Positions 1 through 64,000 of a DNA stretch of 64,000 nucleotides are shown piece by piece. Made by a program: the position numbers and the translations under genes. Within the stretch, counting starts at the first letter, position 1. Each line of letters starts with the position of its first letter. The DNA is taken from sequence record MK568540.2. One strand, written 5' to 3'. Under the pieces are notes generated by a model. That model was not told the origin of the DNA. It ran no database searches and saw nothing but the letters and a program-made list of their open reading frames with translations.

Positions 1-3000
1 TCGATAGCTGAATACTCATCTAAAGCAATCACACGATCATTAGCCCAGTAGTTGTTGTAGTCGATGATTGTAATACCCTGTGTATTAGTCAATCGATCTT
101 GAATCGCATGATCAAGCGGGTCTTCTAGTGCTAACGGGTGTGGCTTCAATTGAAGTTCACCGAACGAGTTGTAAATTCTATCGTCGTTACCATCAAGCAA
201 TGAAGTTTCTTCAGTGAAGTTATTCCCTATACCGTTGTCATAGCGAATCAATCTGTATGAATCTACAATCGTTTCGTGGTGGTTGACTGAGATACCGTGA
301 TTGATCAATACTGTCAGCAACGTAATACCTAAGAACCCAAACCCAATTGGGTGTACAAATCGAATTACATCATCTTTGTACTGACTAAGCTGAATCTCAG
401 AACGAATCTTCATAACGTAGTATGATTTGCTTCGATCAAGAAATTCATTTGAATCGTAGTCGATTCGTTCACCTTGTACGCGAGTAATCGCAGTTGCAGT
501 GAATTCCAGACCGTCGATTTCTAACGTGTCGCCGATGTTCAACTCACCGATTAAGTTGTTCAAAGTCAATTTCCAGTAACGTTTACCTTCAATGTAATGA
601 CGGTCAACATATGTCACGTCTGCGTTGCCTGTCTCTGAATAAATTCTACGACCTACCACATCATCGGTTACGTCATTTGAGTTAACAACGATTGAATATT
701 CAAACGTGTTAAGCGATTCTATTTCAACTTCAACATCTTCGTTGTACAGTAACTTGAACAAGAACTTGTATGAGTCTAAAATACCTTTAGTGCTGTAAAA
801 ATCTGCACGTCGTGCCAAGAAAAATTTAACAACTGCATCACGTTTCTCTGGCTCTAGAATACGATTTCGCTCGTATACTAATTTGTGTAGATACTCAGTG
901 TAATGGTCGTCAAGTGGGTTTTTGCTGTTAAGCAAGTTATACACGTTATTATAAGCCGTACCATCACCTTTACTGATGAAATCTAAGTAGTGCTTTGCAA
1001 AACTCTTGTAAAACCCGTCTGCATCGAGATAATTCTCTGGCATCATCTTGTAAATCAATGGTGTCAGAGTCGGGTCGAGCATACTTGTTGGGTCTTCTTC
1101 AGGCGGCTCGATAATTACTGGAGAATAATTAGACAAACTAGCCGTGATTACACGACGCTCAGGCGACCAGCGAATTGGCGCTGTGATATCAACGCGGTAT
1201 GGAAACTTGTAGTAACCTATTACCTTGTTGTCGTTCGCGCTGTGAATGATCGCACCTGCTGCATAACCATTAAACCCGAAAATCGATAGATTAGGAGCTT
1301 CCAGTTTGTATTCACCTTCGTCAAATGTCTCTTTCCATTTATATTCGTCTAGATCTTCAAAATCGCTTCTGAAAATTGACTCTTTCTTGTAGTACATGAT
1401 TTCATTTGCCCAAGATTTCCAATCACGTGTTTCAGCACGCTGCATCCAGTTGAAATGCGCGGATCCGTAATAATCTTGCGGCTTGTAGTACCAATCATCA
1501 CCGTCTTTCGTCGCGATAATCTGTGTCATCGGCTTAACGTATGTTGTAAAGAACGGTTTAGTGAACATACGAACAGCTTCGTCAACTTCATCGTTGTCTG
1601 AAACTAGATACGGGTCATCTATTGTACCGTAGTTATCACCCGCAGTTGAGTGGAAATTACCAGGTGCACCGCTAGACTCTTGACGATTGTCGTAAGCTGG
1701 GTTGCCTTCTTCACCGTAGTTCTTTGTTAGATCGTGACCTACAATCAAATGAGTGTTGTCACGTGAAATAACTGAACGTTCGTTTAGAAGTTCGCGTTCT
1801 TCTTCAATGTTTCCGTATACACGTTCCCATGTCAAGCCAGTGTAACCAATAACGATACCATCTCTCAATGTCGCTGTGCGATTTAGTCGATAAACACCGC
1901 GAATCTCATTCGGGTCAGATGTACCGATTCGTTTACCGTTCTCGTCATGCTCCCACTCACCTATGACTAGCGCGAACATATTTCCGTCTTGATAATCGAG
2001 ACCTTGCTCTGGGTCGTCGAAGTACTGAATTTTCTTAACACACACATCTGCTGTGTTTTCATCAAAATTAGGTCGACTCGCGTCGTTTTTCACAATCTTA
2101 TCTTCAAAGTAAACAGGTTCGTTGTTTAATTCGCCCGTTGTTTCGAAAATACGTTCGCCATATAGTTCTGATAATACGTTATCGAAAATTCGCGGGATTC
2201 TGTTGTTATGCCACACGTAGGTGTTTGCGTATGTTACAACGGACATTACATCATCAACGCCGAAAGCGTCTGCTTTGTTACGCACTTGTGGTGGTAATAT
2301 AGCCAAATCTTTGAAACGCTCAACATCGAACCCAAACCCTAAGTCGAAGTCTAGTTTATCGAACGTCAAATCAACCGATGCATGTGAATATTCAAGCCCA
2401 TTATCGTGCGAGTAATCAACGTCATTCGATTGTACGCCTTGAATAAGGTAATCATACCCTAGTAGGTAACTAAATGCGTTAGACTGCTTACAGATGCAAT
2501 CATAGACTGGGTTCCCTAGTCTTGAGTTCGTTGCTTTATATGTCTGCCATGTTCTACCGCCGTCGTTAGACACTTTACAAACTTGTTGCCAGCGTTCGAA
2601 CGCATATATAACATCGTCTATAACAACAGGGATTACGCGATCAACGTTCTGACATACAGTTGGGACTTTGCCATAATTTGCACTAAAACCGGGATTTGTA
2701 ACAAACCAATATGCCGCTGATTCGACGTTAAACATATTAGGGTCAAATTCAAAACCTGGTCGCACTAGGGTAGCTTGTAGGTTGTTGCGACTGTTTAGGT
2801 ATTGGTCGTTGTCGTTATTCAAACGCTCTTCAATGAATGAAGATGCGGGAATGAATTCGTCTTGAGTCGTGATGTCGTAATCGTTTGTGTCCGACGTATA
2901 CCCGATATCAGATGTAACCCACTCACTCGGTTCAAAACCCTTGTAAACAGAACGAATTCTCCATTGATAATAACGAACAGAACTGTTAATATTCGTAAAC

Positions 3001-3203
3001 AACCTCGTTTCGCTAGTAAACGGGTTAGGGTATAACGCTGTGAAACTTTGTGTTAGAAGAATTTCTGCACTAACAGCCGAACGAACATGAATCTCGTAGC
3101 GAAAGTTTTCGCCCACGGTTGACCATGAAAGTTCCGCATAGTTTCGCGTCAATTTGTCAATAGACACCCCCATAATCGGAGGTGCTTGTAATACGTTTGC
3201 CAT
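1..3203 (-). CDS. 7: Baseplate wedge subunit gp7 (partial; runs off the window start, so absent from the ORF track)
   Basis: ATG at 3203 overlaps the gp6 stop. N-terminus MANVLQAPPIMGVSIDKLTRNYAELSWSTVGENFRY resembles T4 gp7; synteny with gp6. Confidence 0.85.
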   Translation of the reverse strand, partial: MANVLQAPPIMGVSIDKLTRNYAELSWSTVGENFRYEIHVRSAVSAEILLTQSFTALYPNPFTSETRLFTNINSSVRYYQWRIRSVYKGFEPSEWVTSDIGYTSDTNDYDITTQDEFIPASSFIEERLNNDNDQYLNSRNNLQATLVRPGFEFDPNMFNVESAAYWFVTNPGFSANYGKVPTVCQNVDRVIPVVIDDVIYAFERWQQVCKVSNDGGRTWQTYKATNSRLGNPVYDCICKQSNAFSYLLGYDYLIQGVQSNDVDYSHDNGLEYSHASVDLTFDKLDFDLGFGFDVERFKDLAILPPQVRNKADAFGVDDVMSVVTYANTYVWHNNRIPRIFDNVLSELYGERIFETTGELNNEPVYFEDKIVKNDASRPNFDENTADVCVKKIQYFDDPEQGLDYQDGNMFALVIGEWEHDENGKRIGTSDPNEIRGVYRLNRTATLRDGIVIGYTGLTWERVYGNIEEERELLNERSVISRDNTHLIVGHDLTKNYGEEGNPAYDNRQESSGAPGNFHSTAGDNYGTIDDPYLVSDNDEVDEAVRMFTKPFFTTYVKPMTQIIATKDGDDWYYKPQDYYGSAHFNWMQRAETRDWKSWANEIMYYKKESIFRSDFEDLDEYKWKETFDEGEYKLEAPNLSIFGFNGYAAGAIIHSANDNKVIGYYKFPYRVDITAPIRWSPERRVITASLSNYSPVIIEPPEEDPTSMLDPTLTPLIYKMMPENYLDADGFYKSFAKHYLDFISKGDGTAYNNVYNLLNSKNPLDDHYTEYLHKLVYERNRILEPEKRDAVVKFFLARRADFYSTKGILDSYKFLFKLLYNEDVEVEIESLNTFEYSIVVNSNDVTDDVVGRRIYSETGNADVTYVDRHYIEGKRYWKLTLNNLIGELNIGDTLEIDGLEFTATAITRVQGERIDYDSNEFLDRSKSYYVMKIRSEIQLSQYKDDVIRFVHPIGFGFLGITLLTVLINHGISVNHHETIVDSYRLIRYDNGIGNNFTEETSLLDGNDDRIYNSFGELQLKPHPLALEDPLDHAIQDRLTNTQGITIIDYNNYWANDRVIALDEYSAI

Positions 3204-5161
3204 TAAGAAATACCCTCAAGAACGATATCCGTGTATTGAGGACGAAGCTCGTTCTCATATACGATCAAGCTACCGTCATCTGTGTATATATTAGATCGTG
3301 TAGGCGAAGCTGATACAATCAAATTACCAGTCACATCCCAATCTGCTGAGTTTATCCCCAAGTTGATGAAATCATAGTCCATCATACCTGATGCGTAGTT
3401 GATAGTACCAATTCGGTAGTATAAGCTGCGCGAGCCGATTACTTCACGATCAAAGTCGTTATCAGTATAAGCACCCGTAGGCAAGCCAGTTTCTGGGTCT
3501 AGCGGGTTTGTAATATCACCGGGTGCAAATGGACCCAATAACATCGTACCGATATCTTCTTCGGTCGGTGCAGTTCGTGCGGCTGTCGTTCTGATCTGCA
3601 CGTCATACCCGCCCGGTGTGAACATGATATCTTCTGATTTTACAGAACGCTCAGTAATCGGGTTTAAGAAACTATAGCCACTCATAGGCGTTTGAGCGAA
3701 ATTCGCTAATTCACGAATTAAGCTAATGTCACATCTAGAACCTAGAATTGACGGGTGAGCTTCATCAACATAGCTCAACATCTTAGAAACATGGAACGAT
3801 GCATTGAAGATCTCAACATCATTGTAGTAATAATCTGAAATCGCATTGATGATTTGAGCTTTCAAATAATCAGCACCTTCAGCCAATGAACCTGTACGGT
3901 AGTTGATTCTCAGATTATGTTTTACATACAAGTAATCTGGGTCAACGACTTTAGGTGTCACTGTAACGATATTGAATTCTTTCAAATATTCTTCGATGTC
4001 TTGTCGCGCTACTTGTGGTAGTGTCAACCCGCTCTTCGGCTTAATCGAGATAAACACATAACCTGGCTTATCTGAGCTTCCGAACGCCTGAACAGACTGA
4101 ACGATGTTACCGAACTTCTGAGAAACAAATGTTTCATAGTCAAGTTTAGTAACACAACGACGCTGCGACTCTCTGAAAATAGGGGCTAGTTCGCGAATAC
4201 GCTCCGTGCCTTCAGCATAACCACCACCAATCGAACCAACAAAGTTTTCATCGTTATTCGGGTTATCGTCGATGTTTTTATCATCTAACTGGAAGTTAGG
4301 AATGTCATCTGCCCATGTGAATCGTTTTGAGCCGTTAGCAACTGGTCCCTGTGTTTTCACATATTGAACACGAATGCGCTGACCTTCGATTGGACGCAGA
4401 CCGCCGATATAACCCGGGTCGTAAGCACCACCACTTTCTACAAAGTCAGTTAGTTCGCCTTCACCGAAGTAAACCTCAGTGTAACCATCTACAGTTTCAC
4501 GCAGATAGAATACGTTTGAACCGCCTGTTACATTGACTATCGATTTGTCTGTCCAGTTAGTCCATTCCGTGTTATCAACGAACACACGCACATAGTTTCG
4601 ATCTAAATCTGGGTCTTTGATCGTAATCGATTCGGTTTCACTAAATAGCGCCTCATATCGACCTAAAGTGCCTTGAACGAGGTCTATCTGGTCTTGATAT
4701 ACAAGCGGGCTTTGTGGGTCTAATGGGTCCTGCTTTGCACCGATTAGAATGTGAGGTTCCCACACGATGTAGCTGTAGTAATCAACCCCATCAACGTCAG
4801 CACTGAAACGAGTACCCGTACCTAGCGTAATTTCAACTGGGTTTTCAGCGTGATACGCTTTGATACCGATTGTATGTGTTGCTGCCGATAAAGAACTAGG
4901 CGCGTAACCCATATCTTGAGCGTGCTGAACTACACTGCTGTGTTTTTGAGCAGTGCGAATAAAACTCTCGAACAATGCTGCATTCGAGTAGTGCTGCATG
5001 TACATTGTGCTGTATGCAAGCAAATCTGTTAGTACGTTCAGACGACTTCCCTTGAAGTCATAATCCTTGAACTCGTCTTGACCTTTCAGATATTGAATAA
5101 GATCTTGCTTGATTGTCTCAAACGAGCCAGAACTAACAGGCAAATTCGAGTTAGTTGTCAT
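3203..5161 (-). CDS. 6: Baseplate wedge subunit gp6
   Basis: 652 aa; FKDYDFKGSRLNVLTDLLAY and RELAPIFRESQRRCVTKLDY motifs typical of gp6. Confidence 0.95.
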   Translation of the reverse strand: MTTNSNLPVSSGSFETIKQDLIQYLKGQDEFKDYDFKGSRLNVLTDLLAYSTMYMQHYSNAALFESFIRTAQKHSSVVQHAQDMGYAPSSLSAATHTIGIKAYHAENPVEITLGTGTRFSADVDGVDYYSYIVWEPHILIGAKQDPLDPQSPLVYQDQIDLVQGTLGRYEALFSETESITIKDPDLDRNYVRVFVDNTEWTNWTDKSIVNVTGGSNVFYLRETVDGYTEVYFGEGELTDFVESGGAYDPGYIGGLRPIEGQRIRVQYVKTQGPVANGSKRFTWADDIPNFQLDDKNIDDNPNNDENFVGSIGGGYAEGTERIRELAPIFRESQRRCVTKLDYETFVSQKFGNIVQSVQAFGSSDKPGYVFISIKPKSGLTLPQVARQDIEEYLKEFNIVTVTPKVVDPDYLYVKHNLRINYRTGSLAEGADYLKAQIINAISDYYYNDVEIFNASFHVSKMLSYVDEAHPSILGSRCDISLIRELANFAQTPMSGYSFLNPITERSVKSEDIMFTPGGYDVQIRTTAARTAPTEEDIGTMLLGPFAPGDITNPLDPETGLPTGAYTDNDFDREVIGSRSLYYRIGTINYASGMMDYDFINLGINSADWDVTGNLIVSASPTRSNIYTDDGSLIVYENELRPQYTDIVLEGIS

Positions 5162-5246
5162 GTTATTCCCCTGTTGGTAAAATTATGTAAATTTCGTTTC
5201 TTATATTTAATATACAAAAAAGCCCACTCAATGAGCGGGCTATCGT

Positions 5247-5666
5247 TTATAGACGATTTACTAGTCTAGTTGACAAGGCAAACAATCTATCGAAGTTAGT
5301 TTTTAAGTGATACTGTATAGACACGTCATACGTGTTTTCATCATATACAGGGATGACATCAATTCGCTGAATAGCAACACGAGGTTCCCATCTTGAAATT
5401 GCGTTTTCAATACTATATTTGATTGAGAACGCGCTTGCTGGAGAAATATTCTCAAACAATTGATTGTTAATGTCACAGCCGAATTCAGGGTTGAACGGTC
5501 GTTCTCCCTTATTCGTACTCACGATACCTACGATAGATTCTTGTATTGCTTTTAAGTCATACGATGCGCTCAAGTCATTGTTTACAACACTTTTATTAAA
5601 GTTTGCAGGGATGTCACTGAAATAGAAACTCCCTGGCTTTAACGTGTTCAACTCTGCAATTGCCAT
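5247..5666 (-). CDS. 25: Baseplate wedge protein gp25
   Basis: 139 aa; KGERPFNPEFGC motif and WEPRV. Confidence 0.92.
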   Translation of the reverse strand: MAIAELNTLKPGSFYFSDIPANFNKSVVNNDLSASYDLKAIQESIVGIVSTNKGERPFNPEFGCDINNQLFENISPASAFSIKYSIENAISRWEPRVAIQRIDVIPVYDENTYDVSIQYHLKTNFDRLFALSTRLVNRL

Positions 5667-5689
5667 AGTTTTTTCTCCGATTTTAAATT

Positions 5690-5697
5690 TATTTATA
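5690..5697 (-). promoter_or_regulatory. T4-type late promoter TATAAATA
   Basis: Exact TATAAATA on the minus strand upstream of gp25. Confidence 0.75.
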
Positions 5698-5705
5698 GAA
5701 AAGTG

Positions 5706-5734
5706 TTGACAGGCATATCTTATTTACCTATTAT
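5706..5734 (+). promoter_or_regulatory. Early (sigma70-like) promoter
   Basis: AAAAGTG-TTGACA-N17-TATTAT. Confidence 0.75.
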
Positions 5735-5808
5735 GTACTCCTCAGCGCAACGAAGCGCACAAACAAAATAGATTGTGATATTAACTTCATTAACTAAGAG
5801 AGCAAAAC

Positions 5809-6684
5809 ATGTTTAAGAAACTTGCAAAACTATTATCAGTATCTGCGCTAGGTCTAGCACTTGTAGGCTGTGGCACACCTGCTGAAATCCCAACGGGTTT
5901 CGTCGGTAAGATTCAAACGCCTAATGGCTTCAATTTAGAAGCAGAGCCGCGACAACCGTCTAAATTTCGTCTCGATTGGGCATGGCGCTACCCAGATCGT
6001 CTAGTACTTCTTGACGTATCTGACAGCTTCTACCAAATGAACTTCAACACGTTCATGCCAAAAGATGAGCTTATGCTTGCTTACTCAGTCGAAATGACAA
6101 TGGCGATTGACCCTGCGAAGTACAACTTCGTATTCGCTAAAGTACCGTTCCGAGCACAGACAGATCAGCTTGGTGTAATTGATCAGAAAGACGTGTTTAA
6201 ACGTTATGCGAAAGCTAAACTGAATACGATTGTACCTAGTATTGTAGCTGAATACAGCATCAAACAGGTTGCGTCTGAACGTCAAAAACTGAACTCGTTC
6301 GTTCTTAATCGCTTGAATCAAGAGCTGAAAGATACGCCGTTCGTTCTTAAAGTCGTAGGTGTTACTAACGTAGATTACCCTAAGACAATCACAGACGCAC
6401 AAATCAAATCTGCTGAACGTCGTCAAGAAGAAGACACAGTTAAAGCACAACGTAAGCTAGACTTGCTACAAATCACAACTCGTGAAGAAGTGTCAAAGCG
6501 TCAGCGTGAAATCGAACTGTACGAAGCTGAAACTAAAAAGCTAGTAGCTGACAAGCTGATGAACTCTAACGTTCGATTCATCGAAGAGCAAAAAACTCTA
6601 CGTGAGCTTGCGAAGTCGAATAACAAAGTGTTCGTACCAACGAAAATGCTTGATGATATCGCAGTACAAACACCAATCAAATAA
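5809..6684 (+). CDS. SPFH/Band-7 (prohibitin-like) lipoprotein
   Basis: Lipobox LALVGC, SPFH-like core (LKVVGVTNVDYPKTITDA), C-terminal coiled coil. Confidence 0.75.
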   Translation: MFKKLAKLLSVSALGLALVGCGTPAEIPTGFVGKIQTPNGFNLEAEPRQPSKFRLDWAWRYPDRLVLLDVSDSFYQMNFNTFMPKDELMLAYSVEMTMAIDPAKYNFVFAKVPFRAQTDQLGVIDQKDVFKRYAKAKLNTIVPSIVAEYSIKQVASERQKLNSFVLNRLNQELKDTPFVLKVVGVTNVDYPKTITDAQIKSAERRQEEDTVKAQRKLDLLQITTREEVSKRQREIELYEAETKKLVADKLMNSNVRFIEEQKTLRELAKSNNKVFVPTKMLDDIAVQTPIK

Positions 6685-6733
6685 TAACCACAAAGGGCAG
6701 TGAAACACTGCCCTCTCTTAAAAAGGAAACGTA

Positions 6734-7093
6734 ATGGAATTTCTTCTACCTGTTTTGCCAATTATTGGCATGTTTGTAATCTTACTTCTAATTCTAGCAG
6801 TGTCTTTCTTCATGGCGAAGATTTTCAAGCTAGACATCAAACTACCTTACGGTAAAATCATCACTGCTGCGCTTCTACTTACAGTTGCTGCGAGTGGTTT
6901 TAAAATTGCAACATCGCCAATTACTCGTCCTACAATGAACGAAGCAGTCAACGACACAGCCAAGTACAAAGTAGACGAATTTACTGAGCTTGAAGCACCT
7001 GTACTTGAAGACAAGTCATTCAAGGCTGAAGATGTTGATGTTACTACGCTAGACAGCGAAGAGCGTATCAAAAATCACACTAAGAACTTGTAA
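6734..7093 (+). CDS. Two-TM membrane protein, unknown function
   Basis: Two hydrophobic N-terminal segments; SD AAGGA. Confidence 0.7.
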   Translation: MEFLLPVLPIIGMFVILLLILAVSFFMAKIFKLDIKLPYGKIITAALLLTVAASGFKIATSPITRPTMNEAVNDTAKYKVDEFTELEAPVLEDKSFKAEDVDVTTLDSEERIKNHTKNL

Positions 7094-7376
7094 CCTTCCC
7101 TGCGCCTCCTGCAACCGTATCGCCGCATGTTAACGTGTCACCGATACGGATTGCATTGCTCCCCTCGATAAACACTTTCGAACTGAACGATGCTGCGCTA
7201 CCTGCGTGGCAATCGTGGTTCGGAACTGTATTACAGTGCGTTACGTGAACTAAATTATCTTTAGACAACGCAGGTTTACCTTGTACTGTTACTTTCCCAC
7301 TCCCACCCGTTACTACTGTTGGCGGGTATGTCCCATGACCTGTTGTTGGTTCATCTGCACCTGCTAAAGCTGGCAT
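7080..7376 (-). CDS. 5.4: PAAR spike-tip protein gp5.4
   Basis: 98 aa; TTGHG..PPT, HC...H and AIRIGD.L.CGD pattern. Confidence 0.9.
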   Translation of the reverse strand: MPALAGADEPTTGHGTYPPTVVTGGSGKVTVQGKPALSKDNLVHVTHCNTVPNHDCHAGSAASFSSKVFIEGSNAIRIGDTLTCGDTVAGGAGKVTSS

Positions 7377-7861
7377 TAGTTACCTCCTGCTGCTATATAA
7401 TCTCTAAGTTGCTGCGCCCATGTATCCCACTTACCTTTAACGTTCTGAGTGAATGATTCAACGAGCTGGCGCTCTTCAATTACTCCCGGTACAAGCGGGT
7501 CTTCGTATTCGTAATCAACTGTAACTGTATATGTGTAGTCAGTTGATAACACGCTCGGCGCTTCGAATCTATACACGTGACCATGTTCAGGGTTGTTCGG
7601 TAGATCGCTAAATCTACTCACTTCATGATAGCTATTGTCTCGTGTATCTCTGTATTTCAGACTACTAGGTCCCAGATCAAACGAATCTTGATACTGACCG
7701 TAATATCTTGCGCCTGAGACATTAATACCCGCATTCGCTCGATGATCAGTTATTGATATCTGAACAAGTGTCTCACCTTCGTCCATAACCGCGGAGAACG
7801 TCACATCGACGTTCTCTCCTTCTGCAATGGTCGGTAAAGTGATTGGTGTAATACTAGCCAT
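7376..7861 (-). CDS. gp5.1-like protein
   Basis: Position between gp5 and gp5.4; ITPITLPTIAEGENVDVTF N-terminus. Confidence 0.6.
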   Translation of the reverse strand: MASITPITLPTIAEGENVDVTFSAVMDEGETLVQISITDHRANAGINVSGARYYGQYQDSFDLGPSSLKYRDTRDNSYHEVSRFSDLPNNPEHGHVYRFEAPSVLSTDYTYTVTVDYEYEDPLVPGVIEERQLVESFTQNVKGKWDTWAQQLRDYIAAGGN

Positions 7862-7865
7862 TCAA

Positions 7866-9083
7866 TTACCCTAGGCTCACTGTTGAACCGTCTAATGCCG
7901 CAGCTCCTGCGAGACTAAGCGTTGCGCCACCACCGTCATCACTAATTGATGACGCCGAACGTGTATAAGACGAACTAACGCTTTCTGACATCGAGCCACC
8001 GACTGTTATTGTGTAATTACCGCTGATATTCTGCGTGTAATCGCCCGTGACGTTACTTTGAACATTCCCGCCCACAGTTTGATTAACATTCCCGTCAACG
8101 TTCTGTGTGACGTTCTGATGCACTGTCTGACTAACATCTTTATCAACTGTTTGAGTAACATTCATTTCAACATGCTGATCAACATTACCCTTAACATGCT
8201 GCTTCAAATCACCATCAACTTGCTGCGTGACATTTTGCTGGCAATAGAACGTCGCGTCACCGACAACGGTTATATTCAAATTCCCTTTGATAAAGACATT
8301 CTGATCTTTTTGAACAATCTCAAAATCATCACCAACAATCTTTGTAACTTTACTACCGTCAGGGTGAATTTCTTCAAATGTTCCAGTTCGATGATACGTA
8401 TGTAAACGCTCTGCACCCTCTGTGTCATCAACCTCTCTGATGTGCCCAGATTCAGACTCGTGTACATGATTAAACGGGTACTGCGCTGCGTACGGCGTCT
8501 CTTTCTCGTTATAAACGGGACCGTTTTGATTATAACCCGCAATCGGAATGTCTTTCTCTTCGGCTGCGCGTTTACTAGAGATTATTTCATGTGGTCTATA
8601 CACATAAGGCGCATCGCCGCTATCAAAATCGCTCTGAGATTGATTTTCATCATACACATCGGGGTCTACATCGTTTCGAGCTAAACGGTTTGTATCGGGC
8701 TCATTAAGTTTATCAGCTAACGGGTATTTTTCGTTTGGGTCATTAAACCCCTTACTGCCGTTAGCTAATTCTTCAGGTATACCAGGCAAAACACCCATCG
8801 CAATTGCATCTTGATGCAACTTATCTCTGAAAAAGCCGAATACCCATGTACCTTCAACTACCCCTATTGGTGTATTACCAATCCCGTTCATCGCAGCGTT
8901 ATCAAGCGACTGCATAGGGTGAACCCAAAGAAGTTCTTCAGTTCGAATACCTTGATTTGAACTTTTCTTCTCGGGGTGAAACCCAATCATTCTGACTTTA
9001 ATTCTACCGAGTTTGAGTGGGTCGTTTGTTCTATCTTCAACAACACCAGTCCACCAATCAAACCCATCTAATCCCATAAACAT
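7866..9083 (-). CDS. 5: Baseplate central spike gp5 (OB fold plus beta-helix; no lysozyme domain apparent)
   Basis: WWTGVVEDRTNDPLKLGRIKVR, YPFNHVHESESGH, VxGxxxxx beta-helix repeats. Confidence 0.92.
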   Translation of the reverse strand: MFMGLDGFDWWTGVVEDRTNDPLKLGRIKVRMIGFHPEKKSSNQGIRTEELLWVHPMQSLDNAAMNGIGNTPIGVVEGTWVFGFFRDKLHQDAIAMGVLPGIPEELANGSKGFNDPNEKYPLADKLNEPDTNRLARNDVDPDVYDENQSQSDFDSGDAPYVYRPHEIISSKRAAEEKDIPIAGYNQNGPVYNEKETPYAAQYPFNHVHESESGHIREVDDTEGAERLHTYHRTGTFEEIHPDGSKVTKIVGDDFEIVQKDQNVFIKGNLNITVVGDATFYCQQNVTQQVDGDLKQHVKGNVDQHVEMNVTQTVDKDVSQTVHQNVTQNVDGNVNQTVGGNVQSNVTGDYTQNISGNYTITVGGSMSESVSSSYTRSASSISDDGGGATLSLAGAAALDGSTVSLG

Positions 9084-10354
9084 TATTTCTTGCTCCCCGC
9101 AACTGCTACATTCATCGACGAATCACTTGATAATTCAAGCGTAGTAATGAATGAATTAGGCTCAACGCGATGCTTCAATTCATGAACAATCCATTTCCCT
9201 GACACATCAAGACTCGAATGGTTGTCACCAGTTACTGCGTGATAGTCAAGAAACACAACATCACCAACTGTAATGTTCGTATTACCTGGTATTTCTACAA
9301 GTATCTGTTTTGCATTCAAGTACGTTTCTTCCATTAATGAAACGCCATGAACAGACCCCAAAGGGTGTTTATTGTCATGCTCGTAAAAGCCGTCGTTTGA
9401 TATCAATTGAATGCTATTCAACGGTTGTTCGGTTACTGGAACTTCACTAGGAAATTCTGATTCGCTCGTGTACATATGAGCTTTGTCATTTAAAATCCCA
9501 ACCTTTTCAATATAATCACCACGACGAACATCTTTAGTCGTCAACTTTTTGCGAATTAAACTATGAGAATATGTTCTAGAACCGAATAAACCACTAGAAA
9601 TCTCATGCATATTAGACTGTTCTTTCACCACAACGCGCAATGCTGTGATTGTTTTACCGCGACCAGATGTCCATTTACCGTCACCTGTATCAGCACCTTT
9701 ACGAATTATATAATCGTAATCTTTGTTTCTGATCGTACCAAGAGACGTGAATTTAACCGAGTCCCGATCTTCGTAAAACATGAACTTACAACTGTTATTC
9801 ACGTCAGTACTTGCATGGTCTACAAGACTGCTGATGATGTCGTAAGGTTTACCGATCTGCGTCACGTAATCACGTTGATAAAGAGAAGATTCAATTTCAT
9901 ACACGGGCTTCTCATCACCCAAATTGTCTAAAATCGTTTTGATTATGTTCGATATACTAGTTTTCTTGAACACATACGGGCGTTTAACGTAATCATTCAA
10001 TGTCAATAGATTATTAGTAAAACGAACAATTATAGTTTCGAAACCACCAGTCGTTGACGGCATTCTTGATATGCCAGTAGCACGAAACGTTTTTCGATAT
10101 ACCTTATTTGCTTGCTCCCCGACATATGAAGCAAAATCAACATCGATAGCTTCAAACCCCGTCATTCGAACAGTGTCTACGATTCCGACTGAATCTGTGA
10201 ACATGAACATGCCCGAAACTAACCCGTCAAGCGACTCATAAATTTCCATGTGTGTGATTTCATTTTCAACAGCCGAGGCGAAATCAACACCACGAATGTG
10301 AATTTTGCTAACCACAAAGTTCTCAATTGGGTTAGCGGAGCGCATTTCAAACAT
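9083..10354 (-). CDS. Baseplate hub protein (gp27-like)
   Basis: 423 aa; hub-type motifs (IYESL, FMFYEDR, PGNTNITVGDVV, SGKWIV); adjacent to gp5. Confidence 0.6.
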   Translation of the reverse strand: MFEMRSANPIENFVVSKIHIRGVDFASAVENEITHMEIYESLDGLVSGMFMFTDSVGIVDTVRMTGFEAIDVDFASYVGEQANKVYRKTFRATGISRMPSTTGGFETIIVRFTNNLLTLNDYVKRPYVFKKTSISNIIKTILDNLGDEKPVYEIESSLYQRDYVTQIGKPYDIISSLVDHASTDVNNSCKFMFYEDRDSVKFTSLGTIRNKDYDYIIRKGADTGDGKWTSGRGKTITALRVVVKEQSNMHEISSGLFGSRTYSHSLIRKKLTTKDVRRGDYIEKVGILNDKAHMYTSESEFPSEVPVTEQPLNSIQLISNDGFYEHDNKHPLGSVHGVSLMEETYLNAKQILVEIPGNTNITVGDVVFLDYHAVTGDNHSSLDVSGKWIVHELKHRVEPNSFITTLELSSDSSMNVAVAGSKK

Positions 10355-10355
10355 G

Positions 10356-10934
10356 TTATACCCCTGCTAATTTCATAAACGTGCTGATGTATGTACTAAT
10401 ATCGTCACGCGAAAGAATGTTAATCACGCGATTCGTTTCATTCTTATTGAACTCAAACTCATCAACTGATACTGGAATCATAACGCCGTGATACAACAGT
10501 TCTCGAAAATCTTCCTGACCTTCTTCAGGTACATTATTTTCCCAGTCGAACTTGTTATACCAATTACGCGGGTTTTCAGGGTCTTCAATCATATCAAACC
10601 ACCAACGACCTTGTTCATCGACGTGATGATGAACTTGCTCATTCCCACCAATATACTGATAACGATAAATAGCATTCTCAGCTACAGATTCATTGGGCTG
10701 AACCCAATCATAAAACGGGTCAACGCGCTGATTGAGAAGTAATATCAACCAATACAACGACGTGTCACCGTACAATTCATATGCAATTTGTTCAGGGCGA
10801 TAATCACCCCTGATTTTATACTGAATCGTCGTAAACGACGGGATGATCTGCTTATGATAATAATTCAAATTCTTGAATATGTCCGCAGTTTCAACCCCTT
10901 GATAATCAGTCTTTTCAAATATCGAAAAAATCAT
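10356..10934 (-). CDS. 53: Baseplate wedge gp53
   Basis: RPEQIAYELYGDTSLYWLILLLN LysM-like motif. Confidence 0.9.
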   Translation of the reverse strand: MIFSIFEKTDYQGVETADIFKNLNYYHKQIIPSFTTIQYKIRGDYRPEQIAYELYGDTSLYWLILLLNQRVDPFYDWVQPNESVAENAIYRYQYIGGNEQVHHHVDEQGRWWFDMIEDPENPRNWYNKFDWENNVPEEGQEDFRELLYHGVMIPVSVDEFEFNKNETNRVINILSRDDISTYISTFMKLAGV

Positions 10935-12067
10935 TTAATCAATCCCTCAATATCACCAAAGAACGAACCAGAGTTTGTATTACTACCACTAGCCGTTTTC
11001 GTTCCACTGTCATAACCTCGAACATTACTGTTAAGGTCGCGTTGATACATAGCACGATCAAGTGGGATAAGTTCGCTAAATGTAATCTCAAGCTCAATAC
11101 CCGCTGGGTCACCAGCCGTACCTCTAAATGTGCGCCAGTACTGATCAGGTGTACGATTCAACTTCACAGATGTGATACCAGCTGGACCGAAAATAAAGCG
11201 AGGTGTGTATCGCGTCGCGTCTGTGTCTGACACTTCTTCAATCATCCATACAGGCGGAGTTTTCAATAAAGTCGCGTATTTCGCAAAACCTGCTGCAAAA
11301 CCTGAACCTAAATTTGCTGTACCTGTATCTAATAACTGCGAATCAATCTGACCTTTCACTGGCAACGATAGCCCATAGAACGTCTTTATAATCTCTGCAA
11401 CTACTTTCAATTCATCTAACGACTTAGGATGGAATTGATATACCATTGTTTGTGTACGCTGCGCTGTACCTTTATACGCAGTTACAGTCACGTTGTCTGT
11501 TACGACACTGCTGTTCTTCTCCAACTGTCCTGCTGCATTCGATTGAATGAATGAACGTTTAATCTGAGCCAGTGTTGCGCCTGCTGCTGTCGCGACTGCT
11601 CGTTTACCGCGATCAACACCTTCAGACACTGTATCTGAGCCTGCTGCTGAAGCTGCACTAGCAAGAAAGTCATTTAACACTGAAGTCGGTGTTTTATCAT
11701 ATTCGTGAGACACTTCTTCAACGATATTAGGCGCGTAAAGTGCAAGTGTAGCCTTCAGTTCGCTAGGAACTTCACCAGATTGTTCATTTTCAGTTTGCGC
11801 GGCAGTAAACGAACTACGCATGTCCGTATAGTGTTGTTTTGTTGTGTGTGCCAAGTCATACGCTCTAAAAATAAAGAAATTCGGGTGTCCAGACTCAGCC
11901 CCTAAATTAAGCGGGTATGTCAATGCTACATTATTCGAGTCACGACCGAGTTTAGTAACATCTTCACCTGTCGAAAGCTCTTGTGTAGTACTTTGAACTC
12001 CTCCTGATATTGTTTCTACTAGAGTGCTACTTTTTGCAGCGATTGTACTAGTAAGATTCATTTTCAT
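10931..12067 (-). CDS. 48: Baseplate-tail tube cap gp48
   Basis: 378 aa; PAGITSVKLN and LEITFSE motifs; synteny. Confidence 0.75.
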   Translation of the reverse strand: MKMNLTSTIAAKSSTLVETISGGVQSTTQELSTGEDVTKLGRDSNNVALTYPLNLGAESGHPNFFIFRAYDLAHTTKQHYTDMRSSFTAAQTENEQSGEVPSELKATLALYAPNIVEEVSHEYDKTPTSVLNDFLASAASAAGSDTVSEGVDRGKRAVATAAGATLAQIKRSFIQSNAAGQLEKNSSVVTDNVTVTAYKGTAQRTQTMVYQFHPKSLDELKVVAEIIKTFYGLSLPVKGQIDSQLLDTGTANLGSGFAAGFAKYATLLKTPPVWMIEEVSDTDATRYTPRFIFGPAGITSVKLNRTPDQYWRTFRGTAGDPAGIELEITFSELIPLDRAMYQRDLNSNVRGYDSGTKTASGSNTNSGSFFGDIEGLIK

Positions 12068-12134
12068 GATCTCCTTTTTAAAAATATATATCTGTATTTA
12101 GATGCGATACTAAATATATGAAAGGAGGCGCTAC

Positions 12135-12590
12135 ATGGCATATTCTGGAAAATTTGTTCCGTCGAACAAGTCAAAATACAAAGGCAATTATCAAAAGATT
12201 GAGTATAGAAGCTCATGGGAATTGTCGTTTATGCGTTGGTGTGACAACAACCCACACGTAGTTCGCTGGAATTCTGAAGAGATTGTAATCCCATATGTTA
12301 GTTCGGCTGACGGCGGGAAAAAACGTAGATATTTTATGGACTTTTACGTGAAGTTCAGTGATGGGCGCGAATTCATATTTGAAATTAAACCGCACAAAGA
12401 AACGATGCCGCCTGAGAAGCCACAGAGGCTTACTGAAAAGGCTAAGAAACGTCTTTTAAAAGAAGTATATACGTTTCAAGTGAATCAAGATAAATGGGCT
12501 GCTGCGATTAAATTCGCAAAGCAGAAAGGTTGGCAATTCAAAGTCTTGACTGAACACGGACTGAGAAAATTGATAGGACTGAGAGTGTAA
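12135..12590 (+). CDS. 4: Head completion protein gp4 (TnsA-like nuclease fold)
   Basis: YSGKFVPSNKSKYKG..IEYRSSWE, YFMDF, EIKP motifs. Confidence 0.93.
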   Translation: MAYSGKFVPSNKSKYKGNYQKIEYRSSWELSFMRWCDNNPHVVRWNSEEIVIPYVSSADGGKKRRYFMDFYVKFSDGREFIFEIKPHKETMPPEKPQRLTEKAKKRLLKEVYTFQVNQDKWAAAIKFAKQKGWQFKVLTEHGLRKLIGLRV

Positions 12591-12591
12591 T

Positions 12592-13188
12592 ATGGCTAGA
12601 CCAGAACGAGCAAAGAAGAAAAAGGAAAGTTTGCTTGATAGCTTCAAAGCTCAAACGCACGAGCTTGGTCGTCAACCAATCGCGAAGAATCAACGCAAAT
12701 CATTAGCATGGTTCAAAAAGCGTGTTCATGATGCAATACGTAGTCGAAAAGTACAGCGACCACACAAAGGCAACATGTATGTATTCGCATATGATGCTAA
12801 ACACAAAGACAAACTTCCGTATTGGGATAAATTCCCGTGTATTATCTGTCTCGGGGTCGAAAAGGGATATATGTTAGGCTTGAACTTGCACTACATCCCA
12901 CCGAAAGATCGCGAGAAGTTTTTAACAATTTTACTACGATACGCAACTACAAAAACAGTAAGTAACACAACTCGACTATCGGTTGATTGGGGTCGAGTGA
13001 AAAACATCAAGTTCAGTAAACATATGGTTAAATTGTACATTCTAAAGCGAATTAAAGGTTCACTTGAAGAAGTCAAACCACATGATTGGTACAATGTTAT
13101 TCACATGCCACTACAGCAATTCGTTGCTAAAAATGGTCGTAACATTTCTGCTGTTCGTGCGTACGATGATCGTTATAGAAGGAGATAA
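12592..13188 (+). CDS. 2: DNA end protector gp2
   Basis: YDAKHKDKLPYWDKFP and GLNLHYIPP motifs. Confidence 0.93.
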   Translation: MARPERAKKKKESLLDSFKAQTHELGRQPIAKNQRKSLAWFKKRVHDAIRSRKVQRPHKGNMYVFAYDAKHKDKLPYWDKFPCIICLGVEKGYMLGLNLHYIPPKDREKFLTILLRYATTKTVSNTTRLSVDWGRVKNIKFSKHMVKLYILKRIKGSLEEVKPHDWYNVIHMPLQQFVAKNGRNISAVRAYDDRYRRR

Positions 13189-13191
13189 CGA

Positions 13192-13938
13192 ATGGCAATC
13201 GGTATTGACGTTAAAAAGTTCTTATCTCAGATCAATAAGAACGATTTAGCAAGACAAAACTTGTATGCGGTGCGTTTTGCATCGCTGCAAGATACAGCAA
13301 AGCAGTTAATGAACACTGGTGAAACGTTCTCGAATGCTGCATCGACTAGAGTAAACGGTATCGGGGTTAAAGATGCATTAGCCTCGACTGCTGCGTTATT
13401 CGGTAGTGGGTTTGAATTCGAGCGAAACATCGGGATGATGGTTAAATCAGTAAATATACCTGGGTCATCATACGAAACAGATATTGATAGATCGAGAAGA
13501 CGTCCGCATCATGTAATCAAAACGAAAACTGATGAAACGGTAACGATGTCGCTGTATCTTTCACCCTCACACCCTGAGCGTAAAATGCTATTAGGTTGGT
13601 TCAAACAGATTTATTCAAACGATTCTGCGCAAGTCGGGTTCTTCTCGAATTACGCACGCACTATCGAGATTTACACGTACGACCGCAACGCGAACATGGT
13701 TACTATGACCAGTTTAAAAAATGCGTTTCCTATTCGAGTCGGTGGAGTTCAGTTGGGCTATGAAAATAGCAATGCAGTTGCCGAATTCGAGGTTGAATTT
13801 GTTTACGAAAGTGCAACGTACATGACTGAAGATTTATCTAGCACAATTGCAGACACGTTAGATATAACACAGAATTTCGAAAAAACATATAACAGCATTT
13901 ACAATACTGCGGCAGAAACATTCCCAAACTTATTTTAA
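13192..13938 (+). CDS. 54: Baseplate tail tube initiator gp54-like
   Basis: ARQNLYAV, VKSVNIPG, NAFPI tube-fold motifs. Confidence 0.7.
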   Translation: MAIGIDVKKFLSQINKNDLARQNLYAVRFASLQDTAKQLMNTGETFSNAASTRVNGIGVKDALASTAALFGSGFEFERNIGMMVKSVNIPGSSYETDIDRSRRRPHHVIKTKTDETVTMSLYLSPSHPERKMLLGWFKQIYSNDSAQVGFFSNYARTIEIYTYDRNANMVTMTSLKNAFPIRVGGVQLGYENSNAVAEFEVEFVYESATYMTEDLSSTIADTLDITQNFEKTYNSIYNTAAETFPNLF

Positions 13939-13950
13939 GGCAAAAATATC

Positions 13951-14799
13951 ATGACAAAACCATTTGATTTGAGCGTACTTGCTGCGCCTCAATATACTGT
14001 AAAACTACCATCTACTGGCGAAGAGATCAAGTTACGTGCCATGCTCGCAAAAGAGCATAAAACACTGTTGATCGCTAACGAATCAGATGAAAAGGTTGAT
14101 GCAATCGAGCAATGTCTTGAAAACTGTATTGTTTCAGACATCAAGATGGAAGACCTAACGGTTGGTGATGCTGAATACTTGTTCATGCACATGTATATGA
14201 ACAGCAATGGCGTAACTGAAATTCAAGCGGAATACAACTGCTGTGCAGATAAGCCAGAAGAAGAACTCAAACAGCTAGACGCACAAGAAGAAGCTGAACT
14301 TGAGAAATCTGCCGATGACTTGTTCGCAGAGATTGTTAATCAATCAAACGAAGAGGCAATCGAAGCAGTATTCGCACCTGACAAGCGTCTATGCGGTGAA
14401 CGAATCACGGCAAATATAGACCTAAACGCTGCGTTTGTGCCTGCATTCACTGGTGAAGATACAGTTCGTGTTAACAAACAAGTATTAATCAAACTCCAAC
14501 ACCCGAATATTCGCGTGTATGAGAACAACGACCCTAACACTCCTGAAGGTCTGTTCAATATTGCTGTTGAATCGATCAAAGAAGTTCACGTTGGTGATAC
14601 TGTGTACAGCAAAGAAGAGCTTGCCGCACAAGGTCAGTTGATCAATATCATGGGTGAACTAGACACTGCTGCATTCAAGAAAGTTCAAACTTTCGTCGAT
14701 GCAGTACCGCGAATCACCACTTATGTTGACGTTAAATGTCCTAAGTGTGGTAACGCAGAGAAAGTAACTCTACGAGGCATCGAAGATTTTTTCGTATAA
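13951..14799 (+). CDS. 26: Baseplate hub subunit gp26
   Basis: YTVKLPSTGEEIKLRAMLAKEHK; C-terminal KCPKCG..LRGIEDFF. Confidence 0.88.
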   Translation: MTKPFDLSVLAAPQYTVKLPSTGEEIKLRAMLAKEHKTLLIANESDEKVDAIEQCLENCIVSDIKMEDLTVGDAEYLFMHMYMNSNGVTEIQAEYNCCADKPEEELKQLDAQEEAELEKSADDLFAEIVNQSNEEAIEAVFAPDKRLCGERITANIDLNAAFVPAFTGEDTVRVNKQVLIKLQHPNIRVYENNDPNTPEGLFNIAVESIKEVHVGDTVYSKEELAAQGQLINIMGELDTAAFKKVQTFVDAVPRITTYVDVKCPKCGNAEKVTLRGIEDFFV

Positions 14800-14966
14800 T
14801 GCTCGGTAGATACTCACTCGAAGAGTATTACAAAGAAAACTTTGCCATGATCACTCATGGCAATTTTTCGCTATACGATTTAGAGACAATGGTTCTATTC
14901 GAGCGCGAAATCTATGCCGCACAGCTTATACATCACATCAAAGAAAAGAATAAGGAACAACAATAA
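14799..14966 (+). CDS. 51: Baseplate hub assembly protein gp51-like (55 aa; not in the ORF track)
   Basis: MLGRYSLEEYYKENFAMITHGNFSLYDLETMVLFEREIY matches the short gp51 pattern; overlaps both neighbours by a base. Confidence 0.7.
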   Translation: MLGRYSLEEYYKENFAMITHGNFSLYDLETMVLFEREIYAAQLIHHIKEKNKEQQ

Positions 14967-16939
14967 TGGCGGCTGATGAAAAAAAGATGAATGAGATAAT
15001 CGGAAGATTAGATCATTTGATTCTCCAACAAGAAGACCGACCTGAAGTTTACACGATGCAGCGTGTGGCTCGTCATATCAACAACATTGATATAACAACG
15101 TCAACGATGCTCGAAACAATGCAATCGGTCTTCAAAACTAACGAAAAGGCAGTTGCACAACAGAAAAATCTATTTCAGCGCGTCATTGAAAACTTCGAAC
15201 AGACATCAAACAGAGTCCGCGCTTCGATTATATCACTAACTGATATCATCAAAACTACTTTAGATTTCAAAGGTCACTTGTCTAGAATTGATCGCGGTAT
15301 TCAAGAGATGCGATTGACTGCAAAAATGCAGTTTGCTCGTATGCAGGAGGGGTTTACTCGATGGTTTGAACGACTGATCTTCAGAGTCAATGACATGAAG
15401 CGAATAATCGGGCTTCAGAAGACGACTGCCGACGATTTAAATAGTTTCTTGACGAACGGTGCGGGTAACAACTCTCCGCTTACTGTGGGCTTTATAAGCG
15501 CGTTATACAAGAAGATATTTGCATATCAAGTCGTTACTGATACTCGTGCTCGTAAAACTGAGCAATTTCGTTACAAAGAAAACATGAAAGTACAACGCAA
15601 CCAAGCGAGTGATCTACGTCGAATCGCGAATCACTTAACAGGTGAAAAGCTAGGGTGGATTGCCAAGTTGTTCAGACTAGTTGGTGTAGGTCTAATAATG
15701 CTAGGCGGTCAATTAGTAAAGTTTTCAACATCTATGGCAGATGCTGCATCAACGGCTAGTAAATTCGGTAGACTAGGTCGTATTGCTTCAAGCATTCTAT
15801 TAGGGTTTGGTAAGTTTAGTCAAGGGACGGGTGGAATCATCAAAGACCTTGCAACTGACATGAGAGGTACGGTCAAAAAATGGATGTGGGCAGTTGTTCG
15901 TCAAACATTCTTAGGACTAGGTCGTATGATTTCAATCATGCTAAACCCACTCGCACTAGCAGGTATGCTTGCAGGTTATGGTATTTACAAGCTATTCGAA
16001 GAAGAAATCGACCGAATCTTCGTTGCATTGAAAAGTATTTTCAGCGACCCCGAAAAACGGGAAATGTTGTTTAATATAGTGTCGAATTGGTTTAGCGATA
16101 TGGTTCGAGGTATCGGAGAATGGTTCGGTATTGTCAGTGAAAATATTCAAGAAGCAGTACCAGAAGGTGCAGTTGATGGAATTGTATCTGGCTTCAATGC
16201 AGTGGTATCTTTCGTTAAGAAAGCTTTCCGAATGTACGTTAATGCAATTAACAAAATCATAGCTGGTTGGTTATCAATTCCTGATTCGTTTAGATTGCTT
16301 ATGTTAGCAATAGATGACTTGATGTTAAACGTTAAATCATTTGTAGTTGATGCATTAAATGCATTACCAGACTGGATGCGTTCAGAAGGCATGGACAAGT
16401 TCATAGCAGATGCTGATATTGAAGGTAAAAGAGCGAAACTAGATGCTGACAAAGCTGAAGTTCGTGAAAGACTCAATGCGCGTTATCAAACAGACTATCT
16501 AGGCAAAGCTGGGGATATGATCGTTGATGGGGCTAAGAATACAGCACAAGCGGTTATAGACGGTGCTAAGAACGCTGCTGATGCTATCAAAGACCCTGCT
16601 AAGAATTTAGCAACGTCTGCCGAATCTCTTGACAAGTTCTTGCAAGCTGAAGTCGAGAAGAAGCAAATAGCAGAAGACGCAATTGTAGCGGCTGAACGTC
16701 AACGTATGATCAACGAGGGGATCATTAAGCCAATGCAAGAAGTTAAGCGTTCAATCATCTTAGAAGCTGTCGCAGCGCGAGAAGCAGCATTTCGAGCAGC
16801 ACAGCAAACGAAAGAGGTTGGAACTAACTTCGTGAACAATGCGGTCAATTCAGTTCAGAATACAACGAACTTCAATAGACCGTTAAGCGTAAACAGTGAA
16901 GCGAAAGTGCCTTCACCAAATAGAAGAACGGTGAATTAA
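14966..16939 (+). CDS. 29: Tape measure / baseplate hub gp29
   Basis: 657 aa, helical and amphipathic; synteny. Confidence 0.7.
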   Translation: MAADEKKMNEIIGRLDHLILQQEDRPEVYTMQRVARHINNIDITTSTMLETMQSVFKTNEKAVAQQKNLFQRVIENFEQTSNRVRASIISLTDIIKTTLDFKGHLSRIDRGIQEMRLTAKMQFARMQEGFTRWFERLIFRVNDMKRIIGLQKTTADDLNSFLTNGAGNNSPLTVGFISALYKKIFAYQVVTDTRARKTEQFRYKENMKVQRNQASDLRRIANHLTGEKLGWIAKLFRLVGVGLIMLGGQLVKFSTSMADAASTASKFGRLGRIASSILLGFGKFSQGTGGIIKDLATDMRGTVKKWMWAVVRQTFLGLGRMISIMLNPLALAGMLAGYGIYKLFEEEIDRIFVALKSIFSDPEKREMLFNIVSNWFSDMVRGIGEWFGIVSENIQEAVPEGAVDGIVSGFNAVVSFVKKAFRMYVNAINKIIAGWLSIPDSFRLLMLAIDDLMLNVKSFVVDALNALPDWMRSEGMDKFIADADIEGKRAKLDADKAEVRERLNARYQTDYLGKAGDMIVDGAKNTAQAVIDGAKNAADAIKDPAKNLATSAESLDKFLQAEVEKKQIAEDAIVAAERQRMINEGIIKPMQEVKRSIILEAVAAREAAFRAAQQTKEVGTNFVNNAVNSVQNTTNFNRPLSVNSEAKVPSPNRRTVN

Positions 16940-17475
16940 TGAAAAACTTAACGATGAAGAATAATTTCCGAATCGACATCCCTGATAATAACGCAACTCA
17001 AACGTTTCAGTGGCAGATACAAACTGCCACTATCCCGGGTGTTACGATGGAAATTGCAAGCATTACTCGTGGTCCGAAGTATGCCAAACTAGCAAATAAC
17101 CATGTTGCAGGTTCTGGTACATCATATGACGATCTTTCGATTCAATTTCTAGTCGATGAAGAAATGCGTACGTATGCAGAGCTGTATAGATGGTTGATCA
17201 CAATGAACAACCCAACAGGTGCTAGTACAAGTGACGGGATTGTTCCAGTTACTATGCTTCTACATGTTCTAGACAACAACAAAGATAAAATTGTAGCAAC
17301 ATATCGTTTTGTCAATGCATTCCCAAAGTCACTCAGTGCTGTAGAATGGAACTATACTGAATCTGGTGATGTTGAAGTCGTAACTTGTGATGTCGAGTTT
17401 GAATATTCATATTTTGAAATGATTCATAAAGTCGATGGCAAAGAAGAAGTAATAACACCCTATATGGGTTCATAG
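16939..17475 (+). CDS. 3: Tail completion / sheath stabiliser gp3
   Basis: IQTATIPGV, YDDLSIQFLVDEEMRTYAELYRW. Confidence 0.88.
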   Translation: MKNLTMKNNFRIDIPDNNATQTFQWQIQTATIPGVTMEIASITRGPKYAKLANNHVAGSGTSYDDLSIQFLVDEEMRTYAELYRWLITMNNPTGASTSDGIVPVTMLLHVLDNNKDKIVATYRFVNAFPKSLSAVEWNYTESGDVEVVTCDVEFEYSYFEMIHKVDGKEEVITPYMGS

Positions 17476-17484
17476 AAAGCAATT

Positions 17485-17506
17485 AAGCCCCGTAAGGGGC
17501 TTTTTT
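17485..17506 (+). terminator. Rho-independent terminator
   Basis: AAGCCCC-GTAA-GGGGCTT followed by a T-run. Confidence 0.85.
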
Positions 17507-17704
17507 GTATCTGAATCTAGAGCGAAGCGGCAGAATTTGGTGTGAGGCCCAAAAATTGGGCATCATCTTAGTAGTATTAGTAGTTTTAGTGAAGTTAGAG
17601 GTATTAGTAATATTAGAGAATAGGCACCTTGTCGCATTGTTTAGAAACCACCAGATCTGTCGTATAATCGTGAGACGAAACACACTATTAATAGGTAACT
17701 CATT

Positions 17705-18349
17705 ATGATTATAGGAATCAATGGACAAAAGCGTTCAGGGAAAGATACCCTTGCTGCTGCCATTAAAAAATCTCATAGTGATAGCACTTACATTTACAAA
17801 TTTGCCGACCCGATTAAAGAAGGGTTGTTCATTGGGTTAAAAGAATATGGCTATGATTATGCAGACATAGACGGTCAAACAGATTGTGACCGCGAAGTTC
17901 CAGTATTTACGTTAGACGAAGCAATTGAACTTGTATTGAAGTGCTGTGACTACGCAAACGTAGATGCTGATTATGATTACGTATACTTTACTCTACTTCC
18001 ACACACTGGTCTTTTTAGTATTCGAGATCTCTTACAAATGACAGGTACTGATGTTGCACGTTCTCTTAACGATCAGCATTGGATCAATTATGCACGTGAT
18101 AAATACAATCAGTTAGTGTTTAACAACCCCGACTTGCTCTTTATAATTACTGATGTTCGTTTTGAAAACGAAATGAATTTAGTATATGAGCTTGGTGGCA
18201 CGATGTTACAAGTTAACCGAGAAGGTTCTCTGGCATCTAATCACATTAGCGATACCGAATTGGGTTTTATTGAAGACGCTATTCAAATAGACAATAACGG
18301 TTCTCTTGAAGAACTGTATGAACAAATTGATAATTTAAATTTAAGGTGA
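17705..18349 (+). CDS. 1: Deoxynucleoside monophosphate kinase gp1
   Basis: IGINGQKRSGKDT P-loop; RDLLQMTGTDV; ITDVRFENE. Confidence 0.93.
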   Translation: MIIGINGQKRSGKDTLAAAIKKSHSDSTYIYKFADPIKEGLFIGLKEYGYDYADIDGQTDCDREVPVFTLDEAIELVLKCCDYANVDADYDYVYFTLLPHTGLFSIRDLLQMTGTDVARSLNDQHWINYARDKYNQLVFNNPDLLFIITDVRFENEMNLVYELGGTMLQVNREGSLASNHISDTELGFIEDAIQIDNNGSLEELYEQIDNLNLR

Positions 18350-18353
18350 AAAC

Positions 18354-18620
18354 ATGTCACAACAAACTGCTGAACAAGTAATCGAACAGAAAGACGCACA
18401 AATCAAAGATCTTAAAGTGCGTACCTTTGACCTACAAGAGACTCTTCAAGAAGAGCGCAATTCTTTTGGTCAGTTCGTGGGTGTACTAGCTCAACTACTC
18501 GATTTCGATCAGACGCAAGCAAGTTCTCTACAGAACTACGTTGACGAAATCGCAATTCTAACCGGTAAAGCTGAACGTCCTGCTGAAGGCGACGGCGAAC
18601 AAGAAAAAGACGCTGAATAA
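18354..18620 (+). CDS. 57A: Tail fibre chaperone gp57A
   Basis: Coiled coil with LKVRTFD motif; position after gene 1. Confidence 0.8.
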   Translation: MSQQTAEQVIEQKDAQIKDLKVRTFDLQETLQEERNSFGQFVGVLAQLLDFDQTQASSLQNYVDEIAILTGKAERPAEGDGEQEKDAE

Positions 18621-19075
18621 TGAAACTATCTAAGTTCCTTGAAAGTCAGGGAACTTACGTTGGTATCAGATTAGACGAGGCGAGTAAGCAAGAGTTAGTT
18701 CGATTGCAGAAAACGCTTCGTCTAAAAAATCCGTTAGAACCAGATAAATTTCACGTGACTGTGCTTTATAGTCGTAAGCAAATTGATGTACCTGTTGTCG
18801 ATACCACTTTCGTTGCTACTGTTGAACATATCGACTGTTGGAAAACGCAAGACGGCAAATATGCAGTTGTTGCTAAGATGGTATGTCCAGAACTTGTAGA
18901 ACGTCACGATGATCTTATCTCTATCGGTGGTACTCACGACTACCCTGACTATACCCCTCACGTTACGTTGTCTTATGACGACGCGATCACACCTATGCCC
19001 GTCAACGCTGAAGTTCGGCTTGTTGATGAATATCTTGAACCACTTGATTTAAATTGGGTTAATAGTAATGACTGA
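18620..19075 (+). CDS. 57B: gp57B / Acb1, 2H phosphodiesterase (anti-CBASS)
   Basis: Two HxT motifs (HVTV, HVTL); WKTQDG, THDYPDYTPH and EYLEPLDLNW are shared with T4 57B. Confidence 0.9.
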   Translation: MKLSKFLESQGTYVGIRLDEASKQELVRLQKTLRLKNPLEPDKFHVTVLYSRKQIDVPVVDTTFVATVEHIDCWKTQDGKYAVVAKMVCPELVERHDDLISIGGTHDYPDYTPHVTLSYDDAITPMPVNAEVRLVDEYLEPLDLNWVNSND

Positions 19076-19322
19076 TTTATCTACTGAAGCAGTATTAAAG
19101 AAGTACAATGAAGCTCCCGAAACTCTAACTACTGAAGAGAACGTTGTATTATTGACGTATATCATCGGTATGCAGACCGATCAGATTGCTTTACTTAAAG
19201 AGAACAACAAACTTTACGATAAAGCTATCACTGAGCTTCAGCAAGCTGTATCTCAGCTTCAAATCAAGCACGCTGCGCTTGAACGAGGTGAGACAGAAAG
19301 CGGTATCATTCTTTCAGTATAA
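19068..19322 (+). CDS. Hypothetical coiled-coil protein
   Basis: 84 aa ORF coupled to 57B. Confidence 0.7.
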   Translation: MTDLSTEAVLKKYNEAPETLTTEENVVLLTYIIGMQTDQIALLKENNKLYDKAITELQQAVSQLQIKHAALERGETESGIILSV

Positions 19323-19339
19323 AAACTTTCAAAAAGTTG

Positions 19340-19367
19340 TTGACTTATTCTGAAAAGCATGTAGAAT
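19340..19367 (+). promoter_or_regulatory. Early promoter
   Basis: AAAAAGTTG-TTGACT..TAGAAT. Confidence 0.7.
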
Positions 19368-19431
19368 GTATTTCATCGAGTCGAGAGACAGAACACAAAC
19401 TTTCAACTCGATGAAATATTTGAAAAAGTTG

Positions 19432-19459
19432 TTGACTTACACTGAAATGATGTTAAGAT
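19432..19459 (+). promoter_or_regulatory. Early promoter driving the RNA island
   Basis: AAAAAGTTG-TTGACT..TG-T-TAAGAT. Confidence 0.7.
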
Positions 19460-19467
19460 TAACACAG

Positions 19468-19576
19468 TTGATTAAGCGAGCTAAGTTCATCGTTCTCGCC
19501 TCTTATTGAAGATGAACAATATTGATTAAGCAGACTAAACTCATCGTTTCTGCCTCTTCTCTGAAGATGAGTAATA
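19468..19576 (+). repeat. Two tandem 54/55-nt repeats, each an H-type pseudoknot
   Basis: Copy 1: GCGAG/CTCGC plus GTTCATC/GATGAAC. Copy 2: GCAGA/TCTGC plus ACTCATC/GATGAGT. Both stems show compensatory changes. Confidence 0.85.
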
Positions 19577-19721
19577 TTTTAAATGTGCGTTAGCCGCAAT
19601 GAATACATGGAGCCAGTATACGTTCTGGCGTGCAGGGATACTCTTAGCGGACGAATTCTCAATCAAAAACTAGCTGAGTTAAAATTCGCTCAGTCGGCGT
19701 GCAAGTAGCGCACATTTAAAA
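19577..19721 (+). ncRNA. Orphan structured RNA
   Basis: 13-bp terminal stem TTTTAAATGTGCG/CGCACATTTAAAA with inner stems GCCG/CGGC and GCCAG/CTGGC. Confidence 0.55.
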
Positions 19722-19739
19722 TATCGAGAGTACATTGGT

Positions 19740-19862
19740 CGAGTGTTGGTGTAGTGGCAGCACACGTAGCATACTGTAATCAGACATGATTATATTCAGC
19801 AACCAATTTACGCATATCATAGGGAGATCGTGGGAACGGTTCGATTCCGTTACACTCGACCA
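19740..19862 (+). ncRNA. tRNA-like RNA E1 with CAGCAA module inserted in the anticodon stem (loop ATAGGGA)
   Basis: Acceptor CGAGTGT/ACACTCG, D-arm, T-arm AACGG-TTCGATT-CCGTT, ACCA end; 49-nt insert after position 28; 21-bp leader/trailer duplex 19726-19872. Confidence 0.8.
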
Positions 19863-20121
19863 ATGTACTCTCACTAACAAAGCGAGGTGGACAATTTGAT
19901 TGTATATCTTCTCGCACTAGTATTCATCGTCCTTTTTGCCTTGGACATTGAAGAAGAAAAGGTGCGCATTCATACTTTTGCGCTAATCACATGCGAACGG
20001 GTCATTCATCCCGTAATTAAAGCGCACGATTCCAGATTGTGTTTTGATTAGCTAAGGCAAATATAACTAGAGGATTTTTGGTGCTTGTGGTTAATCACAA
20101 GCACTCTCAAGAACATATTGA

Positions 20122-20243
20122 GCAGGGTTGGTGTAGTGGCTAGCACACGTAGCATAAACGCAAGCTGTTAAGTTTGTATTCTGCAATCAATTTAGCATAT
20201 CATTTCCAAGATCGTGACGCAGGTTCGAATCCTGCACCCTGCT
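20122..20243 (+). ncRNA. tRNA-like RNA E2 with CTGCAA module (loop ATTTCCAA)
   Basis: Cloverleaf with insert after position 28; 17-bp extended acceptor duplex 20112-20252; no encoded CCA. Confidence 0.8.
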
Positions 20244-20260
20244 CAATATGTTTTTACATT

Positions 20261-20373
20261 GGTGAAGTTAGTTCAGTAGGTTAGAACGCCGGCCAAAAAA
20301 CGAAGTCTGATAAGATTTCATTCTGCATTCACATGCACGCCGGAGGTCGCAGGTTCGAGTCCTGCACTTCACC
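20261..20373 (+). ncRNA. tRNA-like RNA E3 with CTGCAT module in the anticodon loop
   Basis: GGTGAAGT/ACTTCACC acceptor, CCGGC/GCCGG anticodon stem, canonical T-arm. Confidence 0.8.
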
Positions 20374-20383
20374 TTCAAATTCT

Positions 20384-20508
20384 GGAGAGTTAGCTCAGTC
20401 TGGTAGAGCAAAAGAATGTTAAAGAATACTGACAAGCATTCATGCTGCAAACCTTAATAACTAGGTAAATCTTTTTGTCACGTGGTTCAAATCCCGTACT
20501 CTCCACCA
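20384..20508 (+). ncRNA. tRNA-like RNA E4 with CTGCAA module in the anticodon loop
   Basis: GGAGAGT/ACTCTCC-A-CCA, GCTC/GAGC D-stem, AAAGA/TCTTT anticodon stem. Confidence 0.8.
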
Positions 20509-20522
20509 ATTTTCGAGGGTTT

Positions 20523-20891
20523 ATGAATAAGTTTAATGACATAAATGACGAACTTGATTGTATATTGCATCGTTGTGAGATTGTAAAGCGCAATCTTCGA
20601 AAATATTGTACATTTGCTGTTGAAATGCAGTATAGACTTATGATAAACTTCATTGGCATGGGTTGCTATCAACAAGTTCTGCCGATATTAGACAATCTAA
20701 ATTATCACCCTGATACAAGTCAGTTTGATAATATTGAGATTATGCAAACTATAAAAGAATTGATGAAATGTGCAGATAAGCTCGATTTGCTGCATCAACA
20801 AGACGCATTTCATCAAATTAAATCGACTGCTCGTATTACAGAAGAAGCAAACATCTTCGCTGCGAAAGTTGGTCGATTTCTAGAGAAATGA
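20523..20891 (+). CDS. Hypothetical protein
   Basis: ATG 20523 after SD GAGG (the track's GTG start overlaps E4). Confidence 0.65.
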   Translation: MNKFNDINDELDCILHRCEIVKRNLRKYCTFAVEMQYRLMINFIGMGCYQQVLPILDNLNYHPDTSQFDNIEIMQTIKELMKCADKLDLLHQQDAFHQIKSTARITEEANIFAAKVGRFLEK

Positions 20892-20892
20892 T

Positions 20893-20970
20893 GGCCCTAT
20901 AGCTCAACACGGTTAGAGCAACCGACTCATAATCGGTAGGTTACAGGTTCGAGTCCTGTTGGGGTCACCA
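20893..20970 (+). tRNA. tRNA-Ile2/Met (CAT)
   Basis: Canonical cloverleaf, loop CTCATAA, CCA; GGCCC start like ileX. Confidence 0.92.
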
Positions 20971-20990
20971 AAATAAATTGAAAAAAGTTG

Positions 20991-21019
20991 TTGACAGACG
21001 TTTCATCAACGTGTAGTAT
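20991..21019 (+). promoter_or_regulatory. Early promoter
   Basis: AAAAAAGTTG-TTGACA-N17-TAGTAT. Confidence 0.8.
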
Positions 21020-21049
21020 ACACATTATCAACTACACGAGGAAAACATT

Positions 21050-21280
21050 ATGTCACATAAATTGCTAGTTATCACATCAATGCACGGTTGCTACGTCGAT
21101 TACGATTTCAGAACTGAAATGTTTGACAGATACATGTGTGATGTTGTGATTCCGAACGACTCTGTTGTTTTGTACTCGGGTACAGTTTCAATAGATGAAA
21201 TTCGAGCAGTTGCGAACGAATGTTACGCTGACATCAAGATTGAAGAAGTCAGTGATGATGTTTTTGACAGCTATCTTTAA
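21050..21280 (+). CDS. Hypothetical protein
   Basis: SD GAGGA; 76 aa. Confidence 0.7.
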   Translation: MSHKLLVITSMHGCYVDYDFRTEMFDRYMCDVVIPNDSVVLYSGTVSIDEIRAVANECYADIKIEEVSDDVFDSYL

Positions 21281-21284
21281 AAAT

Positions 21285-21524
21285 GCCGCTAACTGGCGTA
21301 CAATACACAGTGTATTCCCAACATTAGTGCAGACGTAGGCTCGCAACCTACGTTGGTACCGAATCACTGGGACCGAGTAGAAAGTGCATGTGAGATGTCG
21401 AAGTCTTGTATGTAGAAATAACGCTCGGCTGCTCTGAAATGCTGATTAGCTCTTACTTCGAAACTCTAATTGGGTGGAAGAGGTGTTGTGTTTGACGTGT
21501 GTTCGATTCACACGAGCGGCGCCA
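21285..21524 (+). ncRNA. tmRNA-shaped RNA (tRNA-like ends, ~190-nt internal domain)
   Basis: GCCGCT/AGCGGC-G-CCA acceptor; T-arm CGTGTG-TTCGATT-CACACG; long H2-like helix (ACAATAC/GTGTTGT, TTCC/GGAA, ATTAG/CTAAT). Confidence 0.65.
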
Positions 21525-21537
21525 AGAGGAAATTATA

Positions 21538-22059
21538 ATGAAACCATTGAAGTTCGTTGAGGCGTTCTCTAAAGAAGAACGTGCTGCTATGACGATTGAA
21601 GAACGTAGCAGACTTCGTAAAATATATAACGAACGCTATCAAGAGTATGTTGATAAGTACATCAATGTATTCACTCGAAAAGACTTTCGAAGAGAGCGTT
21701 GCTGGGTTATTCTTGCACGATGTAAAAAGACTGGTGAAATCATCGGTCGAATTGAAAATAGTTTTAGTATGGGATGGTCTAAAGAGCGTGTTCGTGTTAT
21801 TCGACCGTATCTAAACGGTAATTTCACGGGCGATGACCGCTTCTCTAAAGCTGAGTACAACAAAGCGTGTGCTGAGTACATAACTCATCATGAGAAACAA
21901 GTAAAGTCTCTCAGAGAAGCTTACAAAGACACTCACGACGTTTTCTTATCTCGTGTGGGTAGTAAGAACTGTCCTGTTTCTATTGATTGGGATACGTATT
22001 ACAGTAAAAAAGACAAACGAAACTTTGAATATCGAAATTTGAAATTCAAAGTTAAATAA
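21538..22059 (+). CDS. Hypothetical basic protein
   Basis: ATG 21538 after SD GAGGA. Confidence 0.7.
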   Translation: MKPLKFVEAFSKEERAAMTIEERSRLRKIYNERYQEYVDKYINVFTRKDFRRERCWVILARCKKTGEIIGRIENSFSMGWSKERVRVIRPYLNGNFTGDDRFSKAEYNKACAEYITHHEKQVKSLREAYKDTHDVFLSRVGSKNCPVSIDWDTYYSKKDKRNFEYRNLKFKVK

Positions 22060-22064
22060 TTCAT

Positions 22065-22180
22065 AGTCGGGTAGCTCAGTGGTAGAGCACGAAGAATGAT
22101 ACTGACAAGTATCGCTCCAGCACTCCTTCAATTGCCTGTTAAGCACGTGGTCGCTGGTTCGAATCCAGCCCCGACTACCA
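22065..22180 (+). ncRNA. tRNA-Asn(GTT)-like RNA E5 with a 41-nt CAGCAC module inserted between positions 28 and 29
   Basis: Removing the insert restores CGTGC-CTGTTAA-GCACG; acceptor AGTCGGG/CCCGACT-A-CCA. Confidence 0.85.
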
Positions 22181-22206
22181 TTTTTGATAAACTAGTGAGG
22201 TATAAC

Positions 22207-22443
22207 ATGAGCGGAACATTTAATATCAACAAAACGTTACTGACTCCGAAACAATTGCGCAATCTAACAGATGAGCGTCTGAATGAATATCGCAAGTCGT
22301 TTCGTAAGCCTCTTGGGTTTTTGAAGCATCTGAACGATACAAACGAATTGACTTCAGATCAGCACAAGAAATTCGTTGAGCTTAATAAGCACTACAACGA
22401 CGAAATTCTTGCTGAAATGAACAAGCGAAAACACTTAGGTTAA
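22207..22443 (+). CDS. Hypothetical protein
   Basis: ATG 22207 after SD GAGG; reads on the plus strand. Confidence 0.6.
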   Translation: MSGTFNINKTLLTPKQLRNLTDERLNEYRKSFRKPLGFLKHLNDTNELTSDQHKKFVELNKHYNDEILAEMNKRKHLG

Positions 22444-22556
22444 TAAAATCGCAGAAAATTGATAATTTTTTTCAATTTTCTGCGAAAATACCGCAAATCG
22501 TCAGATTTAGTGTTATAAGTACTATAAAGAAACAAAACAAATTTTAATTTTTATTT

Positions 22557-22681
22557 CAAGAGAGCATTCAATGACGCATTCGTTTACACATTCATCTGAG
22601 ACATTACGCAGCGATTTTCTGCGCTCAGAATTCGTGTATCTAGCGAATCCGATTGCGAACCAGAAGTGGGATACCCTCTTG
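22557..22681 (+). ncRNA. Orphan structured RNA
   Basis: Nested stems CAAGAG/CTCTTG, TACAC/GTGTA, CTGAG/CTCAG, CGCAG/CTGCG; followed by a terminator. Confidence 0.5.
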
Positions 22682-22713
22682 TAGTCCGATAGTATAACAT
22701 AGAAGTATACTTG

Positions 22714-22738
22714 AGGACGCAAATAGCGTCCTTTTTTT
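22714..22738 (+). terminator. Rho-independent terminator
   Basis: AGGACGC-AAATA-GCGTCCT followed by a T-run. Confidence 0.85.
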
Positions 22739-22815
22739 ATGGGCGTAAGAAAGTTAAGAAATTTTGTTTAACGTACTTTGATTACAGAGTATGATAAACA
22801 AAGTTAAAGAACAAA

Positions 22816-22889
22816 CGGGACGTGGCGTAAAGGTAGCGTTCATGCTTTGGGAGCATGTGGTAAGAGTTCGAGTCTCTTCGTCCCGACCA
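22816..22889 (+). tRNA. tRNA-Pro (TGG)
   Basis: Cloverleaf, loop TTTGGGA, CCA. Confidence 0.92.
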
Positions 22890-22898
22890 ATTTAAAAT

Positions 22899-22975
22899 CC
22901 GTGACTAGCTCAATCTGGTAGAGTACTCCGTTTGGGGCGGAGAAGTTAAGCGTTCGAATCGCTTGTCACGGACCA
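22899..22975 (+). tRNA. tRNA-Pro (TGG)
   Basis: Cloverleaf, loop TTTGGGG, CCA. Confidence 0.9.
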
Positions 22976-22982
22976 GTTTAAT

Positions 22983-23058
22983 GCCCGATTAGCTCAATTG
23001 GAAGAGCAGCGCCCTACGAAGGCGAAGGTTACAAGTTCGAATCTTGTATTGGGTGCCA
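22983..23058 (+). tRNA. tRNA-Arg (ACG)
   Basis: Cloverleaf, loop CTACGAA, CCA. Confidence 0.92.
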
Positions 23059-23261
23059 GTTAGTGTTGTTTGATTGAAGCTCGCTTTCGCACATTCCCGA
23101 AACTGCTTCTACGAATTGATACGCTTAGGACCGTATCTCGTTAAGTACTGTCGAGATGATAGAATTTAACGAACTTTTCATAAATTAGTGTTTATGATGT
23201 CTTGAGCGAGTGTTAATATTAACACATAGAAAATGAAAACGTTAAGTTCTTCAAAATAAAT

Positions 23262-23392
23262 TCAAAAAGATGTTTACAACGATATAAACATCGTGTACAA
23301 TGAAGAAAAGCGAAACATCATTCAAAATCGAATGAAAAGTTTTTCAAAAAAGATGTTTACAACGATAAAAACATCATGTACAATGAAGAAAA
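23262..23392 (+). promoter_or_regulatory. Duplicated strong early promoters
   Basis: Two near-identical ~48-bp copies: AAAAAGATG-TTTACA-N17-TACAAT-GAAGAAAAG (-35 boxes at 23273 and 23356). Confidence 0.85.
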
Positions 23393-23411
23393 GAAGTTTA
23401 CAAAATTTAAT

Positions 23412-23488
23412 GCGCAAGTAGCCCAATTGGCAGAGGCACTGGTCTTAGAAACCAGAAGTTAAGAGTTCGAATCTCTTCTTGCGTACCA
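23412..23488 (+). tRNA. tRNA-Leu (TAG), short variable loop
   Basis: Loop CTTAGAA; 5-nt variable region. Confidence 0.9.
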
Positions 23489-23489
23489 A

Positions 23490-23564
23490 GCACCCTTAGC
23501 TTATCAGGAAAAGCGGCGGATTGAAGTCCCGCAGTGCTCGGTTCGATTCCGAGGGGGTGCACCA
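23490..23564 (+). tRNA. tRNA-Phe (GAA)
   Basis: Loop TTGAAGT with an A31-C39 mismatch. Confidence 0.85.
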
Positions 23565-23653
23565 TATTATAGCTTGTTTGTAAGAGTTAAATCAAGCAAG
23601 GGGTTTTAGTTTTGGGTTATTTAGCAAACGCTCTTAACGTGAAAATCAAATCT

Positions 23654-23728
23654 GGGTCGTTCGTATAACGGTAGTACATCTGGCTTTTAACCAGACCGGT
23701 GAGAGTTCGAATCTCTTGCGACCCACCA
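23654..23728 (+). tRNA. tRNA-Lys (TTT)
   Basis: Loop CTTTTAA, CCA. Confidence 0.92.
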
Positions 23729-23739
23729 TATTTTATAAT

Positions 23740-23816
23740 GCGTCGGTAGCTCATCATGGAAGAGCAGGGAGCTTTTAACTCTCAGGTGTCTGGTTCGAGT
23801 CCAGGGCGGCGTACCA
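23740..23816 (+). tRNA. tRNA-Lys (TTT)
   Basis: Loop CTTTTAA, CCA. Confidence 0.9.
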
Positions 23817-23879
23817 AATTAGATACATTGTGTATCGCTTTGCAAGTTAGATAGCTTGCAAAGCAATATACAATTTAAT

Positions 23880-23954
23880 TCTCCCGTGGACTAACGGTAG
23901 GTCATCACCCTTTCAAGGTGAAGTGCGCGAGTTCGAATCTCGTCGGGAGAACCA
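23880..23954 (+). tRNA. tRNA-Glu (TTC)
   Basis: Loop CTTTCAA, CCA. Confidence 0.9.
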
Positions 23955-23960
23955 AATTAC

Positions 23961-24046
23961 GGAGCGTACGTCTCAAGGTGAGACAGGGGACTGTAAATCC
24001 CTGACCCTTAACGGGTAGAGAGGTTCGATTCCTCTACGCTCCACCA
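23961..24046 (+). tRNA. tRNA-Tyr (GTA)
   Basis: Loop CTGTAAA, long variable arm, CCA. Confidence 0.92.
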
Positions 24047-24051
24047 GTTTT

Positions 24052-24139
24052 AGCTTGCATACTGCAATTTAACTTAATCTATTGATCGCTCGGCGAACTC
24101 AGTTCAGACAGCGATAAACAGACCAAAGAACGCAAGCTG
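24052..24139 (+). ncRNA. Free-standing CTGCAA-motif RNA
   Basis: GCTTGC-ATA-CTGCAA ... GCAAGC-TG with inner ATCGCT/AGCGAT stem. Confidence 0.75.
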
Positions 24140-24148
24140 TTGAATAAT

Positions 24149-24225
24149 TGCGGGGTAGAGAAGTGGTCATCTCGTCGGTCTCATAAGCCGGAGAACGCTG
24201 GTTCGAATCCAGCCCCACGCAACCA
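24149..24225 (+). tRNA. tRNA-fMet-like (CAT)
   Basis: GCGGGG..TCGGT-CTCATAA; extra A in the acceptor 3' strand. Confidence 0.85.
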
Positions 24226-24271
24226 AATTTATTTCGACTAAATATTGTTTTACGCAATAAGGAAAATTACA

Positions 24272-24514
24272 ATGAAAACATTTGATGAATTCATTACCGA
24301 GTCGAAAGATGTTACTTTCGGAGTTTCTGGCTCACTTTTTAGTGGTGCAATGGATAGAGAGAGACATCGAAACATGATGCAAAAACTTGGCGCTGTTAGA
24401 GACACCAAATCAAAATCACAAGATAATGTTTGGGTTGTCAGTCAAGCGAATGCTGATGCAGTTGAAGAATATCTTAGTCAGTTTGATAAGCTGATGTGGG
24501 GTAGACACAAATAA
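24272..24514 (+). CDS. Putative internal head protein with capsid-targeting sequence
   Basis: Starts MKTFDEFITE (T4 CTS MKTYQEFIAE); CTAAATA late-like promoter at ~24238. Confidence 0.7.
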   Translation: MKTFDEFITESKDVTFGVSGSLFSGAMDRERHRNMMQKLGAVRDTKSKSQDNVWVVSQANADAVEEYLSQFDKLMWGRHK

Positions 24515-24520
24515 TTAATT

Positions 24521-24619
24521 GGAAGGCTTAGCCGAGAGATTCTGGGTAGCGGCAACGGTCTTGAAAACCGTCGGTCACCGGGAGGTGATGTTAGGGTTCG
24601 AATCCCTAGTCTTCCGCCA
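24521..24619 (+). tRNA. tRNA-Ser (TGA)
   Basis: Loop CTTGAAA, long variable arm, large D-loop, G73-CCA. Confidence 0.9.
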
Positions 24620-24683
24620 ATTAGTTAACCGGGAAGTTTAGTCACTTAACCGATTAACACGAGCACTGAAATGTGCTCACTTT

Positions 24684-24757
24684 AGTCCCTTAGCTCAACG
24701 GTAGAGCGTGCGACCGATAATCGCTTGGTAAGAGTTCGATTCTCTTAGGGACTACCA
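24684..24757 (+). tRNA. tRNA-Ile (GAT), C33
   Basis: Loop CCGATAA, CCA. Confidence 0.88.
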
Positions 24758-24763
24758 GATTTT

Positions 24764-24837
24764 AGGGGCATGATGTAAAGGCAGCATGACGGATTCCAAA
24801 CCCGTTCGTTAGAGTTCGAATCTCTATGCCCCTGCCA
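24764..24837 (+). tRNA. tRNA-Trp (CCA)
   Basis: Loop TTCCAAA, G73-CCA. Confidence 0.88.
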
Positions 24838-24842
24838 GTTTA

Positions 24843-24901
24843 AGTAATCTTACAGCAAACAATACAAAACTTTTATTTGGAAAAAGCAAAAAGGATTACT
24901 G
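24843..24901 (+). ncRNA. Minimal CAGCAA-motif RNA carrying an anticodon-like stem-loop
   Basis: GTAATC-TTA-CAGCAA ... CTTTT-ATTTGGA-AAAAG ... GATTAC-TG. Confidence 0.8.
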
Positions 24902-24912
24902 TTTAAATTCAA

Positions 24913-24987
24913 GGGTGTGTAACTCAGAGGCAGAGTAGTCGGCTGTTAACCGACAAGTCGAGATTTCGAAATTCTCCACGCCCGCCA
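24913..24987 (+). tRNA. tRNA-Asn (GTT)
   Basis: Loop CTGTTAA, CCA. Confidence 0.88.
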
Positions 24988-24988
24988 T

Positions 24989-25064
24989 GCTTCATTAACT
25001 CAGTTGGTAGAGTGTCTGACTGTTAATCAGAGAGTCGTTGGTTCGAGTCCAACATGAAGCGCCA
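24989..25064 (+). tRNA. tRNA-Asn (GTT)
   Basis: Loop CTGTTAA, CCA. Confidence 0.92.
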
Positions 25065-25132
25065 AATTCGGAGAGTCACTACCGTTAAGTGTGAACTTGA
25101 AAAACAAAGCAACTACTTTAAGTTGTCTTTGG

Positions 25133-25208
25133 GGAGCCGAGGTGTAAGTGGTTGCATGTCTCCCTGTCACGGAGAAGGTAGCGGGTTCGAAACCCGTCGG
25201 TTCCGCCA
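25133..25208 (+). tRNA. tRNA-Asp (GTC)
   Basis: Loop CTGTCAC, CCA. Confidence 0.92.
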
Positions 25209-25227
25209 AAGATAATTTAAGAACAAT

Positions 25228-25301
25228 TGGGGATTGGTGTAAAGGCAGCATAACGTACTTTGAATGCGTTGGTATCAGTTCGAATCTGTTATCCCCAGCC
25301 A
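25228..25301 (+). tRNA. tRNA-Gln (TTG)
   Basis: TGGGGAT start, loop CTTTGAA, CCA. Confidence 0.9.
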
Positions 25302-25310
25302 AATACCGAA

Positions 25311-25424
25311 GAGTGTTTTCAGCAAACAATTTACTAATATTCTTATCGGAAAGAAATGTTTAGGGTTCGATTCCCTTTCAGTGTTGGTATCACTGGTCTG
25401 GACGACGCTAGTAATAACACTCAG
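25311..25424 (+). ncRNA. Circularly permuted tRNA-like RNA closed by the CAGCAA motif (YrlA-like topology)
   Basis: Order: GAGTGT-TTT-CAGCAA, anticodon-like hairpin, T-arm AGGG-TTCGATT-CCCT, closed acceptor CAGTG/CACTG, D-like hairpin, ACACTC-AG. Confidence 0.8.
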
Positions 25425-25428
25425 TAAC

Positions 25429-25504
25429 GCCCTGATAGCACAACTGGCAGTGCAGCTCACTTGTAATGAGCAGGTTCGCGGTTCGAATCCGTGTCAGGGC
25501 ACCA
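25429..25504 (+). tRNA. tRNA-Thr (TGT)
   Basis: Loop CTTGTAA, CCA. Confidence 0.92.
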
Positions 25505-25528
25505 TTTTCAAACAACTGCGAGAATAAC

Positions 25529-25738
25529 ATGAACTATATTTCTGTATGGTGTGAATATGACATTGGTGGGGATTTCGGTGGCAACAATAACGAAGATGTT
25601 TTTTCCGTTAGTGAAGAATTATCTAATGAAGAAGTTGAAGCAAAAGTTGCTGAATATATTTCTGACATTGTTAGTGAGCCGATTGAAGAACTTGAAGGTT
25701 TATACGGTTGGGAATATATTTCAATCACACAGTTGTAA
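25529..25738 (+). CDS. Hypothetical acidic protein
   Basis: ATG 25529, MNYISVWCEY. Confidence 0.6.
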   Translation: MNYISVWCEYDIGGDFGGNNNEDVFSVSEELSNEEVEAKVAEYISDIVSEPIEELEGLYGWEYISITQL

Positions 25739-25745
25739 AAAATAT

Positions 25746-25820
25746 GGGCCGTTAGCTTAATTGGGAAAGCGCCTCACTTGCAATGAGGAAGATAGGGTTC
25801 GACTCCCTGCGTGTCCACCA
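25746..25820 (+). tRNA. tRNA-Ala (TGC)
   Basis: Loop CTTGCAA; irregular acceptor/T stems; CCA. Confidence 0.8.
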
Positions 25821-25894
25821 AATTTCGAACACATGAGCGTAGACTCTCTTTACTACCATCGTCTACACTAGTTCATGGTTCGAATCTTTTCAAT

Positions 25895-25970
25895 GCGCTG
25901 TTAGCTCAATTGGAAGAGCACGTCCCTTCTAAGGATGGGGTTATGAGTTCGAATCTCATACGGCGTGCCA
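25895..25970 (+). tRNA. tRNA-Arg (TCT)
   Basis: Loop CTTCTAA, CCA. Confidence 0.92.
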
Positions 25971-26033
25971 TATTAAGCTCTTATCATGCGACGAATGATA
26001 CTTTGCTTCGGCATATCACGAGCATGGTGAGAG

Positions 26034-26262
26034 AGACAATATACAGCAAACAATTGAAATTACTTAAAAGAAGTGATGATCTTAACCTGGGCTGATTTTA
26101 ACCTGAGCTTGCTTAGGCGCAGCTTGAAAGGAAAGATTCTCTCTGTCTAGAAATAGTCAGATAGGCGCGTCGCTGAAACAGACGATATTTGCTTGTTGAG
26201 AATCAATAAGCTAGTCAACTCCGATTTATGCAAAAGACGAAAAAACACTTCGGTATTGTCTG
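26034..26262 (+). ncRNA. Large CAGCAA-motif RNA L1
   Basis: GACAAT-ATA-CAGCAA ... ATTGTC-TG; several hairpins; 3' block shared with L2. Confidence 0.8.
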
Positions 26263-26266
26263 TACT

Positions 26267-26485
26267 TAATTCGTCGGAAACGACACTGTAGCCGAAAGGC
26301 AAGATACGCTAACTTAGATGTTAGCAGCGATATAGGATGTATCGCGTGGCATTATTATGAACGTTTCTAGTCATCGTCATGTAAAACAATCAAAACTAAG
26401 CAGAGGTAACAGTACCCACTATGTGGTTCCTCACTCAGACCATGAATATATGGTGTCAGCCAGTGTGCGATTAAATGAGTTAATT
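26267..26485 (+). ncRNA. Orphan multi-hairpin RNA with GNRA loops
   Basis: GTCG-GAAA-CGAC, GCC-GAAA-GGC, GCTAAC/GTTAGC, GCGATA/TATCGC, ACCAT/ATGGT. Confidence 0.55.
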
Positions 26486-26494
26486 ACTGCAATT

Positions 26495-26570
26495 GGTGAT
26501 GTAGCTCAAGTGGCAGAGCAACGCTTTCATACGGCGTAAGATCCGATTTCGAGTATCGGTGTCACCTCCA
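26495..26570 (+). tRNA. tRNA-Met (CAT)
   Basis: Loop TTCATAC, T73-CCA. Confidence 0.85.
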
Positions 26571-26759
26571 AATTCAAAAACAAAGAGGTTACGAAGCATG
26601 ACTACTTTACACTAAGCAAGGGCAACATACGCGATAAAATTCGATATGTTGAAAAATGTCTCGCGAATGAGACCAACCCGTTCTTTATAAGAACACTTAC
26701 TGTAGAGCTTACGAATCTACGTGCAATACGTGATTTGTTTGACGCTTCAGATTAACAAT

Positions 26760-26833
26760 GCGGGTATGATGTAATGGTAGCATGACGTCCTTCCAAGTCG
26801 TTCGTCTCGGTTCGAGTCCGTGTACCCGCTCCA
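26760..26833 (+). tRNA. tRNA-Gly (TCC)
   Basis: GCGGGTA start, loop CTTCCAA, T73-CCA. Confidence 0.9.
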
Positions 26834-26839
26834 AATTTT

Positions 26840-26913
26840 GGTCCCTTAGTATAATGGCAGTACGTCTCTTTTACACAGAGAAAGAAGTGGCTCGATTCCA
26901 CTAGGGACTACCA
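26840..26913 (+). tRNA. tRNA-Val (TAC)
   Basis: Loop TTTACAC, CCA. Confidence 0.88.
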
Positions 26914-26936
26914 TTCTTTATTATGAGAAATAAATT

Positions 26937-27176
26937 ATGACTCCTGTATTACTTGAAACTCACGAATACGTAAACCCGAATCAAATTGAAAAGCTTCAAC
27001 GCATGGACAGACTTATGTTTGACTGTTGGCGCGCTGGGTTTAAGCGTAACAAGATTCTTGAGCGTGCTCTTGAAATTGAGTCTTCAACGACTGAAGCAGA
27101 TATCGAAATTTATTTCAAAAACATGTTTACAAGAGAACTATCGCCTGATAGAATCTACTTAAAGAAAACTGATTAA
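26937..27176 (+). CDS. Hypothetical protein
   Basis: 79 aa ORF with SD-like GAGA. Confidence 0.65.
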   Translation: MTPVLLETHEYVNPNQIEKLQRMDRLMFDCWRAGFKRNKILERALEIESSTTEADIEIYFKNMFTRELSPDRIYLKKTD

Positions 27177-27302
27177 TGCACAGGAAGCGCATTCGTTTGA
27201 TGTCGTAAACATCCCAAAGTATTGCAGGTAGCGACGGCGGTGTTGCTAGTAGATTTATCTATTTCTCCAAGACATAATGCAAACTTTTAAGTGTACTTTG
27301 GT

Positions 27303-27379
27303 GTGGCAGTGGGTGAAGTGGAAATACCCCCGGGTTGTGATTCCGGAAGATGCGGGTTCGATCCCCGTCTGTCACCCCA
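27303..27379 (+). tRNA. tRNA-His (GTG)
   Basis: Loop TTGTGAT, C73-CCA. Confidence 0.88.
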
Positions 27380-27391
27380 AAGTACATTTAT

Positions 27392-27465
27392 GCTCGAATC
27401 GTATAATGGAAGTATGACGGATTGCAAATCCGCAGGTCAGGGTTCGATTCCCTGTTCGAGCTCCA
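27392..27465 (+). tRNA. tRNA-Cys (GCA)
   Basis: Loop TTGCAAA, T73-CCA. Confidence 0.9.
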
Positions 27466-27467
27466 AT

Positions 27468-27544
27468 GCGCACGTGGTCCAATTGGCAGAGGCATGAGGC
27501 TTAAAATCTCAGGGATGGCGGTTCGAATCCGCCCGTGCGTACCA
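27468..27544 (+). tRNA. tRNA-Leu (TAA), short variable loop
   Basis: Loop CTTAAAA; 5-nt variable region. Confidence 0.9.
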
Positions 27545-27548
27545 AATT

Positions 27549-27649
27549 CTAGCATAAGCCGCGTTCTATACGAAGCTAGACTACCGCCGTTGAAAAACGG
27601 TCTCAGCCGAGCGAAAGCTGACAGGTGTTAGGGATTAAAGAGTCGCGGC
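27549..27649 (+). ncRNA. Pseudoknotted orphan RNA
   Basis: TCTAGC/GCTAGA crossed by GCCGCG/CGCGGC; inner GCCGTT-GAAA-AACGGT and TCAGC/GCTGA. Confidence 0.55.
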
Positions 27650-27660
27650 AGTTTATTCAA

Positions 27661-27737
27661 GCCCAACTAGTCCAATTGGCAGAGGCACTAGTTTCAAACA
27701 CTAGGAGTTCCGAGTTCGAATCTCGGGTTGGGCACCA
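27661..27737 (+). tRNA. tRNA-Leu (CAA), short variable loop
   Basis: Loop TTCAAAC; 5-nt variable region. Confidence 0.9.
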
Positions 27738-27743
27738 AATTCA

Positions 27744-27868
27744 CTTAGCAACGCGAATCGAAAGAGAGTGGATAGACCTGCTAAGAGTCCCGCTAGGTCT
27801 TTAAATTATCTAAAGTGGATCTGCGAAGCGCGTGGCACACGTCAGCAATAAGAGCAAATATGTGTCTG
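27744..27868 (+). ncRNA. Pseudoknot followed by a minimal CAGCAA-motif hairpin
   Basis: CTTAGC/GCTAAG crossed by AGACCT/AGGTCT; then GGCACA-CGT-CAGCAA...TGTGTC-TG (27834-27868). Confidence 0.65.
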
Positions 27869-27905
27869 AGCATGAGAGCAGCATGCCATTAATTGATGAG
27901 ACGTT

Positions 27906-27994
27906 GGAAGCATGGTCTAAAGGTATGACAGCACCCTGCTAAGGTGTCGGACGTTAATAGCGTTCTCTGGGTTCGATTCCCAGTGCTTCCGCCA
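27906..27994 (+). tRNA. tRNA-Ser (GCT)
   Basis: Loop CTGCTAA, long variable arm, G73-CCA. Confidence 0.92.
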
Positions 27995-27999
27995 AATTC

Positions 28000-28260
28000 G
28001 CAATAAGACATTGTACAGCAATCATTACAAAATCAAAGCAAACTTTAATAGTAATGAGGCGCACTAGCTGCTTTCTCAGTGATGACGTGAGCCTGTCGCA
28101 TTCTCATGGTAGGAAATGACCATTAAGACGGTGTTCGTACTGTCAAACGAAATAGGACTCATGCCGAATCATGAGTATTTTTCCGATGAGAAACATCGTT
28201 ATAGTCAATTGAGATTTAAGGAAAGACGATAAAACATTTCTCGAATGTCTGTGTATTGCA
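28000..28260 (+). ncRNA. Large CAGCAA-motif RNA L2
   Basis: GACATT-GTA-CAGCAA ... AATGTC-TG, outer GCAATA/TATTGC stem, many hairpins, 3' block shared with L1. Confidence 0.8.
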
Positions 28261-28266
28261 CATTAG

Positions 28267-28290
28267 AACCTGCCTTGAGCAGGTTTTTTT
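28267..28290 (+). terminator. Terminator ending the RNA island
   Basis: AACCTGC-CTTGA-GCAGGTT followed by a T-run. Confidence 0.85.
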
Positions 28291-28380
28291 GTTTATGGCG
28301 TTTGATAATTGATATAGTCTAAAGAAACAGTTAGATATGATTCTAAATACAGATGAACTCAAATCAATTGGAGAAATGTC

Positions 28381-28587
28381 ATGAGTGATAAAACATTCGA
28401 TAAGTTCATGTTAGAACTAGAAGAACAAAAGCCAGAAGATAAAAAGAAAAAGAAACGTTCAGTAAAAGATCGTGTCAAGTCTGGTGCAAAGAAAGCTGGT
28501 AAAGCTGCGAAAACTGGTGCTAAAGTAGCCGCTGGTGCTGCTGCGGTAGGTCTTGCAACTCAAGTAACAAAGAAATCTAACGAATAA
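28381..28587 (+). CDS. Lys/Ala-rich small protein, putative internal head protein
   Basis: MSDKTFDKFMLELEE CTS-like start; late-like CTAAATA at 28344. Confidence 0.65.
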   Translation: MSDKTFDKFMLELEEQKPEDKKKKKRSVKDRVKSGAKKAGKAAKTGAKVAAGAAAVGLATQVTKKSNE

Positions 28588-28814
28588 TGAAGAACATTCA
28601 TCAAAAGTCTCATGCTCGTGAAGGGCGTGGTTCTGGTAATGGGCACAATGAAAATTGGCGCAATGCACCTCTTTGGAAGAACATTGGTCCCAATGCTGAA
28701 AAGATTAAAAAGGAAGCAGAAGCCGCAGAGAAAGACGAAGAGATTGATAAACCCAATCTCGATGAGTTATCGCAGCGTGAGCGTATGCGCCGTTTACAAA
28801 GCATAGCGCATTAA
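28587..28814 (+). CDS. Hypothetical protein
   Basis: Translationally coupled (TAATG) 75 aa ORF. Confidence 0.6.
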   Translation: MKNIHQKSHAREGRGSGNGHNENWRNAPLWKNIGPNAEKIKKEAEAAEKDEEIDKPNLDELSQRERMRRLQSIAH

Positions 28815-28838
28815 TCTGAATTGGCGTAACTTCTCAGT

Positions 28839-28884
28839 GGGAGATATGTGGTCAAGGCAATAGGTTCGATTCCTGTGTCTCCCG
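28839..28884 (+). ncRNA. Armless mini-tRNA (acceptor plus T-arm only)
   Basis: GGGAGAT/GTCTCCC, ATAGG-TTCGATT-CCTGT; no D or anticodon arm; no CCA. Confidence 0.55.
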
Positions 28885-28912
28885 TATTCTATTAACTAAG
28901 AGGTGAGCAATC

Positions 28913-29125
28913 ATGGAAATACTTTCTGAAGAAACACTAAAAAGCATGGAATTGTCTGAAGTTTGCAAAGTACGCAAAACGCTTAATAAATTTATTGCAC
29001 GTCTGCGCAAAGATTTTCGAGACTTTCAATGTAACCGAGTTGATGAGAAATATTATAAAGAACATCTTATGTACTCCACGATTGTAGATCGAATGATCGA
29101 AAAAAAGTTACGCCATTCACACTAA
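28913..29125 (+). CDS. Hypothetical protein
   Basis: SD GAGGT; 70 aa. Confidence 0.65.
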   Translation: MEILSEETLKSMELSEVCKVRKTLNKFIARLRKDFRDFQCNRVDEKYYKEHLMYSTIVDRMIEKKLRHSH

Positions 29126-29126
29126 C

Positions 29127-29152
29127 AAAAAAGCCCCAATTAAGGGGCTTTT
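29127..29152. terminator. Bidirectional terminator (same core at 49360 and 60428)
   Basis: AAAAAAGCCCC-AATTAA-GGGGCTTTT between convergent genes. Confidence 0.85.
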
Positions 29153-29156
29153 ATTT

Positions 29157-29528
29157 TTATAGCTTATGTTGAATCATTAGCTCATGTAAACCTTCAACTG
29201 CAAAATCATTCAGCCTATCTAGCTCGACATCTAACTTGTCCATTGCCATTCTTAGTTCATCACTAATACCTTTCTTATAGCGTAGCTTATTGATCAGCCT
29301 CTTCGCGTCTAACACGTTCATCTTGATGTGTTCGTAATTATATCGCACTGCTTCATATCGATATTTGTTTTGCTTGGCTTTCTGTTCGATATGCAACAAT
29401 TTAGTGTGCATCTTGGCTAGTTTCTTAATGCTGCGCGAGTCAGCCCCTGCTTTGTATCTAGACCATTGTCTTTCAAACCAACCTTCGTTTAGGTACTCTT
29501 CAAAAGATTTTATTTTTTCGTCATTCAT
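29157..29528 (-). CDS. Putative internal head protein
   Basis: KIKSFEEYLNE CTS-like start; GATAAATA late-like promoter at 29562-29569 (minus). Confidence 0.65.
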   Translation of the reverse strand: MNDEKIKSFEEYLNEGWFERQWSRYKAGADSRSIKKLAKMHTKLLHIEQKAKQNKYRYEAVRYNYEHIKMNVLDAKRLINKLRYKKGISDELRMAMDKLDVELDRLNDFAVEGLHELMIQHKL

Positions 29529-29593
29529 GTGTTGACTTCCTGTTGTTAAACCTGTATCATGTATTTATCGGAAATAACTAACGAGAATTTACT

Positions 29594-29941
29594 ATGTTTG
29601 TAATGATTGATGATATGCGTGATATCGATAAGTTCACTGCGCCTGAAATTTCCGCAGATCAGAAGCTTGTTTTGCGTACGTATGAAGACGGTATGAAATT
29701 CGTCAAACATACGAATCTTACAGATATTACTTTATTCATGGACAATGATCTAGGCGGTGCTCTTGGTCATGAGGGATATGATATTCTCTCTCATGCAATT
29801 GATCATCGTAACTTCCCACGCACAGTTGTTCTAGTAACGAGTAACCCTGTTGCTCACTCTAAGATGACTATGATGTTGATGAGTACACTTCAATATAAAC
29901 GTGTGGGTTCTATCTTTATGAGGCAAGATACATGCACTTAA
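29594..29941 (+). CDS. Cyclic-phosphate-processing receiver-like domain protein
   Basis: VMIDDMR and FMDNDLG...EGYDIL, V..SNPVA pattern; early promoter TTGACT-N17-TATCAT at 29532. Confidence 0.65.
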   Translation: MFVMIDDMRDIDKFTAPEISADQKLVLRTYEDGMKFVKHTNLTDITLFMDNDLGGALGHEGYDILSHAIDHRNFPRTVVLVTSNPVAHSKMTMMLMSTLQYKRVGSIFMRQDTCT

Positions 29942-30297
29942 ACGTAATTTCTGCTGCTGCAAATGCAATTAGAGTCACTTTACCAAATGGCGAAGAGAGG
30001 GATATTGTTGTTGCAGATAGCTGCCATTTTGGTCGAAACATGCAAGGCGTGTTTAAGCTATTGAAAGAACTTGGCTGTACATATGAACATCGAAGCGAAC
30101 TTGGTGATCGTGGGCAGGGATTCATCAATTATTGTGGTGAATACTTCAATCGCGCTGATGCTTATGAACTCGCGAAAGAAAGCGGTCAACCATTCAATGA
30201 TGGGTACACGCTACCAGATATTGACGGTGATGGTCGTCCTCGTCTCGATAGTTCATGCATTCGACATTTTTCAAAACCAATTAAGGAATATCTATGA
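29932..30297 (+). CDS. Hypothetical protein
   Basis: QGFINYCGEYFNRADAYELA motif, seen in small phage proteins. Confidence 0.7.
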   Translation: MHLNVISAAANAIRVTLPNGEERDIVVADSCHFGRNMQGVFKLLKELGCTYEHRSELGDRGQGFINYCGEYFNRADAYELAKESGQPFNDGYTLPDIDGDGRPRLDSSCIRHFSKPIKEYL

Positions 30298-30629
30298 GCA
30301 ATCTATATGATATTTTAACTCAACGAGTCAAGCAGAATCGTTCAAAACGCGAAGAATTGTTCGTCGTTGAAATGCGTAAATCAATTGAGCGTAAGATCGG
30401 TGGTGTTTCGGGATTTCAGTTCCCGATTACGATTCAAGTTAATCTTGAACGAAATGAATGTTGTGATGAAATGATGACTCTCATCAAGAGTGTCATGCGA
30501 CGTGAGGGATTTCACAATTTCGATGCACAGTTCGGTCATTATTCTGGCGACCCTCGTGATGTGAGAGACTATTCATATTCTTTTGTGAAATTGACAATTC
30601 GAGAAAATAAACAAGCGGGGTTTCAATGA
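30294..30629 (+). CDS. Hypothetical protein
   Basis: Coupled ORF; weakly similar to the next ORF. Confidence 0.65.
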   Translation: MSNLYDILTQRVKQNRSKREELFVVEMRKSIERKIGGVSGFQFPITIQVNLERNECCDEMMTLIKSVMRREGFHNFDAQFGHYSGDPRDVRDYSYSFVKLTIRENKQAGFQ

Positions 30630-30940
30630 TGCTTAGTCATGACGAACTTTCAAAACAAATTAATCAACGAGAGCAAATAGCTCGTAAAGTTCTTAGCGAA
30701 CATTATAATGCCGAGTGTGAAAAAGAATTCACACATGCAGTTGAAAACGGGGCTTTTTTCCCGATTAAAATCAAAGTACCAATTCACATTAGTGATTGTG
30801 ATAAGAAAGGTTCTGGTTTCATTCGTGCATTCTTCGAACAGCATGGCTACCGAAATTTACGCACTTGCTATGAATCTGGTGGTTATGTATCTGTTGAAAT
30901 ATTCAAAAATGGTACGAATATCAGTCGTCATTATCGATAA
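30626..30940 (+). CDS. Hypothetical protein
   Basis: Coupled ORF. Confidence 0.65.
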   Translation: MMLSHDELSKQINQREQIARKVLSEHYNAECEKEFTHAVENGAFFPIKIKVPIHISDCDKKGSGFIRAFFEQHGYRNLRTCYESGGYVSVEIFKNGTNISRHYR

Positions 30941-30951
30941 ATTAAAAAAGT

Positions 30952-30980
30952 GTTTACATGCATTAAAATTCGCGTATAAT
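30952..30980 (+). promoter_or_regulatory. T4-type early promoter of the DUF2828 gene
   Basis: AAAAAAGT-GTTTAC-N17-TATAAT. Confidence 0.8.
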
Positions 30981-30992
30981 CACTTCATCAAA

Positions 30993-31035
30993 GACATTTT
31001 ACAGCAATTAATTATGAGGAAATGAACAATGTCAG
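30993..31035 (+). promoter_or_regulatory. CAGCAA motif enclosing the SD and pairing with the start codon of the DUF2828 gene
   Basis: GACATT-TTA-CAGCAA-...GAGG...-AATGTC-AG; the ATG at 31029 lies in the 3' strand. Confidence 0.85.
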
Positions 31036-32465
31036 TATTTATGAACGCAATGCAAACAAACGATTCACGCACAGCAAACGGTGCAGTTACTCACAGCACT
31101 TCAGGTAACGAGTGTCTAAACTTGTTCTTCGGTATTGCTGCTATGCGTGGCAACGATCAGTCTAAAACACTGTTCGGTCGTGCGTTTGCAGAAAACCCAG
31201 AACTAGCGACTCGCATTCTTTTGTGGTCTCGTGATGTTCGAGGTGGTGCGGGTGAACGTGGTACTTTCCGTACTCTATTCACTAAACTTTGTAATGAACA
31301 GCCTGACGTAGCTCGTGCTGTAATGTCGAAAATTCCAGAACTAGGTCGTTACGATGACTTGATTTCTGCTTTCGGTACACGTCTTGAAAAAGATGCGATT
31401 ACAATGTGGTCGAACGCAATTGTCAATGACAAGAATGGTCTTGCTGCGAAGTGGTTCCCACGTGAAAACAGCAAAAACGGTCATGTGTTCAAGCGCACAA
31501 TCAAGTCTCTTGGCGTAACTGCGAAGCAGTGGCGTAAGATTCTGTCGCTTCTGTCTGACACTGTTGAGCAGAAGATGTGTGCGCAAAAATGGGATGCAAT
31601 CGACTTCGGTAAGTTGCCTTCTGTAGCGTCTGCTCGTTATCAACAAGCATTCGGTCGTAACGCTTCAACACGTTACACAAACTACATCGAGTCACTTCAA
31701 AAAGGTGAAGCGAAGATCAACGCTGGCGCATTGTTCCCATACGATGTCGTTAAGAGCGTTAGTCACGGTAATGCGTCTGTAGCGAACGAGCAATGGAAAG
31801 CTCTGCCAAACTACATGGAAGGTTCTGATGAACGCATCATCCCTGTTGTTGACGTGTCTGGCTCTATGAGCACGCCAATTAACGCAGGTACAGACCGTTC
31901 AGGTGTGACTTGTAAGCAAGTTGCAATGTCTCTTGGGATTTATGTTGCTGAACGCAATGAAGGCATCTTCAAAGATCAGTTCATTTCGTTCTCAAGCGAC
32001 CCGCACTTCCACCAGTTGCGCGGCTCTTCATTGAAAGAGCGTCTTGATAACATGAATCGTTCAGGCGAAGACATGAGTACGAACATCGGTAAGTGCTTTG
32101 ATGTTCTGCTAGAGCGTGCGAAGCGTGCAAATCTTTCACAAGAAGATATGCCAACCAAGTTGCTTATCATGAGTGACATGGAATTCGATCAAGCAAACAC
32201 TGGTGGTGGTTGGTACGGTCGCGGTGAACCTGCGAACTTCGATGCAATCAAAGCCAAGTACGCACGTGCTGGTTATGAAATGCCACAACTGGTCTTCTGG
32301 AACATTCGTGGTCGTCTTGGCAACGTTCCGGTTAAAGCTGGTGAAGCGGGTACTGCACTGGTATCTGGTTGTAGCCCATCTATCTTGACTTCACTGTTGG
32401 GTGGTGAGCTTGAGCCAATCAAGATCATGATGAAAACTGTAGGCGTCGAACGCTACAGCTTTTAA
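31029..32465 (+). CDS. DUF2828-type TROVE/Ro60-like protein with C-terminal vWA domain
   Basis: T.NGA..HSTSG..CL.LF, RDVRGGAGER, IPELGRYDDL, AKWFPR; vWA MIDAS DVSGSM, ST, LIMSDMEFD, VFWN. Confidence 0.8.
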   Translation: MSVFMNAMQTNDSRTANGAVTHSTSGNECLNLFFGIAAMRGNDQSKTLFGRAFAENPELATRILLWSRDVRGGAGERGTFRTLFTKLCNEQPDVARAVMSKIPELGRYDDLISAFGTRLEKDAITMWSNAIVNDKNGLAAKWFPRENSKNGHVFKRTIKSLGVTAKQWRKILSLLSDTVEQKMCAQKWDAIDFGKLPSVASARYQQAFGRNASTRYTNYIESLQKGEAKINAGALFPYDVVKSVSHGNASVANEQWKALPNYMEGSDERIIPVVDVSGSMSTPINAGTDRSGVTCKQVAMSLGIYVAERNEGIFKDQFISFSSDPHFHQLRGSSLKERLDNMNRSGEDMSTNIGKCFDVLLERAKRANLSQEDMPTKLLIMSDMEFDQANTGGGWYGRGEPANFDAIKAKYARAGYEMPQLVFWNIRGRLGNVPVKAGEAGTALVSGCSPSILTSLLGGELEPIKIMMKTVGVERYSF

Positions 32466-32474
32466 ATAAGTGAT

Positions 32475-32501
32475 AAGGGCGGCATTGTGCTGCCCTTTTT
32501 T
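32475..32501 (+). terminator. Terminator after the DUF2828 gene
   Basis: AAGGGCGGCA/TGCTGCCCTT followed by a T-run. Confidence 0.75.
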
Positions 32502-32514
32502 GTAAGAGGTGAAA

Positions 32515-33039
32515 ATGTTCGATTGGGAAGCGATAGAAACAGCTATCAATAACAGTCATCCAAATAGCACAATATACGTTGGGTGTGATAGTAAGCGTAA
32601 AAGTGACATGATTAGTTACGCGACTGTGATCATAATTCATCTTGAAGGTAGTAAAGGTGCTCAAGTGTTTAAAGCAGTTGAGACTGAACCTGCATACTTA
32701 TCATGTAAAGATGGTATCAGAAGTCGATTGATGAATGAAGTATACAAAGCGGGTGAAACTGCACTAATGGTTAAGCCAATGTGCGGTACTAGAGGCTTTG
32801 AAGTTCACGTTGACATCAACCCTGACCCCACACACAAATCTCACGTTGCTTATAACGAAGCTAAAGGCACGATCTTGGGATATGTTGGTCAAGAGCCCGT
32901 GTTCAAACCTGATGCGTTTGCTGCGTCTTGTGCTGCTGATTATGACGCAGTTCGAAGAGCAGATAAAATCGCTAAACGAAAAGAACTTAGACGGGCTAAA
33001 CGAAAAGCAAAGAAACAAAAAACAAAAGGGCGCAAATAG
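32515..33039 (+). CDS. RNase H-like YkuK (DUF458)-family protein
   Basis: IYVGCDS, RLMNEV, EVHVDINPD..HKS, KPDAFAAS.AAD. Confidence 0.8.
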   Translation: MFDWEAIETAINNSHPNSTIYVGCDSKRKSDMISYATVIIIHLEGSKGAQVFKAVETEPAYLSCKDGIRSRLMNEVYKAGETALMVKPMCGTRGFEVHVDINPDPTHKSHVAYNEAKGTILGYVGQEPVFKPDAFAASCAADYDAVRRADKIAKRKELRRAKRKAKKQKTKGRK

Positions 33040-33106
33040 CGCCCTTTTTTACGGCTATACTAAATACTGTCATATATTCTAATTTCAAACACATGGAATA
33101 ACGCTA

Positions 33107-34645
33107 ATGGCAGAATTAAGATCAACTACCGCAATTGGCGGTAAACTAGTATGGCACGGAGGTAATTTACGATTTGACCCACAAGGTGAAACTGTTCTTT
33201 ACAACGGCTACAAAATTTATACAGAACACGACAAGCCAGACCCGCATACCGATTTAACCGAATCTGTTGTTAAGCGTGCTGGTGATTCAATGTCAGGTGT
33301 ATTGAAAGTTAATGCGCTTGGCGAAGTGATGAGATTTGATGGCGGTTACTCAGATGGTCAAGGTGACAATCTTGGGGGCGCCGACGCATGGATTTATCTA
33401 GGTAATAATGCATATGCGTGGAACTTGAAATATCGCGGGACATCATCTGGTGCTGACGGTAACGAGTTTATGATTGAATCTAAACAATCTGGTCGATACT
33501 GGTCATTTGATCACTTAGGGAACATGCAGTATTACGACGGTTCAACACATCGAACTATGTTGCATACTGGAAATCAGTCTTTACTTGATGGTCGCTATTT
33601 GAATGTATCGGGTGACTCGATGACGGGTATTTTCAATACATTGACTGCGCCTGAGACTAACGAGGGGTCGAGACAACTTCGTTTCCCTTCATCTAGACCG
33701 TGGAACTTTCAGACTCGCGGTGTCGGTGCTGGGGCGGTGTTATATCTTTCAAGTGAAAGTACCGACAAAGCATTCAAAATCGAAGATAGTAGTCAGATAA
33801 CTGCATTGACTGTTGGCGTTGGTGCAAATTCGTATGTAGACGCTGAACGTGAATTGAGAGAGCGAGGTAATCGCGTATTCAGCCCGAATAACAGAAACAT
33901 CACCGACTCGGTTAGTACAGCAAGCTCGACTGTATATGCATCTGCGACTGCTGCTAAAACTGCAAATGATAACGCGAATACTCGTGTACTTAAATCAGGT
34001 GATACGATGTCTGGGCATTTATTGTTTGATGTGGGATTTGGTATTCGCCGAACTAATGAATATTTCTTAGATTTCAATAGTACTGACATACACATGTCAT
34101 CAATTGGTGATCTTACTATCGAAGCAGACGCGAACGACAACGAAACAACTCGTCATTTGAACTTGATTGCAGGGTTAAACTCGTTGACTATTGATGGTGG
34201 TTCTCAGAACAGTGCAAGCGCATTGAAATTCAACGATAACGTTGTACTACACACTGGAAACTACACGACGAATCTAGACGGTCGTTACGTAAACGCCGCA
34301 GGTGATTCGATGACGGGTAACTTGACGATGAATGGTAATCTCATCTACGGTTCATCTACAAGTCGCTATCTGAAGTTAAGTAGTGACACTGAACTTGTTA
34401 CCCCTGCAAGCGTGTTTATTTCAGCGGATACCGACTCTAATAGCACTGTAGAAGCGGTTAATCTAGAAGCGGGTGTTAACATATTAAAAATCAAGTCAAA
34501 CGCTGCTGCGACGCATACAGACAATATAACGTATAACGGTAGCGTAGTTCAGCACGATGGTCGAAGTGAAATGAAATTCGACGACGGTGCAGCGTCGATT
34601 GTGTATAACTCAACGAGTGAATCAATCGACTTTATTTTCTCATAA
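33107..34645 (+). CDS. Tail fibre protein
   Basis: Repeated V...GDSM.G fibre motifs; late-like ACTAAATA at ~33058. Confidence 0.75.
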   Translation: MAELRSTTAIGGKLVWHGGNLRFDPQGETVLYNGYKIYTEHDKPDPHTDLTESVVKRAGDSMSGVLKVNALGEVMRFDGGYSDGQGDNLGGADAWIYLGNNAYAWNLKYRGTSSGADGNEFMIESKQSGRYWSFDHLGNMQYYDGSTHRTMLHTGNQSLLDGRYLNVSGDSMTGIFNTLTAPETNEGSRQLRFPSSRPWNFQTRGVGAGAVLYLSSESTDKAFKIEDSSQITALTVGVGANSYVDAERELRERGNRVFSPNNRNITDSVSTASSTVYASATAAKTANDNANTRVLKSGDTMSGHLLFDVGFGIRRTNEYFLDFNSTDIHMSSIGDLTIEADANDNETTRHLNLIAGLNSLTIDGGSQNSASALKFNDNVVLHTGNYTTNLDGRYVNAAGDSMTGNLTMNGNLIYGSSTSRYLKLSSDTELVTPASVFISADTDSNSTVEAVNLEAGVNILKIKSNAAATHTDNITYNGSVVQHDGRSEMKFDDGAASIVYNSTSESIDFIFS

Positions 34646-34656
34646 GGTGAATTCAT

Positions 34657-37600
34657 ATGGCATTAATTGCATGGTACCCTTTACATAAAGATCTTAAAGA
34701 CTGGAGTGGTAATGAAAACCACTTGAGTCTTTATAACGATAGCGGTGCAATCGTAGATAGTCAAGGTAAATTGGGTATGTGTCAAGAGCGCACAGTTTAC
34801 AATACTACTGACCATCTACGAAGTGAGCGCAAAGTTAATCTAAACAAAGATTTCACGTTGGCTGCGTGGATCAGACCAATGGGGAATTATCATCTTTCAA
34901 CTGCGAATGGTGTAGTTACTCTGCATAGTCACTCAGATGATACGGGACCTGGGTTGACGCTTAAATGTGATAGTGTCACTTCTGCTTTATTGAGTTGTAA
35001 CACAGGCAATGGTACGTCTCGTACATATCACACGTACTACGGTACGACTAATATGCACTTGAAATGGCATCACTGTGTTATGAGATATAATGACGGTGTT
35101 GTGACGCTGTGGGTTGATGGGGTAGTTGAGAGAACTTTCTCTTATGACATGGCATATCAAGAAGACTATATCGCACTGTTTGCATGGTCTACTACATACC
35201 TAGGCGCGAGTAATTATCGCCCGACGTGTAAGTTGAATGACGTGCGTGTGTACGATCACGCGCTTTCAACTGCTGAAATCAAAGAACTTGCTCGTGGTCT
35301 TCAGGTGCATTATACATTTGACGACCTAGAACCGGGATTTGAAAACCGTATTGTGAATAGCTCATTGTTAGGTGCAGTTCCGTTTGACCCGTTAGTGCAT
35401 ACAAACATCGGCTGGGATCCCGATCTGCATAAAGACGCGCTAATCGTACCGGGATGGTCTAGTGGTTGGAATGGTGGTTCAGACCCTGATAATGATCGAA
35501 TTCATGCACACTTTAAAGAATTTCAAGGTGAAACTGTCGGGTATGCGAATAACATAGATGGTGGCTGGCTTGGGTTAACACACACGACCCTTAATAATGA
35601 ATTACTAGACCCTGGTTTAGAAACTGACCCAAATGGTTCGCCTAATGATCGTCGTATCGGTCGTAAGATGATTTTATCACTTGACGTTTATACTGAAGAC
35701 GTTGGTAGTGGTATTCCGTATTGGGATATCGGGTTATATAGACCTGTGATCGGCGGCAATCGTTCGTTTGCGAAGCGTATGTACGTAAGACCAACTCGCT
35801 CAAAAGCATGGGAACGAATTCAAGTTGAATTTGAGATTGACGATCAATGGGATTGGGATTCGACATCAAGTGCAACAATCTACTTTTACGGGCATTACGG
35901 GCCGACGGGACCAAAATACTTCAAGAATGTTCAGCTTGAATTGATGACTGACCGTGCAAATGATTACAAGGTATCAAATACTACGGGTCGTTTCGTCAAC
36001 CCTGCCCAGTATGAACTACATGATGCATCTGGGTTCAAACATGATGCTGAATATCTGATTAACGGTGATGTCGAAGCTAGAAACTACAATTCGGTTTATT
36101 ACTCTCATATGTCGATTAATAACACGAAACAATCAGTAGTTTATAACGTTTTTGATGAAAGAGATATCAAACCATCTCCCGTAGGTCATACTGTATACTG
36201 GGCACCGGGTAGTGATGCTATTTGGTATAATGCTAGTGGTTACGATATGACTCAAGGCTCACCGGGTGCTTGGGTTGTTGATGGGTACGTTCCGCCAGAA
36301 GATAGCTTCACATGGATGGCATGGATCAATAAACGCAATCAACGCGCACGAGATTCAGTTCTAGTGTCATGTGGCGATGGTTGGGATACAGCTAGTGGGT
36401 TTGAAATCGGCTATGGTTGGCGTGATTCGAACTATGCAGGTGTTGCGGGTGAGCGTGTTGCATCTGGCGGTGCTGCTGGATTTCCTGGGTCTGTTAATGA
36501 ATGGAGTCATTGTGCTCTAGTGTTCGATGGTGAAACTGGTATCACTAAATGGTACGTAAATGGCGTTGTGACTAAAACTCATAGCGGAACGCCTCGTGAC
36601 ATCGGTTTAGGTGTTGGGTATCTTAAAGTTCTCAATACGGGAGTTTCACGAAACACCACGGGTGATGCTTATTACGGTGGCGTTGCTGATTATAAGATTT
36701 ACGCGAAAGCACTTGAACAATCCGAAATTCAAGAGTTAATGAACATCAAAACAAGCATCGACAATAAAGGACAGCTTAATAGCTCGCGTTTAGTCGAGGG
36801 TTGGGATGACTCTGCGGAAACGGAAATTCAAATTCGTTCGAGTTCTGAGTCATTTGATGATGGTACAGCTACGTTCATTGATGGCGTTAAACAAGGGACT
36901 CCTTTATCGAGACGTGGGCTAAATTTCTGTATCTTTGATCATGGGATGAACTTGCGTGCATTTGGTAACCTCGACACATACGCAGGGACTGTAGTCTCTC
37001 AGTACTACGAGTTTGACGGTGACGTGTACATTTCTACGGGTTCTGAAGTTACTGACGCACAAGACGCGCATAACTGGGTTAAGCACGCTATTGATAAGAT
37101 GGAAGATGGTTGGTTATTGAGTATTGCTCGTTGTGATGCATCTTCAGCGCAAGATGGTACACTCGATGAGTATTTCAAAACGTACTTCAGTGCTGATTAT
37201 GGTCCTAGTGAAATTATCACTCGCGGTACGTGGGCGTTGATTGGGTTTAAAAACGGTCAAAAGCTTCTCGAAGAAAAAGAAGGTCGTCGTTACAACGAAC
37301 AAGGTGAACGTATTAACTACACTCGTACATCTTTCTTGCGCGGTAGTTTCAATAAACCAAATGTTAATAAAGATGGTACAACGTATGCAGGTGTGTTTGA
37401 TGAAGTCGGTAATACCGATTCACTATATGCATATCTTGATTTTACTGATGTTGAGCCGTTTACAGACAAATCGATGTCAAGAACGTCAATCACTCAATTC
37501 AATAACCCGTTGATTGATAAAGGTGGGTTATACACTGACGGTACATTAGCTGCTAATGGCGGTGTACTGATTGACAATTCACTAGATGTTACCTTTAGTG

Positions 37601-38115
37601 ATGCAGATTGGGATACGAGTGAGTTTACGATGACTGTTCTGTGTACTGCACTATCTGAGACTCAAGATACCGAAGCGTTGATAATGGCGAGTAGAGGTTT
37701 TCATACTGGTATCGTTGCAAATAACGGTCGATATGACGCTCGAATTTCAGTATCTGAGACATCGGGTGGTCGATGGTATACTCTTTCGGGTATCCCGCAT
37801 ACAGTGAACGAGATAACTGCTATATCACTCGTTAAAAAAGCGAAACAGTTTAGATTGTATGTGAATGGTTCATTACTAGATACCGCGACACTAGATGATG
37901 ATTTCATCGAGTTTAAATCTGATCATGATATTACATTTGGGTATAACTCATCAACGAGTGAAGATTTTCGCTTTAATGGTGTGACGCATAAAGGCAAATT
38001 ACATACAAAAGCACTGAGTGATATTGAAATCGAGCGCGAACACAAGTTGTTGCTTGAGTCTGCGAGTTTCAATAAAAATGGTTCAGTGTCTGTTGTGTCA
38101 CTGAGTGAATCATAA
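34657..38115 (+). CDS. Large multi-LamG/concanavalin-like adhesin
   Basis: Three LamG-like blocks (WHHCVMRY..VYDHALS; WSHCALVF..KIYAKAL; FRLYVNG..KALS) separated by carbohydrate-binding-like domains. Confidence 0.7.
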   Translation: MALIAWYPLHKDLKDWSGNENHLSLYNDSGAIVDSQGKLGMCQERTVYNTTDHLRSERKVNLNKDFTLAAWIRPMGNYHLSTANGVVTLHSHSDDTGPGLTLKCDSVTSALLSCNTGNGTSRTYHTYYGTTNMHLKWHHCVMRYNDGVVTLWVDGVVERTFSYDMAYQEDYIALFAWSTTYLGASNYRPTCKLNDVRVYDHALSTAEIKELARGLQVHYTFDDLEPGFENRIVNSSLLGAVPFDPLVHTNIGWDPDLHKDALIVPGWSSGWNGGSDPDNDRIHAHFKEFQGETVGYANNIDGGWLGLTHTTLNNELLDPGLETDPNGSPNDRRIGRKMILSLDVYTEDVGSGIPYWDIGLYRPVIGGNRSFAKRMYVRPTRSKAWERIQVEFEIDDQWDWDSTSSATIYFYGHYGPTGPKYFKNVQLELMTDRANDYKVSNTTGRFVNPAQYELHDASGFKHDAEYLINGDVEARNYNSVYYSHMSINNTKQSVVYNVFDERDIKPSPVGHTVYWAPGSDAIWYNASGYDMTQGSPGAWVVDGYVPPEDSFTWMAWINKRNQRARDSVLVSCGDGWDTASGFEIGYGWRDSNYAGVAGERVASGGAAGFPGSVNEWSHCALVFDGETGITKWYVNGVVTKTHSGTPRDIGLGVGYLKVLNTGVSRNTTGDAYYGGVADYKIYAKALEQSEIQELMNIKTSIDNKGQLNSSRLVEGWDDSAETEIQIRSSSESFDDGTATFIDGVKQGTPLSRRGLNFCIFDHGMNLRAFGNLDTYAGTVVSQYYEFDGDVYISTGSEVTDAQDAHNWVKHAIDKMEDGWLLSIARCDASSAQDGTLDEYFKTYFSADYGPSEIITRGTWALIGFKNGQKLLEEKEGRRYNEQGERINYTRTSFLRGSFNKPNVNKDGTTYAGVFDEVGNTDSLYAYLDFTDVEPFTDKSMSRTSITQFNNPLIDKGGLYTDGTLAANGGVLIDNSLDVTFSDADWDTSEFTMTVLCTALSETQDTEALIMASRGFHTGIVANNGRYDARISVSETSGGRWYTLSGIPHTVNEITAISLVKKAKQFRLYVNGSLLDTATLDDDFIEFKSDHDITFGYNSSTSEDFRFNGVTHKGKLHTKALSDIEIEREHKLLLESASFNKNGSVSVVSLSES

Positions 38116-38145
38116 ATATTATAAAACAACTAATAGGAATATGAA

Positions 38146-39804
38146 ATGGCAAAATTAGGTCCTACTAACATTTTCGGTACGTTGAACGTATCGTCAATGA
38201 CACATGTCGGGAGTCTAGTTGTTGATACTGAGCTTTTTGCGCAAAATACGCAAAAGGTGTTTCATGATGCCTATCACCCAAATGCAGATAAATGGACTAC
38301 CGCTCGTACGTTGAATTTAAGCGGCGACGCGAGTGGTAGCGTCTCTTGGGATGGTAGCTCAGATGTTACATTAAACGTCACAGTAGCAGACGACTCACAT
38401 ACTCACGAAACGCAATATATTAGTAAAACACAACCGTATAACGATAATATTCTAAGCGGGTCAATTGGCGGCTCAGATGGCAAACCGTTACTACAAGTTA
38501 ATGGGGCTTCTGCGTATCTAGGCTCGACTGGGCGTGCAGGGTTACAATTAGCAACAAGCACCAACCCTGAGTGGGTTGGTGGTGGTGGGGCATATAAACT
38601 TTTTAATGATGCCTATCACCCAAATGCTGATAAATGGACTAATGCACGAACATTGACATTGAGTGGTGATTTAAGTGGCTCAGTATCTATTGATGGTAGT
38701 TCTAACGTAACGTTATCAGCTTCGGTTGCTAATGACTCACACACGCATACGTGGATTGTTGTTGACGATACTCGCGATACACCGATTACACCTAATACGC
38801 TTGTGGCTCGATCAGTATCTGCACAGTTTACAAACTTAGACAGACCGGGCGGTTTTTCAGCTTGGTATTCTGCGTTATCTGTGAACGGCTGGGATTCTGG
38901 TTATCAAGCATGGCAATTACTTGGTGGTAGTAACAATTTTTCTGATAACGAGCTGTATTTCCGTCGTGGCTTGACAACTTCTTGGAGTAGTACACAGCGC
39001 ATTTTCATGGACGATTATCACCCAAATGCAGACCGATGGACAACTTCTCGTACGTTGACGCTGAACGGTGATGCAAGTGGTTCAGTTTCAATTAACGGTA
39101 GTTCGAACGTGACTTTAACCGTTACTGTTGCTAATGACTCACACACTCACGACGGGCGATATTACACAGAATCCGAATCGAATTCAAGATATGTGTATAA
39201 GTCTGGTGATACGATGACTGGCAATCTGACATTCAAGGCTGGTTCACATGCGGGTGCTGTTATTAAGGCATTAGATGGTGGAGCTAACGGGACGAACTTG
39301 ATTTTTTCACCGGGTGGTAATCTAGTAATCGGTTCGGGTGAGTCAACTGCGGCAAATGCAGTCTTATCGGGAAATACGGGAGAAGATTTGCACGCTGGGT
39401 CTGATGGTACAATATTCATGTATACTAATGCTCAAACATGGGGCAGCCGTAAAACGTATACACTATCAACTACTGGTGATTTTACAGCACCGGGTAATAT
39501 CACTGCGTATTCTGATATAAGAATCAAAACTGATATTAAGCGCATTGTTAACCCACTTGAAAAAATTGACAGTCTGAATGGTTATACGTATGAGCGTACT
39601 GACATTGACGGGCCTCGTCAAACTGGTGTGATTGCTCAAGAAGTTATTGAAGTTCTACCAGAAGCAGTTGTCGAGCAAAACAACATGTATTCTGTTTCAT
39701 ACGGGAACATGGTTGGGTTGTTGATCGAAGGTATTAAAGAAGAGAAACGAAAACGCGAAGAACTTGAAAAACGTCTAGAAAGTCTAGAAAAACTACTTAA
39801 ATAA
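38146..39804 (+). CDS. Tail fibre with C-terminal S74-like intramolecular chaperone
   Basis: YHPNADKWT repeats; AYSDIRIKTDIKRI..LNGYTY..TGVIAQEV. Confidence 0.85.
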   Translation: MAKLGPTNIFGTLNVSSMTHVGSLVVDTELFAQNTQKVFHDAYHPNADKWTTARTLNLSGDASGSVSWDGSSDVTLNVTVADDSHTHETQYISKTQPYNDNILSGSIGGSDGKPLLQVNGASAYLGSTGRAGLQLATSTNPEWVGGGGAYKLFNDAYHPNADKWTNARTLTLSGDLSGSVSIDGSSNVTLSASVANDSHTHTWIVVDDTRDTPITPNTLVARSVSAQFTNLDRPGGFSAWYSALSVNGWDSGYQAWQLLGGSNNFSDNELYFRRGLTTSWSSTQRIFMDDYHPNADRWTTSRTLTLNGDASGSVSINGSSNVTLTVTVANDSHTHDGRYYTESESNSRYVYKSGDTMTGNLTFKAGSHAGAVIKALDGGANGTNLIFSPGGNLVIGSGESTAANAVLSGNTGEDLHAGSDGTIFMYTNAQTWGSRKTYTLSTTGDFTAPGNITAYSDIRIKTDIKRIVNPLEKIDSLNGYTYERTDIDGPRQTGVIAQEVIEVLPEAVVEQNNMYSVSYGNMVGLLIEGIKEEKRKREELEKRLESLEKLLK

Positions 39805-39829
39805 AAAAGCTCCTACGGGAGCTTTTTTT
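39803..39829 (+). terminator. Terminator
   Basis: AAAAAAGCTCC/GGAGCTTTTTT. Confidence 0.8.
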
Positions 39830-39874
39830 ATACATGATAAATAAATGATAAAACGTACTCAATGAGAGAATAAC

Positions 39875-42800
39875 ATGGCAGAACTAAGATCAACTACCGC
39901 AATTGGTGGTAACATAGTTTGGCACGGAGGGAATCTTCGCTTTGACCCGCAAGGCGAGACAATTCGCTACCAAGGCCACAAAATTTATACAGAACATGAT
40001 ACACCACTACCAGGCGAATTAGGTAACGGTGGGACGACTTCTGCATTCACGAAAGCTGAATCTGATGGTCGTTTTGCTCCGATTGTTGCTGGCGGCTACG
40101 TGAAGAAAACCGGCGATACAATGTCAGGTAAATTGACAAACACGGCAAACGAAATTGAGATCAACGGGGCATCGCCACGTCTGTTGTTGCGCGACAACGA
40201 CAACTCGAAAAACTGGTACATTATGAACTCGACTGATAGTTTCAGTATTCGAGAAAATGATGTAGTCACTACTCGCTTCAGAATTGATGCTACTGCTGCC
40301 GACTTTTCTGTTGATAGTATTGATATCAACATGAAAACAGCATTGCGTGGGTTTGATGATTGGTTGAGAATCAATGATCAGAATGAGTTTACGTCTGGGG
40401 TTTATTACGGAAGCTCTCTATTACGTACAGACGGAACGTTGCAAATCGGCAACAATGGTTCAACTCTGAGTGTAAACGGCTCTGCGTTCACGTATGAAGG
40501 TAATAACGTCTTCACTGAAGCATATCACCCAAATGCGGACAAATGGACATCTGCACGCACTCTTACAACGACTCTAACGGGCGATGTAAGCGGTTCTGCG
40601 TCTATGACTATTGATGGATCGGCTAATGCGACCGTGACTGTTACAGCGACTGTAGCGAACGATTCACACACACATGACGGTAGGTACTACACTGAAGCTG
40701 AATCTGATGCGAGATTTGCAAATGTTACAGGTGATACATTTACTGGAAACGTTGCGATCAGCAAAGCAGGTGCGCGTTTAAGCTTCAACGAGACTCTATA
40801 TGCAACCGAAAACTCAGGTATTAACTGGATTACGGGTGCGAATCAGAATCTGGAATTGATTCATGAGATTAGTGATGTTGACATCAACACTGATGGTGGT
40901 AACGGTCAAGCATTGATCATTCGTGAGAATGGTTCAACTGCATCGGTCGCAGGACTTGAAGTACAAGGTGAGATCTTCGCGAAAGTAAACCAACGTGTAT
41001 TCCACGATGCTTATCACCCAAATGCTGATAGGTGGACATCTGCACGCACTCTTACAACGACTCTAACGGGCGATGTAAGCGGTTCTGCGTCTATGACTAT
41101 TGATGGATCGGCTAATGCGACCGTGACTGTTACAGCGACTGTAGCGAACGATTCACACACACATGACGGTAGGTACTACACTGAAGCTGAATCTGATGCG
41201 AGATTTGCAAATGTTACAGGTGATACATTTACTGGAAACGTTGCGATCAGCAAAGCAGGTGCGCGTTTAAGCTTCAACGAGACTCTATATGCAACCGAAA
41301 ACTCAGGTATTAACTGGATTACGGGTGCGAATCAGAATCTGGAATTGATTCATGAGATTAGTGATGTTGACATCAACACTGATGGTGGTAACGGTCAAGC
41401 ATTGATCATTCGTGAGAATGGTTCAACTGCATCGGTCGCAGGACTTGAAGTACAAGGTGAGATCTTCGCGAAAGTAAACCAACGTGTATTCCACGATGCT
41501 TATCACCCAAATGCTGATAGGTGGACTACTGCTCGTACAATCACACTAGGTGGTGATCTAACAGGTTCAGTATCTATCGATGGTACTTCAAACGTTACGT
41601 TGAATGCATCTGTTCCGTCACTATCAAACTACCCGACATTTGCTGAAGTTGGTATACGCGCAGATCAGCCGAATTACTTAGCAACTGGTCGAACGATGGC
41701 AGGTGTTGATACTACAGTTGATTGGGATACGCTAACACAAGGTGGTTTCTACTACAAGTTATCACAAGGTACAAATAGACCAAGCGGATTTACTGGCTAC
41801 TGGTATGTTCAGAACATGACATATGGTTCAACTTCGAATACTACTCAAGTTGCATACCCTTACGGTCTAGCTGGAAATGTTGGTACAATGGCGATGCGTA
41901 CTCGTTATAGTGAAGTATGGGAAGACTGGGTGTACATGTACCACACAGATTATCACCCATATGCAGACAAATGGACAACTGCACGTTCACTATCACTAGG
42001 TGGTGAGTTAAGCGGTTCAGTATCTATCGATGGTAGTTCAAACGTTACGCTAGATGCCTCAGTTGATTTCATCACGAACGTGTTGAATATCAATCGCGTT
42101 GGCGAATCAAACCCGTCGATTTGGTTTAACAACGACACGGGTGAAACTCGCGGTAACATCTACTGGAATCGAGTTGATGATTCATTGCAGTTTCGTTTGA
42201 ATGCCTCTGATGGAACTACTGCTGAAAACATAATGTCAATGTACTCAGACCGTACAGTGTTTACAGATGCAGTTCATACAAGCGCGCTGTTGAATGATGC
42301 AAACACAGAACAAGGTTTGTTGATGTATAGCGGTGGTACGACTCGACTAGGTGGCGGCGGCGCGGGGGCAATTTACTTATGCCCGCAGGGTGTTAATTAT
42401 AATGCATCAAGTAATTTCGCAGCATCGCTTAACACGTTCGGGGTGATGTCATTGAATTCATCATCTTCAACCCCACTTTCTGTACATCGAGTTGAGGAGT
42501 CTTCAGTACCTAACGTTAATATTCGATTCCAAGGAAAGAGTACTAACGGAAATGCACTAGGTGAATCGTGGTATGCAGGTTCGTTCACGAACGGTGCAGG
42601 GTTTGGTATTGGTACAAATGCAGACTTATCCACAGCATCAAATCGATTGTTCGAAGTTGGTGGTGCAGGTGCAGTTGTGCGTCGAGAAGGAACTGGTGCT
42701 ACGAGTCTTACTATTCAAGGTACTGACCCGTTCTTGTTGTTTGATCAAACAGATATTGGTAAATCTGGTTATATCGGAATGGACGGTTCGGGTGTTGATT

Positions 42801-44377
42801 CACTTTATGTTCGTACCCCAGACGATTCGACAAGACGCAGCATTTACCATGAAGCGAATAAACCAACTGCGAATGATGTAGTCAATAACGTAATCAGTCT
42901 AAATGGTTTAGATTCGACTAAATTCTATCCAGTCGTATTTGATGCAAACAATACTGCTGGTTATACGTGTGAATTCACATTGTCTGTAGGTTCGGGTCAA
43001 GGCAGCTCACCATATAACAATAACACATTAACAGGGGTTGCTCGTGGCGGCGGTTGGTCAGACCACAATGCATATTATGACTTGATGTTACAGAAATACT
43101 CAGACAGTGAAACAAACATTCACTCGATCTGGGAAGGTTCACAGGGATTTGTTGGTCTTGTTATCTACGTTCGTGGTGGTCAGAGTATAAATCTGCGTAG
43201 TAACTCTCGCGCTCAAGTGTATACTTCAGACTACTCATTCGGTGGGTCGGTGTTCCCTGCGGGAATCTCAAACCCACTGGGTGCTGCAACTAATGCTAAT
43301 ATGCTCGCATACTTCGATAGATCAGGACGATACACATCGTGGTCGGCGACTAATTTCAAACTAAATGGTGGTAAGTATAGCATCTACACGGGTACGAGTA
43401 ATGCTGAATTGACATTAGACACCGACGCTAACGTTAATTCGATCTTTCGTATGACTGAAGATGCTGGGCATCATGGCGCTTATATTCAATATGAAGGCGG
43501 GGCAAACGAGTTTCGTTTAGGTACTCGTCAGTCAGATGTTGACACTATTGCATTACGTGTATATCGCGGTTCTGCAAGTGTACATATCGGAAATGAGCTA
43601 CTTTCCAAGGCTGTGGATATTGCGTTAGGTGGTCGTATTAAGTTCAATGGTAAACATGCGATTAGAGCTTATGATGCTCAGTGGCTGAGAATAAATGACG
43701 AAAGTGCATTTACTTCTGGAATTTATTGTGGTAATTCATTGCTACGCACAGACGGTCAAATCACTTCAGGTTCTTGGTCTGGTTCAAATAAATCAGCTAG
43801 AGTTGCATCTAACTTTTACGATTCGACGTGGGCAGGTAACGGAACTGCTGCATTTAGCGTAAACAACCCAGATACTGTGGGTGCTCACTGGGCATTTGCT
43901 TCTTATTACAACGGTAGTAATATTCGCTCGGGTATTCAGATTCTATCAAATTCTGAAGGTCGTATGCGTTTCTACACTAACCGTAGAAGTAAGTATGTTG
44001 AGATAAATGGTGGTAGTGTAGTTGCAACAGGTAACGTTACAGCTTACTCAGATGCACGTTTGAAAGAGAATGTCAAGGTTATTGACAATGCACTCAATAA
44101 AGTAGGTGAATTAAGCGGGTATACATATGATAAGCGCACATCATTAGACTCAGATGAGTTTACTCGTGAAACTGGTGTAATCGCGCAAGAAGTGCAAAAA
44201 GTGCTACCAGAAGCTGTGATGGAAAGTGACGAAGATCATATTCTATCAGTGGCGTACGGTAATATGAACGGTCTTTTGATTGAAGCTATTAAAGAGCTTA
44301 ATGAGAAAGTCGATTCACTTCAGAACGAAGTACAAGAACTTAAACGCCCATGGTGGAAGAAGTTGCTTCGTTTATAA
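39875..44377 (+). CDS. Long tail fibre distal subunit (gp37-like) with S74-like chaperone
   Basis: 1500 aa; fibre repeats; AYSDARLKENV C-terminal chaperone. Confidence 0.85.
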   Translation: MAELRSTTAIGGNIVWHGGNLRFDPQGETIRYQGHKIYTEHDTPLPGELGNGGTTSAFTKAESDGRFAPIVAGGYVKKTGDTMSGKLTNTANEIEINGASPRLLLRDNDNSKNWYIMNSTDSFSIRENDVVTTRFRIDATAADFSVDSIDINMKTALRGFDDWLRINDQNEFTSGVYYGSSLLRTDGTLQIGNNGSTLSVNGSAFTYEGNNVFTEAYHPNADKWTSARTLTTTLTGDVSGSASMTIDGSANATVTVTATVANDSHTHDGRYYTEAESDARFANVTGDTFTGNVAISKAGARLSFNETLYATENSGINWITGANQNLELIHEISDVDINTDGGNGQALIIRENGSTASVAGLEVQGEIFAKVNQRVFHDAYHPNADRWTSARTLTTTLTGDVSGSASMTIDGSANATVTVTATVANDSHTHDGRYYTEAESDARFANVTGDTFTGNVAISKAGARLSFNETLYATENSGINWITGANQNLELIHEISDVDINTDGGNGQALIIRENGSTASVAGLEVQGEIFAKVNQRVFHDAYHPNADRWTTARTITLGGDLTGSVSIDGTSNVTLNASVPSLSNYPTFAEVGIRADQPNYLATGRTMAGVDTTVDWDTLTQGGFYYKLSQGTNRPSGFTGYWYVQNMTYGSTSNTTQVAYPYGLAGNVGTMAMRTRYSEVWEDWVYMYHTDYHPYADKWTTARSLSLGGELSGSVSIDGSSNVTLDASVDFITNVLNINRVGESNPSIWFNNDTGETRGNIYWNRVDDSLQFRLNASDGTTAENIMSMYSDRTVFTDAVHTSALLNDANTEQGLLMYSGGTTRLGGGGAGAIYLCPQGVNYNASSNFAASLNTFGVMSLNSSSSTPLSVHRVEESSVPNVNIRFQGKSTNGNALGESWYAGSFTNGAGFGIGTNADLSTASNRLFEVGGAGAVVRREGTGATSLTIQGTDPFLLFDQTDIGKSGYIGMDGSGVDSLYVRTPDDSTRRSIYHEANKPTANDVVNNVISLNGLDSTKFYPVVFDANNTAGYTCEFTLSVGSGQGSSPYNNNTLTGVARGGGWSDHNAYYDLMLQKYSDSETNIHSIWEGSQGFVGLVIYVRGGQSINLRSNSRAQVYTSDYSFGGSVFPAGISNPLGAATNANMLAYFDRSGRYTSWSATNFKLNGGKYSIYTGTSNAELTLDTDANVNSIFRMTEDAGHHGAYIQYEGGANEFRLGTRQSDVDTIALRVYRGSASVHIGNELLSKAVDIALGGRIKFNGKHAIRAYDAQWLRINDESAFTSGIYCGNSLLRTDGQITSGSWSGSNKSARVASNFYDSTWAGNGTAAFSVNNPDTVGAHWAFASYYNGSNIRSGIQILSNSEGRMRFYTNRRSKYVEINGGSVVATGNVTAYSDARLKENVKVIDNALNKVGELSGYTYDKRTSLDSDEFTRETGVIAQEVQKVLPEAVMESDEDHILSVAYGNMNGLLIEAIKELNEKVDSLQNEVQELKRPWWKKLLRL
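40544..41526 (+). repeat. In-frame 489-bp tandem duplication (163 aa)
   Basis: Copy starting at 40544 repeats at 41033; no differences seen by eye. Confidence 0.9.
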
Positions 44378-44380
44378 ATA
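44373..44380 (+). promoter_or_regulatory. Late promoter TATAAATA
   Basis: Exact match upstream of 44427. Confidence 0.75.
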
Positions 44381-44426
44381 CACCTGACAGTCAGAGAATA
44401 AGACAACCAACATAGGAACCAATACT

Positions 44427-45002
44427 ATGAGCAAGATAGCACAAGTGTTATTAGCTATTATCGGTACTATTCTTATACCTCTGGCTATCACCTCAATGAG
44501 CGTGGCGACAAACTACGGCGGAATGCAGGAAGCATTACAAGTTGTACAAGAGCAAGGAAAAACCGCTGTAGCTCAAAACGCGATGATCATGCAAGAAATA
44601 ACTGACATCAAACTAACAAACGCGACACAAGCGCAACAGTTGATTAGCTTAGAAGGGTCACAAGCTCTTTTGGTTAAGAAACAAGATGAAGTGCTTGTGA
44701 ACTATGGTAGGCTTGAGAGCGAAGTAAGAGCATTGAGGAATACGTCCGAATTGGGCGACAAAAATCTAGTGAATTCAGTTAACAGTTTAAAAAACTCACA
44801 AACTGATATTTTATCTAAGATAGAAGGTACCCATTCACGTTATTCCAAGATTGAGACTGATTTAGCCAGAGTCGAGACATTAATAAACATTGATTCGTCT
44901 GACCGCTTTACTGGTAAAGACGGTGATATGCTTAACACTCGTATTGATAATCTTGAAACTAAAGTTGACGAGATTGATAAACGAACTAAGAAAGTACAGT
45001 GA
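44427..45002 (+). CDS. Membrane-anchored coiled-coil protein at the T4 holin (t) position
   Basis: N-terminal TM segment; lies between the fibre gene and asiA. Confidence 0.5.
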   Translation: MSKIAQVLLAIIGTILIPLAITSMSVATNYGGMQEALQVVQEQGKTAVAQNAMIMQEITDIKLTNATQAQQLISLEGSQALLVKKQDEVLVNYGRLESEVRALRNTSELGDKNLVNSVNSLKNSQTDILSKIEGTHSRYSKIETDLARVETLINIDSSDRFTGKDGDMLNTRIDNLETKVDEIDKRTKKVQ

Positions 45003-45035
45003 CCAAAAAAAGGAGAGCAAATGCTCTCCTTTTGT

Positions 45036-45332
45036 TTATTCGTCGTGAACGACCCAATCTTCAGCTAGTATGTCTGCTTGAGACGCTACCCAACCTGGTT
45101 GCCATTTCTGTTCAGCCGTAAACATTGCGATATACGGTTGACTATCTAATGGTGTATCTTCACCGATATGCTTCGCAGTGCGATCATTGACTTTTCGCAT
45201 TGTATCTTGAGTGTTAAACGGCGGTAAGTAAAGTGCTGGCATTAACACAATAAACATACCTTGACCATTCCAACCTTCGCGAGAAATCTTGCGACCTGCT
45301 TTTAAAGAAATTAGTGCATTTCCGAAATCCAT
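45036..45332 (-). CDS. Tad2-like (DUF2829) anti-Thoeris sponge protein
   Basis: MDFGNAL..LKAG.KI.REGWNGQGMF..PYI..W.ASQ.DILAEDW. Confidence 0.8.
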   Translation of the reverse strand: MDFGNALISLKAGRKISREGWNGQGMFIVLMPALYLPPFNTQDTMRKVNDRTAKHIGEDTPLDSQPYIAMFTAEQKWQPGWVASQADILAEDWVVHDE

Positions 45333-45341
45333 ATTTTTACC

Positions 45342-45641
45342 TTATACGTAGATACTTTCTAAAATTGATTCACCTTGAGGGATATTCCCCCATGAAAATG
45401 TTTCGCGAACTTCGCGTTTAGTACCGTGCGGTAATCGAGCAAACATCTGTCTGAATGACATCTGTGTGAATTCTTTACCAGTTGTAGTTCTAAACCCAGC
45501 TTCGTTACACATTTCTACAAAGAGTTTTTGATTTGTGACGCACTCATCAAATCCCATCTTAACTAACAGTGATGCATATGCTGCAATGTCAAGAGCTAGT
45601 TGTGTTGTGCTTTTGTAAGTTGTTGTTGATACTTCATTCAT
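45342..45641 (-). CDS. asiA: Anti-sigma70 factor AsiA
   Basis: ASLLVKM..NE.GF..G..SFRQ aligns with T4 AsiA; synteny. Confidence 0.75.
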   Translation of the reverse strand: MNEVSTTTYKSTTQLALDIAAYASLLVKMGFDECVTNQKLFVEMCNEAGFRTTTGKEFTQMSFRQMFARLPHGTKREVRETFSWGNIPQGESILESIYV

Positions 45642-45646
45642 AATAA

Positions 45647-46378
45647 TTAAAACTCTTCTTCGTCTAGCGACATTAATACTTTGTCTAAATCAGATACATC
45701 TGGAATGACACATTTTTTATGAACTTCTTCGAGTTCATTTTCGTCATTCCAATCGTCTTCATCATTATAGTCTAAACACTCAATAACGTCAACCGTTTTC
45801 TTCCCGATCTGAGCAGGACAGTTGATGTTTTGAGTTTTGTCATAGGCATCTACTACATACCGTAACTTACCGATTGCAAATGCGTACAGCTTGGGTTTTT
45901 GATTCTCGTCGAGAACTAGCATTGCACATGCTCTATCGGCTGAACGTCGAACATTAGAAAGACGCAAACCGCACGTGTAAAACGTCGGTAATTTATCACG
46001 TGTATCTCCGTTCGGGTACTTTACTTTGATTTTGTTCTGTCGCAATATTGATTTAAACCAATCTTCTTGCTGTTGATAATAATGATGATGCTCGTATCTT
46101 GCTGATTTGATACGTTTCATGCCGTTATTGGCTCTGTTTGATTCAGTGAAATTAGCATATAGATTCATCGAGTTTAAAAAGATGAGTGATTCAGCGTCCA
46201 TTAATGTTATCTCTGCGCGAAACCCGTCTAATTTCGACCCTTTGATTCTATTGTCGTACAATGTGTTTGTTACACAGCGTACGTGATAGTGATCAAGTTT
46301 GCTAGTGTCGATCACTTCGAACTCATACCCCGCATTCCTAACGTTCTTCGTAGGAATGATGATTTCTGTTCTTTCCAT
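45647..46378 (-). CDS. Hypothetical protein
   Basis: Likely start MERTEIII at 46378. Confidence 0.65.
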   Translation of the reverse strand: MERTEIIIPTKNVRNAGYEFEVIDTSKLDHYHVRCVTNTLYDNRIKGSKLDGFRAEITLMDAESLIFLNSMNLYANFTESNRANNGMKRIKSARYEHHHYYQQQEDWFKSILRQNKIKVKYPNGDTRDKLPTFYTCGLRLSNVRRSADRACAMLVLDENQKPKLYAFAIGKLRYVVDAYDKTQNINCPAQIGKKTVDVIECLDYNDEDDWNDENELEEVHKKCVIPDVSDLDKVLMSLDEEEF

Positions 46379-46544
46379 TAATCGCCCCGATGTGCTGAAA
46401 CGCACTCTTGTTGAGATAATTTGTAGATAGTGTGTGGAAAATTTTCGTAACTGACATGTCACGAAATTCGGGCAACTGTTGTAACTGCTCTGCGATTTGA
46501 ATTGAACATCGAACTTTCAATTGTTGATTTTCTTTCATCGTCAC
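46338..46544 (-). CDS. Small hypothetical protein
   Basis: SD GGAGG upstream of ATG ~46538. Confidence 0.5.
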   Translation of the reverse strand: MTMKENQQLKVRCSIQIAEQLQQLPEFRDMSVTKIFHTLSTNYLNKSAFQHIGAINGKNRNHHSYEER

Positions 46545-46611
46545 CTCCGTCTAACTATTTTATGTCAAAACCTCTGAGTTCTAAACAAAAAAAGCGCCCG
46601 AAGGCGCTTTG

Positions 46612-46920
46612 TTAATTGAGTTTCGATGTAATCTGAACTCTATGTCGGTCTTTCTTCATATCATAGTCAGGCGAGTTGCGGTCATGAATGATAGAACCCA
46701 AAGCAGTTGTGTAATGCTTTGAGGTCTTAGTGACTAATGAATACACGCCACCAGGTACTGTTGCGTCATCATAGATCTTGATGTTCACAATCTCACCTTC
46801 TTCGAGCTGAAGACTTTCGGTTATTTCTTTAGTCTCAAGTTCATACCATTGCTTGACTAGAATGTTGAAGTTACCGACATCGATTATTTTAACCGTTTGG
46901 TTGTCGATAAGTTTTGCCAT
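46612..46920 (-). CDS. Hypothetical protein
   Basis: Coupled to phoH. Confidence 0.65.
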   Translation of the reverse strand: MAKLIDNQTVKIIDVGNFNILVKQWYELETKEITESLQLEEGEIVNIKIYDDATVPGGVYSLVTKTSKHYTTALGSIIHDRNSPDYDMKKDRHRVQITSKLN

Positions 46921-47624
46921 TACTGAGCCTTGTCGATAATATCTAGTGCCATTTTACAAGCGCCAGAACGTACTACGTCTTTATTAGTAAATTCGATGAT
47001 TTCAATGCCTGAACGTTGTTGGTTACGAATTTCATTAACCATCCACGCTAGACCACTGAGTTCTTTCTGACCGGTGCGATAAATCATCTTGTGATCGTCT
47101 TGTTTCAAGTCGCCACAGAAAATCATTTTCGTATTCTCACCGATACGAGTCATAATAGTCTGAATTTCAGTCTTTGTTAAGTTCTGAGCTTCATCAACGA
47201 TGATAAAACAATTGTCAAATGTCTTACCGCGCACGAATTGAATCGGCTCTGCGTGAATGCGTTTACCCCAATCACACTTGAACTTATCATCACCTAGGCG
47301 GTCTTTCAAAGGCTGTGTTACTGTTTGAATCCATGGTTCCATTTTCTCTTCGAGCGTACCCGGGAGGTAACCAAGTTCTTCACCGCATGAGAGTGTCGGT
47401 TTCAAGATAACGAATTGAGCGTATTCGAATGCTGAATACATGTCTGCGCCTAATGTAGTAGCAAGCCATGTCTTACCGGTACCCGCAGACCCAATCGCAA
47501 ATACAAACGCACCCGAACCGTCTTCACCGACTTCTTCCCAAATCGCATCTGCATATTGCTCTTGATTGAAAGATTTCAGTGTAACACGTTCTTGAATGCG
47601 CTCTTCTTTTTTCTTTTTGCCCAT
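46920..47624 (-). CDS. phoH: PhoH-family ATPase
   Basis: GSAGTGKT, LGYLPG, RGKTF, IVDEAQN, RIGENTK, GD..Q. Confidence 0.95.
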   Translation of the reverse strand: MGKKKKEERIQERVTLKSFNQEQYADAIWEEVGEDGSGAFVFAIGSAGTGKTWLATTLGADMYSAFEYAQFVILKPTLSCGEELGYLPGTLEEKMEPWIQTVTQPLKDRLGDDKFKCDWGKRIHAEPIQFVRGKTFDNCFIIVDEAQNLTKTEIQTIMTRIGENTKMIFCGDLKQDDHKMIYRTGQKELSGLAWMVNEIRNQQRSGIEIIEFTNKDVVRSGACKMALDIIDKAQ

Positions 47625-47686
47625 GTAGTAGACCTTTTGTTGTGTGTTGACAATTTTATAGTAACTTCAATAACCTAGATGTTAAA

Positions 47687-48172
47687 CTAAAGTTGACGGC
47701 GAATGACTTCGCTGTGACTAATCACACCTTCTTTCGGTGACCAACAATATACATCTGTGCCGTTTCGAACGTCGATGTGAACCCACGTCATCGCATTACC
47801 ACTCTTCAACGGCCCACATTCAATGAATTTCACGTATGGGAATTCATCTGGGTTCTCTAAGATGTATTTACGCACTTCATGAGCAGCAATATCTCTGAAT
47901 TTACAATCAGCCGCACGACCGTATTTGTGCTGAGAACGACTAGCAAGATATTTTTGAGCAGAACCATAGAAGTTCTCGTCTCTCATACCGCTGTCATCAA
48001 ACGAACCGCCCCAACTCCAATCGTTTATGGTGCAGGGACCGAATCGTTCTCTGAGAGCGTCTAGCGTGCGTAATAGACGGTCATCAAAAAGTGTCCAACA
48101 TTTTTCACCCCAATTTCTATACATTTGAGGTGTCACGAGTTCTTGAATTTTAAAGTGTTTACATTTATACAT
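47687..48172 (-). CDS. Peptidase M15-type endolysin
   Basis: HF...E, SQHKYGRAAD, WVHID. Confidence 0.85.
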   Translation of the reverse strand: MYKCKHFKIQELVTPQMYRNWGEKCWTLFDDRLLRTLDALRERFGPCTINDWSWGGSFDDSGMRDENFYGSAQKYLASRSQHKYGRAADCKFRDIAAHEVRKYILENPDEFPYVKFIECGPLKSGNAMTWVHIDVRNGTDVYCWSPKEGVISHSEVIRRQL

Positions 48173-48213
48173 GATTCAGTCCTAAAAAAGGGAGCGTTAT
48201 TGCTCCCTAGTAT

Positions 48214-49323
48214 TTAGTAGTCGTCATCGTCGTCTTCGAATTCATCTGCGAGGTCATCCCACAGTTCTTCAAAGTGAGCAATGAATTTCTCTGGCTTGTA
48301 CTGGTCCCAGTAATCGAACGAACGATGGTTTACCGTTTCAGTGCGCATTTCTGCCATATCAAATTCGCCGTCCATTTCCCAATACATTTCTGGCATTGAT
48401 TCTTCAATTACGTCACCGTCAGCGTAGATGAAATTGAAATGACTTGCAGGAATTCGACCTTTGTACCCGAATACACCTATGCGAGTACTCAACCCACCCA
48501 GACGTTTGCCGAATCGACTTTCAATATCATCTTTGTGATACTTCGTCCCGTCTCCGCGTTGATGTGGTAATTGATAGAATATGTCAGCATAACCGAGTTC
48601 GCTTGCTTCTTCTGAATTTGCACCTAGTACATCAATTACAACGTCATAATCAGACACAAGCTTGCTTTCGTCTGGTATACGAATCTCGATTATCACAGGG
48701 AACGAGTTGTTTCGGTTCGCTGAGTGTGTCGCATGAAACATTGCTTTATCAAGTTCAGTCGTAATGAATACTTTATCAGCATGTTCAATATTATCAAATT
48801 GAGTTTCGCCTGGGTTCGGCTTCAGACCAAACTTCAACATTGATTCGATGTATGCTGTCGATGTGCCATGATAAAACGTCTTTTGTGACAGTTTCTTGTT
48901 GAATTCATATCGATCTGTTTCGAAATCGTGCTCAACTTCATCGTAATCAGGGTTAAATGATTGCGTGCGACGAGTTACACCGTTTAGATTAAGTGCTTTG
49001 ATCGTCTTACGAAGCGTGTCAGACGTTACAGACGGTCGGTAAGCAGAATCCCCGAACATATCTAGTCTGCCGTTCTCAATCGTCGCGTATACCGCTTGTG
49101 CGCCTTCTCTATACCAATCGTCTAGATCGTATTCTTCCTCGAAGTCAGTTCCCAACTCGCGATTGATGAATGGCACTAGACGTTCAAACTCTCTATCGTT
49201 ATTCCATACCCAAATATTCTTACCGTTAGCAAGTACTTTTGAGCCGTTTCGTGGTCGCCCGCCGCGAATAAAAACCTCAGTGACTAACTGAAGTTCTTCC
49301 ATAAAAGATTTTAGATTTTTCAT
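48214..49323 (-). CDS. ADP-ribosyltransferase-fold protein with CTS-like N-terminus
   Basis: FYHGTS..I...GL.P and VFITT..A..A motif; start MKNLKSFMEELQLVTE; CATAAATA late promoter at 49344-49351. Confidence 0.65.
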   Translation of the reverse strand: MKNLKSFMEELQLVTEVFIRGGRPRNGSKVLANGKNIWVWNNDREFERLVPFINRELGTDFEEEYDLDDWYREGAQAVYATIENGRLDMFGDSAYRPSVTSDTLRKTIKALNLNGVTRRTQSFNPDYDEVEHDFETDRYEFNKKLSQKTFYHGTSTAYIESMLKFGLKPNPGETQFDNIEHADKVFITTELDKAMFHATHSANRNNSFPVIIEIRIPDESKLVSDYDVVIDVLGANSEEASELGYADIFYQLPHQRGDGTKYHKDDIESRFGKRLGGLSTRIGVFGYKGRIPASHFNFIYADGDVIEESMPEMYWEMDGEFDMAEMRTETVNHRSFDYWDQYKPEKFIAHFEELWDDLADEFEDDDDDY

Positions 49324-49400
49324 ACAATACCTCATTTTACTTGTATTTATGTCAGACACAAAAAAGCCCCAATTAAGGGGCTTTATGAAACTGTCATCGT

Positions 49401-49673
49401 TTACGAGGTGAATTCTTCAACTCGCTTCGCAACTCGTTCGGCGCGTTCTTTAGACTGTGCATGTACGTTGTTCTGTGCTGCAAGCTCTTGTGCGCGGCGC
49501 TCAACTTCTTCACGGGCACGACGCTCTTCCGCTTCGTTTGCTTCAATCTGTTCTTGATCGAACTGAGCACGTGCGCGAAGCTCATTTGCTTTTTGATTCA
49601 TGTCGTCAAGAATGTCTTCAGTTGGACGTGGAGTATTTGTAAAGATTGCTACTAGTTTTTGAAAGAATGTCAT
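49401..49673 (-). CDS. Coiled-coil hypothetical protein
   Basis: Likely start MTFFQKL. Confidence 0.65.
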   Translation of the reverse strand: MTFFQKLVAIFTNTPRPTEDILDDMNQKANELRARAQFDQEQIEANEAEERRAREEVERRAQELAAQNNVHAQSKERAERVAKRVEEFTS

Positions 49674-49680
49674 GTTTTTC

Positions 49681-49950
49681 TCACTTCTGTTGTAGGCGTT
49701 TATAGCCTTTGATAATGTATTCACGATATTTGTATTCGAGCGTGTTTGACCACAAGTCGATACCGTTATTTTGAATCTGTTCAGTCACAACAACGACGCG
49801 ATTTGGGTCGCATTGTAGACCATCATTTAACAGCACTTTGTACTGCGTAAAACCCGTGACTATGCATGGCTCGACGCACAATCGTTCTTTTGAAAGACGA
49901 AACACAATATCTTTCATTTCAATAACGTTGCCGAGCACATCTTTATGCAT
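49681..49950 (-). CDS. Hypothetical protein
   Basis: Likely start overlapping the upstream stop. Confidence 0.5.
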   Translation of the reverse strand: MHKDVLGNVIEMKDIVFRLSKERLCVEPCIVTGFTQYKVLLNDGLQCDPNRVVVVTEQIQNNGIDLWSNTLEYKYREYIIKGYKRLQQK

Positions 49951-50242
49951 CTTTAAAGTCATCCCAAGTTGGTCGAGGTAGTTGCTCAGTACCGAAATTC
50001 GGTCCACTGAACATGTACTTACACCACGCATCAAAGATTTCATTACGACGTTCATTGCAAATTCTAGATTTCAATATTCGCAAATTCTTTCGTCCCTGTT
50101 CCCACTTCGAGTGAGAATCACTGAATTCATGATACCAATCGAACCCTTCACAATCATGAAAGAATTGATGATCGTCGGACTCGGGTATGAACTTGGGCTT
50201 TTGGGGTGGCATGGGTATACCAGCTAAAACATTATTCATCAT
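49943..50242 (-). CDS. Hypothetical protein
   Basis: 99 aa ORF. Confidence 0.6.
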   Translation of the reverse strand: MMNNVLAGIPMPPQKPKFIPESDDHQFFHDCEGFDWYHEFSDSHSKWEQGRKNLRILKSRICNERRNEIFDAWCKYMFSGPNFGTEQLPRPTWDDFKDA

Positions 50243-50387
50243 AGGCTTTCCCTTTATGTTTCATCTTGCGCTTAGTCAAACGTTTCGATTTTTTCTTTCG
50301 ATCTTCTTCAACAGAAGCGTGATTGAAAGTGTTCATGTGCTTCGCAACAAAGTTTTGAGGTTTGTTGTTCTCTTTATTTTTAGACAT
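50232..50387 (-). CDS. Small basic protein (51 aa; not in the ORF track)
   Basis: MSKNKENNKPQNFVAKHMNTFNHASVEEDRKKKSKR; the N.VAK..FN pattern is common in T4-like phages; SD GGAG. Confidence 0.6.
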   Translation of the reverse strand: MSKNKENNKPQNFVAKHMNTFNHASVEEDRKKKSKRLTKRKMKHKGKAYDE

Positions 50388-50452
50388 TAGATTCTCCATT
50401 TTATATGTCGATTCGCAATTAATTATACACGAATCGACATTTTTATCAACTA

Positions 50453-50707
50453 CTATTTAGCTGTTTTCGTCTTTTTGTAGTTCTTATACAGTGCGGTACC
50501 ACTGATGTAAATCCAGAATAGCTCAATCATGAAGCTACCTAGGTTGAAGTTGATTAGTAAACTAATCGTAAGTAGTATAGCACCCGACATATTAGTCCAC
50601 AAGTACTTATTATCAGTAGGCTTATATTTCTCACTCGTCACCATCCAGAATGCCAGACAGATTAGAATCATACCGATAGTACCAACTACGTGACCAAAAA
50701 GAATCAT
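50453..50707 (-). CDS. Small three-TM membrane protein
   Basis: Hydrophobic; VGTIG..L.A..Y..N..GA..L..S..F pattern. Confidence 0.7.
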   Translation of the reverse strand: MILFGHVVGTIGMILICLAFWMVTSEKYKPTDNKYLWTNMSGAILLTISLLINFNLGSFMIELFWIYISGTALYKNYKKTKTAK

Positions 50708-50742
50708 ATTATTTTCTCACTTTAAAGGGAATGAAAGGGCAC

Positions 50743-51627
50743 TTATGTGCCCACCGCGTTACCCCAAATCCATACGTGTACACGAACAGAAACGTTGTAA
50801 CCACGCTCCAATGCTTTCCCTGCAATTGAAGCCATATAACCATCTTGCTCTTGCTCTTCTTGAGTAGCACCACATGGCATGATATACACTGGAACATTGT
50901 GTAAGTTGTTTTCTACTTTATACAACGCAATTGTTGTATCAAGCTCGTCCCAACACGCTTCCTTGTCTACGACAACTGGTTTCAACCAAACGTCTGCGAT
51001 GCGTGCATATTTGTTAACAACTTTAGGCTTAATTGCTTTCTCTGCAACTTCACCTGTTACGTTGAATAACTTAAACGATACACTGAAGCTCAACTGTGGT
51101 TTCTCAGAACGAGCTTTCCATTGAATCAATGCCCAACGTTCTGAAAATTCGGGCTTGAGATCTCGCGTACCGTTTGTTTCAATCGTGATATGTTTTGGGT
51201 AATTGTCGATTTCGATGAAGTAATTCATCATTTCGATGATCTGTGATTGGTTCATCATAGGCTCACCGCCCGTAATTACCCAATGAATTTCTCCCCATTC
51301 TCGATTAGGCAGTTTGTCAAGCATTGCTTCGCAAACGTCTGGTACTTCAGACTTAGAAGCAAGATGAGCATACTTTTTAGCCCACGTGTATGAAGAGTCA
51401 CAACCACGAGTCCATACAGGTAGATCTTCAACTGAAGTCACGTTGTTTGCTTTCGGGTCGTAATCTTTGAAATCTAAAACCCATGTGTCTTTGTTCGTCG
51501 GGTCTTCTTGACCGAAGCCGTGACATTCTAAATTACAACCCCAGAAGCGAAAGAATAAACTAGCTTGACCAGTGTATTTGCCTTCACCTTGAACGCTGTA
51601 AAACATTTCTGTCCATCGTACCTGCAT
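50743..51627 (-). CDS. queE: QueE-like radical SAM (7-carboxy-7-deazaguanine synthase)
   Basis: EMFYSVQGEG..G..F.RF.GCNL.C, CDS, VITGGEP, ETNG, RVH..IWG. Confidence 0.85.
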   Translation of the reverse strand: MQVRWTEMFYSVQGEGKYTGQASLFFRFWGCNLECHGFGQEDPTNKDTWVLDFKDYDPKANNVTSVEDLPVWTRGCDSSYTWAKKYAHLASKSEVPDVCEAMLDKLPNREWGEIHWVITGGEPMMNQSQIIEMMNYFIEIDNYPKHITIETNGTRDLKPEFSERWALIQWKARSEKPQLSFSVSFKLFNVTGEVAEKAIKPKVVNKYARIADVWLKPVVVDKEACWDELDTTIALYKVENNLHNVPVYIMPCGATQEEQEQDGYMASIAGKALERGYNVSVRVHVWIWGNAVGT

Positions 51628-51635
51628 ATATTACC

Positions 51636-51878
51636 TTACTCTGTTGGGTTCCAGACGTACAAAGGCGTTTTCTTATTGCCTTTGAATTCATTGTAACCGT
51701 GAGGGATTTCACCAACACGTTTCGCTTGTCTGGCTTGTGATTTTGATTTGTATAGACCAAGATGACAAACTAAGTCAGTAAGTGTGAAAGTGCTAGGCAC
51801 TCTCACAACTTCTTCGTCCGCAAATAATGTCGCTTGGTCGTTCGGCTGAATGTTGCCGTTTTCGACTATAATGTTCAT
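51636..51878 (-). CDS. Stand-alone S4-like RNA-binding domain protein
   Basis: LTDLVCHLGLYKSKSQARQA resembles the TyrRS C-terminal S4 motif. Confidence 0.5.
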   Translation of the reverse strand: MNIIVENGNIQPNDQATLFADEEVVRVPSTFTLTDLVCHLGLYKSKSQARQAKRVGEIPHGYNEFKGNKKTPLYVWNPTE

Positions 51879-53164
51879 TATATTGCCTTTAAGTCTTTGA
51901 TAAACTCTTTATGTGGAGTTGTTTTCTTCCAATATAAGAGTTCTTTTTGTGCTGCTGCTGCATCTTTTTCAAGACGTGCAATCTCGTCGTCGGTCATTTT
52001 ATCAACCGACATATTTAGAAGATCGTTGACATGATCTTTAAATGCGTCTTCTGCTTTAAGCTCTGCTGCTACTTCAGCACGCTTCTTACCGAATAGAACA
52101 ATTTTACCAGACACAACACGCTTGATGAACTCAACTTTAGCAATCGCTAGTGATGAACGCTTCTCTGTGCGCTCTGAAGAGTCTTTAATTCGTTTAGGTA
52201 AGAATGATAGACGAAAGTCAACGAACCACTTCACAAGTTCTCGTGCGTCGTCAAAATGACGAATCTGATAATTCTCGTCGATGACGTTGATGTTCTGTGT
52301 AAATGTGCTTTGCAGTTTTAGAGTTTTGATTACGAAGTCTTCGGTCATTTTTGCACCGCGCTTGAATCGAACACGAAACTGAAATGTTTCACCTGTTTCA
52401 TCAACGTAGCTACTGATTTTACCTTGTTCTACGAGCTTGTCAAGTTCTTTGATATATTTCGTGTGGTCGAAACCAGTCGGGATTTCAGTAACAACTACCG
52501 TCAAACCGCTAACTTCAAAGTTGCCGATCTGAGCGTATTTGTTGTGTTCGAGTTTAACGATCTTGCCGTGAAATTCAGGGAACTTCAGAACGGGTTCGCT
52601 AATCTCTTTACCCGAAAGATATTCAACAACTGCTTTCTTAACCCATTCTGGGTCATGCGGTAGAATGTTACACGCAAAACCAGTTGCAATACCCTCAATA
52701 CCATTTAGTAGAACCATCGGGACAACAGGCACATAGAACTGAGGTGGTACATGCTCAACGTCTTTATGTTCAGGTGATAGATGAATATCTTTGAAATATT
52801 TGTCAAAGTTTTCATGTAGCTTTGCATAAACGTAACGAGCAGACGCAGACACTTTAACCATGCGAGAACCAAAGTTACCGCGACCTTGAACAATCGGTAC
52901 GTTGTTTGTCCACTCTGCTGCCATACGCGCTAGAGCGTCTTGTGCTGCTGTCTCGCCGTGATTGTAACCAATCTTTGACACTGAGCTTCCCAACGCTGCG
53001 ACCTTGTCAAAAGACGTACTAGCGTCTTTGATGACGTTATACAATACAAAACGATGCACTGGCTTGAGACCATCAATCCCATTAGCCAGTGCTCGATTCT
53101 CGATTGTATACATTGCGTATTCTAACGCTTCATCATTTGTAATACTTGATAATGTACGTTGCAT
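51878..53164 (-). CDS. 52: DNA topoisomerase II subunit gp52
   Basis: IDGLKPVHR, YNHGE, GNFGSR, SARYV. Confidence 0.95.
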   Translation of the reverse strand: MQRTLSSITNDEALEYAMYTIENRALANGIDGLKPVHRFVLYNVIKDASTSFDKVAALGSSVSKIGYNHGETAAQDALARMAAEWTNNVPIVQGRGNFGSRMVKVSASARYVYAKLHENFDKYFKDIHLSPEHKDVEHVPPQFYVPVVPMVLLNGIEGIATGFACNILPHDPEWVKKAVVEYLSGKEISEPVLKFPEFHGKIVKLEHNKYAQIGNFEVSGLTVVVTEIPTGFDHTKYIKELDKLVEQGKISSYVDETGETFQFRVRFKRGAKMTEDFVIKTLKLQSTFTQNINVIDENYQIRHFDDARELVKWFVDFRLSFLPKRIKDSSERTEKRSSLAIAKVEFIKRVVSGKIVLFGKKRAEVAAELKAEDAFKDHVNDLLNMSVDKMTDDEIARLEKDAAAAQKELLYWKKTTPHKEFIKDLKAI

Positions 53165-53209
53165 TTTTCCCTCGTATGAAAAACGGGGCTTTACAGCCCC
53201 TCAAAGAGT

Positions 53210-54214
53210 TTATTTACGCTTCTTAGATAGCATAGTCATCTTAGCAAGCATTTCCCATTTAGTCGGTGATGTTAGCATCATATCAGCAATGTGTAAACAT
53301 GTACGAAGCGATAGAGCACGTAGTTCAAGCATGTGTTTCTCAATCCAAGCTATCATGTCAGCGATTTGTGCTGCGTTTAGACCTAGATCTTCTAGCATTG
53401 TAGTTGCTGCTACAACTTGCTTGATGCGAACCATGATTTCTTCTTTTGTATGTACACCTAAGTCAAGGTAGATGCTACGTGAAATCAGTGCGCTGAAGTG
53501 CGGTGAAAGTTTAGTATTCGCTTCAAGTTCACGGTCAAAGTCTTTGTTTGAGATAAAGATTACTGTACCTTCAAACAAGAATTCTTGATCGATGCCTTGC
53601 TCTTCTAAGTAAGAACTTGCTTTCGCCCATGAAACCCAACGCTCTTCACCAGTGTCTAGTGCTGCTTTTAGAACGTTCATTTGATCTTCATCTTTGAAAA
53701 CGTCTACGTCATCTAGAAGAAGAACTGAATCAGGGTGACGGCATTCCCATAGTTTTGTGAACAGACCGATACCAGAACATGTACCTGCAACTTTCTTGAA
53801 TGTGATATCACCGCGTTCTTGAGCTTGATTTAACTCGCGTTCAAGCGTGAACGTCTTACCCACACCCGCTGCACCTGAGATAAGTAGCGATTTAACGTGA
53901 CCAGCGATTGCACCGACAGTAAAGATGTCCATCGCTTCGAACGCTTCAGTGATACGCTCTGCAATTTGTTCTTCAGTTTCAGCTTCAACGACTGGTGCAA
54001 GTGCAGGTACTGCTGTTTGTGATGCGTCAGCTTCGTCTACGTACTGTACGTCTTCTTTGTTTACGCGAATAGTACGTACTGCACCATCAAGCATAATCTT
54101 CATACGACCGTTTTTCTCACCGGCATCTGAACTATTCCAAACTCGTTCGATAAGAGTGTAAGTGCCGTTGATTTCAGTTTTACGAAAAAGACCGTTTGTG
54201 ATGATAGCTTGCAT
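53210..54214 (-). CDS. AAA-type ATPase
   Basis: GAAGVGKT Walker A; LLLDDVD Walker B. Confidence 0.8.
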   Translation of the reverse strand: MQAIITNGLFRKTEINGTYTLIERVWNSSDAGEKNGRMKIMLDGAVRTIRVNKEDVQYVDEADASQTAVPALAPVVEAETEEQIAERITEAFEAMDIFTVGAIAGHVKSLLISGAAGVGKTFTLERELNQAQERGDITFKKVAGTCSGIGLFTKLWECRHPDSVLLLDDVDVFKDEDQMNVLKAALDTGEERWVSWAKASSYLEEQGIDQEFLFEGTVIFISNKDFDRELEANTKLSPHFSALISRSIYLDLGVHTKEEIMVRIKQVVAATTMLEDLGLNAAQIADMIAWIEKHMLELRALSLRTCLHIADMMLTSPTKWEMLAKMTMLSKKRK

Positions 54215-54315
54215 ATAATGTTCTCTCTTTTAGTTAGTTGCGTTGTTCTCTTCAACACCGTCTATATTAATGATTTTTGAGACCAACGCAACCACTTTTT
54301 GCATTTTTTTAAAAT

Positions 54316-54534
54316 TTATTTCCAATCAGTGTCATTACCGACGCGAATTAAACTTTGGCGCTTGTTGCAATGTGTACACACTCGCTTGCTACCTTTCTTG
54401 TATTCCCATGTATGCCAACCAAACATACAAAAGATTTTCTTCAGCCATGGGTTTTGCAGTACAAAAAATAGAACTGCTGCCAGAAATATAATCATGTTCA
54501 TTAGTATAGACCTCTCATTAATTGTGGTTTGCAA
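54316..54534 (-). CDS. Small membrane protein with C/H motif
   Basis: C.FG.H.W...C.HC. Confidence 0.55.
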   Translation of the reverse strand: MQTTINERSILMNMIIFLAAVLFFVLQNPWLKKIFCMFGWHTWEYKKGSKRVCTHCNKRQSLIRVGNDTDWK

Positions 54535-55073
54535 GCTTTTAACTTGCGCATTGTGTTGATTATCTTACTTGCATACTTCTCAGCACGAGGTTCCCAACGT
54601 TTACCTTTGTAGAAACCACCGTTGTAGCTTGCATACACTTCACGCCAATTGTGATGACCTCGAATCTTTTTCCAATATTCAAGTTCTTCTATTGCAAGCT
54701 GCACTGATACGGTACGATCAGTAAGCAAGATTGTTTTCACGTCTTCAGGGTTATTGAGGTCATACGGACCGAAATCTCGACCTGCTTTCTCCCATCGCTT
54801 CAAGCGCGTTGTTGCTGTTTTGATGTTGTTTTGCATCAAACCATAGTCTTTCGTTCTATGGTTTATCATCTGCTCACCCGCACTTGATTCGACAATTGCG
54901 ATTGCTGCTAGAGACCAGCTCAAATCATTAAACCAACCGTTCACAAACACTGCACGTACATTATGCCATTGCTTTTCAGACAGTTCTTGACCTTTAAATT
55001 TCACGTGACACTGATTGCTTGCAGTTGCATTAAATGCACACACTGCTAAAAGCAGCGTAAATAACTTCTTCAT
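54501..55073 (-). CDS. SLT/lysozyme-like transglycosylase with signal peptide
   Basis: AIAIVESS, YGLMQ, ASYNGG; start MKKLFTLLL. Confidence 0.8.
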   Translation of the reverse strand: MKKLFTLLLAVCAFNATASNQCHVKFKGQELSEKQWHNVRAVFVNGWFNDLSWSLAAIAIVESSAGEQMINHRTKDYGLMQNNIKTATTRLKRWEKAGRDFGPYDLNNPEDVKTILLTDRTVSVQLAIEELEYWKKIRGHHNWREVYASYNGGFYKGKRWEPRAEKYASKIINTMRKLKACKPQLMRGLY

Positions 55074-55145
55074 ATTTGATCTCTTTGTCGATTTAGCACA
55101 CGAATGATACAAAAAAGGGCTGACATCTGTCAACCCTTTTTTTAA

Positions 55146-55445
55146 TTATTTTGCACGCGCTTCCCATCGCGCTTCTTCAAGTGCATGAATTTTTGCCTTG
55201 AAGTCATCAAACCCACCAACATGAACACCATCAAAGAACACTTGAGGTAGAGTCTTTAACTCTTGACCAAGTTCGTGCATTCGTCTTTCAAGTTCTTCAC
55301 GGTTATGTTTATGTGCGTCTGTAACCTTTTCTTTTGCAAGCGGAATGAAATCGAAAATCAAACCACGTGTTTCAGCTAGTCGTTTTGCTTTCAAGCAAGG
55401 AACGCAGCGAAAATCGCTTTCGTCCCAACCAAATATTTCTAACAA
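55146..55445 (-). CDS. nrdC: Glutaredoxin
   Basis: CVPC and TLPQVF..G..VGGFD. Confidence 0.9.
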   Translation of the reverse strand: MLEIFGWDESDFRCVPCLKAKRLAETRGLIFDFIPLAKEKVTDAHKHNREELERRMHELGQELKTLPQVFFDGVHVGGFDDFKAKIHALEEARWEARAK

Positions 55446-55446
55446 T

Positions 55447-56571
55447 TTACACCTCTAACGTTTTCAGGAATTCAGCGCGTACAGTTGAATCAATCTGACC
55501 AACAAGATACGAACTCAGTTCAGCTTCTTGTGCTGCTACTTGTACTGAATCACTATTTAGCCATTTGCGAATCCACGGTAATGGGTGCTTACGGCGAGGG
55601 TATGGGCTGTTTAAACCAACTGAACGCATACGACTATCAGCAAGATATTCAACGTATTCACATAGAATCTGAGCATTCAGACCAGGAACTGTGCCTTTAG
55701 AGAACAAAGAATGTGCCCATTCTTTCTCTTGCTCAACAACTTGCATGAAGATTTTTTCAGCTTCAGGTTGAAGACGACGAGCAATCTCAAGCATTTCAGG
55801 GTCATCTTTACCTGCATGCCAGATGTTGAGTAATGCTTGTGTACCTTTCAAGTGAAGTTGTTCATCACGAGCAATGAGTTTCATCACTTTCGCGTTGCCT
55901 TCCATGATACCTTGCTCTGCAAAGTTGAAAGTACATGCGAATGATACATAGAAACGAATTGCTTCAAGTGCGTTTACTGCGTGCATACACAGATATAGTG
56001 CTTCTTTTACTGCGGTTTCTTGAATACTCAAGATGTACGAAGTACAATTCATTGCTTTGAGCTGTTGCAATTTCTGTGTTTCAGCGATGAGTTTATCATA
56101 ATGCTCTGTAACTGCACTAGCACGAGCCATGATAGATTCGTCGAGAACAATCTCGTCAAACACCGCGCTTGGGTTTGCATACAAGTTACGCATAATATGC
56201 GTGTAAGAGCGACTATGAATCGTTTCACTGAAATCCCATGTCGTTACCCAGTTTTCAAAAGCATTGTCGCTACAGATAGGCAAGAACGCGATATTGGGCG
56301 CACGACCTTGAACTGAGTCAAGCAGAGATTGGTATTTTAGATTTTGAGTGAAGACAAACTTCCAATGCTCAGGCATACGGTCAAAATCTTGTGAGTCACG
56401 AGTCAAGTCAACTTCTTCTGGTCGCCAAAAGAAACTAAGTTGTTTTTCAGTGAGTTGATCGAATACTGCATGTTTTACAGTTTCGAAACGAGAAATATTC
56501 GGGTCATCGCCCAAGAAAAGAGGTTGCTCAAGATGAGCAACCTGGTTTTTATTAAAAATCGTTTTAGACAT
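55447..56571 (-). CDS. nrdB: Ribonucleotide reductase class Ia beta subunit
   Basis: FFWRPEE, ETIHSRSY, EAIRFYVSF, RDEQLH. Confidence 0.97.
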   Translation of the reverse strand: MSKTIFNKNQVAHLEQPLFLGDDPNISRFETVKHAVFDQLTEKQLSFFWRPEEVDLTRDSQDFDRMPEHWKFVFTQNLKYQSLLDSVQGRAPNIAFLPICSDNAFENWVTTWDFSETIHSRSYTHIMRNLYANPSAVFDEIVLDESIMARASAVTEHYDKLIAETQKLQQLKAMNCTSYILSIQETAVKEALYLCMHAVNALEAIRFYVSFACTFNFAEQGIMEGNAKVMKLIARDEQLHLKGTQALLNIWHAGKDDPEMLEIARRLQPEAEKIFMQVVEQEKEWAHSLFSKGTVPGLNAQILCEYVEYLADSRMRSVGLNSPYPRRKHPLPWIRKWLNSDSVQVAAQEAELSSYLVGQIDSTVRAEFLKTLEV

Positions 56572-56580
56572 TATCTACCT

Positions 56581-58806
56581 TTAAACTTTACAACCATCAC
56601 AGTCTTCATCGCCTTCGTTGCCGTCAGCACCGTCGCGAGTGTTAGAATAATAAAGCGTTTTGATACCGTAGTGGCTACAGAACGCAAGCTCTTCGAAGAT
56701 TCGTTCCATTGCGATCTTACCGTTAGCAACTTGGGACGGGTCGTAGTATTCATTCGCTGAAATACTCTGGTCTACAAACTTCTGCATGATTGCTACAAGA
56801 GTCAAATAACCGAAGTTGTCTTTACCACATGCTTTCCATGCTAGACCGTATTCATCTTTCAGTAAATCAACTTCAGGTACAACTTGGTTGAATACACCGT
56901 CTTTTGATTGCTTAGTCGAGACTAGAGCACGCGGCGGTTCAATCCCGTTTGTGCTGTTGCTAATCTGAGAGCTACTTTCACAAGGCATGAAAGCTGAAGT
57001 GGTGTCATTTCGCATACCGTAACGAATTACGTCAGCGCGAAGTGCTTCCCAATCTAAATTATAATTCGGCTTGACAAGCTTATCAACATTTTTATTGTAC
57101 CAGTCAATCGGTAATTTACCTTGAGCCCATCGAGTCTTACGATGCCACTTGTTCGGCCCTCGTTCTTTCGCTAACATCATCGATGCTTGAATGTTGTAGT
57201 AAGACATTGCTTCCATCCACTCATGCACGAGATACTTAGCTGAATCATCGTAACCAACAAAGTTCTTCGCTAAGAAATAAGCAAAGTTAGTTATACCAAC
57301 ACCTAGAGCACGACGATATTTCGCCTTTTCCGCTGCTTTCACAGGGTAATCTTGGTAATCTAGTAGATTATCAAGCGCACGAATGATGATCGGTGCAAGA
57401 TGAGCAAACTCACTAGGCGATTCGATAGCACCTAAGTTGTATGCAGCAAGCGTACACAGTGCAATCTCTTCATCTGCTGAGCCTAACGGGTACGTAGGAA
57501 GAGCGATTTCCATACACAAGTTTGATTGCTTGATTGCTTCGATGTACGGTGATTGAGCATTCAAGTTATCAACAAAGATCGGGTAGATACGACCAGTGCC
57601 GTTACGCTCTTGACCAAACATACTGAATAGCTCAGTTGCTTTGATGCGCTTTTTACGCACATTCGGGTCAGCTTCAAGTTCTAGGTAAAGTTTTTCGAAT
57701 TGCTCTGGGTTTGTGTGATATTCACCATATAGAGCACCATGACGTTCGTCAGGACTGAATAGCGTGATGTAATCGTTATTCACAAGACGCTCAAGCATCA
57801 ATCGACTGATTGATACACTGTAGTCAAGATGACGAATACGGTTTTCTTCAACACCTTTGTTGTTCTTCAGAACTAACAGTTTTTCAACTTCTAAGTGCCA
57901 AATCGGGTAAGTTAGAGTCGCAGCACCACCACGTACACCACCTTGAGAACACGATTTAACCGCAGTTTGAAAGTGTTTCCAGAATGGAATTACACCAGTG
58001 TGACGAATCTCACCTGAACGAACGACTGCCCCTTCAGCACGAATCGCACCGCCGTTAACACCGATACCTGCACGCTTACTAATGTAACTTACAATTGATT
58101 TAGCCACTTCATTGATTGAATGCAAAGAGTCGCCTGATTCAATCTTAACACACGAACTAAACTGGCGTGTCGGGGTACGAACGCCAGCCATAATCGGTGT
58201 CGGTAATGAAAGTTTGTGAGTCGAAACTGCATTGTAGAAGTCAACGACGTGCTTAATGCGGTCATATTTCTCTTCTTGATGAAGACACATTGCAATGAGC
58301 ATGTAAGCATACTGAGGTGTTTCATAGATTGCGCCAGTACCGCGGTTTTTACATAGGTACTTTTCTTTCAACTGCATTACGCCAGCGTATGCAAATTCAA
58401 AGTCGCGCTCGTGTTTCACTTGCGATTCTAGATATTCAAGTTCATCATCTGACCATTTCTGAAGAATCTCAGAGTCGTAAACTTCAATCGCAGTGTTTCG
58501 TTCGATTAATTGTTTGAATGGGATAGGGTCGAACTGACCATATACATCTTTGCGAAGACCATACATAGCAAGACGAGCCGCGACATATTGATAGTCTGGC
58601 TCGTCTACTGAAATGCTATCGGCAGCGATCTTAATCGCTGCCTTTTGAATGTCTTTGCTCGTCATACCGTCGCTAAGTTGAGCTATAACGCGGTCAAGTA
58701 ATTGATGTGGATTTATTTTGGTGTTTTCACATGCATCTGATAAAACACGCATCAATTTACTTTCTTCAAATTCTTCTGTAATGCCAGAAGACTTCACTAC
58801 AAGCAT
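56581..58806 (-). CDS. nrdA: Ribonucleotide reductase class Ia alpha subunit
   Basis: ATP cone, PTPIMAG, SNLCMEI, C-terminal CDGCKV. Confidence 0.97.
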   Translation of the reverse strand: MLVVKSSGITEEFEESKLMRVLSDACENTKINPHQLLDRVIAQLSDGMTSKDIQKAAIKIAADSISVDEPDYQYVAARLAMYGLRKDVYGQFDPIPFKQLIERNTAIEVYDSEILQKWSDDELEYLESQVKHERDFEFAYAGVMQLKEKYLCKNRGTGAIYETPQYAYMLIAMCLHQEEKYDRIKHVVDFYNAVSTHKLSLPTPIMAGVRTPTRQFSSCVKIESGDSLHSINEVAKSIVSYISKRAGIGVNGGAIRAEGAVVRSGEIRHTGVIPFWKHFQTAVKSCSQGGVRGGAATLTYPIWHLEVEKLLVLKNNKGVEENRIRHLDYSVSISRLMLERLVNNDYITLFSPDERHGALYGEYHTNPEQFEKLYLELEADPNVRKKRIKATELFSMFGQERNGTGRIYPIFVDNLNAQSPYIEAIKQSNLCMEIALPTYPLGSADEEIALCTLAAYNLGAIESPSEFAHLAPIIIRALDNLLDYQDYPVKAAEKAKYRRALGVGITNFAYFLAKNFVGYDDSAKYLVHEWMEAMSYYNIQASMMLAKERGPNKWHRKTRWAQGKLPIDWYNKNVDKLVKPNYNLDWEALRADVIRYGMRNDTTSAFMPCESSSQISNSTNGIEPPRALVSTKQSKDGVFNQVVPEVDLLKDEYGLAWKACGKDNFGYLTLVAIMQKFVDQSISANEYYDPSQVANGKIAMERIFEELAFCSHYGIKTLYYSNTRDGADGNEGDEDCDGCKV

Positions 58807-58838
58807 CAAAATTCCCTCGTTTGTTAATTGTTTTCTAT

Positions 58839-59315
58839 TTATTGATCTGAATCAACCTCACTTTCAGCTTGTTCAAGATCTTCAGATGATTTCACTCGAA
58901 TCTTGTATGCTTCGATGATTCGTTGACGGTATTTGCTGTTACGTTCTTTATAACACGTTCTCAAGTTTACATAAACTTTACCTGTCTGAGCTTTATTGAT
59001 TGTAATGCCAACCATGTACGGTGAATCAGGCTTATTACCGTATACGTTGATATGCTTCGGTCTTTCGCTTGCAGGCATGTTAGCAATTTTTAAGATTTCA
59101 TCTTGGTGATTTTTAATCAATCGACCTACGATAATTTCAAACACACGTGCAGGGAAAGAGTGATCCATGATTCGGTCAATCACATGATAGTCCATCGTGA
59201 CGTAAATACCTTTGTCTACTGCACCATGTCGATGAGCAACTTTGTTGATGTATTCACGACCTTCACGTAGAACTTTGTAACGATTCGTACCGTTAAAAAC
59301 TGATTCATATGGCAT
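58839..59315 (-). CDS. Hypothetical protein
   Basis: 158 aa ORF. Confidence 0.65.
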   Translation of the reverse strand: MPYESVFNGTNRYKVLREGREYINKVAHRHGAVDKGIYVTMDYHVIDRIMDHSFPARVFEIIVGRLIKNHQDEILKIANMPASERPKHINVYGNKPDSPYMVGITINKAQTGKVYVNLRTCYKERNSKYRQRIIEAYKIRVKSSEDLEQAESEVDSDQ

Positions 59316-59318
59316 AAT

Positions 59319-59522
59319 TTAATCTCCAATTTTCTTTAAAAGAAATTTTAATAGTTTACGAGCACCTGCTGATGTTTCAGTGTGCTTCTCTAAAGTATAG
59401 ATAGTCTCGTCATCGAGCGTGTTGAGATAATCGCATATTTTAATCTGCTGTTCAACACTTAATTTAACAAAGGGAAGTTCTTCAACACGCAAGCGCACTA
59501 AGTCTTGTGAAAGTAGACGCAT
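59319..59522 (-). CDS. Hypothetical protein
   Basis: 67 aa ORF. Confidence 0.55.
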   Translation of the reverse strand: MRLLSQDLVRLRVEELPFVKLSVEQQIKICDYLNTLDDETIYTLEKHTETSAGARKLLKFLLKKIGD

Positions 59523-59590
59523 TGTTTAATACCTTTCTTACTTGCGATAAAATACATTTTACACAATAACACAATGAGAGTCAACATTTT

Positions 59591-59821
59591 ATGAAAGCAA
59601 ATTTCAATATTCTCGCAATTGATAAATGGGAACAGGTTGTTGTCATTGATTGGGGTGATGATTGCGTGTATAAGCACGTATTACCGCGTGAAATAGTCGA
59701 ACACGAATTACCACTTGAGTCAGTTATTCATATTCTTGAAGACTTACGACCTCAAGCACCTGAAATCAAATCATTAAAATCACTGAATGCTTTAATGCAA
59801 AAGAACGAAAAGGGGAGCTAA
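59591..59821 (+). CDS. Hypothetical protein
   Basis: 76 aa; ends at a bidirectional terminator. Confidence 0.5.
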   Translation: MKANFNILAIDKWEQVVVIDWGDDCVYKHVLPREIVEHELPLESVIHILEDLRPQAPEIKSLKSLNALMQKNEKGS

Positions 59822-59834
59822 TCGCTCCCTTTTT

Positions 59835-60341
59835 TTATTCATACGTTACTTCAAATTCAAATTCAAAACCGCTTGGCATATGATCTGGTTCGATTTCATA
59901 TACATCTTCATCTTCAGATTCAAAATCAATGATTACCAGCTTTCGATCTGACGCATACAGAACTTGCACATCAACGTATTCATCATTAACCCATGCTTTG
60001 ATAAATTCACCTGATTGAAAGGGAACTTTAACTCGCGTGTTTTTAGTAGTTTCGTATTCGAACGTAAGCGTGTTTTTATCAACAATGCACTCACGACCAC
60101 CCCACTCAGTTAGATAATGTGAGACTTCTGCTCCTGTAGTAGTAAGACCGTCAACTACAGACAATGCATGACCTGTATCTGTCGAGACAAACGTGGCTGA
60201 ATTTAAAGTTGAGTCACTATGAACTTTAATCATATTTTCGTCTACACGACCTGATTCAAAAACGATTGAAACTTTATCATTTACACGTAGTGGGCGAGTT
60301 TTAGTGACTACTTTCTTTTCGTTAGTAAATTTGTAAAACAT
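59835..60341 (-). CDS. Hypothetical protein
   Basis: SD GGAGA; early-like promoter upstream. Confidence 0.65.
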   Translation of the reverse strand: MFYKFTNEKKVVTKTRPLRVNDKVSIVFESGRVDENMIKVHSDSTLNSATFVSTDTGHALSVVDGLTTTGAEVSHYLTEWGGRECIVDKNTLTFEYETTKNTRVKVPFQSGEFIKAWVNDEYVDVQVLYASDRKLVIIDFESEDEDVYEIEPDHMPSGFEFEFEVTYE

Positions 60342-60469
60342 AATATAATCTCCAATTATTAAAATGTAATCTCGTTTCGATGTAGTAATAATAGGGTTTT
60401 ATTGATTATCATGCAACCACTAAAACGAAAAAAGCCCCAATTAAGGGGCTTTTTGTGATTCAAGTCACA

Positions 60470-61189
60470 TTATTTGTTGATTTCAACTTCTAACTTGAGC
60501 ATTTCACACTGTAGAACTAGACCTTTGACTTCATCATAATGCTTGGTTGTTAGTGGTTCACCAGCATCGACTACGCTCATTAGTTTCACCTTAGCTCGAT
60601 TACAGTCTTTAACTGAACCACGTAGGTCACGAACAAGCTCAGGTGATAGAAGCACATCGTCATTAATCACTACAGACTCTTCAATTACTTTTTCAGCTTT
60701 GATTTCTTTCTTGCTGAATTCTTGTTCTTCGATTACGACGCGATCTTTGATTTCTTCGGCTTCTTCTTTCGCAAGTTTGATTTGCATTGCAATTCGAGCG
60801 CGGTCAGATTTATTACATTGCTCAACCAACGGGATGCCGTACTTCAGTTTCCATTGATTGCTCAACGTGTAGTCTCGTTCGAGCATACCATGCTCACGCT
60901 CTGCTGCAATTACAGAGTCAATGACATCACAGAACGGTACTTCAGCATCTGAACGAGGCGTTGGATCTTGACCGAAATGTACTCGATTCTTAACGATTTC
61001 AACGTACACGTTATCATAACGACTTAGAAAACTCGGCGCAGCAAACACGTTCAGCATGTCTTTTTCAGTTTGAGATAGCACGGGTTTTGCCGCGTCTAAA
61101 CGATCTGTTGATGCAGTGTCAATAGTGTCAGTACAACCAGTCATTACCACTGATGCTGCTAGTGCTGCGATTGCGATTAGTTTTTTCAT
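60470..61189 (-). CDS. Lipoprotein
   Basis: MKKLIAIAALAASVVMTGC lipobox. Confidence 0.75.
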   Translation of the reverse strand: MKKLIAIAALAASVVMTGCTDTIDTASTDRLDAAKPVLSQTEKDMLNVFAAPSFLSRYDNVYVEIVKNRVHFGQDPTPRSDAEVPFCDVIDSVIAAEREHGMLERDYTLSNQWKLKYGIPLVEQCNKSDRARIAMQIKLAKEEAEEIKDRVVIEEQEFSKKEIKAEKVIEESVVINDDVLLSPELVRDLRGSVKDCNRAKVKLMSVVDAGEPLTTKHYDEVKGLVLQCEMLKLEVEINK

Positions 61190-61200
61190 GATGTTCTCTC

Positions 61201-61461
61201 TTATTTGTCAAATTTGATGTAGAAGTATTGTGTGTTATTGTTCCCTGTTGGTACGCAAGTCAAGTACGGTTGCATGCCTTCGGGGCACTGAGCAAAAAAT
61301 TCAGGGTTAAGACGTTGAATAACGTACCAGAATTCACTGCGTTTTTCTTCCCACTCTGCTAATGCTTTCTTTCTGAATTTCATTGGCTTTTGGTGAAGCA
61401 CTACATATGCGCGGCGATGTAGCCAATGATTTTTAATGTGAAGAGTTACTTCATCTTTCAT
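61201..61461 (-). CDS. Hypothetical protein
   Basis: 86 aa ORF. Confidence 0.6.
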   Translation of the reverse strand: MKDEVTLHIKNHWLHRRAYVVLHQKPMKFRKKALAEWEEKRSEFWYVIQRLNPEFFAQCPEGMQPYLTCVPTGNNNTQYFYIKFDK

Positions 61462-61525
61462 GATATTGTTCTCTCGTTAGTTGTTGAGTGACATATTACA
61501 GCCACTCAACGTTGTTGTCAACTAT

Positions 61526-62755
61526 TTAGTTGAAATTAATTACTTGACCGTCGTCTACATCACGTAGCACATCGTATTCTTCGATGAATTGAGCCATTTT
61601 ACAGTTCTTATCACCGACTGTGAAACTGCTTTGTTCATTCATATATTCAACGGCAGCAAGATAATCTTGATATTCTTGGTCATCTTCGTCATACCAATCG
61701 CTGAACTTCTCGTGCAGATCTTCGCGGCGTAGAGTCAGGCGAGTTGTACGCTCGACTTTGAGTTGAACTGATTCTTCAAAATACCAATCTGGTTGTAGAT
61801 CTTCGATGATGTCTGCCATTTTACGAAGACGTTCAGCGTCTGCACACATGTCGTGACATTGACCAGAAGTCATAGCAGGCATAAATTCAAGGTTATTCGC
61901 CAAGAAGAAGCGAGACGTCCATTTACCACCGATATATGCTTCAGCAATCTTTTGACCGAAATCGTTTTCTTTCATGTCAACAATCGGGTGAGTTTCAGTC
62001 AACCATTCCGAGCGTTCGAACTGCGTATCAAATTTAACCATGTCAACTTGCAGTTCGATTAAACTATCAATGATTTCTTTCTTCTCTTCTTCTGTTTTCG
62101 TATCGTCTTTTTCAAGTTCAATACGCGCACGTTCGATTTGAAGTCTACCACGAGCTGAAATCATTTCAAGATTAGATGTAGATTTTGAATATTTCGCTAC
62201 AAATTCGTCAACTTCTTCTGTAAACGTGTATGTCTTCGCGTCTTCACCCCAACCCGTAGTATACGTACCATCGAGAATCATTTGCTGATAAATCTCTTCG
62301 TGAATTGCCATTTTCGCAATCAGACTAACGCCGTGACACGTTTTCACACGCAACGCACCGCTATGTTCCATGTCTTGAAGTTGATTCATATCTTCGATTT
62401 CATCAATTTCCATGTAATCGTGATATTCGTTGTAGTCGTCAAGCGACTTCCCTTCTGGAACACGATTCGGCATATAAATGTTGTTAATCGCCTTGAGCGT
62501 CAACGATTCCATATCAGCGTCTTCGAATTCGTAATTGTTGTAATCAGCATACTTAGCTAGAAGCGGGTAACCAATGACTTTAAACGTATCCCACGGGTAA
62601 CACTTACTTCCCATTAGAACATTGCTGTAGAGCGATTTCGAGCGCAAGTTGTAATGTTGATCAAACGTGTCCATGACTAAGAAGAACACACGCGCTTTCT
62701 GACCTTCTAGAATAGGTGTACGTGAGATTGCGCAAGTTGTGTTGAATGAACCCAT
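61526..62755 (-). CDS. Hypothetical protein
   Basis: 409 aa; MGSFNTTCAISRTPI N-terminus. Confidence 0.7.
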   Translation of the reverse strand: MGSFNTTCAISRTPILEGQKARVFFLVMDTFDQHYNLRSKSLYSNVLMGSKCYPWDTFKVIGYPLLAKYADYNNYEFEDADMESLTLKAINNIYMPNRVPEGKSLDDYNEYHDYMEIDEIEDMNQLQDMEHSGALRVKTCHGVSLIAKMAIHEEIYQQMILDGTYTTGWGEDAKTYTFTEEVDEFVAKYSKSTSNLEMISARGRLQIERARIELEKDDTKTEEEKKEIIDSLIELQVDMVKFDTQFERSEWLTETHPIVDMKENDFGQKIAEAYIGGKWTSRFFLANNLEFMPAMTSGQCHDMCADAERLRKMADIIEDLQPDWYFEESVQLKVERTTRLTLRREDLHEKFSDWYDEDDQEYQDYLAAVEYMNEQSSFTVGDKNCKMAQFIEEYDVLRDVDDGQVINFN

Positions 62756-62807
62756 TATTTTGTCTCCATTTGAGCGATTTTAAGTTGATGTAAGTATTCT
62801 AATTGAA

Positions 62808-63134
62808 TTAAGCGAAGTGTGCAAGCACCTTTTTACCAAATTCGTTAGATTCTTCAAGAGAAGCAGCACCTGCACTCATTGTTAAGAATTGATCTGTCAT
62901 TGTTTGCATAAGAATAATGCGGTCGAAATCAGCAACTGTCGCTTCAGCGATAATAGCTGGCTTACCAGTCACGATAGTTGAAATTAGATTGAATCGACGA
63001 GCGACATCTGAACCTTCCATAGCATAAGAACCGTTACGAAACTTATATTGACCTTGATTTGTTTCGCGCTCGAAGTTGAAACCTTCAACAACTTTAGTTT
63101 TTTGAGCTTTAGTCATGTTAGTAGTTAGTTGCAT
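62808..63134 (-). CDS. Hypothetical protein
   Basis: 108 aa ORF. Confidence 0.65.
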   Translation of the reverse strand: MQLTTNMTKAQKTKVVEGFNFERETNQGQYKFRNGSYAMEGSDVARRFNLISTIVTGKPAIIAEATVADFDRIILMQTMTDQFLTMSAGAASLEESNEFGKKVLAHFA

Positions 63135-63241
63135 AATGTTCTCTCTTTGTTTTCGTATCTCGTTTCGATGTAGATATAATACAAAAAAAGGGTTGCCGAA
63201 GCAACCCTAAATTTACGATTTTTAGTGATCAATGTCACGTT

Positions 63242-64000
63242 TTACGCTGTTCGAATCTTCTTGGCGATTTTCCATTCACCTTCGTTGATAAAATCAGCTT
63301 GCACGTCAGACAGTTTACGAGCTTCTTCAAGTGAGAAGTCAGCAACTGTTACACCGTTTTCGAAGATTGTCTGCATCACGCTCTGAGGGTGTACGCGATT
63401 GTCGTAATCTTCAGTAGAGAACGTCACGTAACCACGAGCTGCTGGGTTCGGATTTTCTGCATCGACTGCAATCAAATCTAAGAAACCTGCTTTTGATGCT
63501 TTTGTTGGGTCAGTCTTCGGCATTTTGAACACACTAACGTATTCGCCGTTGATGATCGCCGCTGACATTTTCATTGCAAAACGTTGAGTATCACGGTCAA
63601 GTTGCTGAAGCAAACCACCACCCATACCGAATGCAATGTTTTCTGCCGACCAACCTTTACTTTCCATGTAAGATAGAATTCGACGAATTTCTTCGATGTT
63701 CACGCCGTCGCCTTGAATGATACGGTAACTAGGGTGTAGAACTTTGTAACCCTTGCTGTTGATTGTGTAACCAACGTTCTTAGCAAGAATTTCAAGACCT
63801 TTCATTACTACATCTACAGGTACACCAGAGTCAGGACGAGCAACAAACGTACCGCCTTTACTGATGATTAACTCTTTGAAACGACCAGTCGAGACACGAT
63901 TCATTGCTGCTTCGTAGTCGTAGCTGTCCATTACACAAGCGTATAGAGCTGCGCCCCATTGCTCGATAGAGTTCAAGAATGCTTGATCTTCGCCAAATTC
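63242..64000 (-). CDS. nadV: Nicotinamide phosphoribosyltransferase (partial; continues beyond the window)
   Basis: VMDSYD, ARPDSG, RIIQGDGV, FGMGGGLLQ, RDTQRFAMK. Confidence 0.92.
   Translation of the reverse strand, partial: EFGEDQAFLNSIEQWGAALYACVMDSYDYEAAMNRVSTGRFKELIISKGGTFVARPDSGVPVDVVMKGLEILAKNVGYTINSKGYKVLHPSYRIIQGDGVNIEEIRRILSYMESKGWSAENIAFGMGGGLLQQLDRDTQRFAMKMSAAIINGEYVSVFKMPKTDPTKASKAGFLDLIAVDAENPNPAARGYVTFSTEDYDNRVHPQSVMQTIFENGVTVADFSLEEARKLSDVQADFINEGEWKIAKKIRTA

Follow-up and report, generated by a model that had tools for sequence, protein, structure and literature searches.

A tandem pseudoknot RNA module at the head of the non-coding RNA and tRNA operon of Vibrio phage Va3 and its KVP40-like relatives

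Two tandem copies of a pseudoknot-forming RNA unit are present at the head of a chain of conserved structured RNAs and tRNA-like genes, with acb1 adjoining, in a stretch of 64,000 nucleotides of the sequence record MK568540.2 (hereafter the window). The source of the window is Vibrio phage Va3, a T4 relative of the KVP40-like type. The unit is a previously undescribed, phage-borne RNA module, and no published description of this pseudoknot RNA was found in the literature. Our best guess, to which we give a probability of about 35%, is that the module is a processed small RNA that acts in trans on a conserved protein partner.

The program Tandem Repeats Finder (TRF) delimits the repeat at positions 19468-19578, with a period of 54, 2.0 copies and 83% matches. 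Unit 1 (54 nt, 19468..19521, + strand, 64.6 bits with the covariance model) is composed of a 5' tail (19468-19475), P1a (19476-19480), L1 (19481-19484), P2a (19485-19491), L2 (19492-19494), P1b (19495-19499), L3 (19500-19510), P2b (19511-19517) and a linker (19518-19521). Unit 2 (55 nt, 19522..19576, + strand, 83.5 bits) contains the same parts, namely a 5' tail (19522-19529), P1a (19530-19534), L1 (19535-19538), P2a (19539-19545), L2 (19546-19548), P1b (19549-19553), L3 (19554-19565), P2b (19566-19572) and a tail (19573-19576). The layout of the unit is TTGATTAA / P1a (5) / CTAA / P2a (7) / GTT / P1b (5) / CTCTT..TGAA / P2b (7) / AATA. The stem order P1a-P2a-P1b-P2b is that of an H-type pseudoknot with a P1 of 5 bp and a P2 of 7 bp, and the tails around the pseudoknot are TTGATTAA on the 5' side and AATA(TT) on the 3' side. 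P1 reads GCGAG/CTCGC in unit 1 and GCAGA/TCTGC in unit 2, and P2 reads GTTCATC/GATGAAC and ACTCATC/GATGAGT, respectively. The two copies differ at 10 of the 24 stem positions, which represent five compensated pairs, and are identical at 28 of the 31 loop and tail positions. These results bear out the initial annotation, which had proposed from the same stem letters that each repeat folds as an H-type pseudoknot with both stems covarying, and that loops and linkers are conserved. Taken singly, the stems P1 and P2 have energies of -4.9 and -7.7 kcal/mol in unit 1 and of -4.3 and -7.9 kcal/mol in unit 2. The unit pattern occurs twice in the window for 0.00 expected occurrences, and the covariance model detected no extra copy in the 64 kb. 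The nested minimum-free-energy fold obtained with ViennaRNA is alone unremarkable (z = -0.52); since this program is unable to form pseudoknots, the evidence for the fold is comparative and not thermodynamic.

Right before the repeats lies a promoter-like site of the sigma-70 type (TTGACT-16-TAAGAT, 19432..19459, + strand, consensus match), with a TG upstream of the -10. Unit 1 begins 8 nt past the end of the -10, and 11 of the 12 aligned phages show no change in the -35, in the -10 or in the sequence that joins the -10 to unit 1. The start site is predicted from the sequence at about 19466-19467, so that the units begin 1-2 nt later; TRF and the promoter scan thus agree with the earlier placement of tandem 54/55-nt repeats at the predicted start site. 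An upstream early-type promoter-like site (TTGACT-16-TAGAAT, 19340..19367, + strand), predicted by a consensus scan (10/12) and kept in relatives, has the shared 17-mer AAAAAGTTGTTGACTTA as its upstream motif. Copies of this 17-mer are found at 19331, 19423 and 20982 (2 mismatches), all on the + strand, whereas 0.5 was expected. Between both promoters, a 50-nt hairpin (19369..19418, + strand) is conserved in eight phages and may be related to the pseudoknot units. It displays a compensated change from G:C to A:U in 1.081.O and a G:U pair in F86/D480. The sequences TTCATCG / CGATGAA are common to the hairpin arms and to P2 of the pseudoknot units.

The covariation of the stems was analysed in a set of 17 distinct units, provided by 11 phages together with one marine element. 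All 12 pairs of the model are always paired, with standard pairs in 100% of the 202 cells, and seven of them have changed on both sides in a compensatory manner. Covariation scores 0.554 in this set, compared with 0.231 +/- 0.024 after shuffling, none of the 500 shuffles reaching 0.554, and pairing falls to only 24-56% when the 3' partners are slid by 1-3 columns. Compensatory changes have independent origins in copy 1 versus copy 2, in nt-1/F86/D480 versus Va3, in the KVP40 group versus Va3, in 1.081.O and in the marine element. Whereas the stems vary, the loops and tails (GATTAA, CTAR, GTT, CTCTT and TGAA) are invariant or nearly so; the marine unit retains 25-26 of the 31 loop positions versus only 14-16 of the 24 stem positions. 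Invariant loops together with changing stems suit an RNA read by a partner or a precise tertiary fold, and not a mere stability hairpin.

The unit is carried by about 50 KVP40-like phages, with many Vibrio species as hosts, usually in two copies (1.081.O has one). An uncultured marine element with no other relationship to these phages also has one copy, which lies 9 nt before a tRNA-Asn and about 165 nt downstream of the closest promoter-like site. This element, represented by the 75-kb contig PBMB01000011.1, contains a 457-aa ORF without match in any sequenced phage, and a tblastn search with all the ORFs of the window (8-14 kb of element against 64 kb of phage) revealed no protein common to the window and the marine loci. 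The copy number of two or one, and the occurrence of the same unit in an element that has no protein in common with the 64-kb window, represent module-like behaviour. Public collections were scanned with loop-anchored patterns and the matches were then filtered by stem complementarity. Among 185,579 species-representative genomes (one per species), there is a single unit copy, in a marine contig (L136), either mis-binned or phage-like, that is assigned to a Chloroflexota MAG, and the loop-anchored pattern recovered no type III-like locus with a similar repeat. No match was obtained by blastn in plasmids or in E. coli genomes. Among the matches listed, the only exceptions to chance matches are the KVP40-type phages and the marine element (L136/L273/L275); several of the others are clearly coding (L074/L082/L093, with synonymous variation in L087, and L288-L296).

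On the upstream side, acb1 (18620..19075, + strand) is the homologue of T4 57B and encodes an anti-CBASS 2H phosphodiesterase (Pfam PF23474 Acb1, E = 9.3e-46, 155.6 bits); its counterpart is labelled gp57B in the KVP40 and nt-1 annotations. An 84-aa ORF (19068-19322) lies between acb1 and the promoters. The operon downstream of the units is long and almost without ORFs, and comprises more than 8 kb of mostly untranslated RNA and a cluster of 28 tRNAs. In existing annotations the interval from gene 57B (acb1) to the tRNA cluster is blank or filled with doubtful small ORFs. At least one RNA family, whose covariation is unusually clean, is encoded here, and there are probably several. The units are followed by a conserved structured RNA of about 150 nt (19574..19724, + strand; RNAalifold, eight phages), here named element A, with a closing helix of about 19 bp and 44 pairs, of which 23 show compensatory changes. 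The single-sequence fold of 19574-19885 has a z of -5.75. The closing helix begins 2 nt past P2b of unit 2 and is, from this position, likely to be a double-strand processing site. Element A is predicted to take the 3' tail of unit 2 into its pairing, so that units 1-2 and element A could form one larger RNA and not separate products. Next comes a tRNA-like RNA (19726..19872, + strand, from its fold) whose acceptor helix is extended to about 21 bp and whose anticodon arm is replaced by a long insertion; it is annotated as tRNA-OTHER (pseudo) in phi-ST2 and has a paralogue at about 20100-20255. The apparent 300-bp insertion beside the repeats in phi-ST2-type phages corresponds to paralogous matches, and the true difference is a cassette swap at 20258-20383. 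A candidate partner in element A for pairing with the 5' tail is not conserved and was rejected. There is no terminator-like site 3' of the repeats in 19577-19900. As had been noted, no toxin ORF follows: at the sequence level, the next ORFs (54, 122/138, 76 and 186 aa) match no toxin family in Pfam, PADLOC, NCBIfam, PHROGs or the PDB sequence search.

At the gathering threshold, Rfam identifies only tRNAs in the whole window. With E <= 10, the best non-tRNA matches in 19330-19900 have 10-23 bits against thresholds of 45-100. Two collinear weak tmRNA matches (10.3 and 8.2 bits, gathering score 47) cover the units and the downstream tRNA-like RNA. The array resembles tmRNA in having H-type pseudoknots in succession and, some way downstream, a tRNA-like T-arm, but this likeness is one of topology only: the scores are far under the gathering score, ARAGORN finds no tmRNA and there is no tag reading frame. 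The leader of the T4 gene 32 mRNA has an H-type pseudoknot at the 5' end of the transcript that is a specific protein-binding site. It is, however, a single copy upstream of a regulated gene, whereas the Va3 units are repeated and have no downstream ORF to regulate. The tRNA region of T4 yields two stable small RNAs whose role is unknown (PMC3014915). These RNAs, RNAC/RNAD (species 1 and 2), are like the Va3 units small non-coding RNAs co-transcribed with a T4-type tRNA cluster, but no pseudoknot repeat has been reported for them and the analogy is positional only.

The arrays of type III antitoxins are cut by the cognate toxin to monomers with 5'-OH and 2',3'-cyclic phosphate ends, and these monomers neutralise the toxin. 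The initial annotation had likened the repeats to such antitoxins. What stands of this proposal is the presence of tandem, promoter-proximal H-type pseudoknots of tenpIN-range size without an adjacent toxin gene; membership in the type III antitoxins is not supported, given the missing family or host match, A-stretch and terminator. The covariation supports one H-type pseudoknot with single-stranded tails per repeat, as in type III systems. Of their generic layout (promoter, repeats, Rho-independent terminator), the promoter-like site and 2.0 repeats are present, but the array runs into element A and single-unit variants exist. The repeats of tenpIN are of 39-57 nt in 1.9-3.0 copies (Table 2 of PMC3401426), a permissive range that includes units of 54/55 nt in 2.0 copies. 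TenpI is the most similar system, with about two tandem, sometimes non-identical H-type pseudoknot repeats of ~50 nt, single-stranded tails and a promoter just upstream (PMC3401426, PMC13682666, PMC12283969). TenpI and CptI have, however, a conserved stretch of adenosines in the long loop that makes A-minor contacts to a conserved stem 1 (PMC12283969, PMC13682666), whereas L3 of the unit (CTCTT-N2-3-TGAA) is pyrimidine-rich and without any run of A. The Va3 units further differ from TenpI in having no toxin gene, no terminator and no detectable relative among bacterial sequences, in an L1 of 4 nt (about 1 nt in TenpI), in a 3-nt L2, in a P2 longer than P1 and in their location in a phage tRNA/non-coding-RNA operon. 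On the Klebsiella plasmid NZ_CP056218.1, which is cited as a tenpIN carrier but where tenpI could not be located, the pseudoknot model scores at most 6.8 bits, TRF finds no repeats and neither of the hypothetical proteins is identifiable as TenpN. The template of ToxI is a unit of 31-46 nt with stems of 3-4 bp and loops of 3-4, 1-2 and a variable number of nt, the third being long (PMC3401426). The unit shares with ToxI a medium first, a short middle and a long third loop (4 / 3 / 11-12 nt in Va3), but ToxI units are of 34-36 nt with 3-4-bp stems and triplexes, versus 54-55 nt, stems of 5 and 7 bp and a 3-nt L2 in Va3. No match to the Rfam ToxI family was obtained in 19330-19900 at E <= 10, and the cleavage motifs of ToxN(Pa), ToxN(Bt) and AbiQ (PMC5086642) are absent from the linker between unit 1 and unit 2.

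It is unlikely that the repeat is an orphan antitoxin mimic, most similar to TenpI, that would be made early to keep a host endoribonuclease toxin of the TenpN/ToxN/CptN type inhibited after decay of the host antitoxin. An orphan mimic would, by its very nature, have no toxin gene beside it. Besides the fold, the tails, the unit length and the copy number, this explanation is in agreement with the early-type promoter, the adjoining acb1, the report of tenpIN in Vibrionales and Alteromonadales (PMC3401426), a characterised tenpI with two non-identical repeats, each active (PMC13682666), and the precedent of phiTE, whose pseudo-ToxI is a phage-encoded ToxN decoy similar in sequence to the host ToxI and selected in escape mutants (PMC3475682, PMC5086642). 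In contrast to pseudo-ToxI, the Va3-type unit is a fixed feature of wild-type phages without a look-alike in the host: by loop-anchored pattern, with one genome per species, no bacterial locus resembling it was found, in addition to the negative Rfam, plasmid and E. coli searches. The A-stretch, the stems, the L2, the linker and the single-unit variants set out above also argue against a mimic. The proposal of two variants covering two toxins does not fit the copies themselves, which differ almost only by compensated stem changes and so do not represent two specificities; the single-stranded parts, which would contact a toxin, are alike. Nor does it fit 1.081.O and the marine element, with one unit each. 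Type III antitoxins reportedly diverge faster than their toxins and do not cross-react (PMC5086642, PMC12283969), and this rapid divergence and narrow specificity are opposed to the very strong cross-host conservation of the unit. A conserved partner is suggested by loops that stay invariant in about 50 phages, which have many Vibrio species as hosts, and in an unrelated marine element. A rather unlikely variant is a horizontally mobile family of phage RNA decoys, in which a naturally fixed orphan antitoxin would move with tRNA/non-coding-RNA cassettes among unrelated marine phages. Its target would be a defence nuclease that binds RNA and is of wide occurrence, be it a toxin of type III-like character or a nuclease directed at tRNAs, and the RNA would neutralise it.

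Nearly as likely as our best guess is a cis-acting leader of the early non-coding-RNA/tRNA operon, whose nascent pseudoknots would act on the machinery that transcribes or processes their own transcript, for example by protecting RNA polymerase from termination along more than 8 kb or by guiding the folding or processing of the downstream tRNA-like RNAs. The put RNA of HK022 renders RNA polymerase termination-resistant in this manner. In the KVP40 group the units without exception follow directly on a conserved promoter, in both lineages the unit precedes, on the same strand, the first gene for a tRNA or tRNA-like RNA, and the operon is long and nearly devoid of ORFs. Invariant loops also fit a universal machine such as RNA polymerase, which would explain the conservation in the unrelated marine element. 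However, the distances of the marine unit from its promoter-like site and from its tRNA indicate that proximity to the start site is not a trait of the family. No Rfam match to a known cis-antiterminator RNA family was obtained and nothing terminator-like follows the units. The gammaproteobacterial BoxA consensus of the Nus factors, GYTCTTTAANA (PMC5725501), is absent from the + strand of 19330-19900 with up to 1 mismatch, only the 5-nt core CTCTT being common. A tandem-duplicated small-molecule aptamer, acting like a riboswitch or as a sponge for a metabolite or signalling nucleotide, is very unlikely. The unit is an H-type pseudoknot of about 50 nt with invariant loops and covarying stems, compact pseudoknot aptamers typically show that size and topology, tandem aptamers are known, and the neighbour acb1 degrades cyclic-nucleotide signals; but no riboswitch family matches even at E <= 10, no expression platform is seen (the marine tRNA begins only 9 nt later) and there is no protein-coding gene under control. 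It is hardly credible that the repeat is not an RNA element but a small ORF, a repeat bound by a protein at the DNA level or a product of chance. Short ORFs are annotated in some records (KVP40.0320, on the opposite strand, and QD01_351-353) and a 47-aa ORF (19366-19509) exists mechanically, but these annotations conflict on strand and frame, compensated pairs in two interleaved helices would not be expected of codons, nor of a DNA site whose bases are read one by one, the single-base indels seen in L1, L3 and P1b among relatives would break any frame, and 0.00 chance matches are expected. A short ORF starting in P2b was discarded, its start codon being missing in copy 2 of F86/D480 and in the marine unit. 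The fallback of the initial annotation, a 5' structure blocking exonucleases, is weak: about 9 nt are unpaired before P1 in the model and the marine unit is internal to the transcript. Gammaproteobacteria are not known to possess a 5'-3' exoribonuclease, and this too counts against it.

In the preferred explanation, that of a processed small RNA acting in trans, the two copies of the module, each with an H-type pseudoknot core of roughly 45 nt, a conserved 5' tail and an AU-rich 3' tail, would be transcribed first on an early transcript from the predicted promoter, before the structured RNAs, the tRNA-like genes and the 28-tRNA cluster. The module would then be cut out of the precursor by the ordinary RNA-processing enzymes of the host, in Va3 at the long closing helix of the next RNA and at the AU-rich linkers, and in the marine element by RNase P at the tRNA 9 nt downstream. 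Excision is plausible, as the unit has beside it either a covarying helix (about 19 bp) or, 9 nt away, the 5' end of a tRNA. The freed small RNA would offer its invariant single-stranded loops and tails to one conserved protein and sequester or modulate it, much as a protein sponge or a type III antitoxin does. It would not be a toxin specific to a strain: what is expected is a partner that is conserved from host to host, or else a defence or RNA-metabolism protein of wide occurrence. The repeat, its fold, its pattern of conservation, its genomic setting and its distribution are shown by the sequences; transcription from the predicted promoter, excision, action in trans and the protein partner are proposed. 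The location in a non-coding-RNA island beside acb1 and the precedent of the T4 small RNAs also count for a processed RNA. Counting against it are the predicted pairing between unit 2 and element A, the lack of a protein common to the compared parts of the phage and of the marine element, and the strictly conserved distance of 1-2 nt from the predicted start in the KVP40 group; this last feature would suit a leader acting in cis no less well.

KVP40-like phages are standard models of marine vibriophages and candidates for phage therapy in aquaculture. Whether the module acts in trans or in cis, its compactness (about 45 nt) and its invariant loops make it well suited to structure determination. 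If the unit belongs to a mobile family of decoys, the tRNA island of KVP40-like phages would be an RNA-based anti-defence island adjoining acb1. If it is a cis-acting leader, it would represent a new kind of element governing the transcription or processing of a long untranslated phage operon. If it is a protein decoy, wild-type phages of the T4 type would for the first time be seen to have an RNA-based counter-measure as a fixed trait, the sole proven case having arisen in laboratory escape mutants, and the decoy would give a function to the long-unexplained small stable RNAs that are co-transcribed with phage tRNAs.

Vibrio phage Va3 (MK568540.2) belongs to Schizotequatrovirus (Straboviridae), and its region 19300-19900 displays 79-99% identity to about 50 KVP40-like vibriophages. 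A tandem repeat with a period of 54 nt and 2.0 copies was detected by Tandem Repeats Finder at 19468-19578 and confirmed by direct reading, where the initial annotation had placed it. Each of the two units (19468-19521 and 19522-19576) is organized as TTGATTAA / P1a (5 nt) / CTAA (loop L1) / P2a (7 nt) / GTT (L2) / P1b / CTCTT-N2-3-TGAA (L3) / P2b / AATA, and the order P1a-P2a-P1b-P2b of the strands of stems P1 and P2 defines an H-type pseudoknot. Units 1 and 2 differ at 10 of the 24 stem positions and at 3 of the 31 loop or tail positions. All 10 stem differences fall in compensated pairs (three in P1 and two in P2), which bears out the proposal that both stems covary between the copies. The promoter-proximal location also proposed agrees with a predicted sigma-70-type site (TTGACT-16 nt-TAAGAT, with a TG upstream) that ends 8 nt before unit 1; a 17-nt upstream motif is common to this site and to two other co-oriented promoter-like sites of the region.

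An alignment of 17 distinct units from Va3, KVP40, V05, VH1_2019, VS1, nt-1, F86, D480, D482, 1.081.O and a marine contig was realized. When the pseudoknot is scored on this alignment, standard pairs are found in 202 of 202 cells, with two-sided changes at 7 of the 12 pairs. Covariation scores 0.554, compared with 0.231 +/- 0.024 after shuffling (0 of 500 shuffles reach 0.554), and pairing falls to 24-56% when the 3' partners are shifted by 1-3 columns; an explanation that does not involve RNA is highly improbable. The compensatory changes represent more than one inherited event. In P1, G:C is replaced by A:U in copy 1 of nt-1, F86 and D480 and, at the first pair, in copy 2 of the KVP40 group; two P2 pairs are changed in copy 2 of F86 and D480; the marine unit displays a new C:G pair in P1 and new A:U and U:A pairs in P2, and the 1.081.O unit one G:U pair. 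The nested minimum-free-energy fold is unremarkable (z = -0.52), which is to be expected of software unable to draw pseudoknots. This nested fold offers P2 extended by three pairs, in competition with P1; at the contested base, covariation of the P1 pair (alignment columns 15 and 31) supports P1 over the extension. A conserved reading frame across the units is ruled out by the single-base indels present among relatives in L1, L3 and P1b.

With blastn, 50 phage records containing the repeat were retrieved, every one from a KVP40-type Vibrio phage, with hosts spanning V. parahaemolyticus, V. alginolyticus, V. natriegens, V. harveyi, V. splendidus and V. crassostreae. The identity of the repeat still reaches 88% in the most distant group, more than the 79% of the surroundings. 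Phage 1.081.O has one unit, with the next RNA element directly after it. Pattern scans were anchored on the invariant loops and then filtered for complementary stems, a filter that cleanly separates true matches (12/12 pairs) from chance matches (at most 8). Among the matches listed, scans of IMG/VR recovered KVP40-type contigs only. The 185,579 species-representative genomes gave one true match, on contig L136, assigned by binning to a Chloroflexota MAG, and the JGI/ENA metagenomes gave two Tara-type contigs (L273 and L275) with the same marine element. No relative of the unit was found in plasmids nor in E. coli genomes, and a covariance model recovered no additional diverged copies in the window.

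The unit of the marine element has new stems (GCACA/TGTGC and GATTATC/GATAATC) and the same loops as the KVP40-type units, and is located 9 nt upstream of a tRNA-Asn with an encoded CCA. No protein is common to the marine element and the 64-kb window. Most marine ORFs have no Pfam or PHROG match, and one ORF of 457 aa has no match among sequenced phages. Besides the unit and the tRNA-Asn, a ~100-nt non-coding element with a T-arm-like hairpin is common to the marine element and to phi-ST2, ValKK3 and others. Since the marine element and some KVP40-type phages share other non-coding elements, the pseudoknot appears to travel with non-coding-RNA cassettes. The three marine contigs also contain a tandem ~180-bp duplication (91% identical; L275 10481-10660 and 10682-10860) that comprises a promoter-like region and leader, just upstream of the pseudoknot unit.

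The pseudoknot units belong to a series of conserved structured RNAs. A 50-nt conserved hairpin (19369-19418), situated between two tandem promoter-like sites and presumably transcribed from the first, has compensated stem changes in relatives and an invariant 5' half of the loop; the similarity of its arms to P2 raises the possibility of a degenerate third unit. Beginning 2 nt after P2b of unit 2, a ~150-nt structured RNA (19574-19724) has a ~19-bp closing helix and 44 predicted pairs, 23 of them with compensatory changes across 8 phages; it has no counterpart in Rfam. The tRNA-like RNA at 19726-19872, with an acceptor helix extended to ~21 bp, has a paralogue at ~20100-20255; both share a D-arm, a normal T-arm and a long insertion replacing the anticodon arm, and one of them is a tRNA-OTHER pseudogene in the phi-ST2 record. 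Two tRNA-like genes with anticodon-loop insertions of 44 and 49 nt (20262-20373 and 20384-20505) precede the tRNA cluster; between 20893 and 27994 the window contains 28 tRNA genes, all of them on the + strand. These two genes and 22065-22177 are Rfam tRNA matches of 50-56 bits and 112-122 nt, named tRNA-Pseudo-4/5 in KVP40 and tRNA-Cys/Asn in other records; several further Rfam tRNA matches in the window have long insertions. The three matches of 50-56 bits may be intron-containing tRNAs, decoys or pseudogenes. A cassette swap is observed at 20258-20383: the insertion-bearing tRNA-like gene of Va3 is replaced in the phi-ST2/ValKK3-type phages by the ~100-nt element (1797-1903 of their locus L013), 82% identical to its marine counterpart (L275, about 9860-9965, minus strand). 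A weak Y-RNA-like (YrlA) match at 20345-20409 corresponds simply to a T-arm plus a D-arm. No terminator-like site was found after the units.

Upstream of the repeats are gene 1 (dNMP kinase, 17705-18349), a 57A-like tail-fibre chaperone (18354-18620) and acb1 (18620-19075), the 57B homologue coding for the Acb1 anti-CBASS phosphodiesterase (Pfam PF23474, E = 9.3e-46). This homologue of T4 57B is a clear Acb1, yet most records of KVP40-type phages label it "hypothetical protein" or "RNA ligase". An 84-aa ORF with no assigned function (19068-19322) lies between acb1 and the promoters. The tRNA/non-coding-RNA region also encodes a strongly basic protein of 186 aa (PHROG 15953; 21499-22059), a conceivable candidate for an RNA-binding partner, with no homologue in the marine loci. 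The strongest repeat of the window is a 489-bp tandem (2.1 copies, 99% identical, 40523-41526), probably within a large structural gene.

The repeats had been read as an orphan mimic of type III antitoxins (ToxI/TenpI-like). By published criteria, these antitoxins consist of tandem repeats flanked by a promoter and a terminator, with a toxin gene downstream, and the toxin cuts the array into pseudoknotted monomers, which bind it via single-stranded tails (PMC5086642). Repeats are of 31-62 nt x 1.9-5.6 copies in toxIN, 40-48 nt x 1.9-3.4 copies in cptIN and 39-57 nt x 1.9-3.0 copies in tenpIN, the last being reported in Vibrionales and Alteromonadales (PMC3401426); one characterised tenpI has two non-identical repeats, each active alone (PMC13682666). 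The likeness in architecture is real and closest to TenpI, whereas the membership tests that were run do not support the assignment. The Va3 repeats have no terminator-like site after them and, at the sequence level, no toxin gene; as the initial annotation stated, no toxin ORF follows, no nearby ORF resembling a type III toxin by sequence. The conserved A-stretch of TenpI and CptI (PMC12283969) is absent from the Va3 units, which also depart from the ToxI template in the sizes of their stems and loops. A host look-alike of the unit was not found with one genome per species, so that strain-specific loci may escape. Type III antitoxins reportedly diverge faster than their toxins and do not cross-react (PMC5086642, PMC12283969). 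The loops of the present unit are extremely conserved among phages that infect many Vibrio hosts and in an unrelated marine element, which suggests that the partner is conserved. An antitoxin mimic in the strict sense is unlikely. The idea of two variants directed at two toxins is weakened by the location of the differences between the copies, which fall on compensated stem positions rather than on exposed tails or loops, so that the copies do not look like two specificities; it is further weakened by the two lineages where a single unit suffices (1.081.O and the marine element).

Loops that stay invariant while the stems covary freely point to a precise tertiary fold and to some partner that recognises it. 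Our preferred reading, to which we give roughly one chance in three, is a processed and stable small RNA. The phage would produce this RNA first during infection and, once released, it would sequester or modulate a conserved protein. Excision could proceed in Va3 through the long double-stranded helix flanking unit 2, such a helix being a typical RNase III-type substrate, in the marine element through RNase P at the tRNA 5' end, or through the AU-rich single-stranded linkers. Nearly as likely is a cis-acting leader that would modify RNA polymerase or organise the processing of the long untranslated operon: the strict proximity to the predicted start site in the KVP40 group is in its favour, the internal position of the marine unit against it. 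That internal position, the ~9 nt preceding P1 and the lack of any known 5'-3' exoribonuclease in gammaproteobacteria also make the fallback of a 5' exonuclease block unlikely. No Rfam family (riboswitch, ribozyme, CRISPR repeat, ToxI, tmRNA) matched the unit and BoxA is absent; an aptamer is quite improbable.

With acb1 next to them, the units seem to sit in an RNA-rich island for takeover or anti-defence. On strong comparative sequence evidence, they form a genuine RNA family that had not been described before. Its architecture is like that of type III antitoxins, but the family is orphan, differently built and located in a phage tRNA island, and its function is putative.

Follow-up and report, generated by a model that had tools for sequence, protein, structure and literature searches.

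tRNA-shaped RNAs with an anticodon-stem module in KVP40-like Vibrio phages as candidate Y-RNA-like partners of a phage Ro60-like protein

Two tRNA-shaped RNAs of Vibrio phage Va3, here called E1 and E2, carry in their anticodon stems a module that is widespread among phages, and at roughly even odds (about 50%) they are non-decoding, Y-RNA-like scaffolds for a Ro-like protein encoded by the same phage. The window analyzed is a stretch of 64,000 nucleotides from sequence record MK568540.2, and the features for which coordinates are given all lie on the + strand. Established are the structure of the two RNAs, the family to which they belong, its restriction to phages, the linkage of the module to a Ro-like gene and the Ro60-like predicted fold of the gene product. 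Beyond these observations, we infer that E1 and E2 bind the Ro-like protein, that they retain the module without splicing, and what their biological role may be.

Structure and conservation of E1 and E2

E1 (19726..19872) resembles a proline tRNA (C1-G72, A73, G37), and its paralog E2 (20112..20252) resembles a glycine tRNA (G1-C72, C2-G71, U73). A sequence-only reading of this DNA had described both as complete cloverleafs with a 49-nt insert after C27-G28, and this description was confirmed on the sequence: the inserts occupy 19767..19815 in E1 and 20150..20198 in E2, i.e., they separate positions 28 and 29. Past the insert the anticodon arm resumes. With the flanks joined, E1 reads CGAUC-AUAGGGA-GAUCG and E2 reads CGAUC-AUUUCCAA-GAUCG; the corresponding lower stem-loops are AUC-AUAGGGA-GAU (19816..19830) and AUC-AUUUCCAA-GAU (20199..20214), each followed by C42-G43. 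Both loops start with A32, and that of E2 contains 8 nt, again as had been noticed. After removal of the insert, ARAGORN recognizes E1 as tRNA-Pro(AGG) and E2 as a tRNA with the four-base anticodon UUCC; for the intact RNAs, ARAGORN in its default mode makes no call, and Rfam RF00005 gives no match even at E ≤ 1.

The long terminal duplexes that had been noticed are also present. In E1, nucleotides 19726-19746 are the exact reverse complement of 19852-19872, and no extension of this 21-bp duplex is possible. It prolongs the acceptor stem by 14 bp and buries A73-CCA (19859-19862, with the encoded CCA at 19860-19862). The perfect 17-bp duplex of E2 (20112-20128 with 20236-20252) prolongs the acceptor stem by 10 bp, and an encoded CCA is absent. 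At the gene level, CCA is encoded by nearly all of the 28 canonical tRNAs, compared with none in E2 and a base-paired one in E1. The non-coding stretch holding E1 and E2 is preceded by a sigma-70-like promoter match (19432..19459; TTGACT-16-TAAGAT with an upstream TG), which is a match to the consensus only. Just upstream of the two RNAs lies the gene of the anti-CBASS protein Acb1.

The folds of E1 and E2 are maintained by compensatory changes across KVP40-like phages. The RNAfold z-scores are -7.2 for E1 and -4.6 for E2. In a covariation set of 15 sequences from 9 KVP40-like phages, 99.8% of cells are paired and compensatory changes occur in 21 of 41 pairs, a value reached by none of 500 shuffles. 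These pairs are distributed over the extended acceptor duplex (11/21), the insert hairpin (6/6), and the T stem (4/5). The extended duplex has six mismatches, of which five are G.U on the + strand and one, in VS2, is U.C; this predominance of G.U is indicative of selection at the RNA level. Across distinct KVP40-like genera, identity amounts to 98–100% for E1 and 78–100% for E2. The D stem and the CG/CG and AUC/GAU pairs are invariant among these phages; their pairing is suggested by the wider family alone, in which anticodon stems differ and stay complementary across the insert.

The anticodons vary between orthologs. That of E1 is AGG or UAG, the loop being AUUAGGA in phages K566 and F86, and that of E2 is UUCC, UCAU, UCU or UUC, with ortholog loops AUUCAUAA, AUUCUAA or AUUUCAA and a length of 8 nt in most phages. 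In the wider family, 8-nt loops were observed in 5 of 20 members and A32 in 15 of 20. Within one near-identical family group, all three anticodon columns are variable (3/3), compared with 11 of 115 columns elsewhere. Such hypervariable loops would be compatible with the role of a bait or a mimic. The earlier proposal that the insert is a discrete module is supported, and so is its companion, that E1 and E2 are unlikely to translate: judging from A32, the 8-nt loop of E2, the ortholog-variable anticodons and the locked ends, they are probably not ordinary translating tRNAs.

The module family in the window and in other phages

E1 and E2 are members of the CUGAYAAG/CAGCAA module family. The module consists of a 6-bp helix, termed H, that is capped by CU-GAYA-AG and followed by CAGCAA, with a constant spacing of 10 nt from the core to GCA. 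From 5' to 3', the E1 insert runs through a spacer, helix H (19777-19792, UAAUCA-GACA-UGAUUA), the CAGCAA motif (19797-19802) and a second spacer. In E2, helix H (20161-20176, CAAGCU-GUUA-AGUUUG) includes one G.U pair, and the motif is CUGCAA (20181-20186).

The window contains five module copies, the other three being tRNA-like RNAs at 20262..20373 (Rfam tRNA 56 bits), 20384..20505 (Rfam tRNA 50 bits) and 22065..22177. In the KVP40 record, these three are labeled tRNA-Pseudo-5, tRNA-Pseudo-4 and tRNA-Pseudo-3, respectively. In the third copy, a 5-bp anticodon stem closes a junction with the module hairpin and a second hairpin. The fourth copy encodes CCA, and its module is placed after a loop-like segment AUGUUAA. 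The fifth has a 41-nt module at 28/29 and, with the flanks joined, assumes a clean tRNA-Asn(GUU) shape; its discriminator base is A73, compared with G73 in both canonical Asn tRNAs, and by established tRNA-identity rules A73 is wrong for Asn. The insert boundary is unambiguous in E1, E2 and the fifth copy, the stem being complementary across the insert. The window copies with a readable anticodon, the fourth and the fifth (both GUU), duplicate two canonical tRNA-Asn genes. Anticodons that are redundant with canonical tRNAs or non-standard, as in these other copies, are signs of a non-decoding role.

The covariance model R1 was built only from 22 unrelated IMG/VR copies and included no KVP40-like sequence. 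Over the 64-kb window it yielded exactly five matches with scores of 22–33 bits, namely E1, E2 and the three KVP40 "pseudo-tRNAs," the next match scoring 13.5 bits. E1 was matched at 19763-19806 (32.8 bits, E=7e-6) and E2 at 20147-20190 (27.6 bits, E=1.6e-4), and the third, fourth and fifth copies scored 32.5, 22.4 and 29.1 bits, respectively.

Beyond what the sequence-only reading had noticed, the module is widespread among phages and confined to them. When IMG/VR was scanned with a pattern, the module turned up in approximately 100 diverse tRNA-like genes of phages, in most cases at 28/29, and no module-bearing tRNA was found in 596 Gb of cellular genomes, where 81 pattern matches compare with an estimated 117 or so expected at random. 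Position 28/29 fits all 20 of the well-parsed IMG/VR members of the 28/29 type; a smaller set, including the window copies 20262-20373 and 20384-20505, has the module later, at about positions 31–39. The length of the insert ranges from 41 to 54 nt. The covariation score of helix H is 0.60 vs. 0.19 in shuffles, none of 500 shuffles reaching 0.60, and CAGCAA and a run of A appeared in the family even though the search pattern did not demand them. In helix H, G.U combinations exceed A.C ones (16 vs. 4), which points to an RNA on the sense strand. The acceptor stem is extended by only 0–1 bp in 31 of 33 family members, and a long terminal duplex is also found in an unrelated copy from phage phiWae14 (L117). 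A pattern specific to E1 and E2 retrieved only KVP40 and VH7D from IMG/VR, and the neighboring gp57B protein, used as a query, produced only four loci and no increase in diversity. In the literature on introns of phage tRNAs, on permuted phage tRNAs and on DUF2828, we found no account of the module element.

The module is not bound to tRNA exons. In some phages it is "opened," giving rise to arrays of circularly permuted tRNA units, in which neighboring cores are linked by pairing of the 3' flank of the first with the 5' flank of the second (32 of 36 cases). The array payloads are small hairpins or circularly permuted tRNAs; un-permuted units were called as Met, His, and Cys tRNAs by ARAGORN. 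With such permuted relatives in other phages, it is conceivable that the RNA is circular or consists of two pieces. In Felixounavirus, tRNA-free mini-units of the form AG-S-UUA-CAGCAA...S'-CU are situated just 3' of the Ro-like gene.

Several other candidate features were discarded. Two elements suggested by RNAalifold were rejected as general features: a GUAGC/GCAAY helix, since in the family this region is an A-rich 5' spacer, and an alternative D stem, since paralogous phage tRNAs use a GUGU/GCAC D stem. The insert segment ACCAAUUUAC resembles the 3' trailer and was considered as an alternative partner of the leader; it shows no covariation in E2 orthologs. The insert has no consistent -10/-35 match that would make it a promoter or a MotA box, and covariation favors RNA. 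The CUGAYAAG motif is not hammerhead-like, as it is part of a hairpin loop, G8 and GAAA are missing, and Rfam offers no match. A likeness to P22/lambda boxB (CUGACAAAG) is inexact by one nucleotide and has no nut-site context around it. Rfam searches, both at the gathering score and at E ≤ 1 over 19000-28500, returned tRNA and a sub-threshold YrlA only, with no ribozyme, intron, or riboswitch.

A Ro60-like protein as the proposed partner

The Ro60-like protein gene of the window (31029..32465) encodes 478 aa and matches Pfam DUF2828 and DUF7788/vWA (E=2e-29 and 2e-46); the Pfam TROVE model was not matched. For the AF2 model (pLDDT 76.5), the top 11 Foldseek matches in PDB are all Ro60/TROVE (probability 1.0, TM 0.45–0.60), and phiLo structures are among the top fold matches. 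The protein is predicted to fold as Ro60, i.e., as a HEAT-repeat ring with a C-terminal vWA domain. The MIDAS residues D275, S277, and S279 (DxSxS) are invariant.

The window protein is 49% identical to a protein adjoining module loci in IMG/VR, and the cluster of DUF2828/vWA proteins is the commonest neighbor of module loci (26/71, always on the same strand). The module arrays begin directly after the stop codon of the DUF2828/vWA gene. Ro-like genes were found in 711 of 50,697 isolated phage genomes, including all KVP40-like Vibrio phages. Module matches are also located near the Ro-like gene in Campylobacter phage F355 (at 80 nt) and in Aeromonas phage phiWae14 (at 2.5 kb), and mycobacteriophage Snenia has a full-length YrlA match 3' of the homologous gene. 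In the window, the Ro60-like gene shares the strand of E1 and lies 11 kb off, across the tRNA cluster; in many relatives the gene and the module are direct neighbors. No module was found within 6–9 kb of four Ro-like loci (Listeria A511, a Yersinia jumbo phage, Enterococcus H1, and Acinetobacter ME3). The linkage is confounded in that the Ro-like gene adjoins tRNA clusters generally and the module sits in tRNA-like genes.

In the reading that we favor, E1 and E2 would be stable RNAs that do not decode, with helix H and the single-stranded CAGCAA forming a dedicated protein-binding arm on their anticodon stem. The most likely docking partner of this arm would be the phage's own Ro60-like protein (31029-32465), and E1 and E2, so docked, would represent the phage version of Y RNAs. 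The L-shaped tRNA body with its exposed, fast-changing anticodon stem-loop could serve as the effector or bait end, tethering the Ro-like ring to tRNA-recognizing proteins, e.g., PNPase-type nucleases, tRNA repair enzymes or host tRNA-cleaving defense nucleases. The leader/trailer duplex, in turn, would bar E1 and E2 from the RNase P, CCA, and aminoacylation pathway and would protect their ends. Besides the confounded linkage, the 11-kb distance and the four loci that lack the module, further observations speak against this reading. The CUGAYAAG/CAGCAA module differs from the known Ro-binding motif (GNCGAA in YrlA). Furthermore, once the insert is taken out, the anticodon stem regains a perfect 5 bp in all cases, and the insertion point is nearly always 28/29, as would be expected of a spliced intron.

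Known Ro60–RNA systems offer both parallels and differences. YrlA, found in bacteria and phages together with Ro60/Rsr, is a Y RNA that mimics tRNA (Rfam RF02553; Chen et al. 2014, PMC4201824). Like E1 and E2, it has a D arm, a T arm and an acceptor-like stem, its 5' and 3' ends form a long stem, and a Ro60-type TROVE+vWA gene is encoded nearby; its order of stem, T arm, acceptor hairpin, D arm and stem (PMC4201824) is shared with the permuted relatives of E1 and E2. In contrast, E1 and E2 keep the arm order of an ordinary tRNA together with an entire anticodon stem-loop, they carry CU-GAYA-AG and CAGCAA in that stem whereas YrlA carries GNCGAA in its terminal stem, and the window protein represents the DUF2828 branch. 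Rfam YrlA (RF02553) gave no match on E1 or E2 (19000-28500, E ≤ 1). The sole YrlA match, at 32 bits vs. a gathering score of 69, covers 20345-20409, i.e., the 3' half of one tRNA-like RNA and the 5' half of the next.

Among phages, the Ro60 of Thermus phage phiLo binds the phage Y-like RNAs Yrl1 and Yrl2 and host PNPase (PMC12135203). The Ro60-like gp130 of Bas63, encoded upstream of tRNAs, counters the ppl defense system, and its authors conjectured that the "tRNAs" include Y RNAs, with no RNA partner defined (bioRxiv 10.1101/2024.10.10.617714). Both phages resemble the one studied here in encoding a Ro60-like protein next to small structured RNAs or tRNA genes, and the roles proposed for them are the hijacking of PNPase or the countering of a host defense system. 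On the other hand, the Yrls of phiLo have a stem-bulge-stem architecture and a CGAA motif, and they are no tRNA chimeras. Two stable RNAs of 119–139 nt and of unknown function, RNA C and RNA D (species 1 and 2), are encoded in the tRNA cluster of T4 (PMC3014915, PMC9697503). At its end, RNA C has a tRNA-like T arm and acceptor, as E1 and E2 do; by eye, neither T4 RNA has sequence similarity to them or the CUGAYAAG/CAGCAA module.

Alternative explanations and significance

The intron-like position of the module calls for comparison with known tRNA introns. The BHB tRNA introns and the split or permuted tRNA genes of Nanoarchaeum, Caldivirga, and Cyanidioschyzon merolae have inserts of about 40–50 nt at non-canonical positions of the anticodon stem, as here; normal and circularly permuted gene versions coexist, and a helix of the intron joins the two junctions. 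However, these systems are archaeal or eukaryal, and the module occurs in bacterial viruses. No bulge-helix-bulge motif is evident by eye in E1, E2 or family members, and no splicing endonuclease (EndA/Sen) was found among the clustered neighbor genes of module loci. Group I introns have a catalytic core of about 200 nt or more and are inserted in the anticodon loop, in contrast to a module of 41–54 nt that lies in the stem at 28/29 and matches no intron or ribozyme in Rfam. Lak megaphages have "enigmatic" tRNA introns (Devoto et al. 2019, PMC6784885); their tRNA genes, like those of the window, are oversized and are called as pseudo-tRNAs by bacterial tRNA finders, and a Lak phage encodes a distant homolog of the Ro-like protein (26% identity). 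The CTGAYAAG core is absent from the Lak supplementary intron sequences (PMC6784885), which give no evidence for the same element.

The main rival reading, which we hold to be unlikely, is that the module is a new kind of phage-specific tRNA intron, protein-dependent or self-processing, which is cut at 28/29, the exons being ligated by phage or host enzymes into functional tRNAs, quadruplet decoders included. The Ro-like protein would then be a chaperone or unrelated, and permuted units would mature via a circular intermediate, as in Cyanidioschyzon merolae. This explanation draws on the canonical tRNAs obtained in every case tested when the flanks are joined, the fixed 28/29 position in different tRNA bodies, the textbook anticodon loops of several carriers (CUGUUAA, CUUUUAA, CUGCUAA), the CCA encoded by most carriers, and the genes of a kinase, an RNA ligase, a phosphoesterase, and cREC near module loci. 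It is difficult to reconcile with modules that lack surrounding tRNA exons, with the unstable anticodons or 8-nt loops of E1 and E2 orthologs and their duplex-locked ends, and with the redundant anticodons of the fourth and fifth copies, the latter having the wrong discriminator for Asn. Nor is there a visible BHB, a sufficient length for group I, a known ribozyme family at E ≤ 1, or a splicing endonuclease among the clustered neighbors. Quite unlikely, in our estimate, is that the module is an RNA-level joining element which, with or without the Ro-like protein, acts by excision at 28/29 and ligation. If so, these phage tRNA genes would be intron-containing, split or permuted, with exchangeable anticodon stem-loops, so that anticodons, including four-base ones, would be re-programmed on a constant tRNA body in a bacterial-virus counterpart of the archaeal BHB split and permuted tRNAs.

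As the sequence-only reading had suggested, E1 and E2 might act as decoys or sponges that occupy host anticodon nucleases, with no need of a Ro-like partner; their variable loop would mimic the targeted tRNA, and the insert would render the RNA uncleavable or inhibitory. Hypervariable anticodon triplets on a constant scaffold would suit such a function, as would the anti-defense neighborhood indicated by Acb1, and the family anticodons GUU, GUC, GUA, UCU, UUC, CAU, and UUU overlap those of tRNAs cut by anticodon nucleases. We nonetheless regard decoys as improbable: they leave helix H and CAGCAA, the tRNA-free copies and the linkage to the Ro-like gene unexplained, and we know of no nuclease target in the hosts of these phages. 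Very improbable is that the duplexes are RNase III sites and that E1 and E2 are signals for cutting a polycistronic early transcript, possibly followed by joining of the ends into circles, the tRNA shape being incidental. RNase III has a part in the processing of the T4 tRNA cluster, and the perfect 21-bp and 17-bp duplexes do head the tRNA cluster downstream of a promoter-like site; a processing site, however, needs no invariant D arm, intact T loop, covarying T stem, or shared module, and the extended duplex is absent from most family members (an extension of 0–1 bp in 31/33). Finally, E1 and E2 could be decaying tRNA pseudogenes that were hit by a small selfish DNA element, a cassette or a MITE recombining at the CTGAYAAG core, with a functionless RNA. 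Three copies are labeled pseudo-tRNAs in the KVP40 record, the hairpin and array forms are mutual circular permutations, as expected with site-specific integration of circles, and GIY-YIG and HNH endonuclease genes are common neighbors. This does not seem plausible in view of the 98–100% (E1) and 78–100% (E2) identity across KVP40-like genera, the compensatory changes in every variable helix, including the leader/trailer duplex, which argue against neutral decay, the persistence of long invariant blocks, the still perfectly tRNA-like exons, and the G.U bias that points to a sense-strand RNA.

Ro60–Y RNA particles are conserved from bacteria to humans, and only for a minority of phages are their RNA partners known. 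More than 700 isolated phage genomes carry the Ro-like (DUF2828) gene, as a rule next to tRNA clusters, and one member of this family has been reported to act in anti-defense. With these results, what have long been called "pseudo-tRNAs" in KVP40-type phages are re-labeled as structured RNAs under conservation, and two further things come to light: circularly permuted tRNA-like genes in bacterial viruses, and a scaffold with an unusually fast-changing anticodon loop. Should the element prove to be spliced, it would constitute a new intron class. With E1, E2 and their relatives, the DUF2828 family gains a specific candidate for its RNA ligand, one amenable to sequence searches, and phage tRNA mimicry is opened to direct tests of a role in RNA repair, nuclease hijacking or counter-defense.

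Structure and conservation of E1 and E2

Vibrio phage Va3 (MK568540.2) is a KVP40-like member of the Straboviridae, and its region 19400-20600, which holds E1 (19726-19872) and E2 (20112-20252), is present in 56 phage records at 78–100% identity. ARAGORN identifies 28 tRNAs in the window, at 20893-27994. Beyond these, Rfam reports oversized tRNA matches at 20262-20373, 20384-20505, and 22065-22177, which are named tRNA-Pseudo-5, -4, and -3, respectively, in the KVP40 record and labelled intron-containing tRNAs in that of phi-Grn1. E1 and E2 were missed by both tools. A tRNA-like gene at 25746-25817 (+; Rfam 44.9 bits, loop CUUGCAA, anticodon UGC) is also missed by ARAGORN.

The 49-nt insert between positions 28 and 29, described for both genes in the sequence-only reading, was confirmed. 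Once its flanks are joined, the cloverleafs are canonical, and ARAGORN calls E1 as tRNA-Pro(AGG) and E2 as a tRNA with the four-base anticodon UUCC. The leader/trailer duplexes are likewise perfect over exactly 21 bp in E1 and 17 bp in E2, with no extension possible. CCA, encoded by nearly all 28 canonical tRNAs, is buried in the duplex of E1 and lacking in E2. The fold energies lie far below those of shuffled sequences (z = -7.2 for E1, -4.6 for E2). The two genes, which share long invariant blocks (GUUGGUGUA, AGCACACGUAGC, GCAUAUCAU, AGAUCGUG), are paralogs. In an alignment of 15 E1/E2 sequences, 99.8% of cells are paired, and compensatory changes are seen in 21 of 41 pairs, namely, 11 in the extended acceptor duplex, 6/6 in the insert hairpin, and 4/5 in the T stem. 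This pairing was reached by 0/500 shuffles, and slid controls collapse. Five of the six extended-duplex mismatches are G·U on the plus strand. The duplexes, fold energies, compensatory changes, and G·U mismatches hence demonstrate that the structure is real and under RNA-level selection.

Among orthologs, the anticodon loop is AUAGGGA or AUUAGGA in E1, and AUUUCCAA, AUUCAUAA, AUUCUAA, or AUUUCAA in E2. Since the loop triplet is unstable between orthologs, E1 and E2 are probably not ordinary translating tRNAs; to this extent the earlier interpretation, which had also suggested nuclease decoys or circularised precursors, stands in part. Unrelated phages share the 8-nt loop AUUCAUAA (KVP40 E2 and IMG/VR locus L068).

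Further conserved non-coding structures are situated between a promoter-like site and E1, i.e., a pair of ~55-nt direct repeats, each a hairpin (19466-19575, +), and a ~140-nt segment with a 13-bp closing stem UUUAAAUGUGCG...CGCACAUUUAAAA (19583-19722, +). Neither was matched by Rfam or by R1, a covariance model of the insert module. Just 5' of this non-coding stretch, a T4 gp57B-like ORF (18620-19075, +), whose product is named "RNA ligase" in RefSeq, strongly matches Acb1, an anti-CBASS 2H phosphoesterase (Pfam PF23474, E=9e-46).

A module shared by phage tRNA-like genes

All five oversized tRNA-like genes in the window contain a hairpin with C-G and U-A closing pairs around a GAYA loop, and a YNGCA(A) motif exactly 10 nt past the hairpin core. 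The gene at 22065-22177 has a 41-nt insert at 28/29, without which it assumes a clean tRNA-Asn(GUU) shape; its discriminator is A73, vs. G73 in both canonical Asn tRNAs. The search pattern CTGAYAAG-N10-GCA-N20-46-GTTCRANTC matched 111 stretches in IMG/VR, mostly clear tRNA genes on phage contigs that are very diverse and mainly large. Several features absent from the pattern emerged, including an A-run on the 5' side of the hairpin, conservation of A-U as the third pair, and the C and A ahead of GCA that complete CAGCAA. In 20 well-parsed members of the 28/29 type, the insert is 42–54 nt long and its placement is compatible with 28/29; A32 is found in 15/20, U33 in 20/20, and an 8-nt loop in 5/20. 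A smaller set, including the window copies at 20262-20373 and 20384-20505, carries the module later, at approximately positions 31–39. The hairpin stem (helix H) covaries across the family, with G·U vs. A·C at 16 vs. 4.

Bacterial and archaeal genomes (596 Gb) yielded 81 matches to the pattern, none of which is a module-bearing tRNA, and their number approximates our own estimate of random expectation. R1, for which only 22 IMG/VR modules and no KVP40-like sequences were used, found exactly these five oversized genes in the window (E1 32.8 bits, E2 27.6, next match 13.5). E1 and E2 belong to a phage-restricted, previously unlabelled family of tRNA/Y-RNA-like chimeras that shows linkage to a Ro60-like protein; a literature search of incomplete coverage found no published description of this element. 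The final tRNA of the cluster is immediately followed by a half-module AAUAAG-N8-CAGCAA (27997-28025, +; R1 13.5 bits) and then by a hairpin CAUUAC...GUAAUG; similar core-less CAGCAA starts head arrays in IMG/VR contigs.

Open and circularly permuted units

Module cores form arrays in several contigs. In 32 of 36 cases, the 5–6 nt after a core pair with the 5–6 nt before the next core and not with the other flank of their own core (chance ~0.007 per case). The payloads are either small hairpins or permuted tRNAs, in which the 3' part (29-73) precedes the 5' part (1-28) with a short linker in between; in their acceptor and anticodon-stem strands, these two parts match one another but not their linear neighbours. 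Un-permuted, such tRNAs are called by ARAGORN as tRNA-Met, tRNA-His, and tRNA-Cys. Thus, the array units and the hairpin-type genes, E1 and E2 among them, represent a single structure in circularly permuted forms, with helix H either GAYA-capped or, in arrays, open. The open-form order is that of YrlA Y RNAs, i.e., stem, T arm, acceptor hairpin, D arm, stem (PMC4201824). In six IMG/VR loci (L022, minus strand 7350-8000; L079, 8900-9350; L019, L021, L038, and L047), the arrays consist of alternating circularly permuted tRNA-like units and ~60-nt hairpin-only units, all joined via CUGAUAAG cores, and they begin immediately past the stop codon of the Ro-like gene.

The Ro-like protein and the proposed role

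Clustering of the ORFs of 71 module loci yielded as the top neighbour a 460–575-aa protein, present in 26/71 loci. Its gene is always on the same strand as the cores, and arrays often begin directly past its stop codon. The window homolog (31029-32465; 49% identity, Pfam DUF2828 and DUF7788) has an AlphaFold model (pLDDT 76.5, pTM 0.77) whose top 11 PDB matches are all Ro60 (Xenopus, human, Deinococcus Rsr, Thermus phage phiLo Ro60; probability 1.0, TM 0.45–0.60), with vWA domains ranking next; the DxSxS motif is invariant. Homologs, some already annotated as "Ro-like RNA binding protein", occur in 711/50,697 isolated phage genomes, including all KVP40-like Vibrio phages. The Ro-like gene has module matches at a distance of 80 nt in Campylobacter phage F355 and of 2.5 kb in Aeromonas phage phiWae14. 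In Felixounavirus, tRNA-free mini-units AG-S-UUA-CAGCAA...S'-CU occur immediately 3' of the gene, and in mycobacteriophage Snenia a YrlA match follows it by 130 nt. At four sampled Ro-like loci, no module was found within 6–9 kb. Ro-like homologs typically adjoin tRNA clusters, and this general closeness partly confounds the linkage.

In the window, the genes flanking the Ro-like gene encode a protein with a cREC_REC domain (cyclic-phosphate processing receiver; 29594-29941, +) and an RNase H-like DUF458 protein (32509-33039, +); Enterococcus phage H1 likewise has a cREC gene close to its Ro-like gene (L214 7604-7978). Genes for a Band-7/SPFH protein and a P-loop kinase (AAA_33/KTI12-like) are repeatedly found beside the Ro-like gene and module-bearing tRNAs (IMG/VR L121, L112, L114, L123, L058; Snenia L209 1759-2691), and together these genes resemble an RNA-repair gene set. 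In Listeria phage A511, the tRNA cluster and the Ro-like gene gp57 have a ROOL RNA match between them (L210 4507-5058; 87.5 bits, just below the gathering score of 99).

In the best-supported model, the predicted docking site for the Ro-like protein is made up of helix H, GAYA, and CAGCAA, E1 and E2 being tRNA-shaped, Y-RNA-like scaffolds; the module motif differs from the known Ro-binding motif. Binding by the Ro-like protein, lack of splicing, and the biological role are all three what we infer. Both phage Y-like RNAs and host PNPase have been shown to be bound by a phage Ro60 (PMC12135203), and in phage Bas63 a Ro60-like protein whose gene lies 5' of the tRNAs counteracts a defence system (bioRxiv 10.1101/2024.10.10.617714). 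A novel spliced tRNA intron is a serious alternative, because the anticodon stem is always perfect again, at a fixed position, once the insert is removed; if so, the permuted units would imply circular intermediates.

For E1 and E2 as scaffolds, the long terminal duplex may shield the ends and keep them from the RNase P, CCA, and charging pathway. Such a duplex recurs independently in the phiWae14/L117 copy. In phiWae14, two module-bearing tRNA-like genes are unannotated (L212 12917-12960 and 13057-13100); one, identical to IMG/VR L117, has a 13-bp acceptor-stem extension as in E1/E2. The near-identical Glu-like scaffolds of L032, L055, L065, L073, and L118 (IMG/VR) carry anticodons UUC, GUC, UCU, and GUU. 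Within one near-identical group, 3/3 anticodon columns vary vs. 11/115 elsewhere. The anticodon stem-loop is the fast-evolving surface, suggesting mimicry of particular tRNAs toward a partner that binds tRNAs.

What the first reader, a model, noticed from the sequence alone, without database searches (positions are those of the whole stretch)
19740..32465. Candidate new system: DUF2828/Ro60-like vWA protein plus a 12-copy covarying RNA motif in several topologies
Seen: 12 sites share one geometry. A 6-bp helix has a 5'-G strand, then exactly 3 nt, then C(A/T)GCA(A/T/C); the partner strand ends in C followed by TG or AG. G-strand/partner pairs: GATTAT/GTAATC (19788), GTTTGT/GCAAGC (20172), GATTTC/GAAGTC (20314), GCATTC/GAATAC (20436), GTATCG/TGATAC (22109), GCTTGC/GCAAGC (24053), GTAATC/GATTAC (24844), GAGTGT/ACACTC (25311), GACAAT/ATTGTC (26035), GGCACA/TGTGTC (27834), GACATT/AATGTC (28008), GACATT/AATGTC (30993). 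The helix sequence varies but pairing is kept (some G-U, one A-C), as expected for a protein-binding RNA element. Eleven copies lie in the tRNA island. The twelfth overlaps the start codon of the TROVE-like/vWA gene 31029-32465. Established: Ro60 (TROVE+vWA) binds Y RNAs, bacterial YrlA RNAs mimic tRNA, and rsr genes cluster with RNA-repair genes. Inference: this phage encodes a divergent Ro60-like ring with its own Y-like RNAs carrying different effector domains, possibly to protect, repair or decoy tRNAs against host anticodon nucleases. The core is not the GNCGAA motif of known bacterial Y RNAs. I know of no RNA ligand for DUF2828. From memory, the TD-1 motif has a similar ACAGCAA core; this is unverified.
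Basis: partly seen in the sequence, partly recalled or inferred. Interest (0 to 1): 0.96.

Follow-up and report, generated by a model that had tools for sequence, protein, structure and literature searches.

The report
Ro60-like phage protein with own RNAs
A Vibrio phage gene for a distant relative of the Ro60 RNA-binding ring sits beside about eleven small RNAs sharing one short signature, and the same protein-plus-RNA pairing recurs in very different phages and bacteria, which probably identifies the unknown RNA partner of a widespread protein family.

Summary
Eleven of the 12 sites share one motif: a 6-bp helix opening with G-C, a 3-nt spacer (N-U-N), then C-N-G-C-A-A, with the partner strand followed by UG or AG. 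Site 27834 fails.

The window is Vibrio phage Va3, which is KVP40-like. Five copies are capped hairpins inside tRNA-like genes that KVP40 annotates as pseudo-tRNAs. Five are open-ended small RNAs between tRNAs. One lies in the leader of gene 31029-32465.

That gene (DUF2828+DUF7788) gives a predicted structure whose 11 best PDB matches are all Ro60.

The motif travels with the gene. In 61 of 69 unrelated viral contigs it lies within 700 nt downstream on the same strand, against 3-9 of 69 in controls. All 65 covariance-model hits are on the gene strand. Every helix pair covaries. The motif also sits beside homologues in FelixO1, Campylobacter, Listeria and Mycobacterium phages and in bacterial contigs.

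No Rfam family matches, and I found no paper describing the motif.

Best reading: a Y-RNA-like ligand class for a divergent Ro60 family, with an autoregulatory leader copy. Binding is untested. A preprint reports that a Ro60-like Felixounavirus protein, probably the homologue, counters Ppl defence.

The parts
19726..19872 (+). A1: tRNA-like RNA with D- and T-arms and a 21-bp terminal stem. The motif hairpin GTAATC-AGACAT-GATTAT, then ATT-CAGCAA, lies at 19776-19802 in place of the anticodon arm.
   Evidence: Sequence; stem length; the hairpin covaries in F86 and K566 orthologues.
20109..20255 (+). A2: a paralogue of A1 with a 20-bp terminal stem. The motif hairpin GCAAGC-TGTTAA-GTTTGT, then ATT-CTGCAA, lies at 20160-20186.
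   Evidence: Orthologues switch the helix to GATTC/GAATC and the core to CGGCAA.
20262..20376 (+). A3: tRNA-like gene (KVP40 'tRNA-Pseudo-5') with a 45-nt insert in the anticodon loop. The motif hairpin lies at 20302-20328 (GAAGTC-TGATAA-GATTTC, ATT-CTGCAT).
   Evidence: Rfam tRNA 56.3 bits over 112 nt; KVP40 annotation; fold z-score -3.5; orthologues.
20384..20508 (+). A4: tRNA-like gene (KVP40 'tRNA-Pseudo-4') with an encoded CCA end. The motif hairpin lies at 20424-20450 (GAATAC-TGACAA-GCATTC, ATG-CTGCAA) and holds one A-C mismatch.
   Evidence: Rfam tRNA 50.1 bits over 122 nt.
22065..22180 (+). A5: tRNA-like gene (KVP40 'tRNA-Pseudo-3') with an encoded CCA end. The motif hairpin lies at 22097-22123 (TGATAC-TGACAA-GTATCG, CTC-CAGCAC). 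A second conserved hairpin has a CUGUUAA loop.
   Evidence: Rfam tRNA 49.8 bits. The same architecture occurs in locus L072 and in Cronobacter phage S13.
24053..24139 (+). B1: open-ended small RNA between tRNA-Tyr and tRNA-Met. GCTTGC ATA CTGCAA ... GCAAGC TG.
   Evidence: Model R1 gives 22.5 bits, E 0.004, with the correct helix, and B1 was not in the training set. Conserved in 4 phages.
24844..24901 (+). B2: short (~58 nt) open-ended RNA between tRNA-Trp and tRNA-Asn. GTAATC TTA CAGCAA ACAAUAC ... GATTAC TG. It is homologous to the short RNA that follows the gene in marine phages.
   Evidence: The helix covaries in PVA8, V09 and D479. It aligns with the marine short RNAs. R1 gives 51 bits, but B2 was in the training set.
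25311..25424 (+). B3: tRNA-like RNA. The terminal helix GAGTGT/ACACTC is followed by AG. TTT-CAGCAA stands where a D-arm would be. It also has an anticodon-like hairpin, a covarying T-arm and an extra hairpin.
   Evidence: R1 gives 19.9 bits but places the 3' partner wrongly. Similar RNAs occur in L010, L041, L043 and L073.
26035..26262 (+). B4: probable long (~228 nt) open-ended RNA. GACAAT ATA CAGCAA ... ATTGTC TG.
   Evidence: The partner followed by TG is conserved about 205-230 nt downstream in KVP40, V09, VS2, nt-1, PVA8 and K566. D479 shows a one-sided G-U change. There is no compensatory change, and R1 gives only 13 bits.
28007..28251 (+). B6: long (~245 nt) open-ended RNA after tRNA-Ser. 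GACATT GTA CAGCAA ... AATGTC TG. An intrinsic terminator-like hairpin follows at 28267-28290.
   Evidence: R1 gives 19.3 bits. The layout matches the long RNA plus terminator of marine loci.
30993..31035 (+). B7: leader copy. GACATT TTA CAGCAA, then a 20-nt loop holding the Shine-Dalgarno GAGG, then AATGTC AG. The partner strand covers the ATG at 31029-31031. It lies downstream of TTTACA (30953-30958) and TATAAT (30975-30980).
   Evidence: Conserved in 6 vibriophages. Equivalent leader hairpins just before the SD occur in L041, L051, L057 and L061. The helix is the minimum-energy fold but weak, -4.2 kcal/mol.
31029..32465 (+). Gene for a 478-aa Ro60-like protein: an N-terminal helical-repeat domain (DUF2828) and a C-terminal vWA domain (DUF7788) with an invariant D275-x-S277-x-S279.
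   Evidence: Pfam; PHROG 850 'RNA-binding protein'; AF2 model with pLDDT 77; Foldseek top 11 matches all Ro60, TM 0.48-0.56; invariant residues.
27834..27866 (+). TGTGTC TG). Rejected as a member. It belongs to a different conserved structured segment.
   Evidence: The spacer lacks the U. The core is not conserved in orthologues. R1 finds nothing here at E<=10.

Best explanation
Gene 31029-32465 encodes a divergent Ro60-type ring protein of the DUF2828/DUF7788 family. The eleven motif-bearing RNAs are its cognate Y-RNA-like ligands.

Shown:
- The RNAs and the gene form a two-part module that is inherited together across very different phages and some bacterial contigs.
- The RNA signature is a helix opening with G-C, whose 5' strand is followed by N-U-N and then C-A/U-G-C-A-A, and whose 3' strand is followed by UG.
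- The helix is kept by compensatory change.

Inferred:
- The protein binds this helix plus single-stranded signature, as Ro60 binds the conserved stem of Y RNAs.
- The rest of each RNA is a variable adaptor. It may be a complete tRNA-like body (A1-A5, B3), an A/U-rich loop (B2) or a long structured domain (B4, B6). The adaptor could present the particle to tRNA-handling enzymes, to repair enzymes or to exoribonucleases.
- In class A the two ends of the binding helix are joined by a UGNNAA loop, and the tRNA acceptor stem is the open end. In class B the binding helix itself is the open end. The flanks are the same in both (A|G...C|UG), so class A is a circular permutation of class B.
- The leader copy places the same site over the ribosome-binding region of the protein's own mRNA. 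Excess free protein would then repress its own translation.

Speculative: the particle serves RNA surveillance or counter-defence during infection. A preprint reports that the Ro60-like gp130 of the Felixounavirus Bas63, probably the homologue, counters the Ppl defence system.
For: Protein:
- Pfam finds DUF2828 and DUF7788.
- The Foldseek top 11 PDB matches are all Ro60 from phage phiLo, Deinococcus, Xenopus and human, aligned over the full length with probability 1.0.
- The DxSxS motif and many basic residues are invariant.

Co-occurrence:
- The strict scan gave 117 motif-plus-partner hits on the gene strand against 9 on the other strand in 80 viral loci.
- Among 69 de-duplicated loci, 61 have a hit within 700 nt downstream. 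The controls gave 9 (opposite strand), 7 (inside the gene) and 3-8 (shuffled).
- All 65 hits of model R1 over 1.12 Mb are on the gene strand, mostly directly after the stop codon.
- L011 reads as an operon: gene, short RNA, long RNA, terminator, with no tRNA within 10 kb on either side.
- The motif lies next to homologues of 31-49% identity in FelixO1, Campylobacter CPX, Listeria P100, Mycobacterium MsGreen and Cronobacter S13. It also lies next to homologues in contigs assigned to Chloroflexi, cyanobacteria and a Johnsonella MAG.
- None of the window's neighbouring proteins recurs next to the gene in the viral-contig loci, apart from the near-identical VH7D (L013) and one RNase H-like match 4.3 kb away (L055).

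RNA level:
- All 7 open-helix pairs show compensatory changes: 82 cells against 27 in shuffles, 0 of 500.
- All 6 hairpin pairs covary, with 96.7% paired.

Leader copies occur in 5 lineages.

The second MsGreen RNA carries a YrlA-type tRNA-like module (Rfam YrlA, full-length match, 39 bits) enclosed by the CAGCAA helix rather than by a GNCGAA stem.

Literature:
- Ro60 with adjacent Y RNAs is established in bacteria and phages (PMC4201824, PMC12135203).
- Bas63 gp130 is Ro60-like, lies upstream of the tRNA genes and counters Ppl (10.1101/2024.10.10.617714).
Against: - There are no binding data of any kind.
- The helix is only 6-7 bp. RNAalifold predicts no consensus structure for the short RNAs. 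The leader helix is no more stable than shuffled sequence.
- The helices of B4, B6 and B7 do not vary among the vibriophages.
- The motif was defined first and then searched for. The strand, position and shuffle controls reduce that circularity but do not remove it.
- The AF2 model is of moderate quality (pLDDT 77, TM about 0.5). Sequence profiles do not connect the family to Ro60.
- In the preprint, gp130 alone restored T7 plaquing on Ppl cells, whether expressed from a plasmid or inserted into T7. The RNAs may therefore be dispensable for that activity.
- That Bas63 gp130 is the DUF2828 homologue is inferred from genus membership and gene position. I did not check the sequence.
Confidence: 0.72

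Rival explanations
1. The motif is an RNA-processing or stability signal of the tRNA-island transcript. A host or phage ribonuclease, or a host chaperone, would recognise it. It would sit near the DUF2828 gene only because that gene often lies beside tRNA clusters.
For: In the window, ten copies lie in the tRNA island and several start a few bases after a tRNA 3' end. In FelixO1 the copies lie between tRNAs. The conserved flanks (A|G and C|UG) could mark cleavage sites.
Against: The marine loci carry the RNAs directly after the gene, with no tRNA within 10 kb on either side. The motif occurs in the protein's own leader. It follows the gene in hosts from Vibrio to Listeria to Mycobacterium, where a shared host factor is unlikely. 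Within the roughly 6 kb flanks searched on each side, nearly all model hits lie next to the gene.
Confidence: 0.1
2. The RNAs belong to the same module, but a different factor binds them, for example an RNA ligase, a repair enzyme or a tRNA-modifying enzyme. The Ro60-like protein would act on other RNAs.
For: Repair-type genes lie nearby in some genomes: a cREC receiver-domain protein and a 2H-type 'RNA ligase' in the window, RtcB in P100, and an RNA ligase with a kinase-like gene in L011. gp130 works without phage RNAs in T7.
Against: None of the window's neighbouring genes recurs beside the gene in the viral-contig loci, apart from the near-identical VH7D and one RNase H-like match 4.3 kb away (L055). 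The RNA recurs in almost all of them. The leader copy makes most sense as a site for the encoded protein.
Confidence: 0.1
3. Sites 1-5 are decaying pseudo-tRNAs or intron-bearing tRNAs, as annotated in KVP40. The shared hairpin would be the remnant of a small mobile insertion, and the other sites would be chance look-alikes.
For: KVP40 lists tRNA-Pseudo-3, -4 and -5. Rfam's tRNA model spans A3-A5 with a large insert. Other records call them tRNA-Asn, -Val or -Ile with introns. Homing endonuclease genes occur in these islands.
Against: The inserts are conserved with compensatory changes down to 71-75% overall identity, and in locus L072 and Cronobacter phage S13. ARAGORN's intron mode gives inconsistent anticodons. 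No group I intron or ribozyme family matches. The open-ended copies are independently conserved and co-occur with the gene elsewhere.
Confidence: 0.05

Closest known systems
Bacterial Ro60 (Rsr) with Y RNAs (YrlA, YrlB, Yrn1), including the Ro60-Y RNA-PNPase machine
   Same: A ring of helical repeats plus a vWA domain. One or more small RNAs are encoded next to the gene on the same strand. The RNA has a terminal stem followed by a short conserved purine-rich hexamer near the 5' end. It often carries a tRNA-like module (PMC4201824).
   Different: The protein is not detectable as TROVE by sequence. The signature is helix/N-U-N/CWGCAA, not GNCGAAN0-1G. Some copies place the binding helix as a capped arm inside an otherwise normal tRNA fold. 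There are up to eleven RNAs per genome, plus a leader copy.
Thermus phage phiLo Ro60 with Yrl1 and Yrl2 (PMC12135203; PDB 9KOP, 9L5Y)
   Same: A phage-encoded Ro60 ring with two adjacent Y-like RNAs. It is the best structural match to the model.
   Different: phiLo Ro60 is a recognised TROVE protein, and its RNAs carry the CGAA motif. Sequence identity to the window protein is about 15%.
Bas63 (Felixounavirus) gp130, reported as a counter to the Ppl defence system (preprint 10.1101/2024.10.10.617714)
   Same: Probably the same family. It is Ro60-like by structure and lies directly upstream of the tRNA genes, like the FelixO1 homologue (45% identity to the window protein). The authors guessed that some of the 'tRNA' genes are Y RNAs.
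   Different: No RNA partner or motif was identified there. The protein alone was enough against Ppl. I did not confirm the homology of gp130 by sequence.
KVP40 'tRNA-Pseudo-3, -4 and -5'
   Same: They are the same loci as A5, A4 and A3.
   Different: The annotation treats them as defective tRNAs. Comparative data show a conserved, covarying inserted module.
Autogenous translational operators that mimic the protein's RNA ligand (E. coli ThrRS leader, T4 RegA and gp32; from general knowledge)
   Same: A copy of the ligand's recognition element lies over the ribosome-binding region of the protein's own mRNA.
   Different: Repression here is inferred only from position and conservation.

Membership tests
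Ro60 / TROVE proteins | Ring of alpha-helical (HEAT-like) repeats closed by a C-terminal vWA domain | tested here: met
   AF2 model. The 11 best Foldseek matches in the PDB are all Ro60, aligned over 505-575 columns with TM 0.48-0.56. This rests on a prediction of moderate confidence.
Ro60 / TROVE proteins | MIDAS-type DxSxS motif in the vWA domain | tested here: met
   D275, S277 and S279 are invariant in 30 homologues.
Ro60 / TROVE proteins | Match to the Pfam TROVE model, or sequence similarity to solved Ro60 proteins | tested here: not met
   Pfam gives only DUF2828 and DUF7788. A profile search against PDB sequences gives E = 1.2 to phiLo Ro60 over 40 residues.
Ro60 / TROVE proteins | Binds Y RNA on the outer surface and misfolded RNA ends in the central hole | not testable with these tools
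   Needs biochemistry or a structure of the complex.
Y RNA / YrlA (Rfam RF02553) | Encoded next to the Ro gene on the same strand | tested here: met
Y RNA / YrlA (Rfam RF02553) | Stem formed by the 5' and 3' ends that carries the protein-binding site | tested here: inconclusive
   True of the open-ended RNAs (B1-B4, B6 and the marine RNAs). Not true of A1-A5, where the motif helix is a capped internal arm.
Y RNA / YrlA (Rfam RF02553) | GNCGAAN0-1G motif near the 5' end | tested here: not met
   The conserved hexamer is C(A/U)GCAA after a 3-nt spacer. The YrlA consensus is shown.
Y RNA / YrlA (Rfam RF02553) | tRNA-like module | tested here: met
   A3-A5 pass the Rfam tRNA threshold. A1, A2 and B3 have T-arms. 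The second MsGreen RNA aligns to the whole YrlA tRNA-like domain.
Y RNA / YrlA (Rfam RF02553) | Score at or above the Rfam gathering threshold (69 bits) | tested here: not met
   Best in the window is 32 bits. MsGreen reaches 39.3 bits. There was no hit in the marine or Bacteroidota-type loci.
tRNA (RF00005) | Cloverleaf with a 5-bp anticodon stem and a 7-nt loop | tested here: not met
   A3-A5 score 50-56 bits only with a 40-50 nt insert. The inserted hairpin has 6 bp and a 6-nt loop. ARAGORN calls them only in intron mode, and with inconsistent anticodons.
   No TD-1 match at E<=10 in 19300-32600.

The most novel reading that the evidence does not exclude
The helix/N-U-N/CWGCAA RNAs are a previously undescribed and very widespread class of Y-RNA analogues. 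They would be the specific ligands of the whole DUF2828/DUF7788 family.

The family is large. It occurs in 711 of 50,697 phage records and in more than 7,000 metagenomic proteins. It is also found in contigs assigned to bacteria, and Pfam's DUF2828 is reported from plants.

The RNAs would couple a Ro-type ring to interchangeable adaptor modules, including whole tRNA bodies. The resulting particle would act in phage counter-defence, and the protein would set its own level through a ligand-mimic leader.
Probability: 0.55. Interest if true: 0.85.

Novelty: new variant of a known kind. Interest (0 to 1): 0.8.

Why it matters
- It would give a domain-of-unknown-function family its RNA ligand. The family occurs in about 1.4% of sequenced phages, including Felixounavirus, Listeria P100-like, Campylobacter, Staphylococcus and Mycobacterium phages.
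- It explains the long-standing 'pseudo-tRNA' annotations in KVP40-like and related phages.
- It supplies the missing RNA side of a phage protein reported to defeat the Ppl defence system.
- It shows that Ro-type rings have evolved a second RNA recognition code, used in three arrangements: open stem, capped arm inside a tRNA fold, and mRNA leader.
- The short, well-defined motif makes the hypothesis directly testable.
- It also gives a simple signature for finding these RNAs in genomes.

Tried and rejected
- Rfam found nothing relevant. The runs were one at gathering thresholds and five with permissive E-values. They covered the window, marine loci, Bacteroidota-type loci and five isolated phages. 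Only tRNA and weak YrlA matches appeared, with no Y_RNA or TD-1.
- RNAalifold on the short-RNA alignment predicted no structure at all. I therefore tested the helix by pair counting and with a covariance model.
- ARAGORN in intron mode gave inconsistent anticodons for A1-A5. The intron reading was dropped.
- A 7-nt anticodon-loop reading of the UGNNAA hairpin fails, because shifting the register breaks the helix (from the sequence).
- nhmmer found no similarity between the window's long RNA B6 and the marine long RNAs beyond the motif.
- tblastn of eight neighbouring window proteins against all loci found none that recurs beside the gene in the viral-contig loci. The only exceptions were the near-identical VH7D and one RNase H-like match 4.3 kb away.
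- Sequence searches against the PDB did not link the protein to Ro60.
- The supplementary tables of Chen et al. 2014 were not held, so I could not check which phages they covered.
- I could not obtain the Bas63 accession to confirm gp130 by sequence.
- Site 27834 was rejected as a member.
- A possible extra copy at 22449-22497 was not accepted. It is a strong hairpin followed by AAAUA-CCGCAA, so the spacing is wrong.

Full report
**What the window is.** The region is identical to Vibrio phage Va3 and 87% identical to KVP40, a T4-related Schizotequatrovirus. ARAGORN finds 28 tRNAs between 20893 and 27994. Rfam's tRNA model also spans three over-long genes at 20262-20373, 20384-20505 and 22065-22177. 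KVP40 annotates these as tRNA-Pseudo-5, -4 and -3.

**The observation.** All 12 sites exist; 28008 is really 28007. The hexamer alone is not enriched in the island, at 21 copies against 19.6 expected. The full geometry is enriched. GNNNNNNTNCWGCAA occurs 11 times against 4.6 +/- 2.1 in shuffles, with 0 of 100 shuffles reaching 11. Nine of these lie on the + strand within 11 kb.

The sites fall into two arrangements.
- Class A (19788, 20172, 20314, 20436, 22109). The partner strand lies directly upstream. A six-base loop, usually UGNNAA, joins it to the G strand, giving a capped hairpin inside the anticodon arm of a tRNA-like gene. A1 and A2 also have 21- and 20-bp terminal stems.
- Class B (24053, 24844, 25311, 26035, 28007, 30993). 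The G strand comes first and the partner lies 20-220 nt downstream, so the helix closes an open-ended RNA.

In both classes the base before the G is usually A and the partner's final C is followed by UG or AG. A class A loop (C-UG-NN-AA-G) is therefore a class B helix end with its two flanks joined by two bases. That is a circular permutation of the same element.

**Orthologues.** I fetched the island from nine related vibriophages, down to 71-75% identity. Every element is conserved.
- The class A hairpin changes sequence freely but stays paired. Across 30 distinct sequences, 96.7% of cells are paired. All six pairs show compensatory changes, 0 of 500 shuffles reach this, and slid controls give 29-42%.
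- The invariant positions are the second loop base G, the middle spacer base U, and C-N-G-C-A of the core.
- The B2 helix covaries: GTAATC/GATTAC, GCAATC/GATTGC, GGATAC/GTATCC.
- B3 is a tRNA-like RNA with a covarying T-arm, in which the signature replaces the D-arm.
- The helices of B4, B6 and B7 are conserved in position but invariant.
- Site 27834 has spacer CGT and a core that is not conserved in orthologues, so I reject it.

**The protein.** Pfam finds DUF2828 and DUF7788. PHROG 850 calls it 'RNA-binding protein'. Sequence searches do not reach any solved structure. An AlphaFold2 model from 30 homologues has pLDDT 77 and pTM 0.74. Its 11 best Foldseek matches in the PDB are all Ro60: Thermus phage phiLo, Deinococcus Rsr, Xenopus and human. 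They align over the full length with TM 0.48-0.56; isolated vWA domains come next. D275-x-S277-x-S279 and many basic residues are invariant. It is a remote Ro60-type ring.

**Co-occurrence, the decisive test.** More than 7,000 homologues exist in metagenomes.
- In an ENA contig with 53% protein identity and no tRNA within 10 kb on either side, the stop codon is followed by three features. First GGTTCC-GTT-CAGCAA...GGAACC-TG. Then GGATCG-GTA-CAGCAA, about 220 nt, CGATCC-CG. Then a terminator.
- In 80 IMG/VR loci a strict scan gave 117 motif-plus-partner hits on the gene strand and 9 on the other strand.
- After de-duplication, 61 of 69 loci have a hit within 700 nt downstream. The controls gave 9 on the opposite strand, 7 inside the gene and 3-8 in shuffles. 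Four of the eight misses have copies upstream.
- A covariance model built from 26 short RNAs found 65 hits at E<=0.05 in 1.12 Mb, all on the gene strand. In that alignment all seven pairs show compensatory changes: 82 cells against 27 in shuffles, 0 of 500. The caveat is that the alignment was fitted to the model.
- In the window the model recovers B1 (22.5 bits, not in the training set), B3, B6 and weakly B4. Its only match outside the island is an 11.3-bit minus-strand hit at E = 2.8.

**Breadth.** The protein has homologues in 711 of 50,697 phage records. I found the motif beside the gene in the following.
- FelixO1: four copies between tRNAs, for example GACCAA-TTA-CAGCAA...TTGGTC-TG.
- Campylobacter phage CPX.
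- Listeria phage P100: three tandem copies, with spacers TAA or ACA.
- Mycobacterium phage MsGreen: two copies.
- Cronobacter phage S13: two capped copies and one open copy.

It also lies beside homologues in contigs assigned to Chloroflexi, cyanobacteria, Lentisphaeria and Johnsonella. None of the window's neighbouring proteins recurs next to the gene in the viral-contig loci. The exceptions are the near-identical VH7D and one RNase H-like match 4.3 kb away.

**Relation to known Y RNAs.** YrlA RNAs carry GNCGAAN0-1G near the 5' end and a tRNA-like domain (PMC4201824). The second MsGreen RNA aligns to the whole tRNA-like domain of Rfam YrlA at 39 bits, below the threshold of 69. Its enclosing helix, however, is GGACCC/GGGTCC followed by CCA-CAGCAA, not a GNCGAA stem. 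The adaptor is thus shared while the binding module differs. No Rfam family matches any of these RNAs, and I found no paper describing the motif.

**The leader copy.** At 30993 the G strand, the spacer and CAGCAA are followed by a 20-nt loop holding GAGG, and then by AATGTC, which covers the ATG. This lies downstream of TTTACA and TATAAT. The helix is the minimum-energy fold but weak, at -4.2 kcal/mol, so it would need a bound protein to hold. Equivalent hairpins end just before the Shine-Dalgarno sequence in four other lineages. This is the expected layout for autogenous repression by ligand mimicry. That reading is an inference.

**Function.** A preprint reports that Bas63 gp130 is a Ro60-like protein directly upstream of the tRNA genes and that it counters the Ppl defence system. 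It works when moved into T7, and the authors guessed that some neighbouring 'tRNAs' are Y RNAs. The gene-plus-tRNA block of FelixO1 is conserved in 248 records, so gp130 is very probably this family, but I did not confirm that by sequence. The protein alone sufficed in T7, so the RNAs may regulate or redirect the protein rather than be needed for that effect.

**Verdict.** The kind of system, a Ro60 ring with adjacent Y RNAs, is known, including in phages (PMC12135203). What appears new is the RNA class, its recognition signature, its three arrangements and its link to the DUF2828 family.

Noticed in passing
window 19578-19726 (+): A roughly 145-nt segment just upstream of A1 folds into a structure closed by a terminal stem of about 15 bp (UUUAAAUGUGCG.../...CGCACAUUUAAA). 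MFE is -44 kcal/mol, z-score -3.2. It lacks the motif and matches no Rfam family.
   Followed up: partly
window 19330-19440 and 20975-21030 (+): Repeated early-promoter-like boxes (AAAAAGTTGTTGACTTA ... TAGAAT or TAAGAT), some followed by stem-loops. They resemble the promoter/stem-loop cassettes of T4-type phages and probably drive transcription of the island.
   Followed up: no
window 27790-27905 (+): The rejected site 27834 lies in a conserved segment with its own nested helices (GTGGCA...TGCCAC and GACACA.../TGTGTC). It may be a separate small RNA.
   Followed up: partly
window 25746-25817 and 24521-24619 (+): Rfam's tRNA model (44.9 bits) finds a tRNA-like gene that ARAGORN misses; it is KVP40 tRNA-Pseudo-1. 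The tRNA-Ser(UGA) at 24534-24619 has an odd 5' region and a sub-threshold tRNA-Sec match.
   Followed up: no
window 22449-22497 (+): A very stable 14-bp hairpin after ORF 22096-22443 (z-score -6.3) is followed by AAAUA-CCGCAA. This resembles the motif, but the spacer is too long.
   Followed up: partly
window 22134-22150 (+), and loci L009 and L072: A5 carries a second conserved hairpin with a 7-nt loop CUGUUAA, the anticodon-loop sequence of tRNA-Asn. It shows a compensatory stem change in D479 and is also present in locus L072.
   Followed up: partly
window 18620-19075, 29594-29941 and 32509-33039 (+): RNA-repair-flavoured neighbours surround the island. There is a gp57B-like 2H phosphoesterase (PHROG 'RNA ligase'), a cREC receiver domain (cyclic-phosphate processing) and an RNase H-like PF04308 protein. 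The last also follows the gene in L010.
   Followed up: partly
L011 11510-11755 and homologous long RNAs in L014-L034: The roughly 240-nt marine long RNA is strongly conserved. Internally it holds two heptamers, GUCGAAG and GCCGAAG, which fit the canonical YrlA GNCGAAG motif.
   Followed up: no
L095 968-1519 (Listeria phage P100); L075 11822-12178; L091 10279-10638: A near-threshold ROOL RNA match (86 bits against a cut-off of 99) lies between tRNAs upstream of the P100 homologue. Two viral contigs carry tmRNA matches a few kb from the gene, one above the Rfam cut-off (66.2 bits, L075) and one just below it (44.4 against 47, L091).
   Followed up: no
L043 3267-3381 and L073 (upstream of the gene): These are tRNA-like motif RNAs in which the T-arm precedes a D-arm-like segment, a permuted order as in YrlA. 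Their 3' strand ends directly at the ribosome-binding site of the gene.
   Followed up: no
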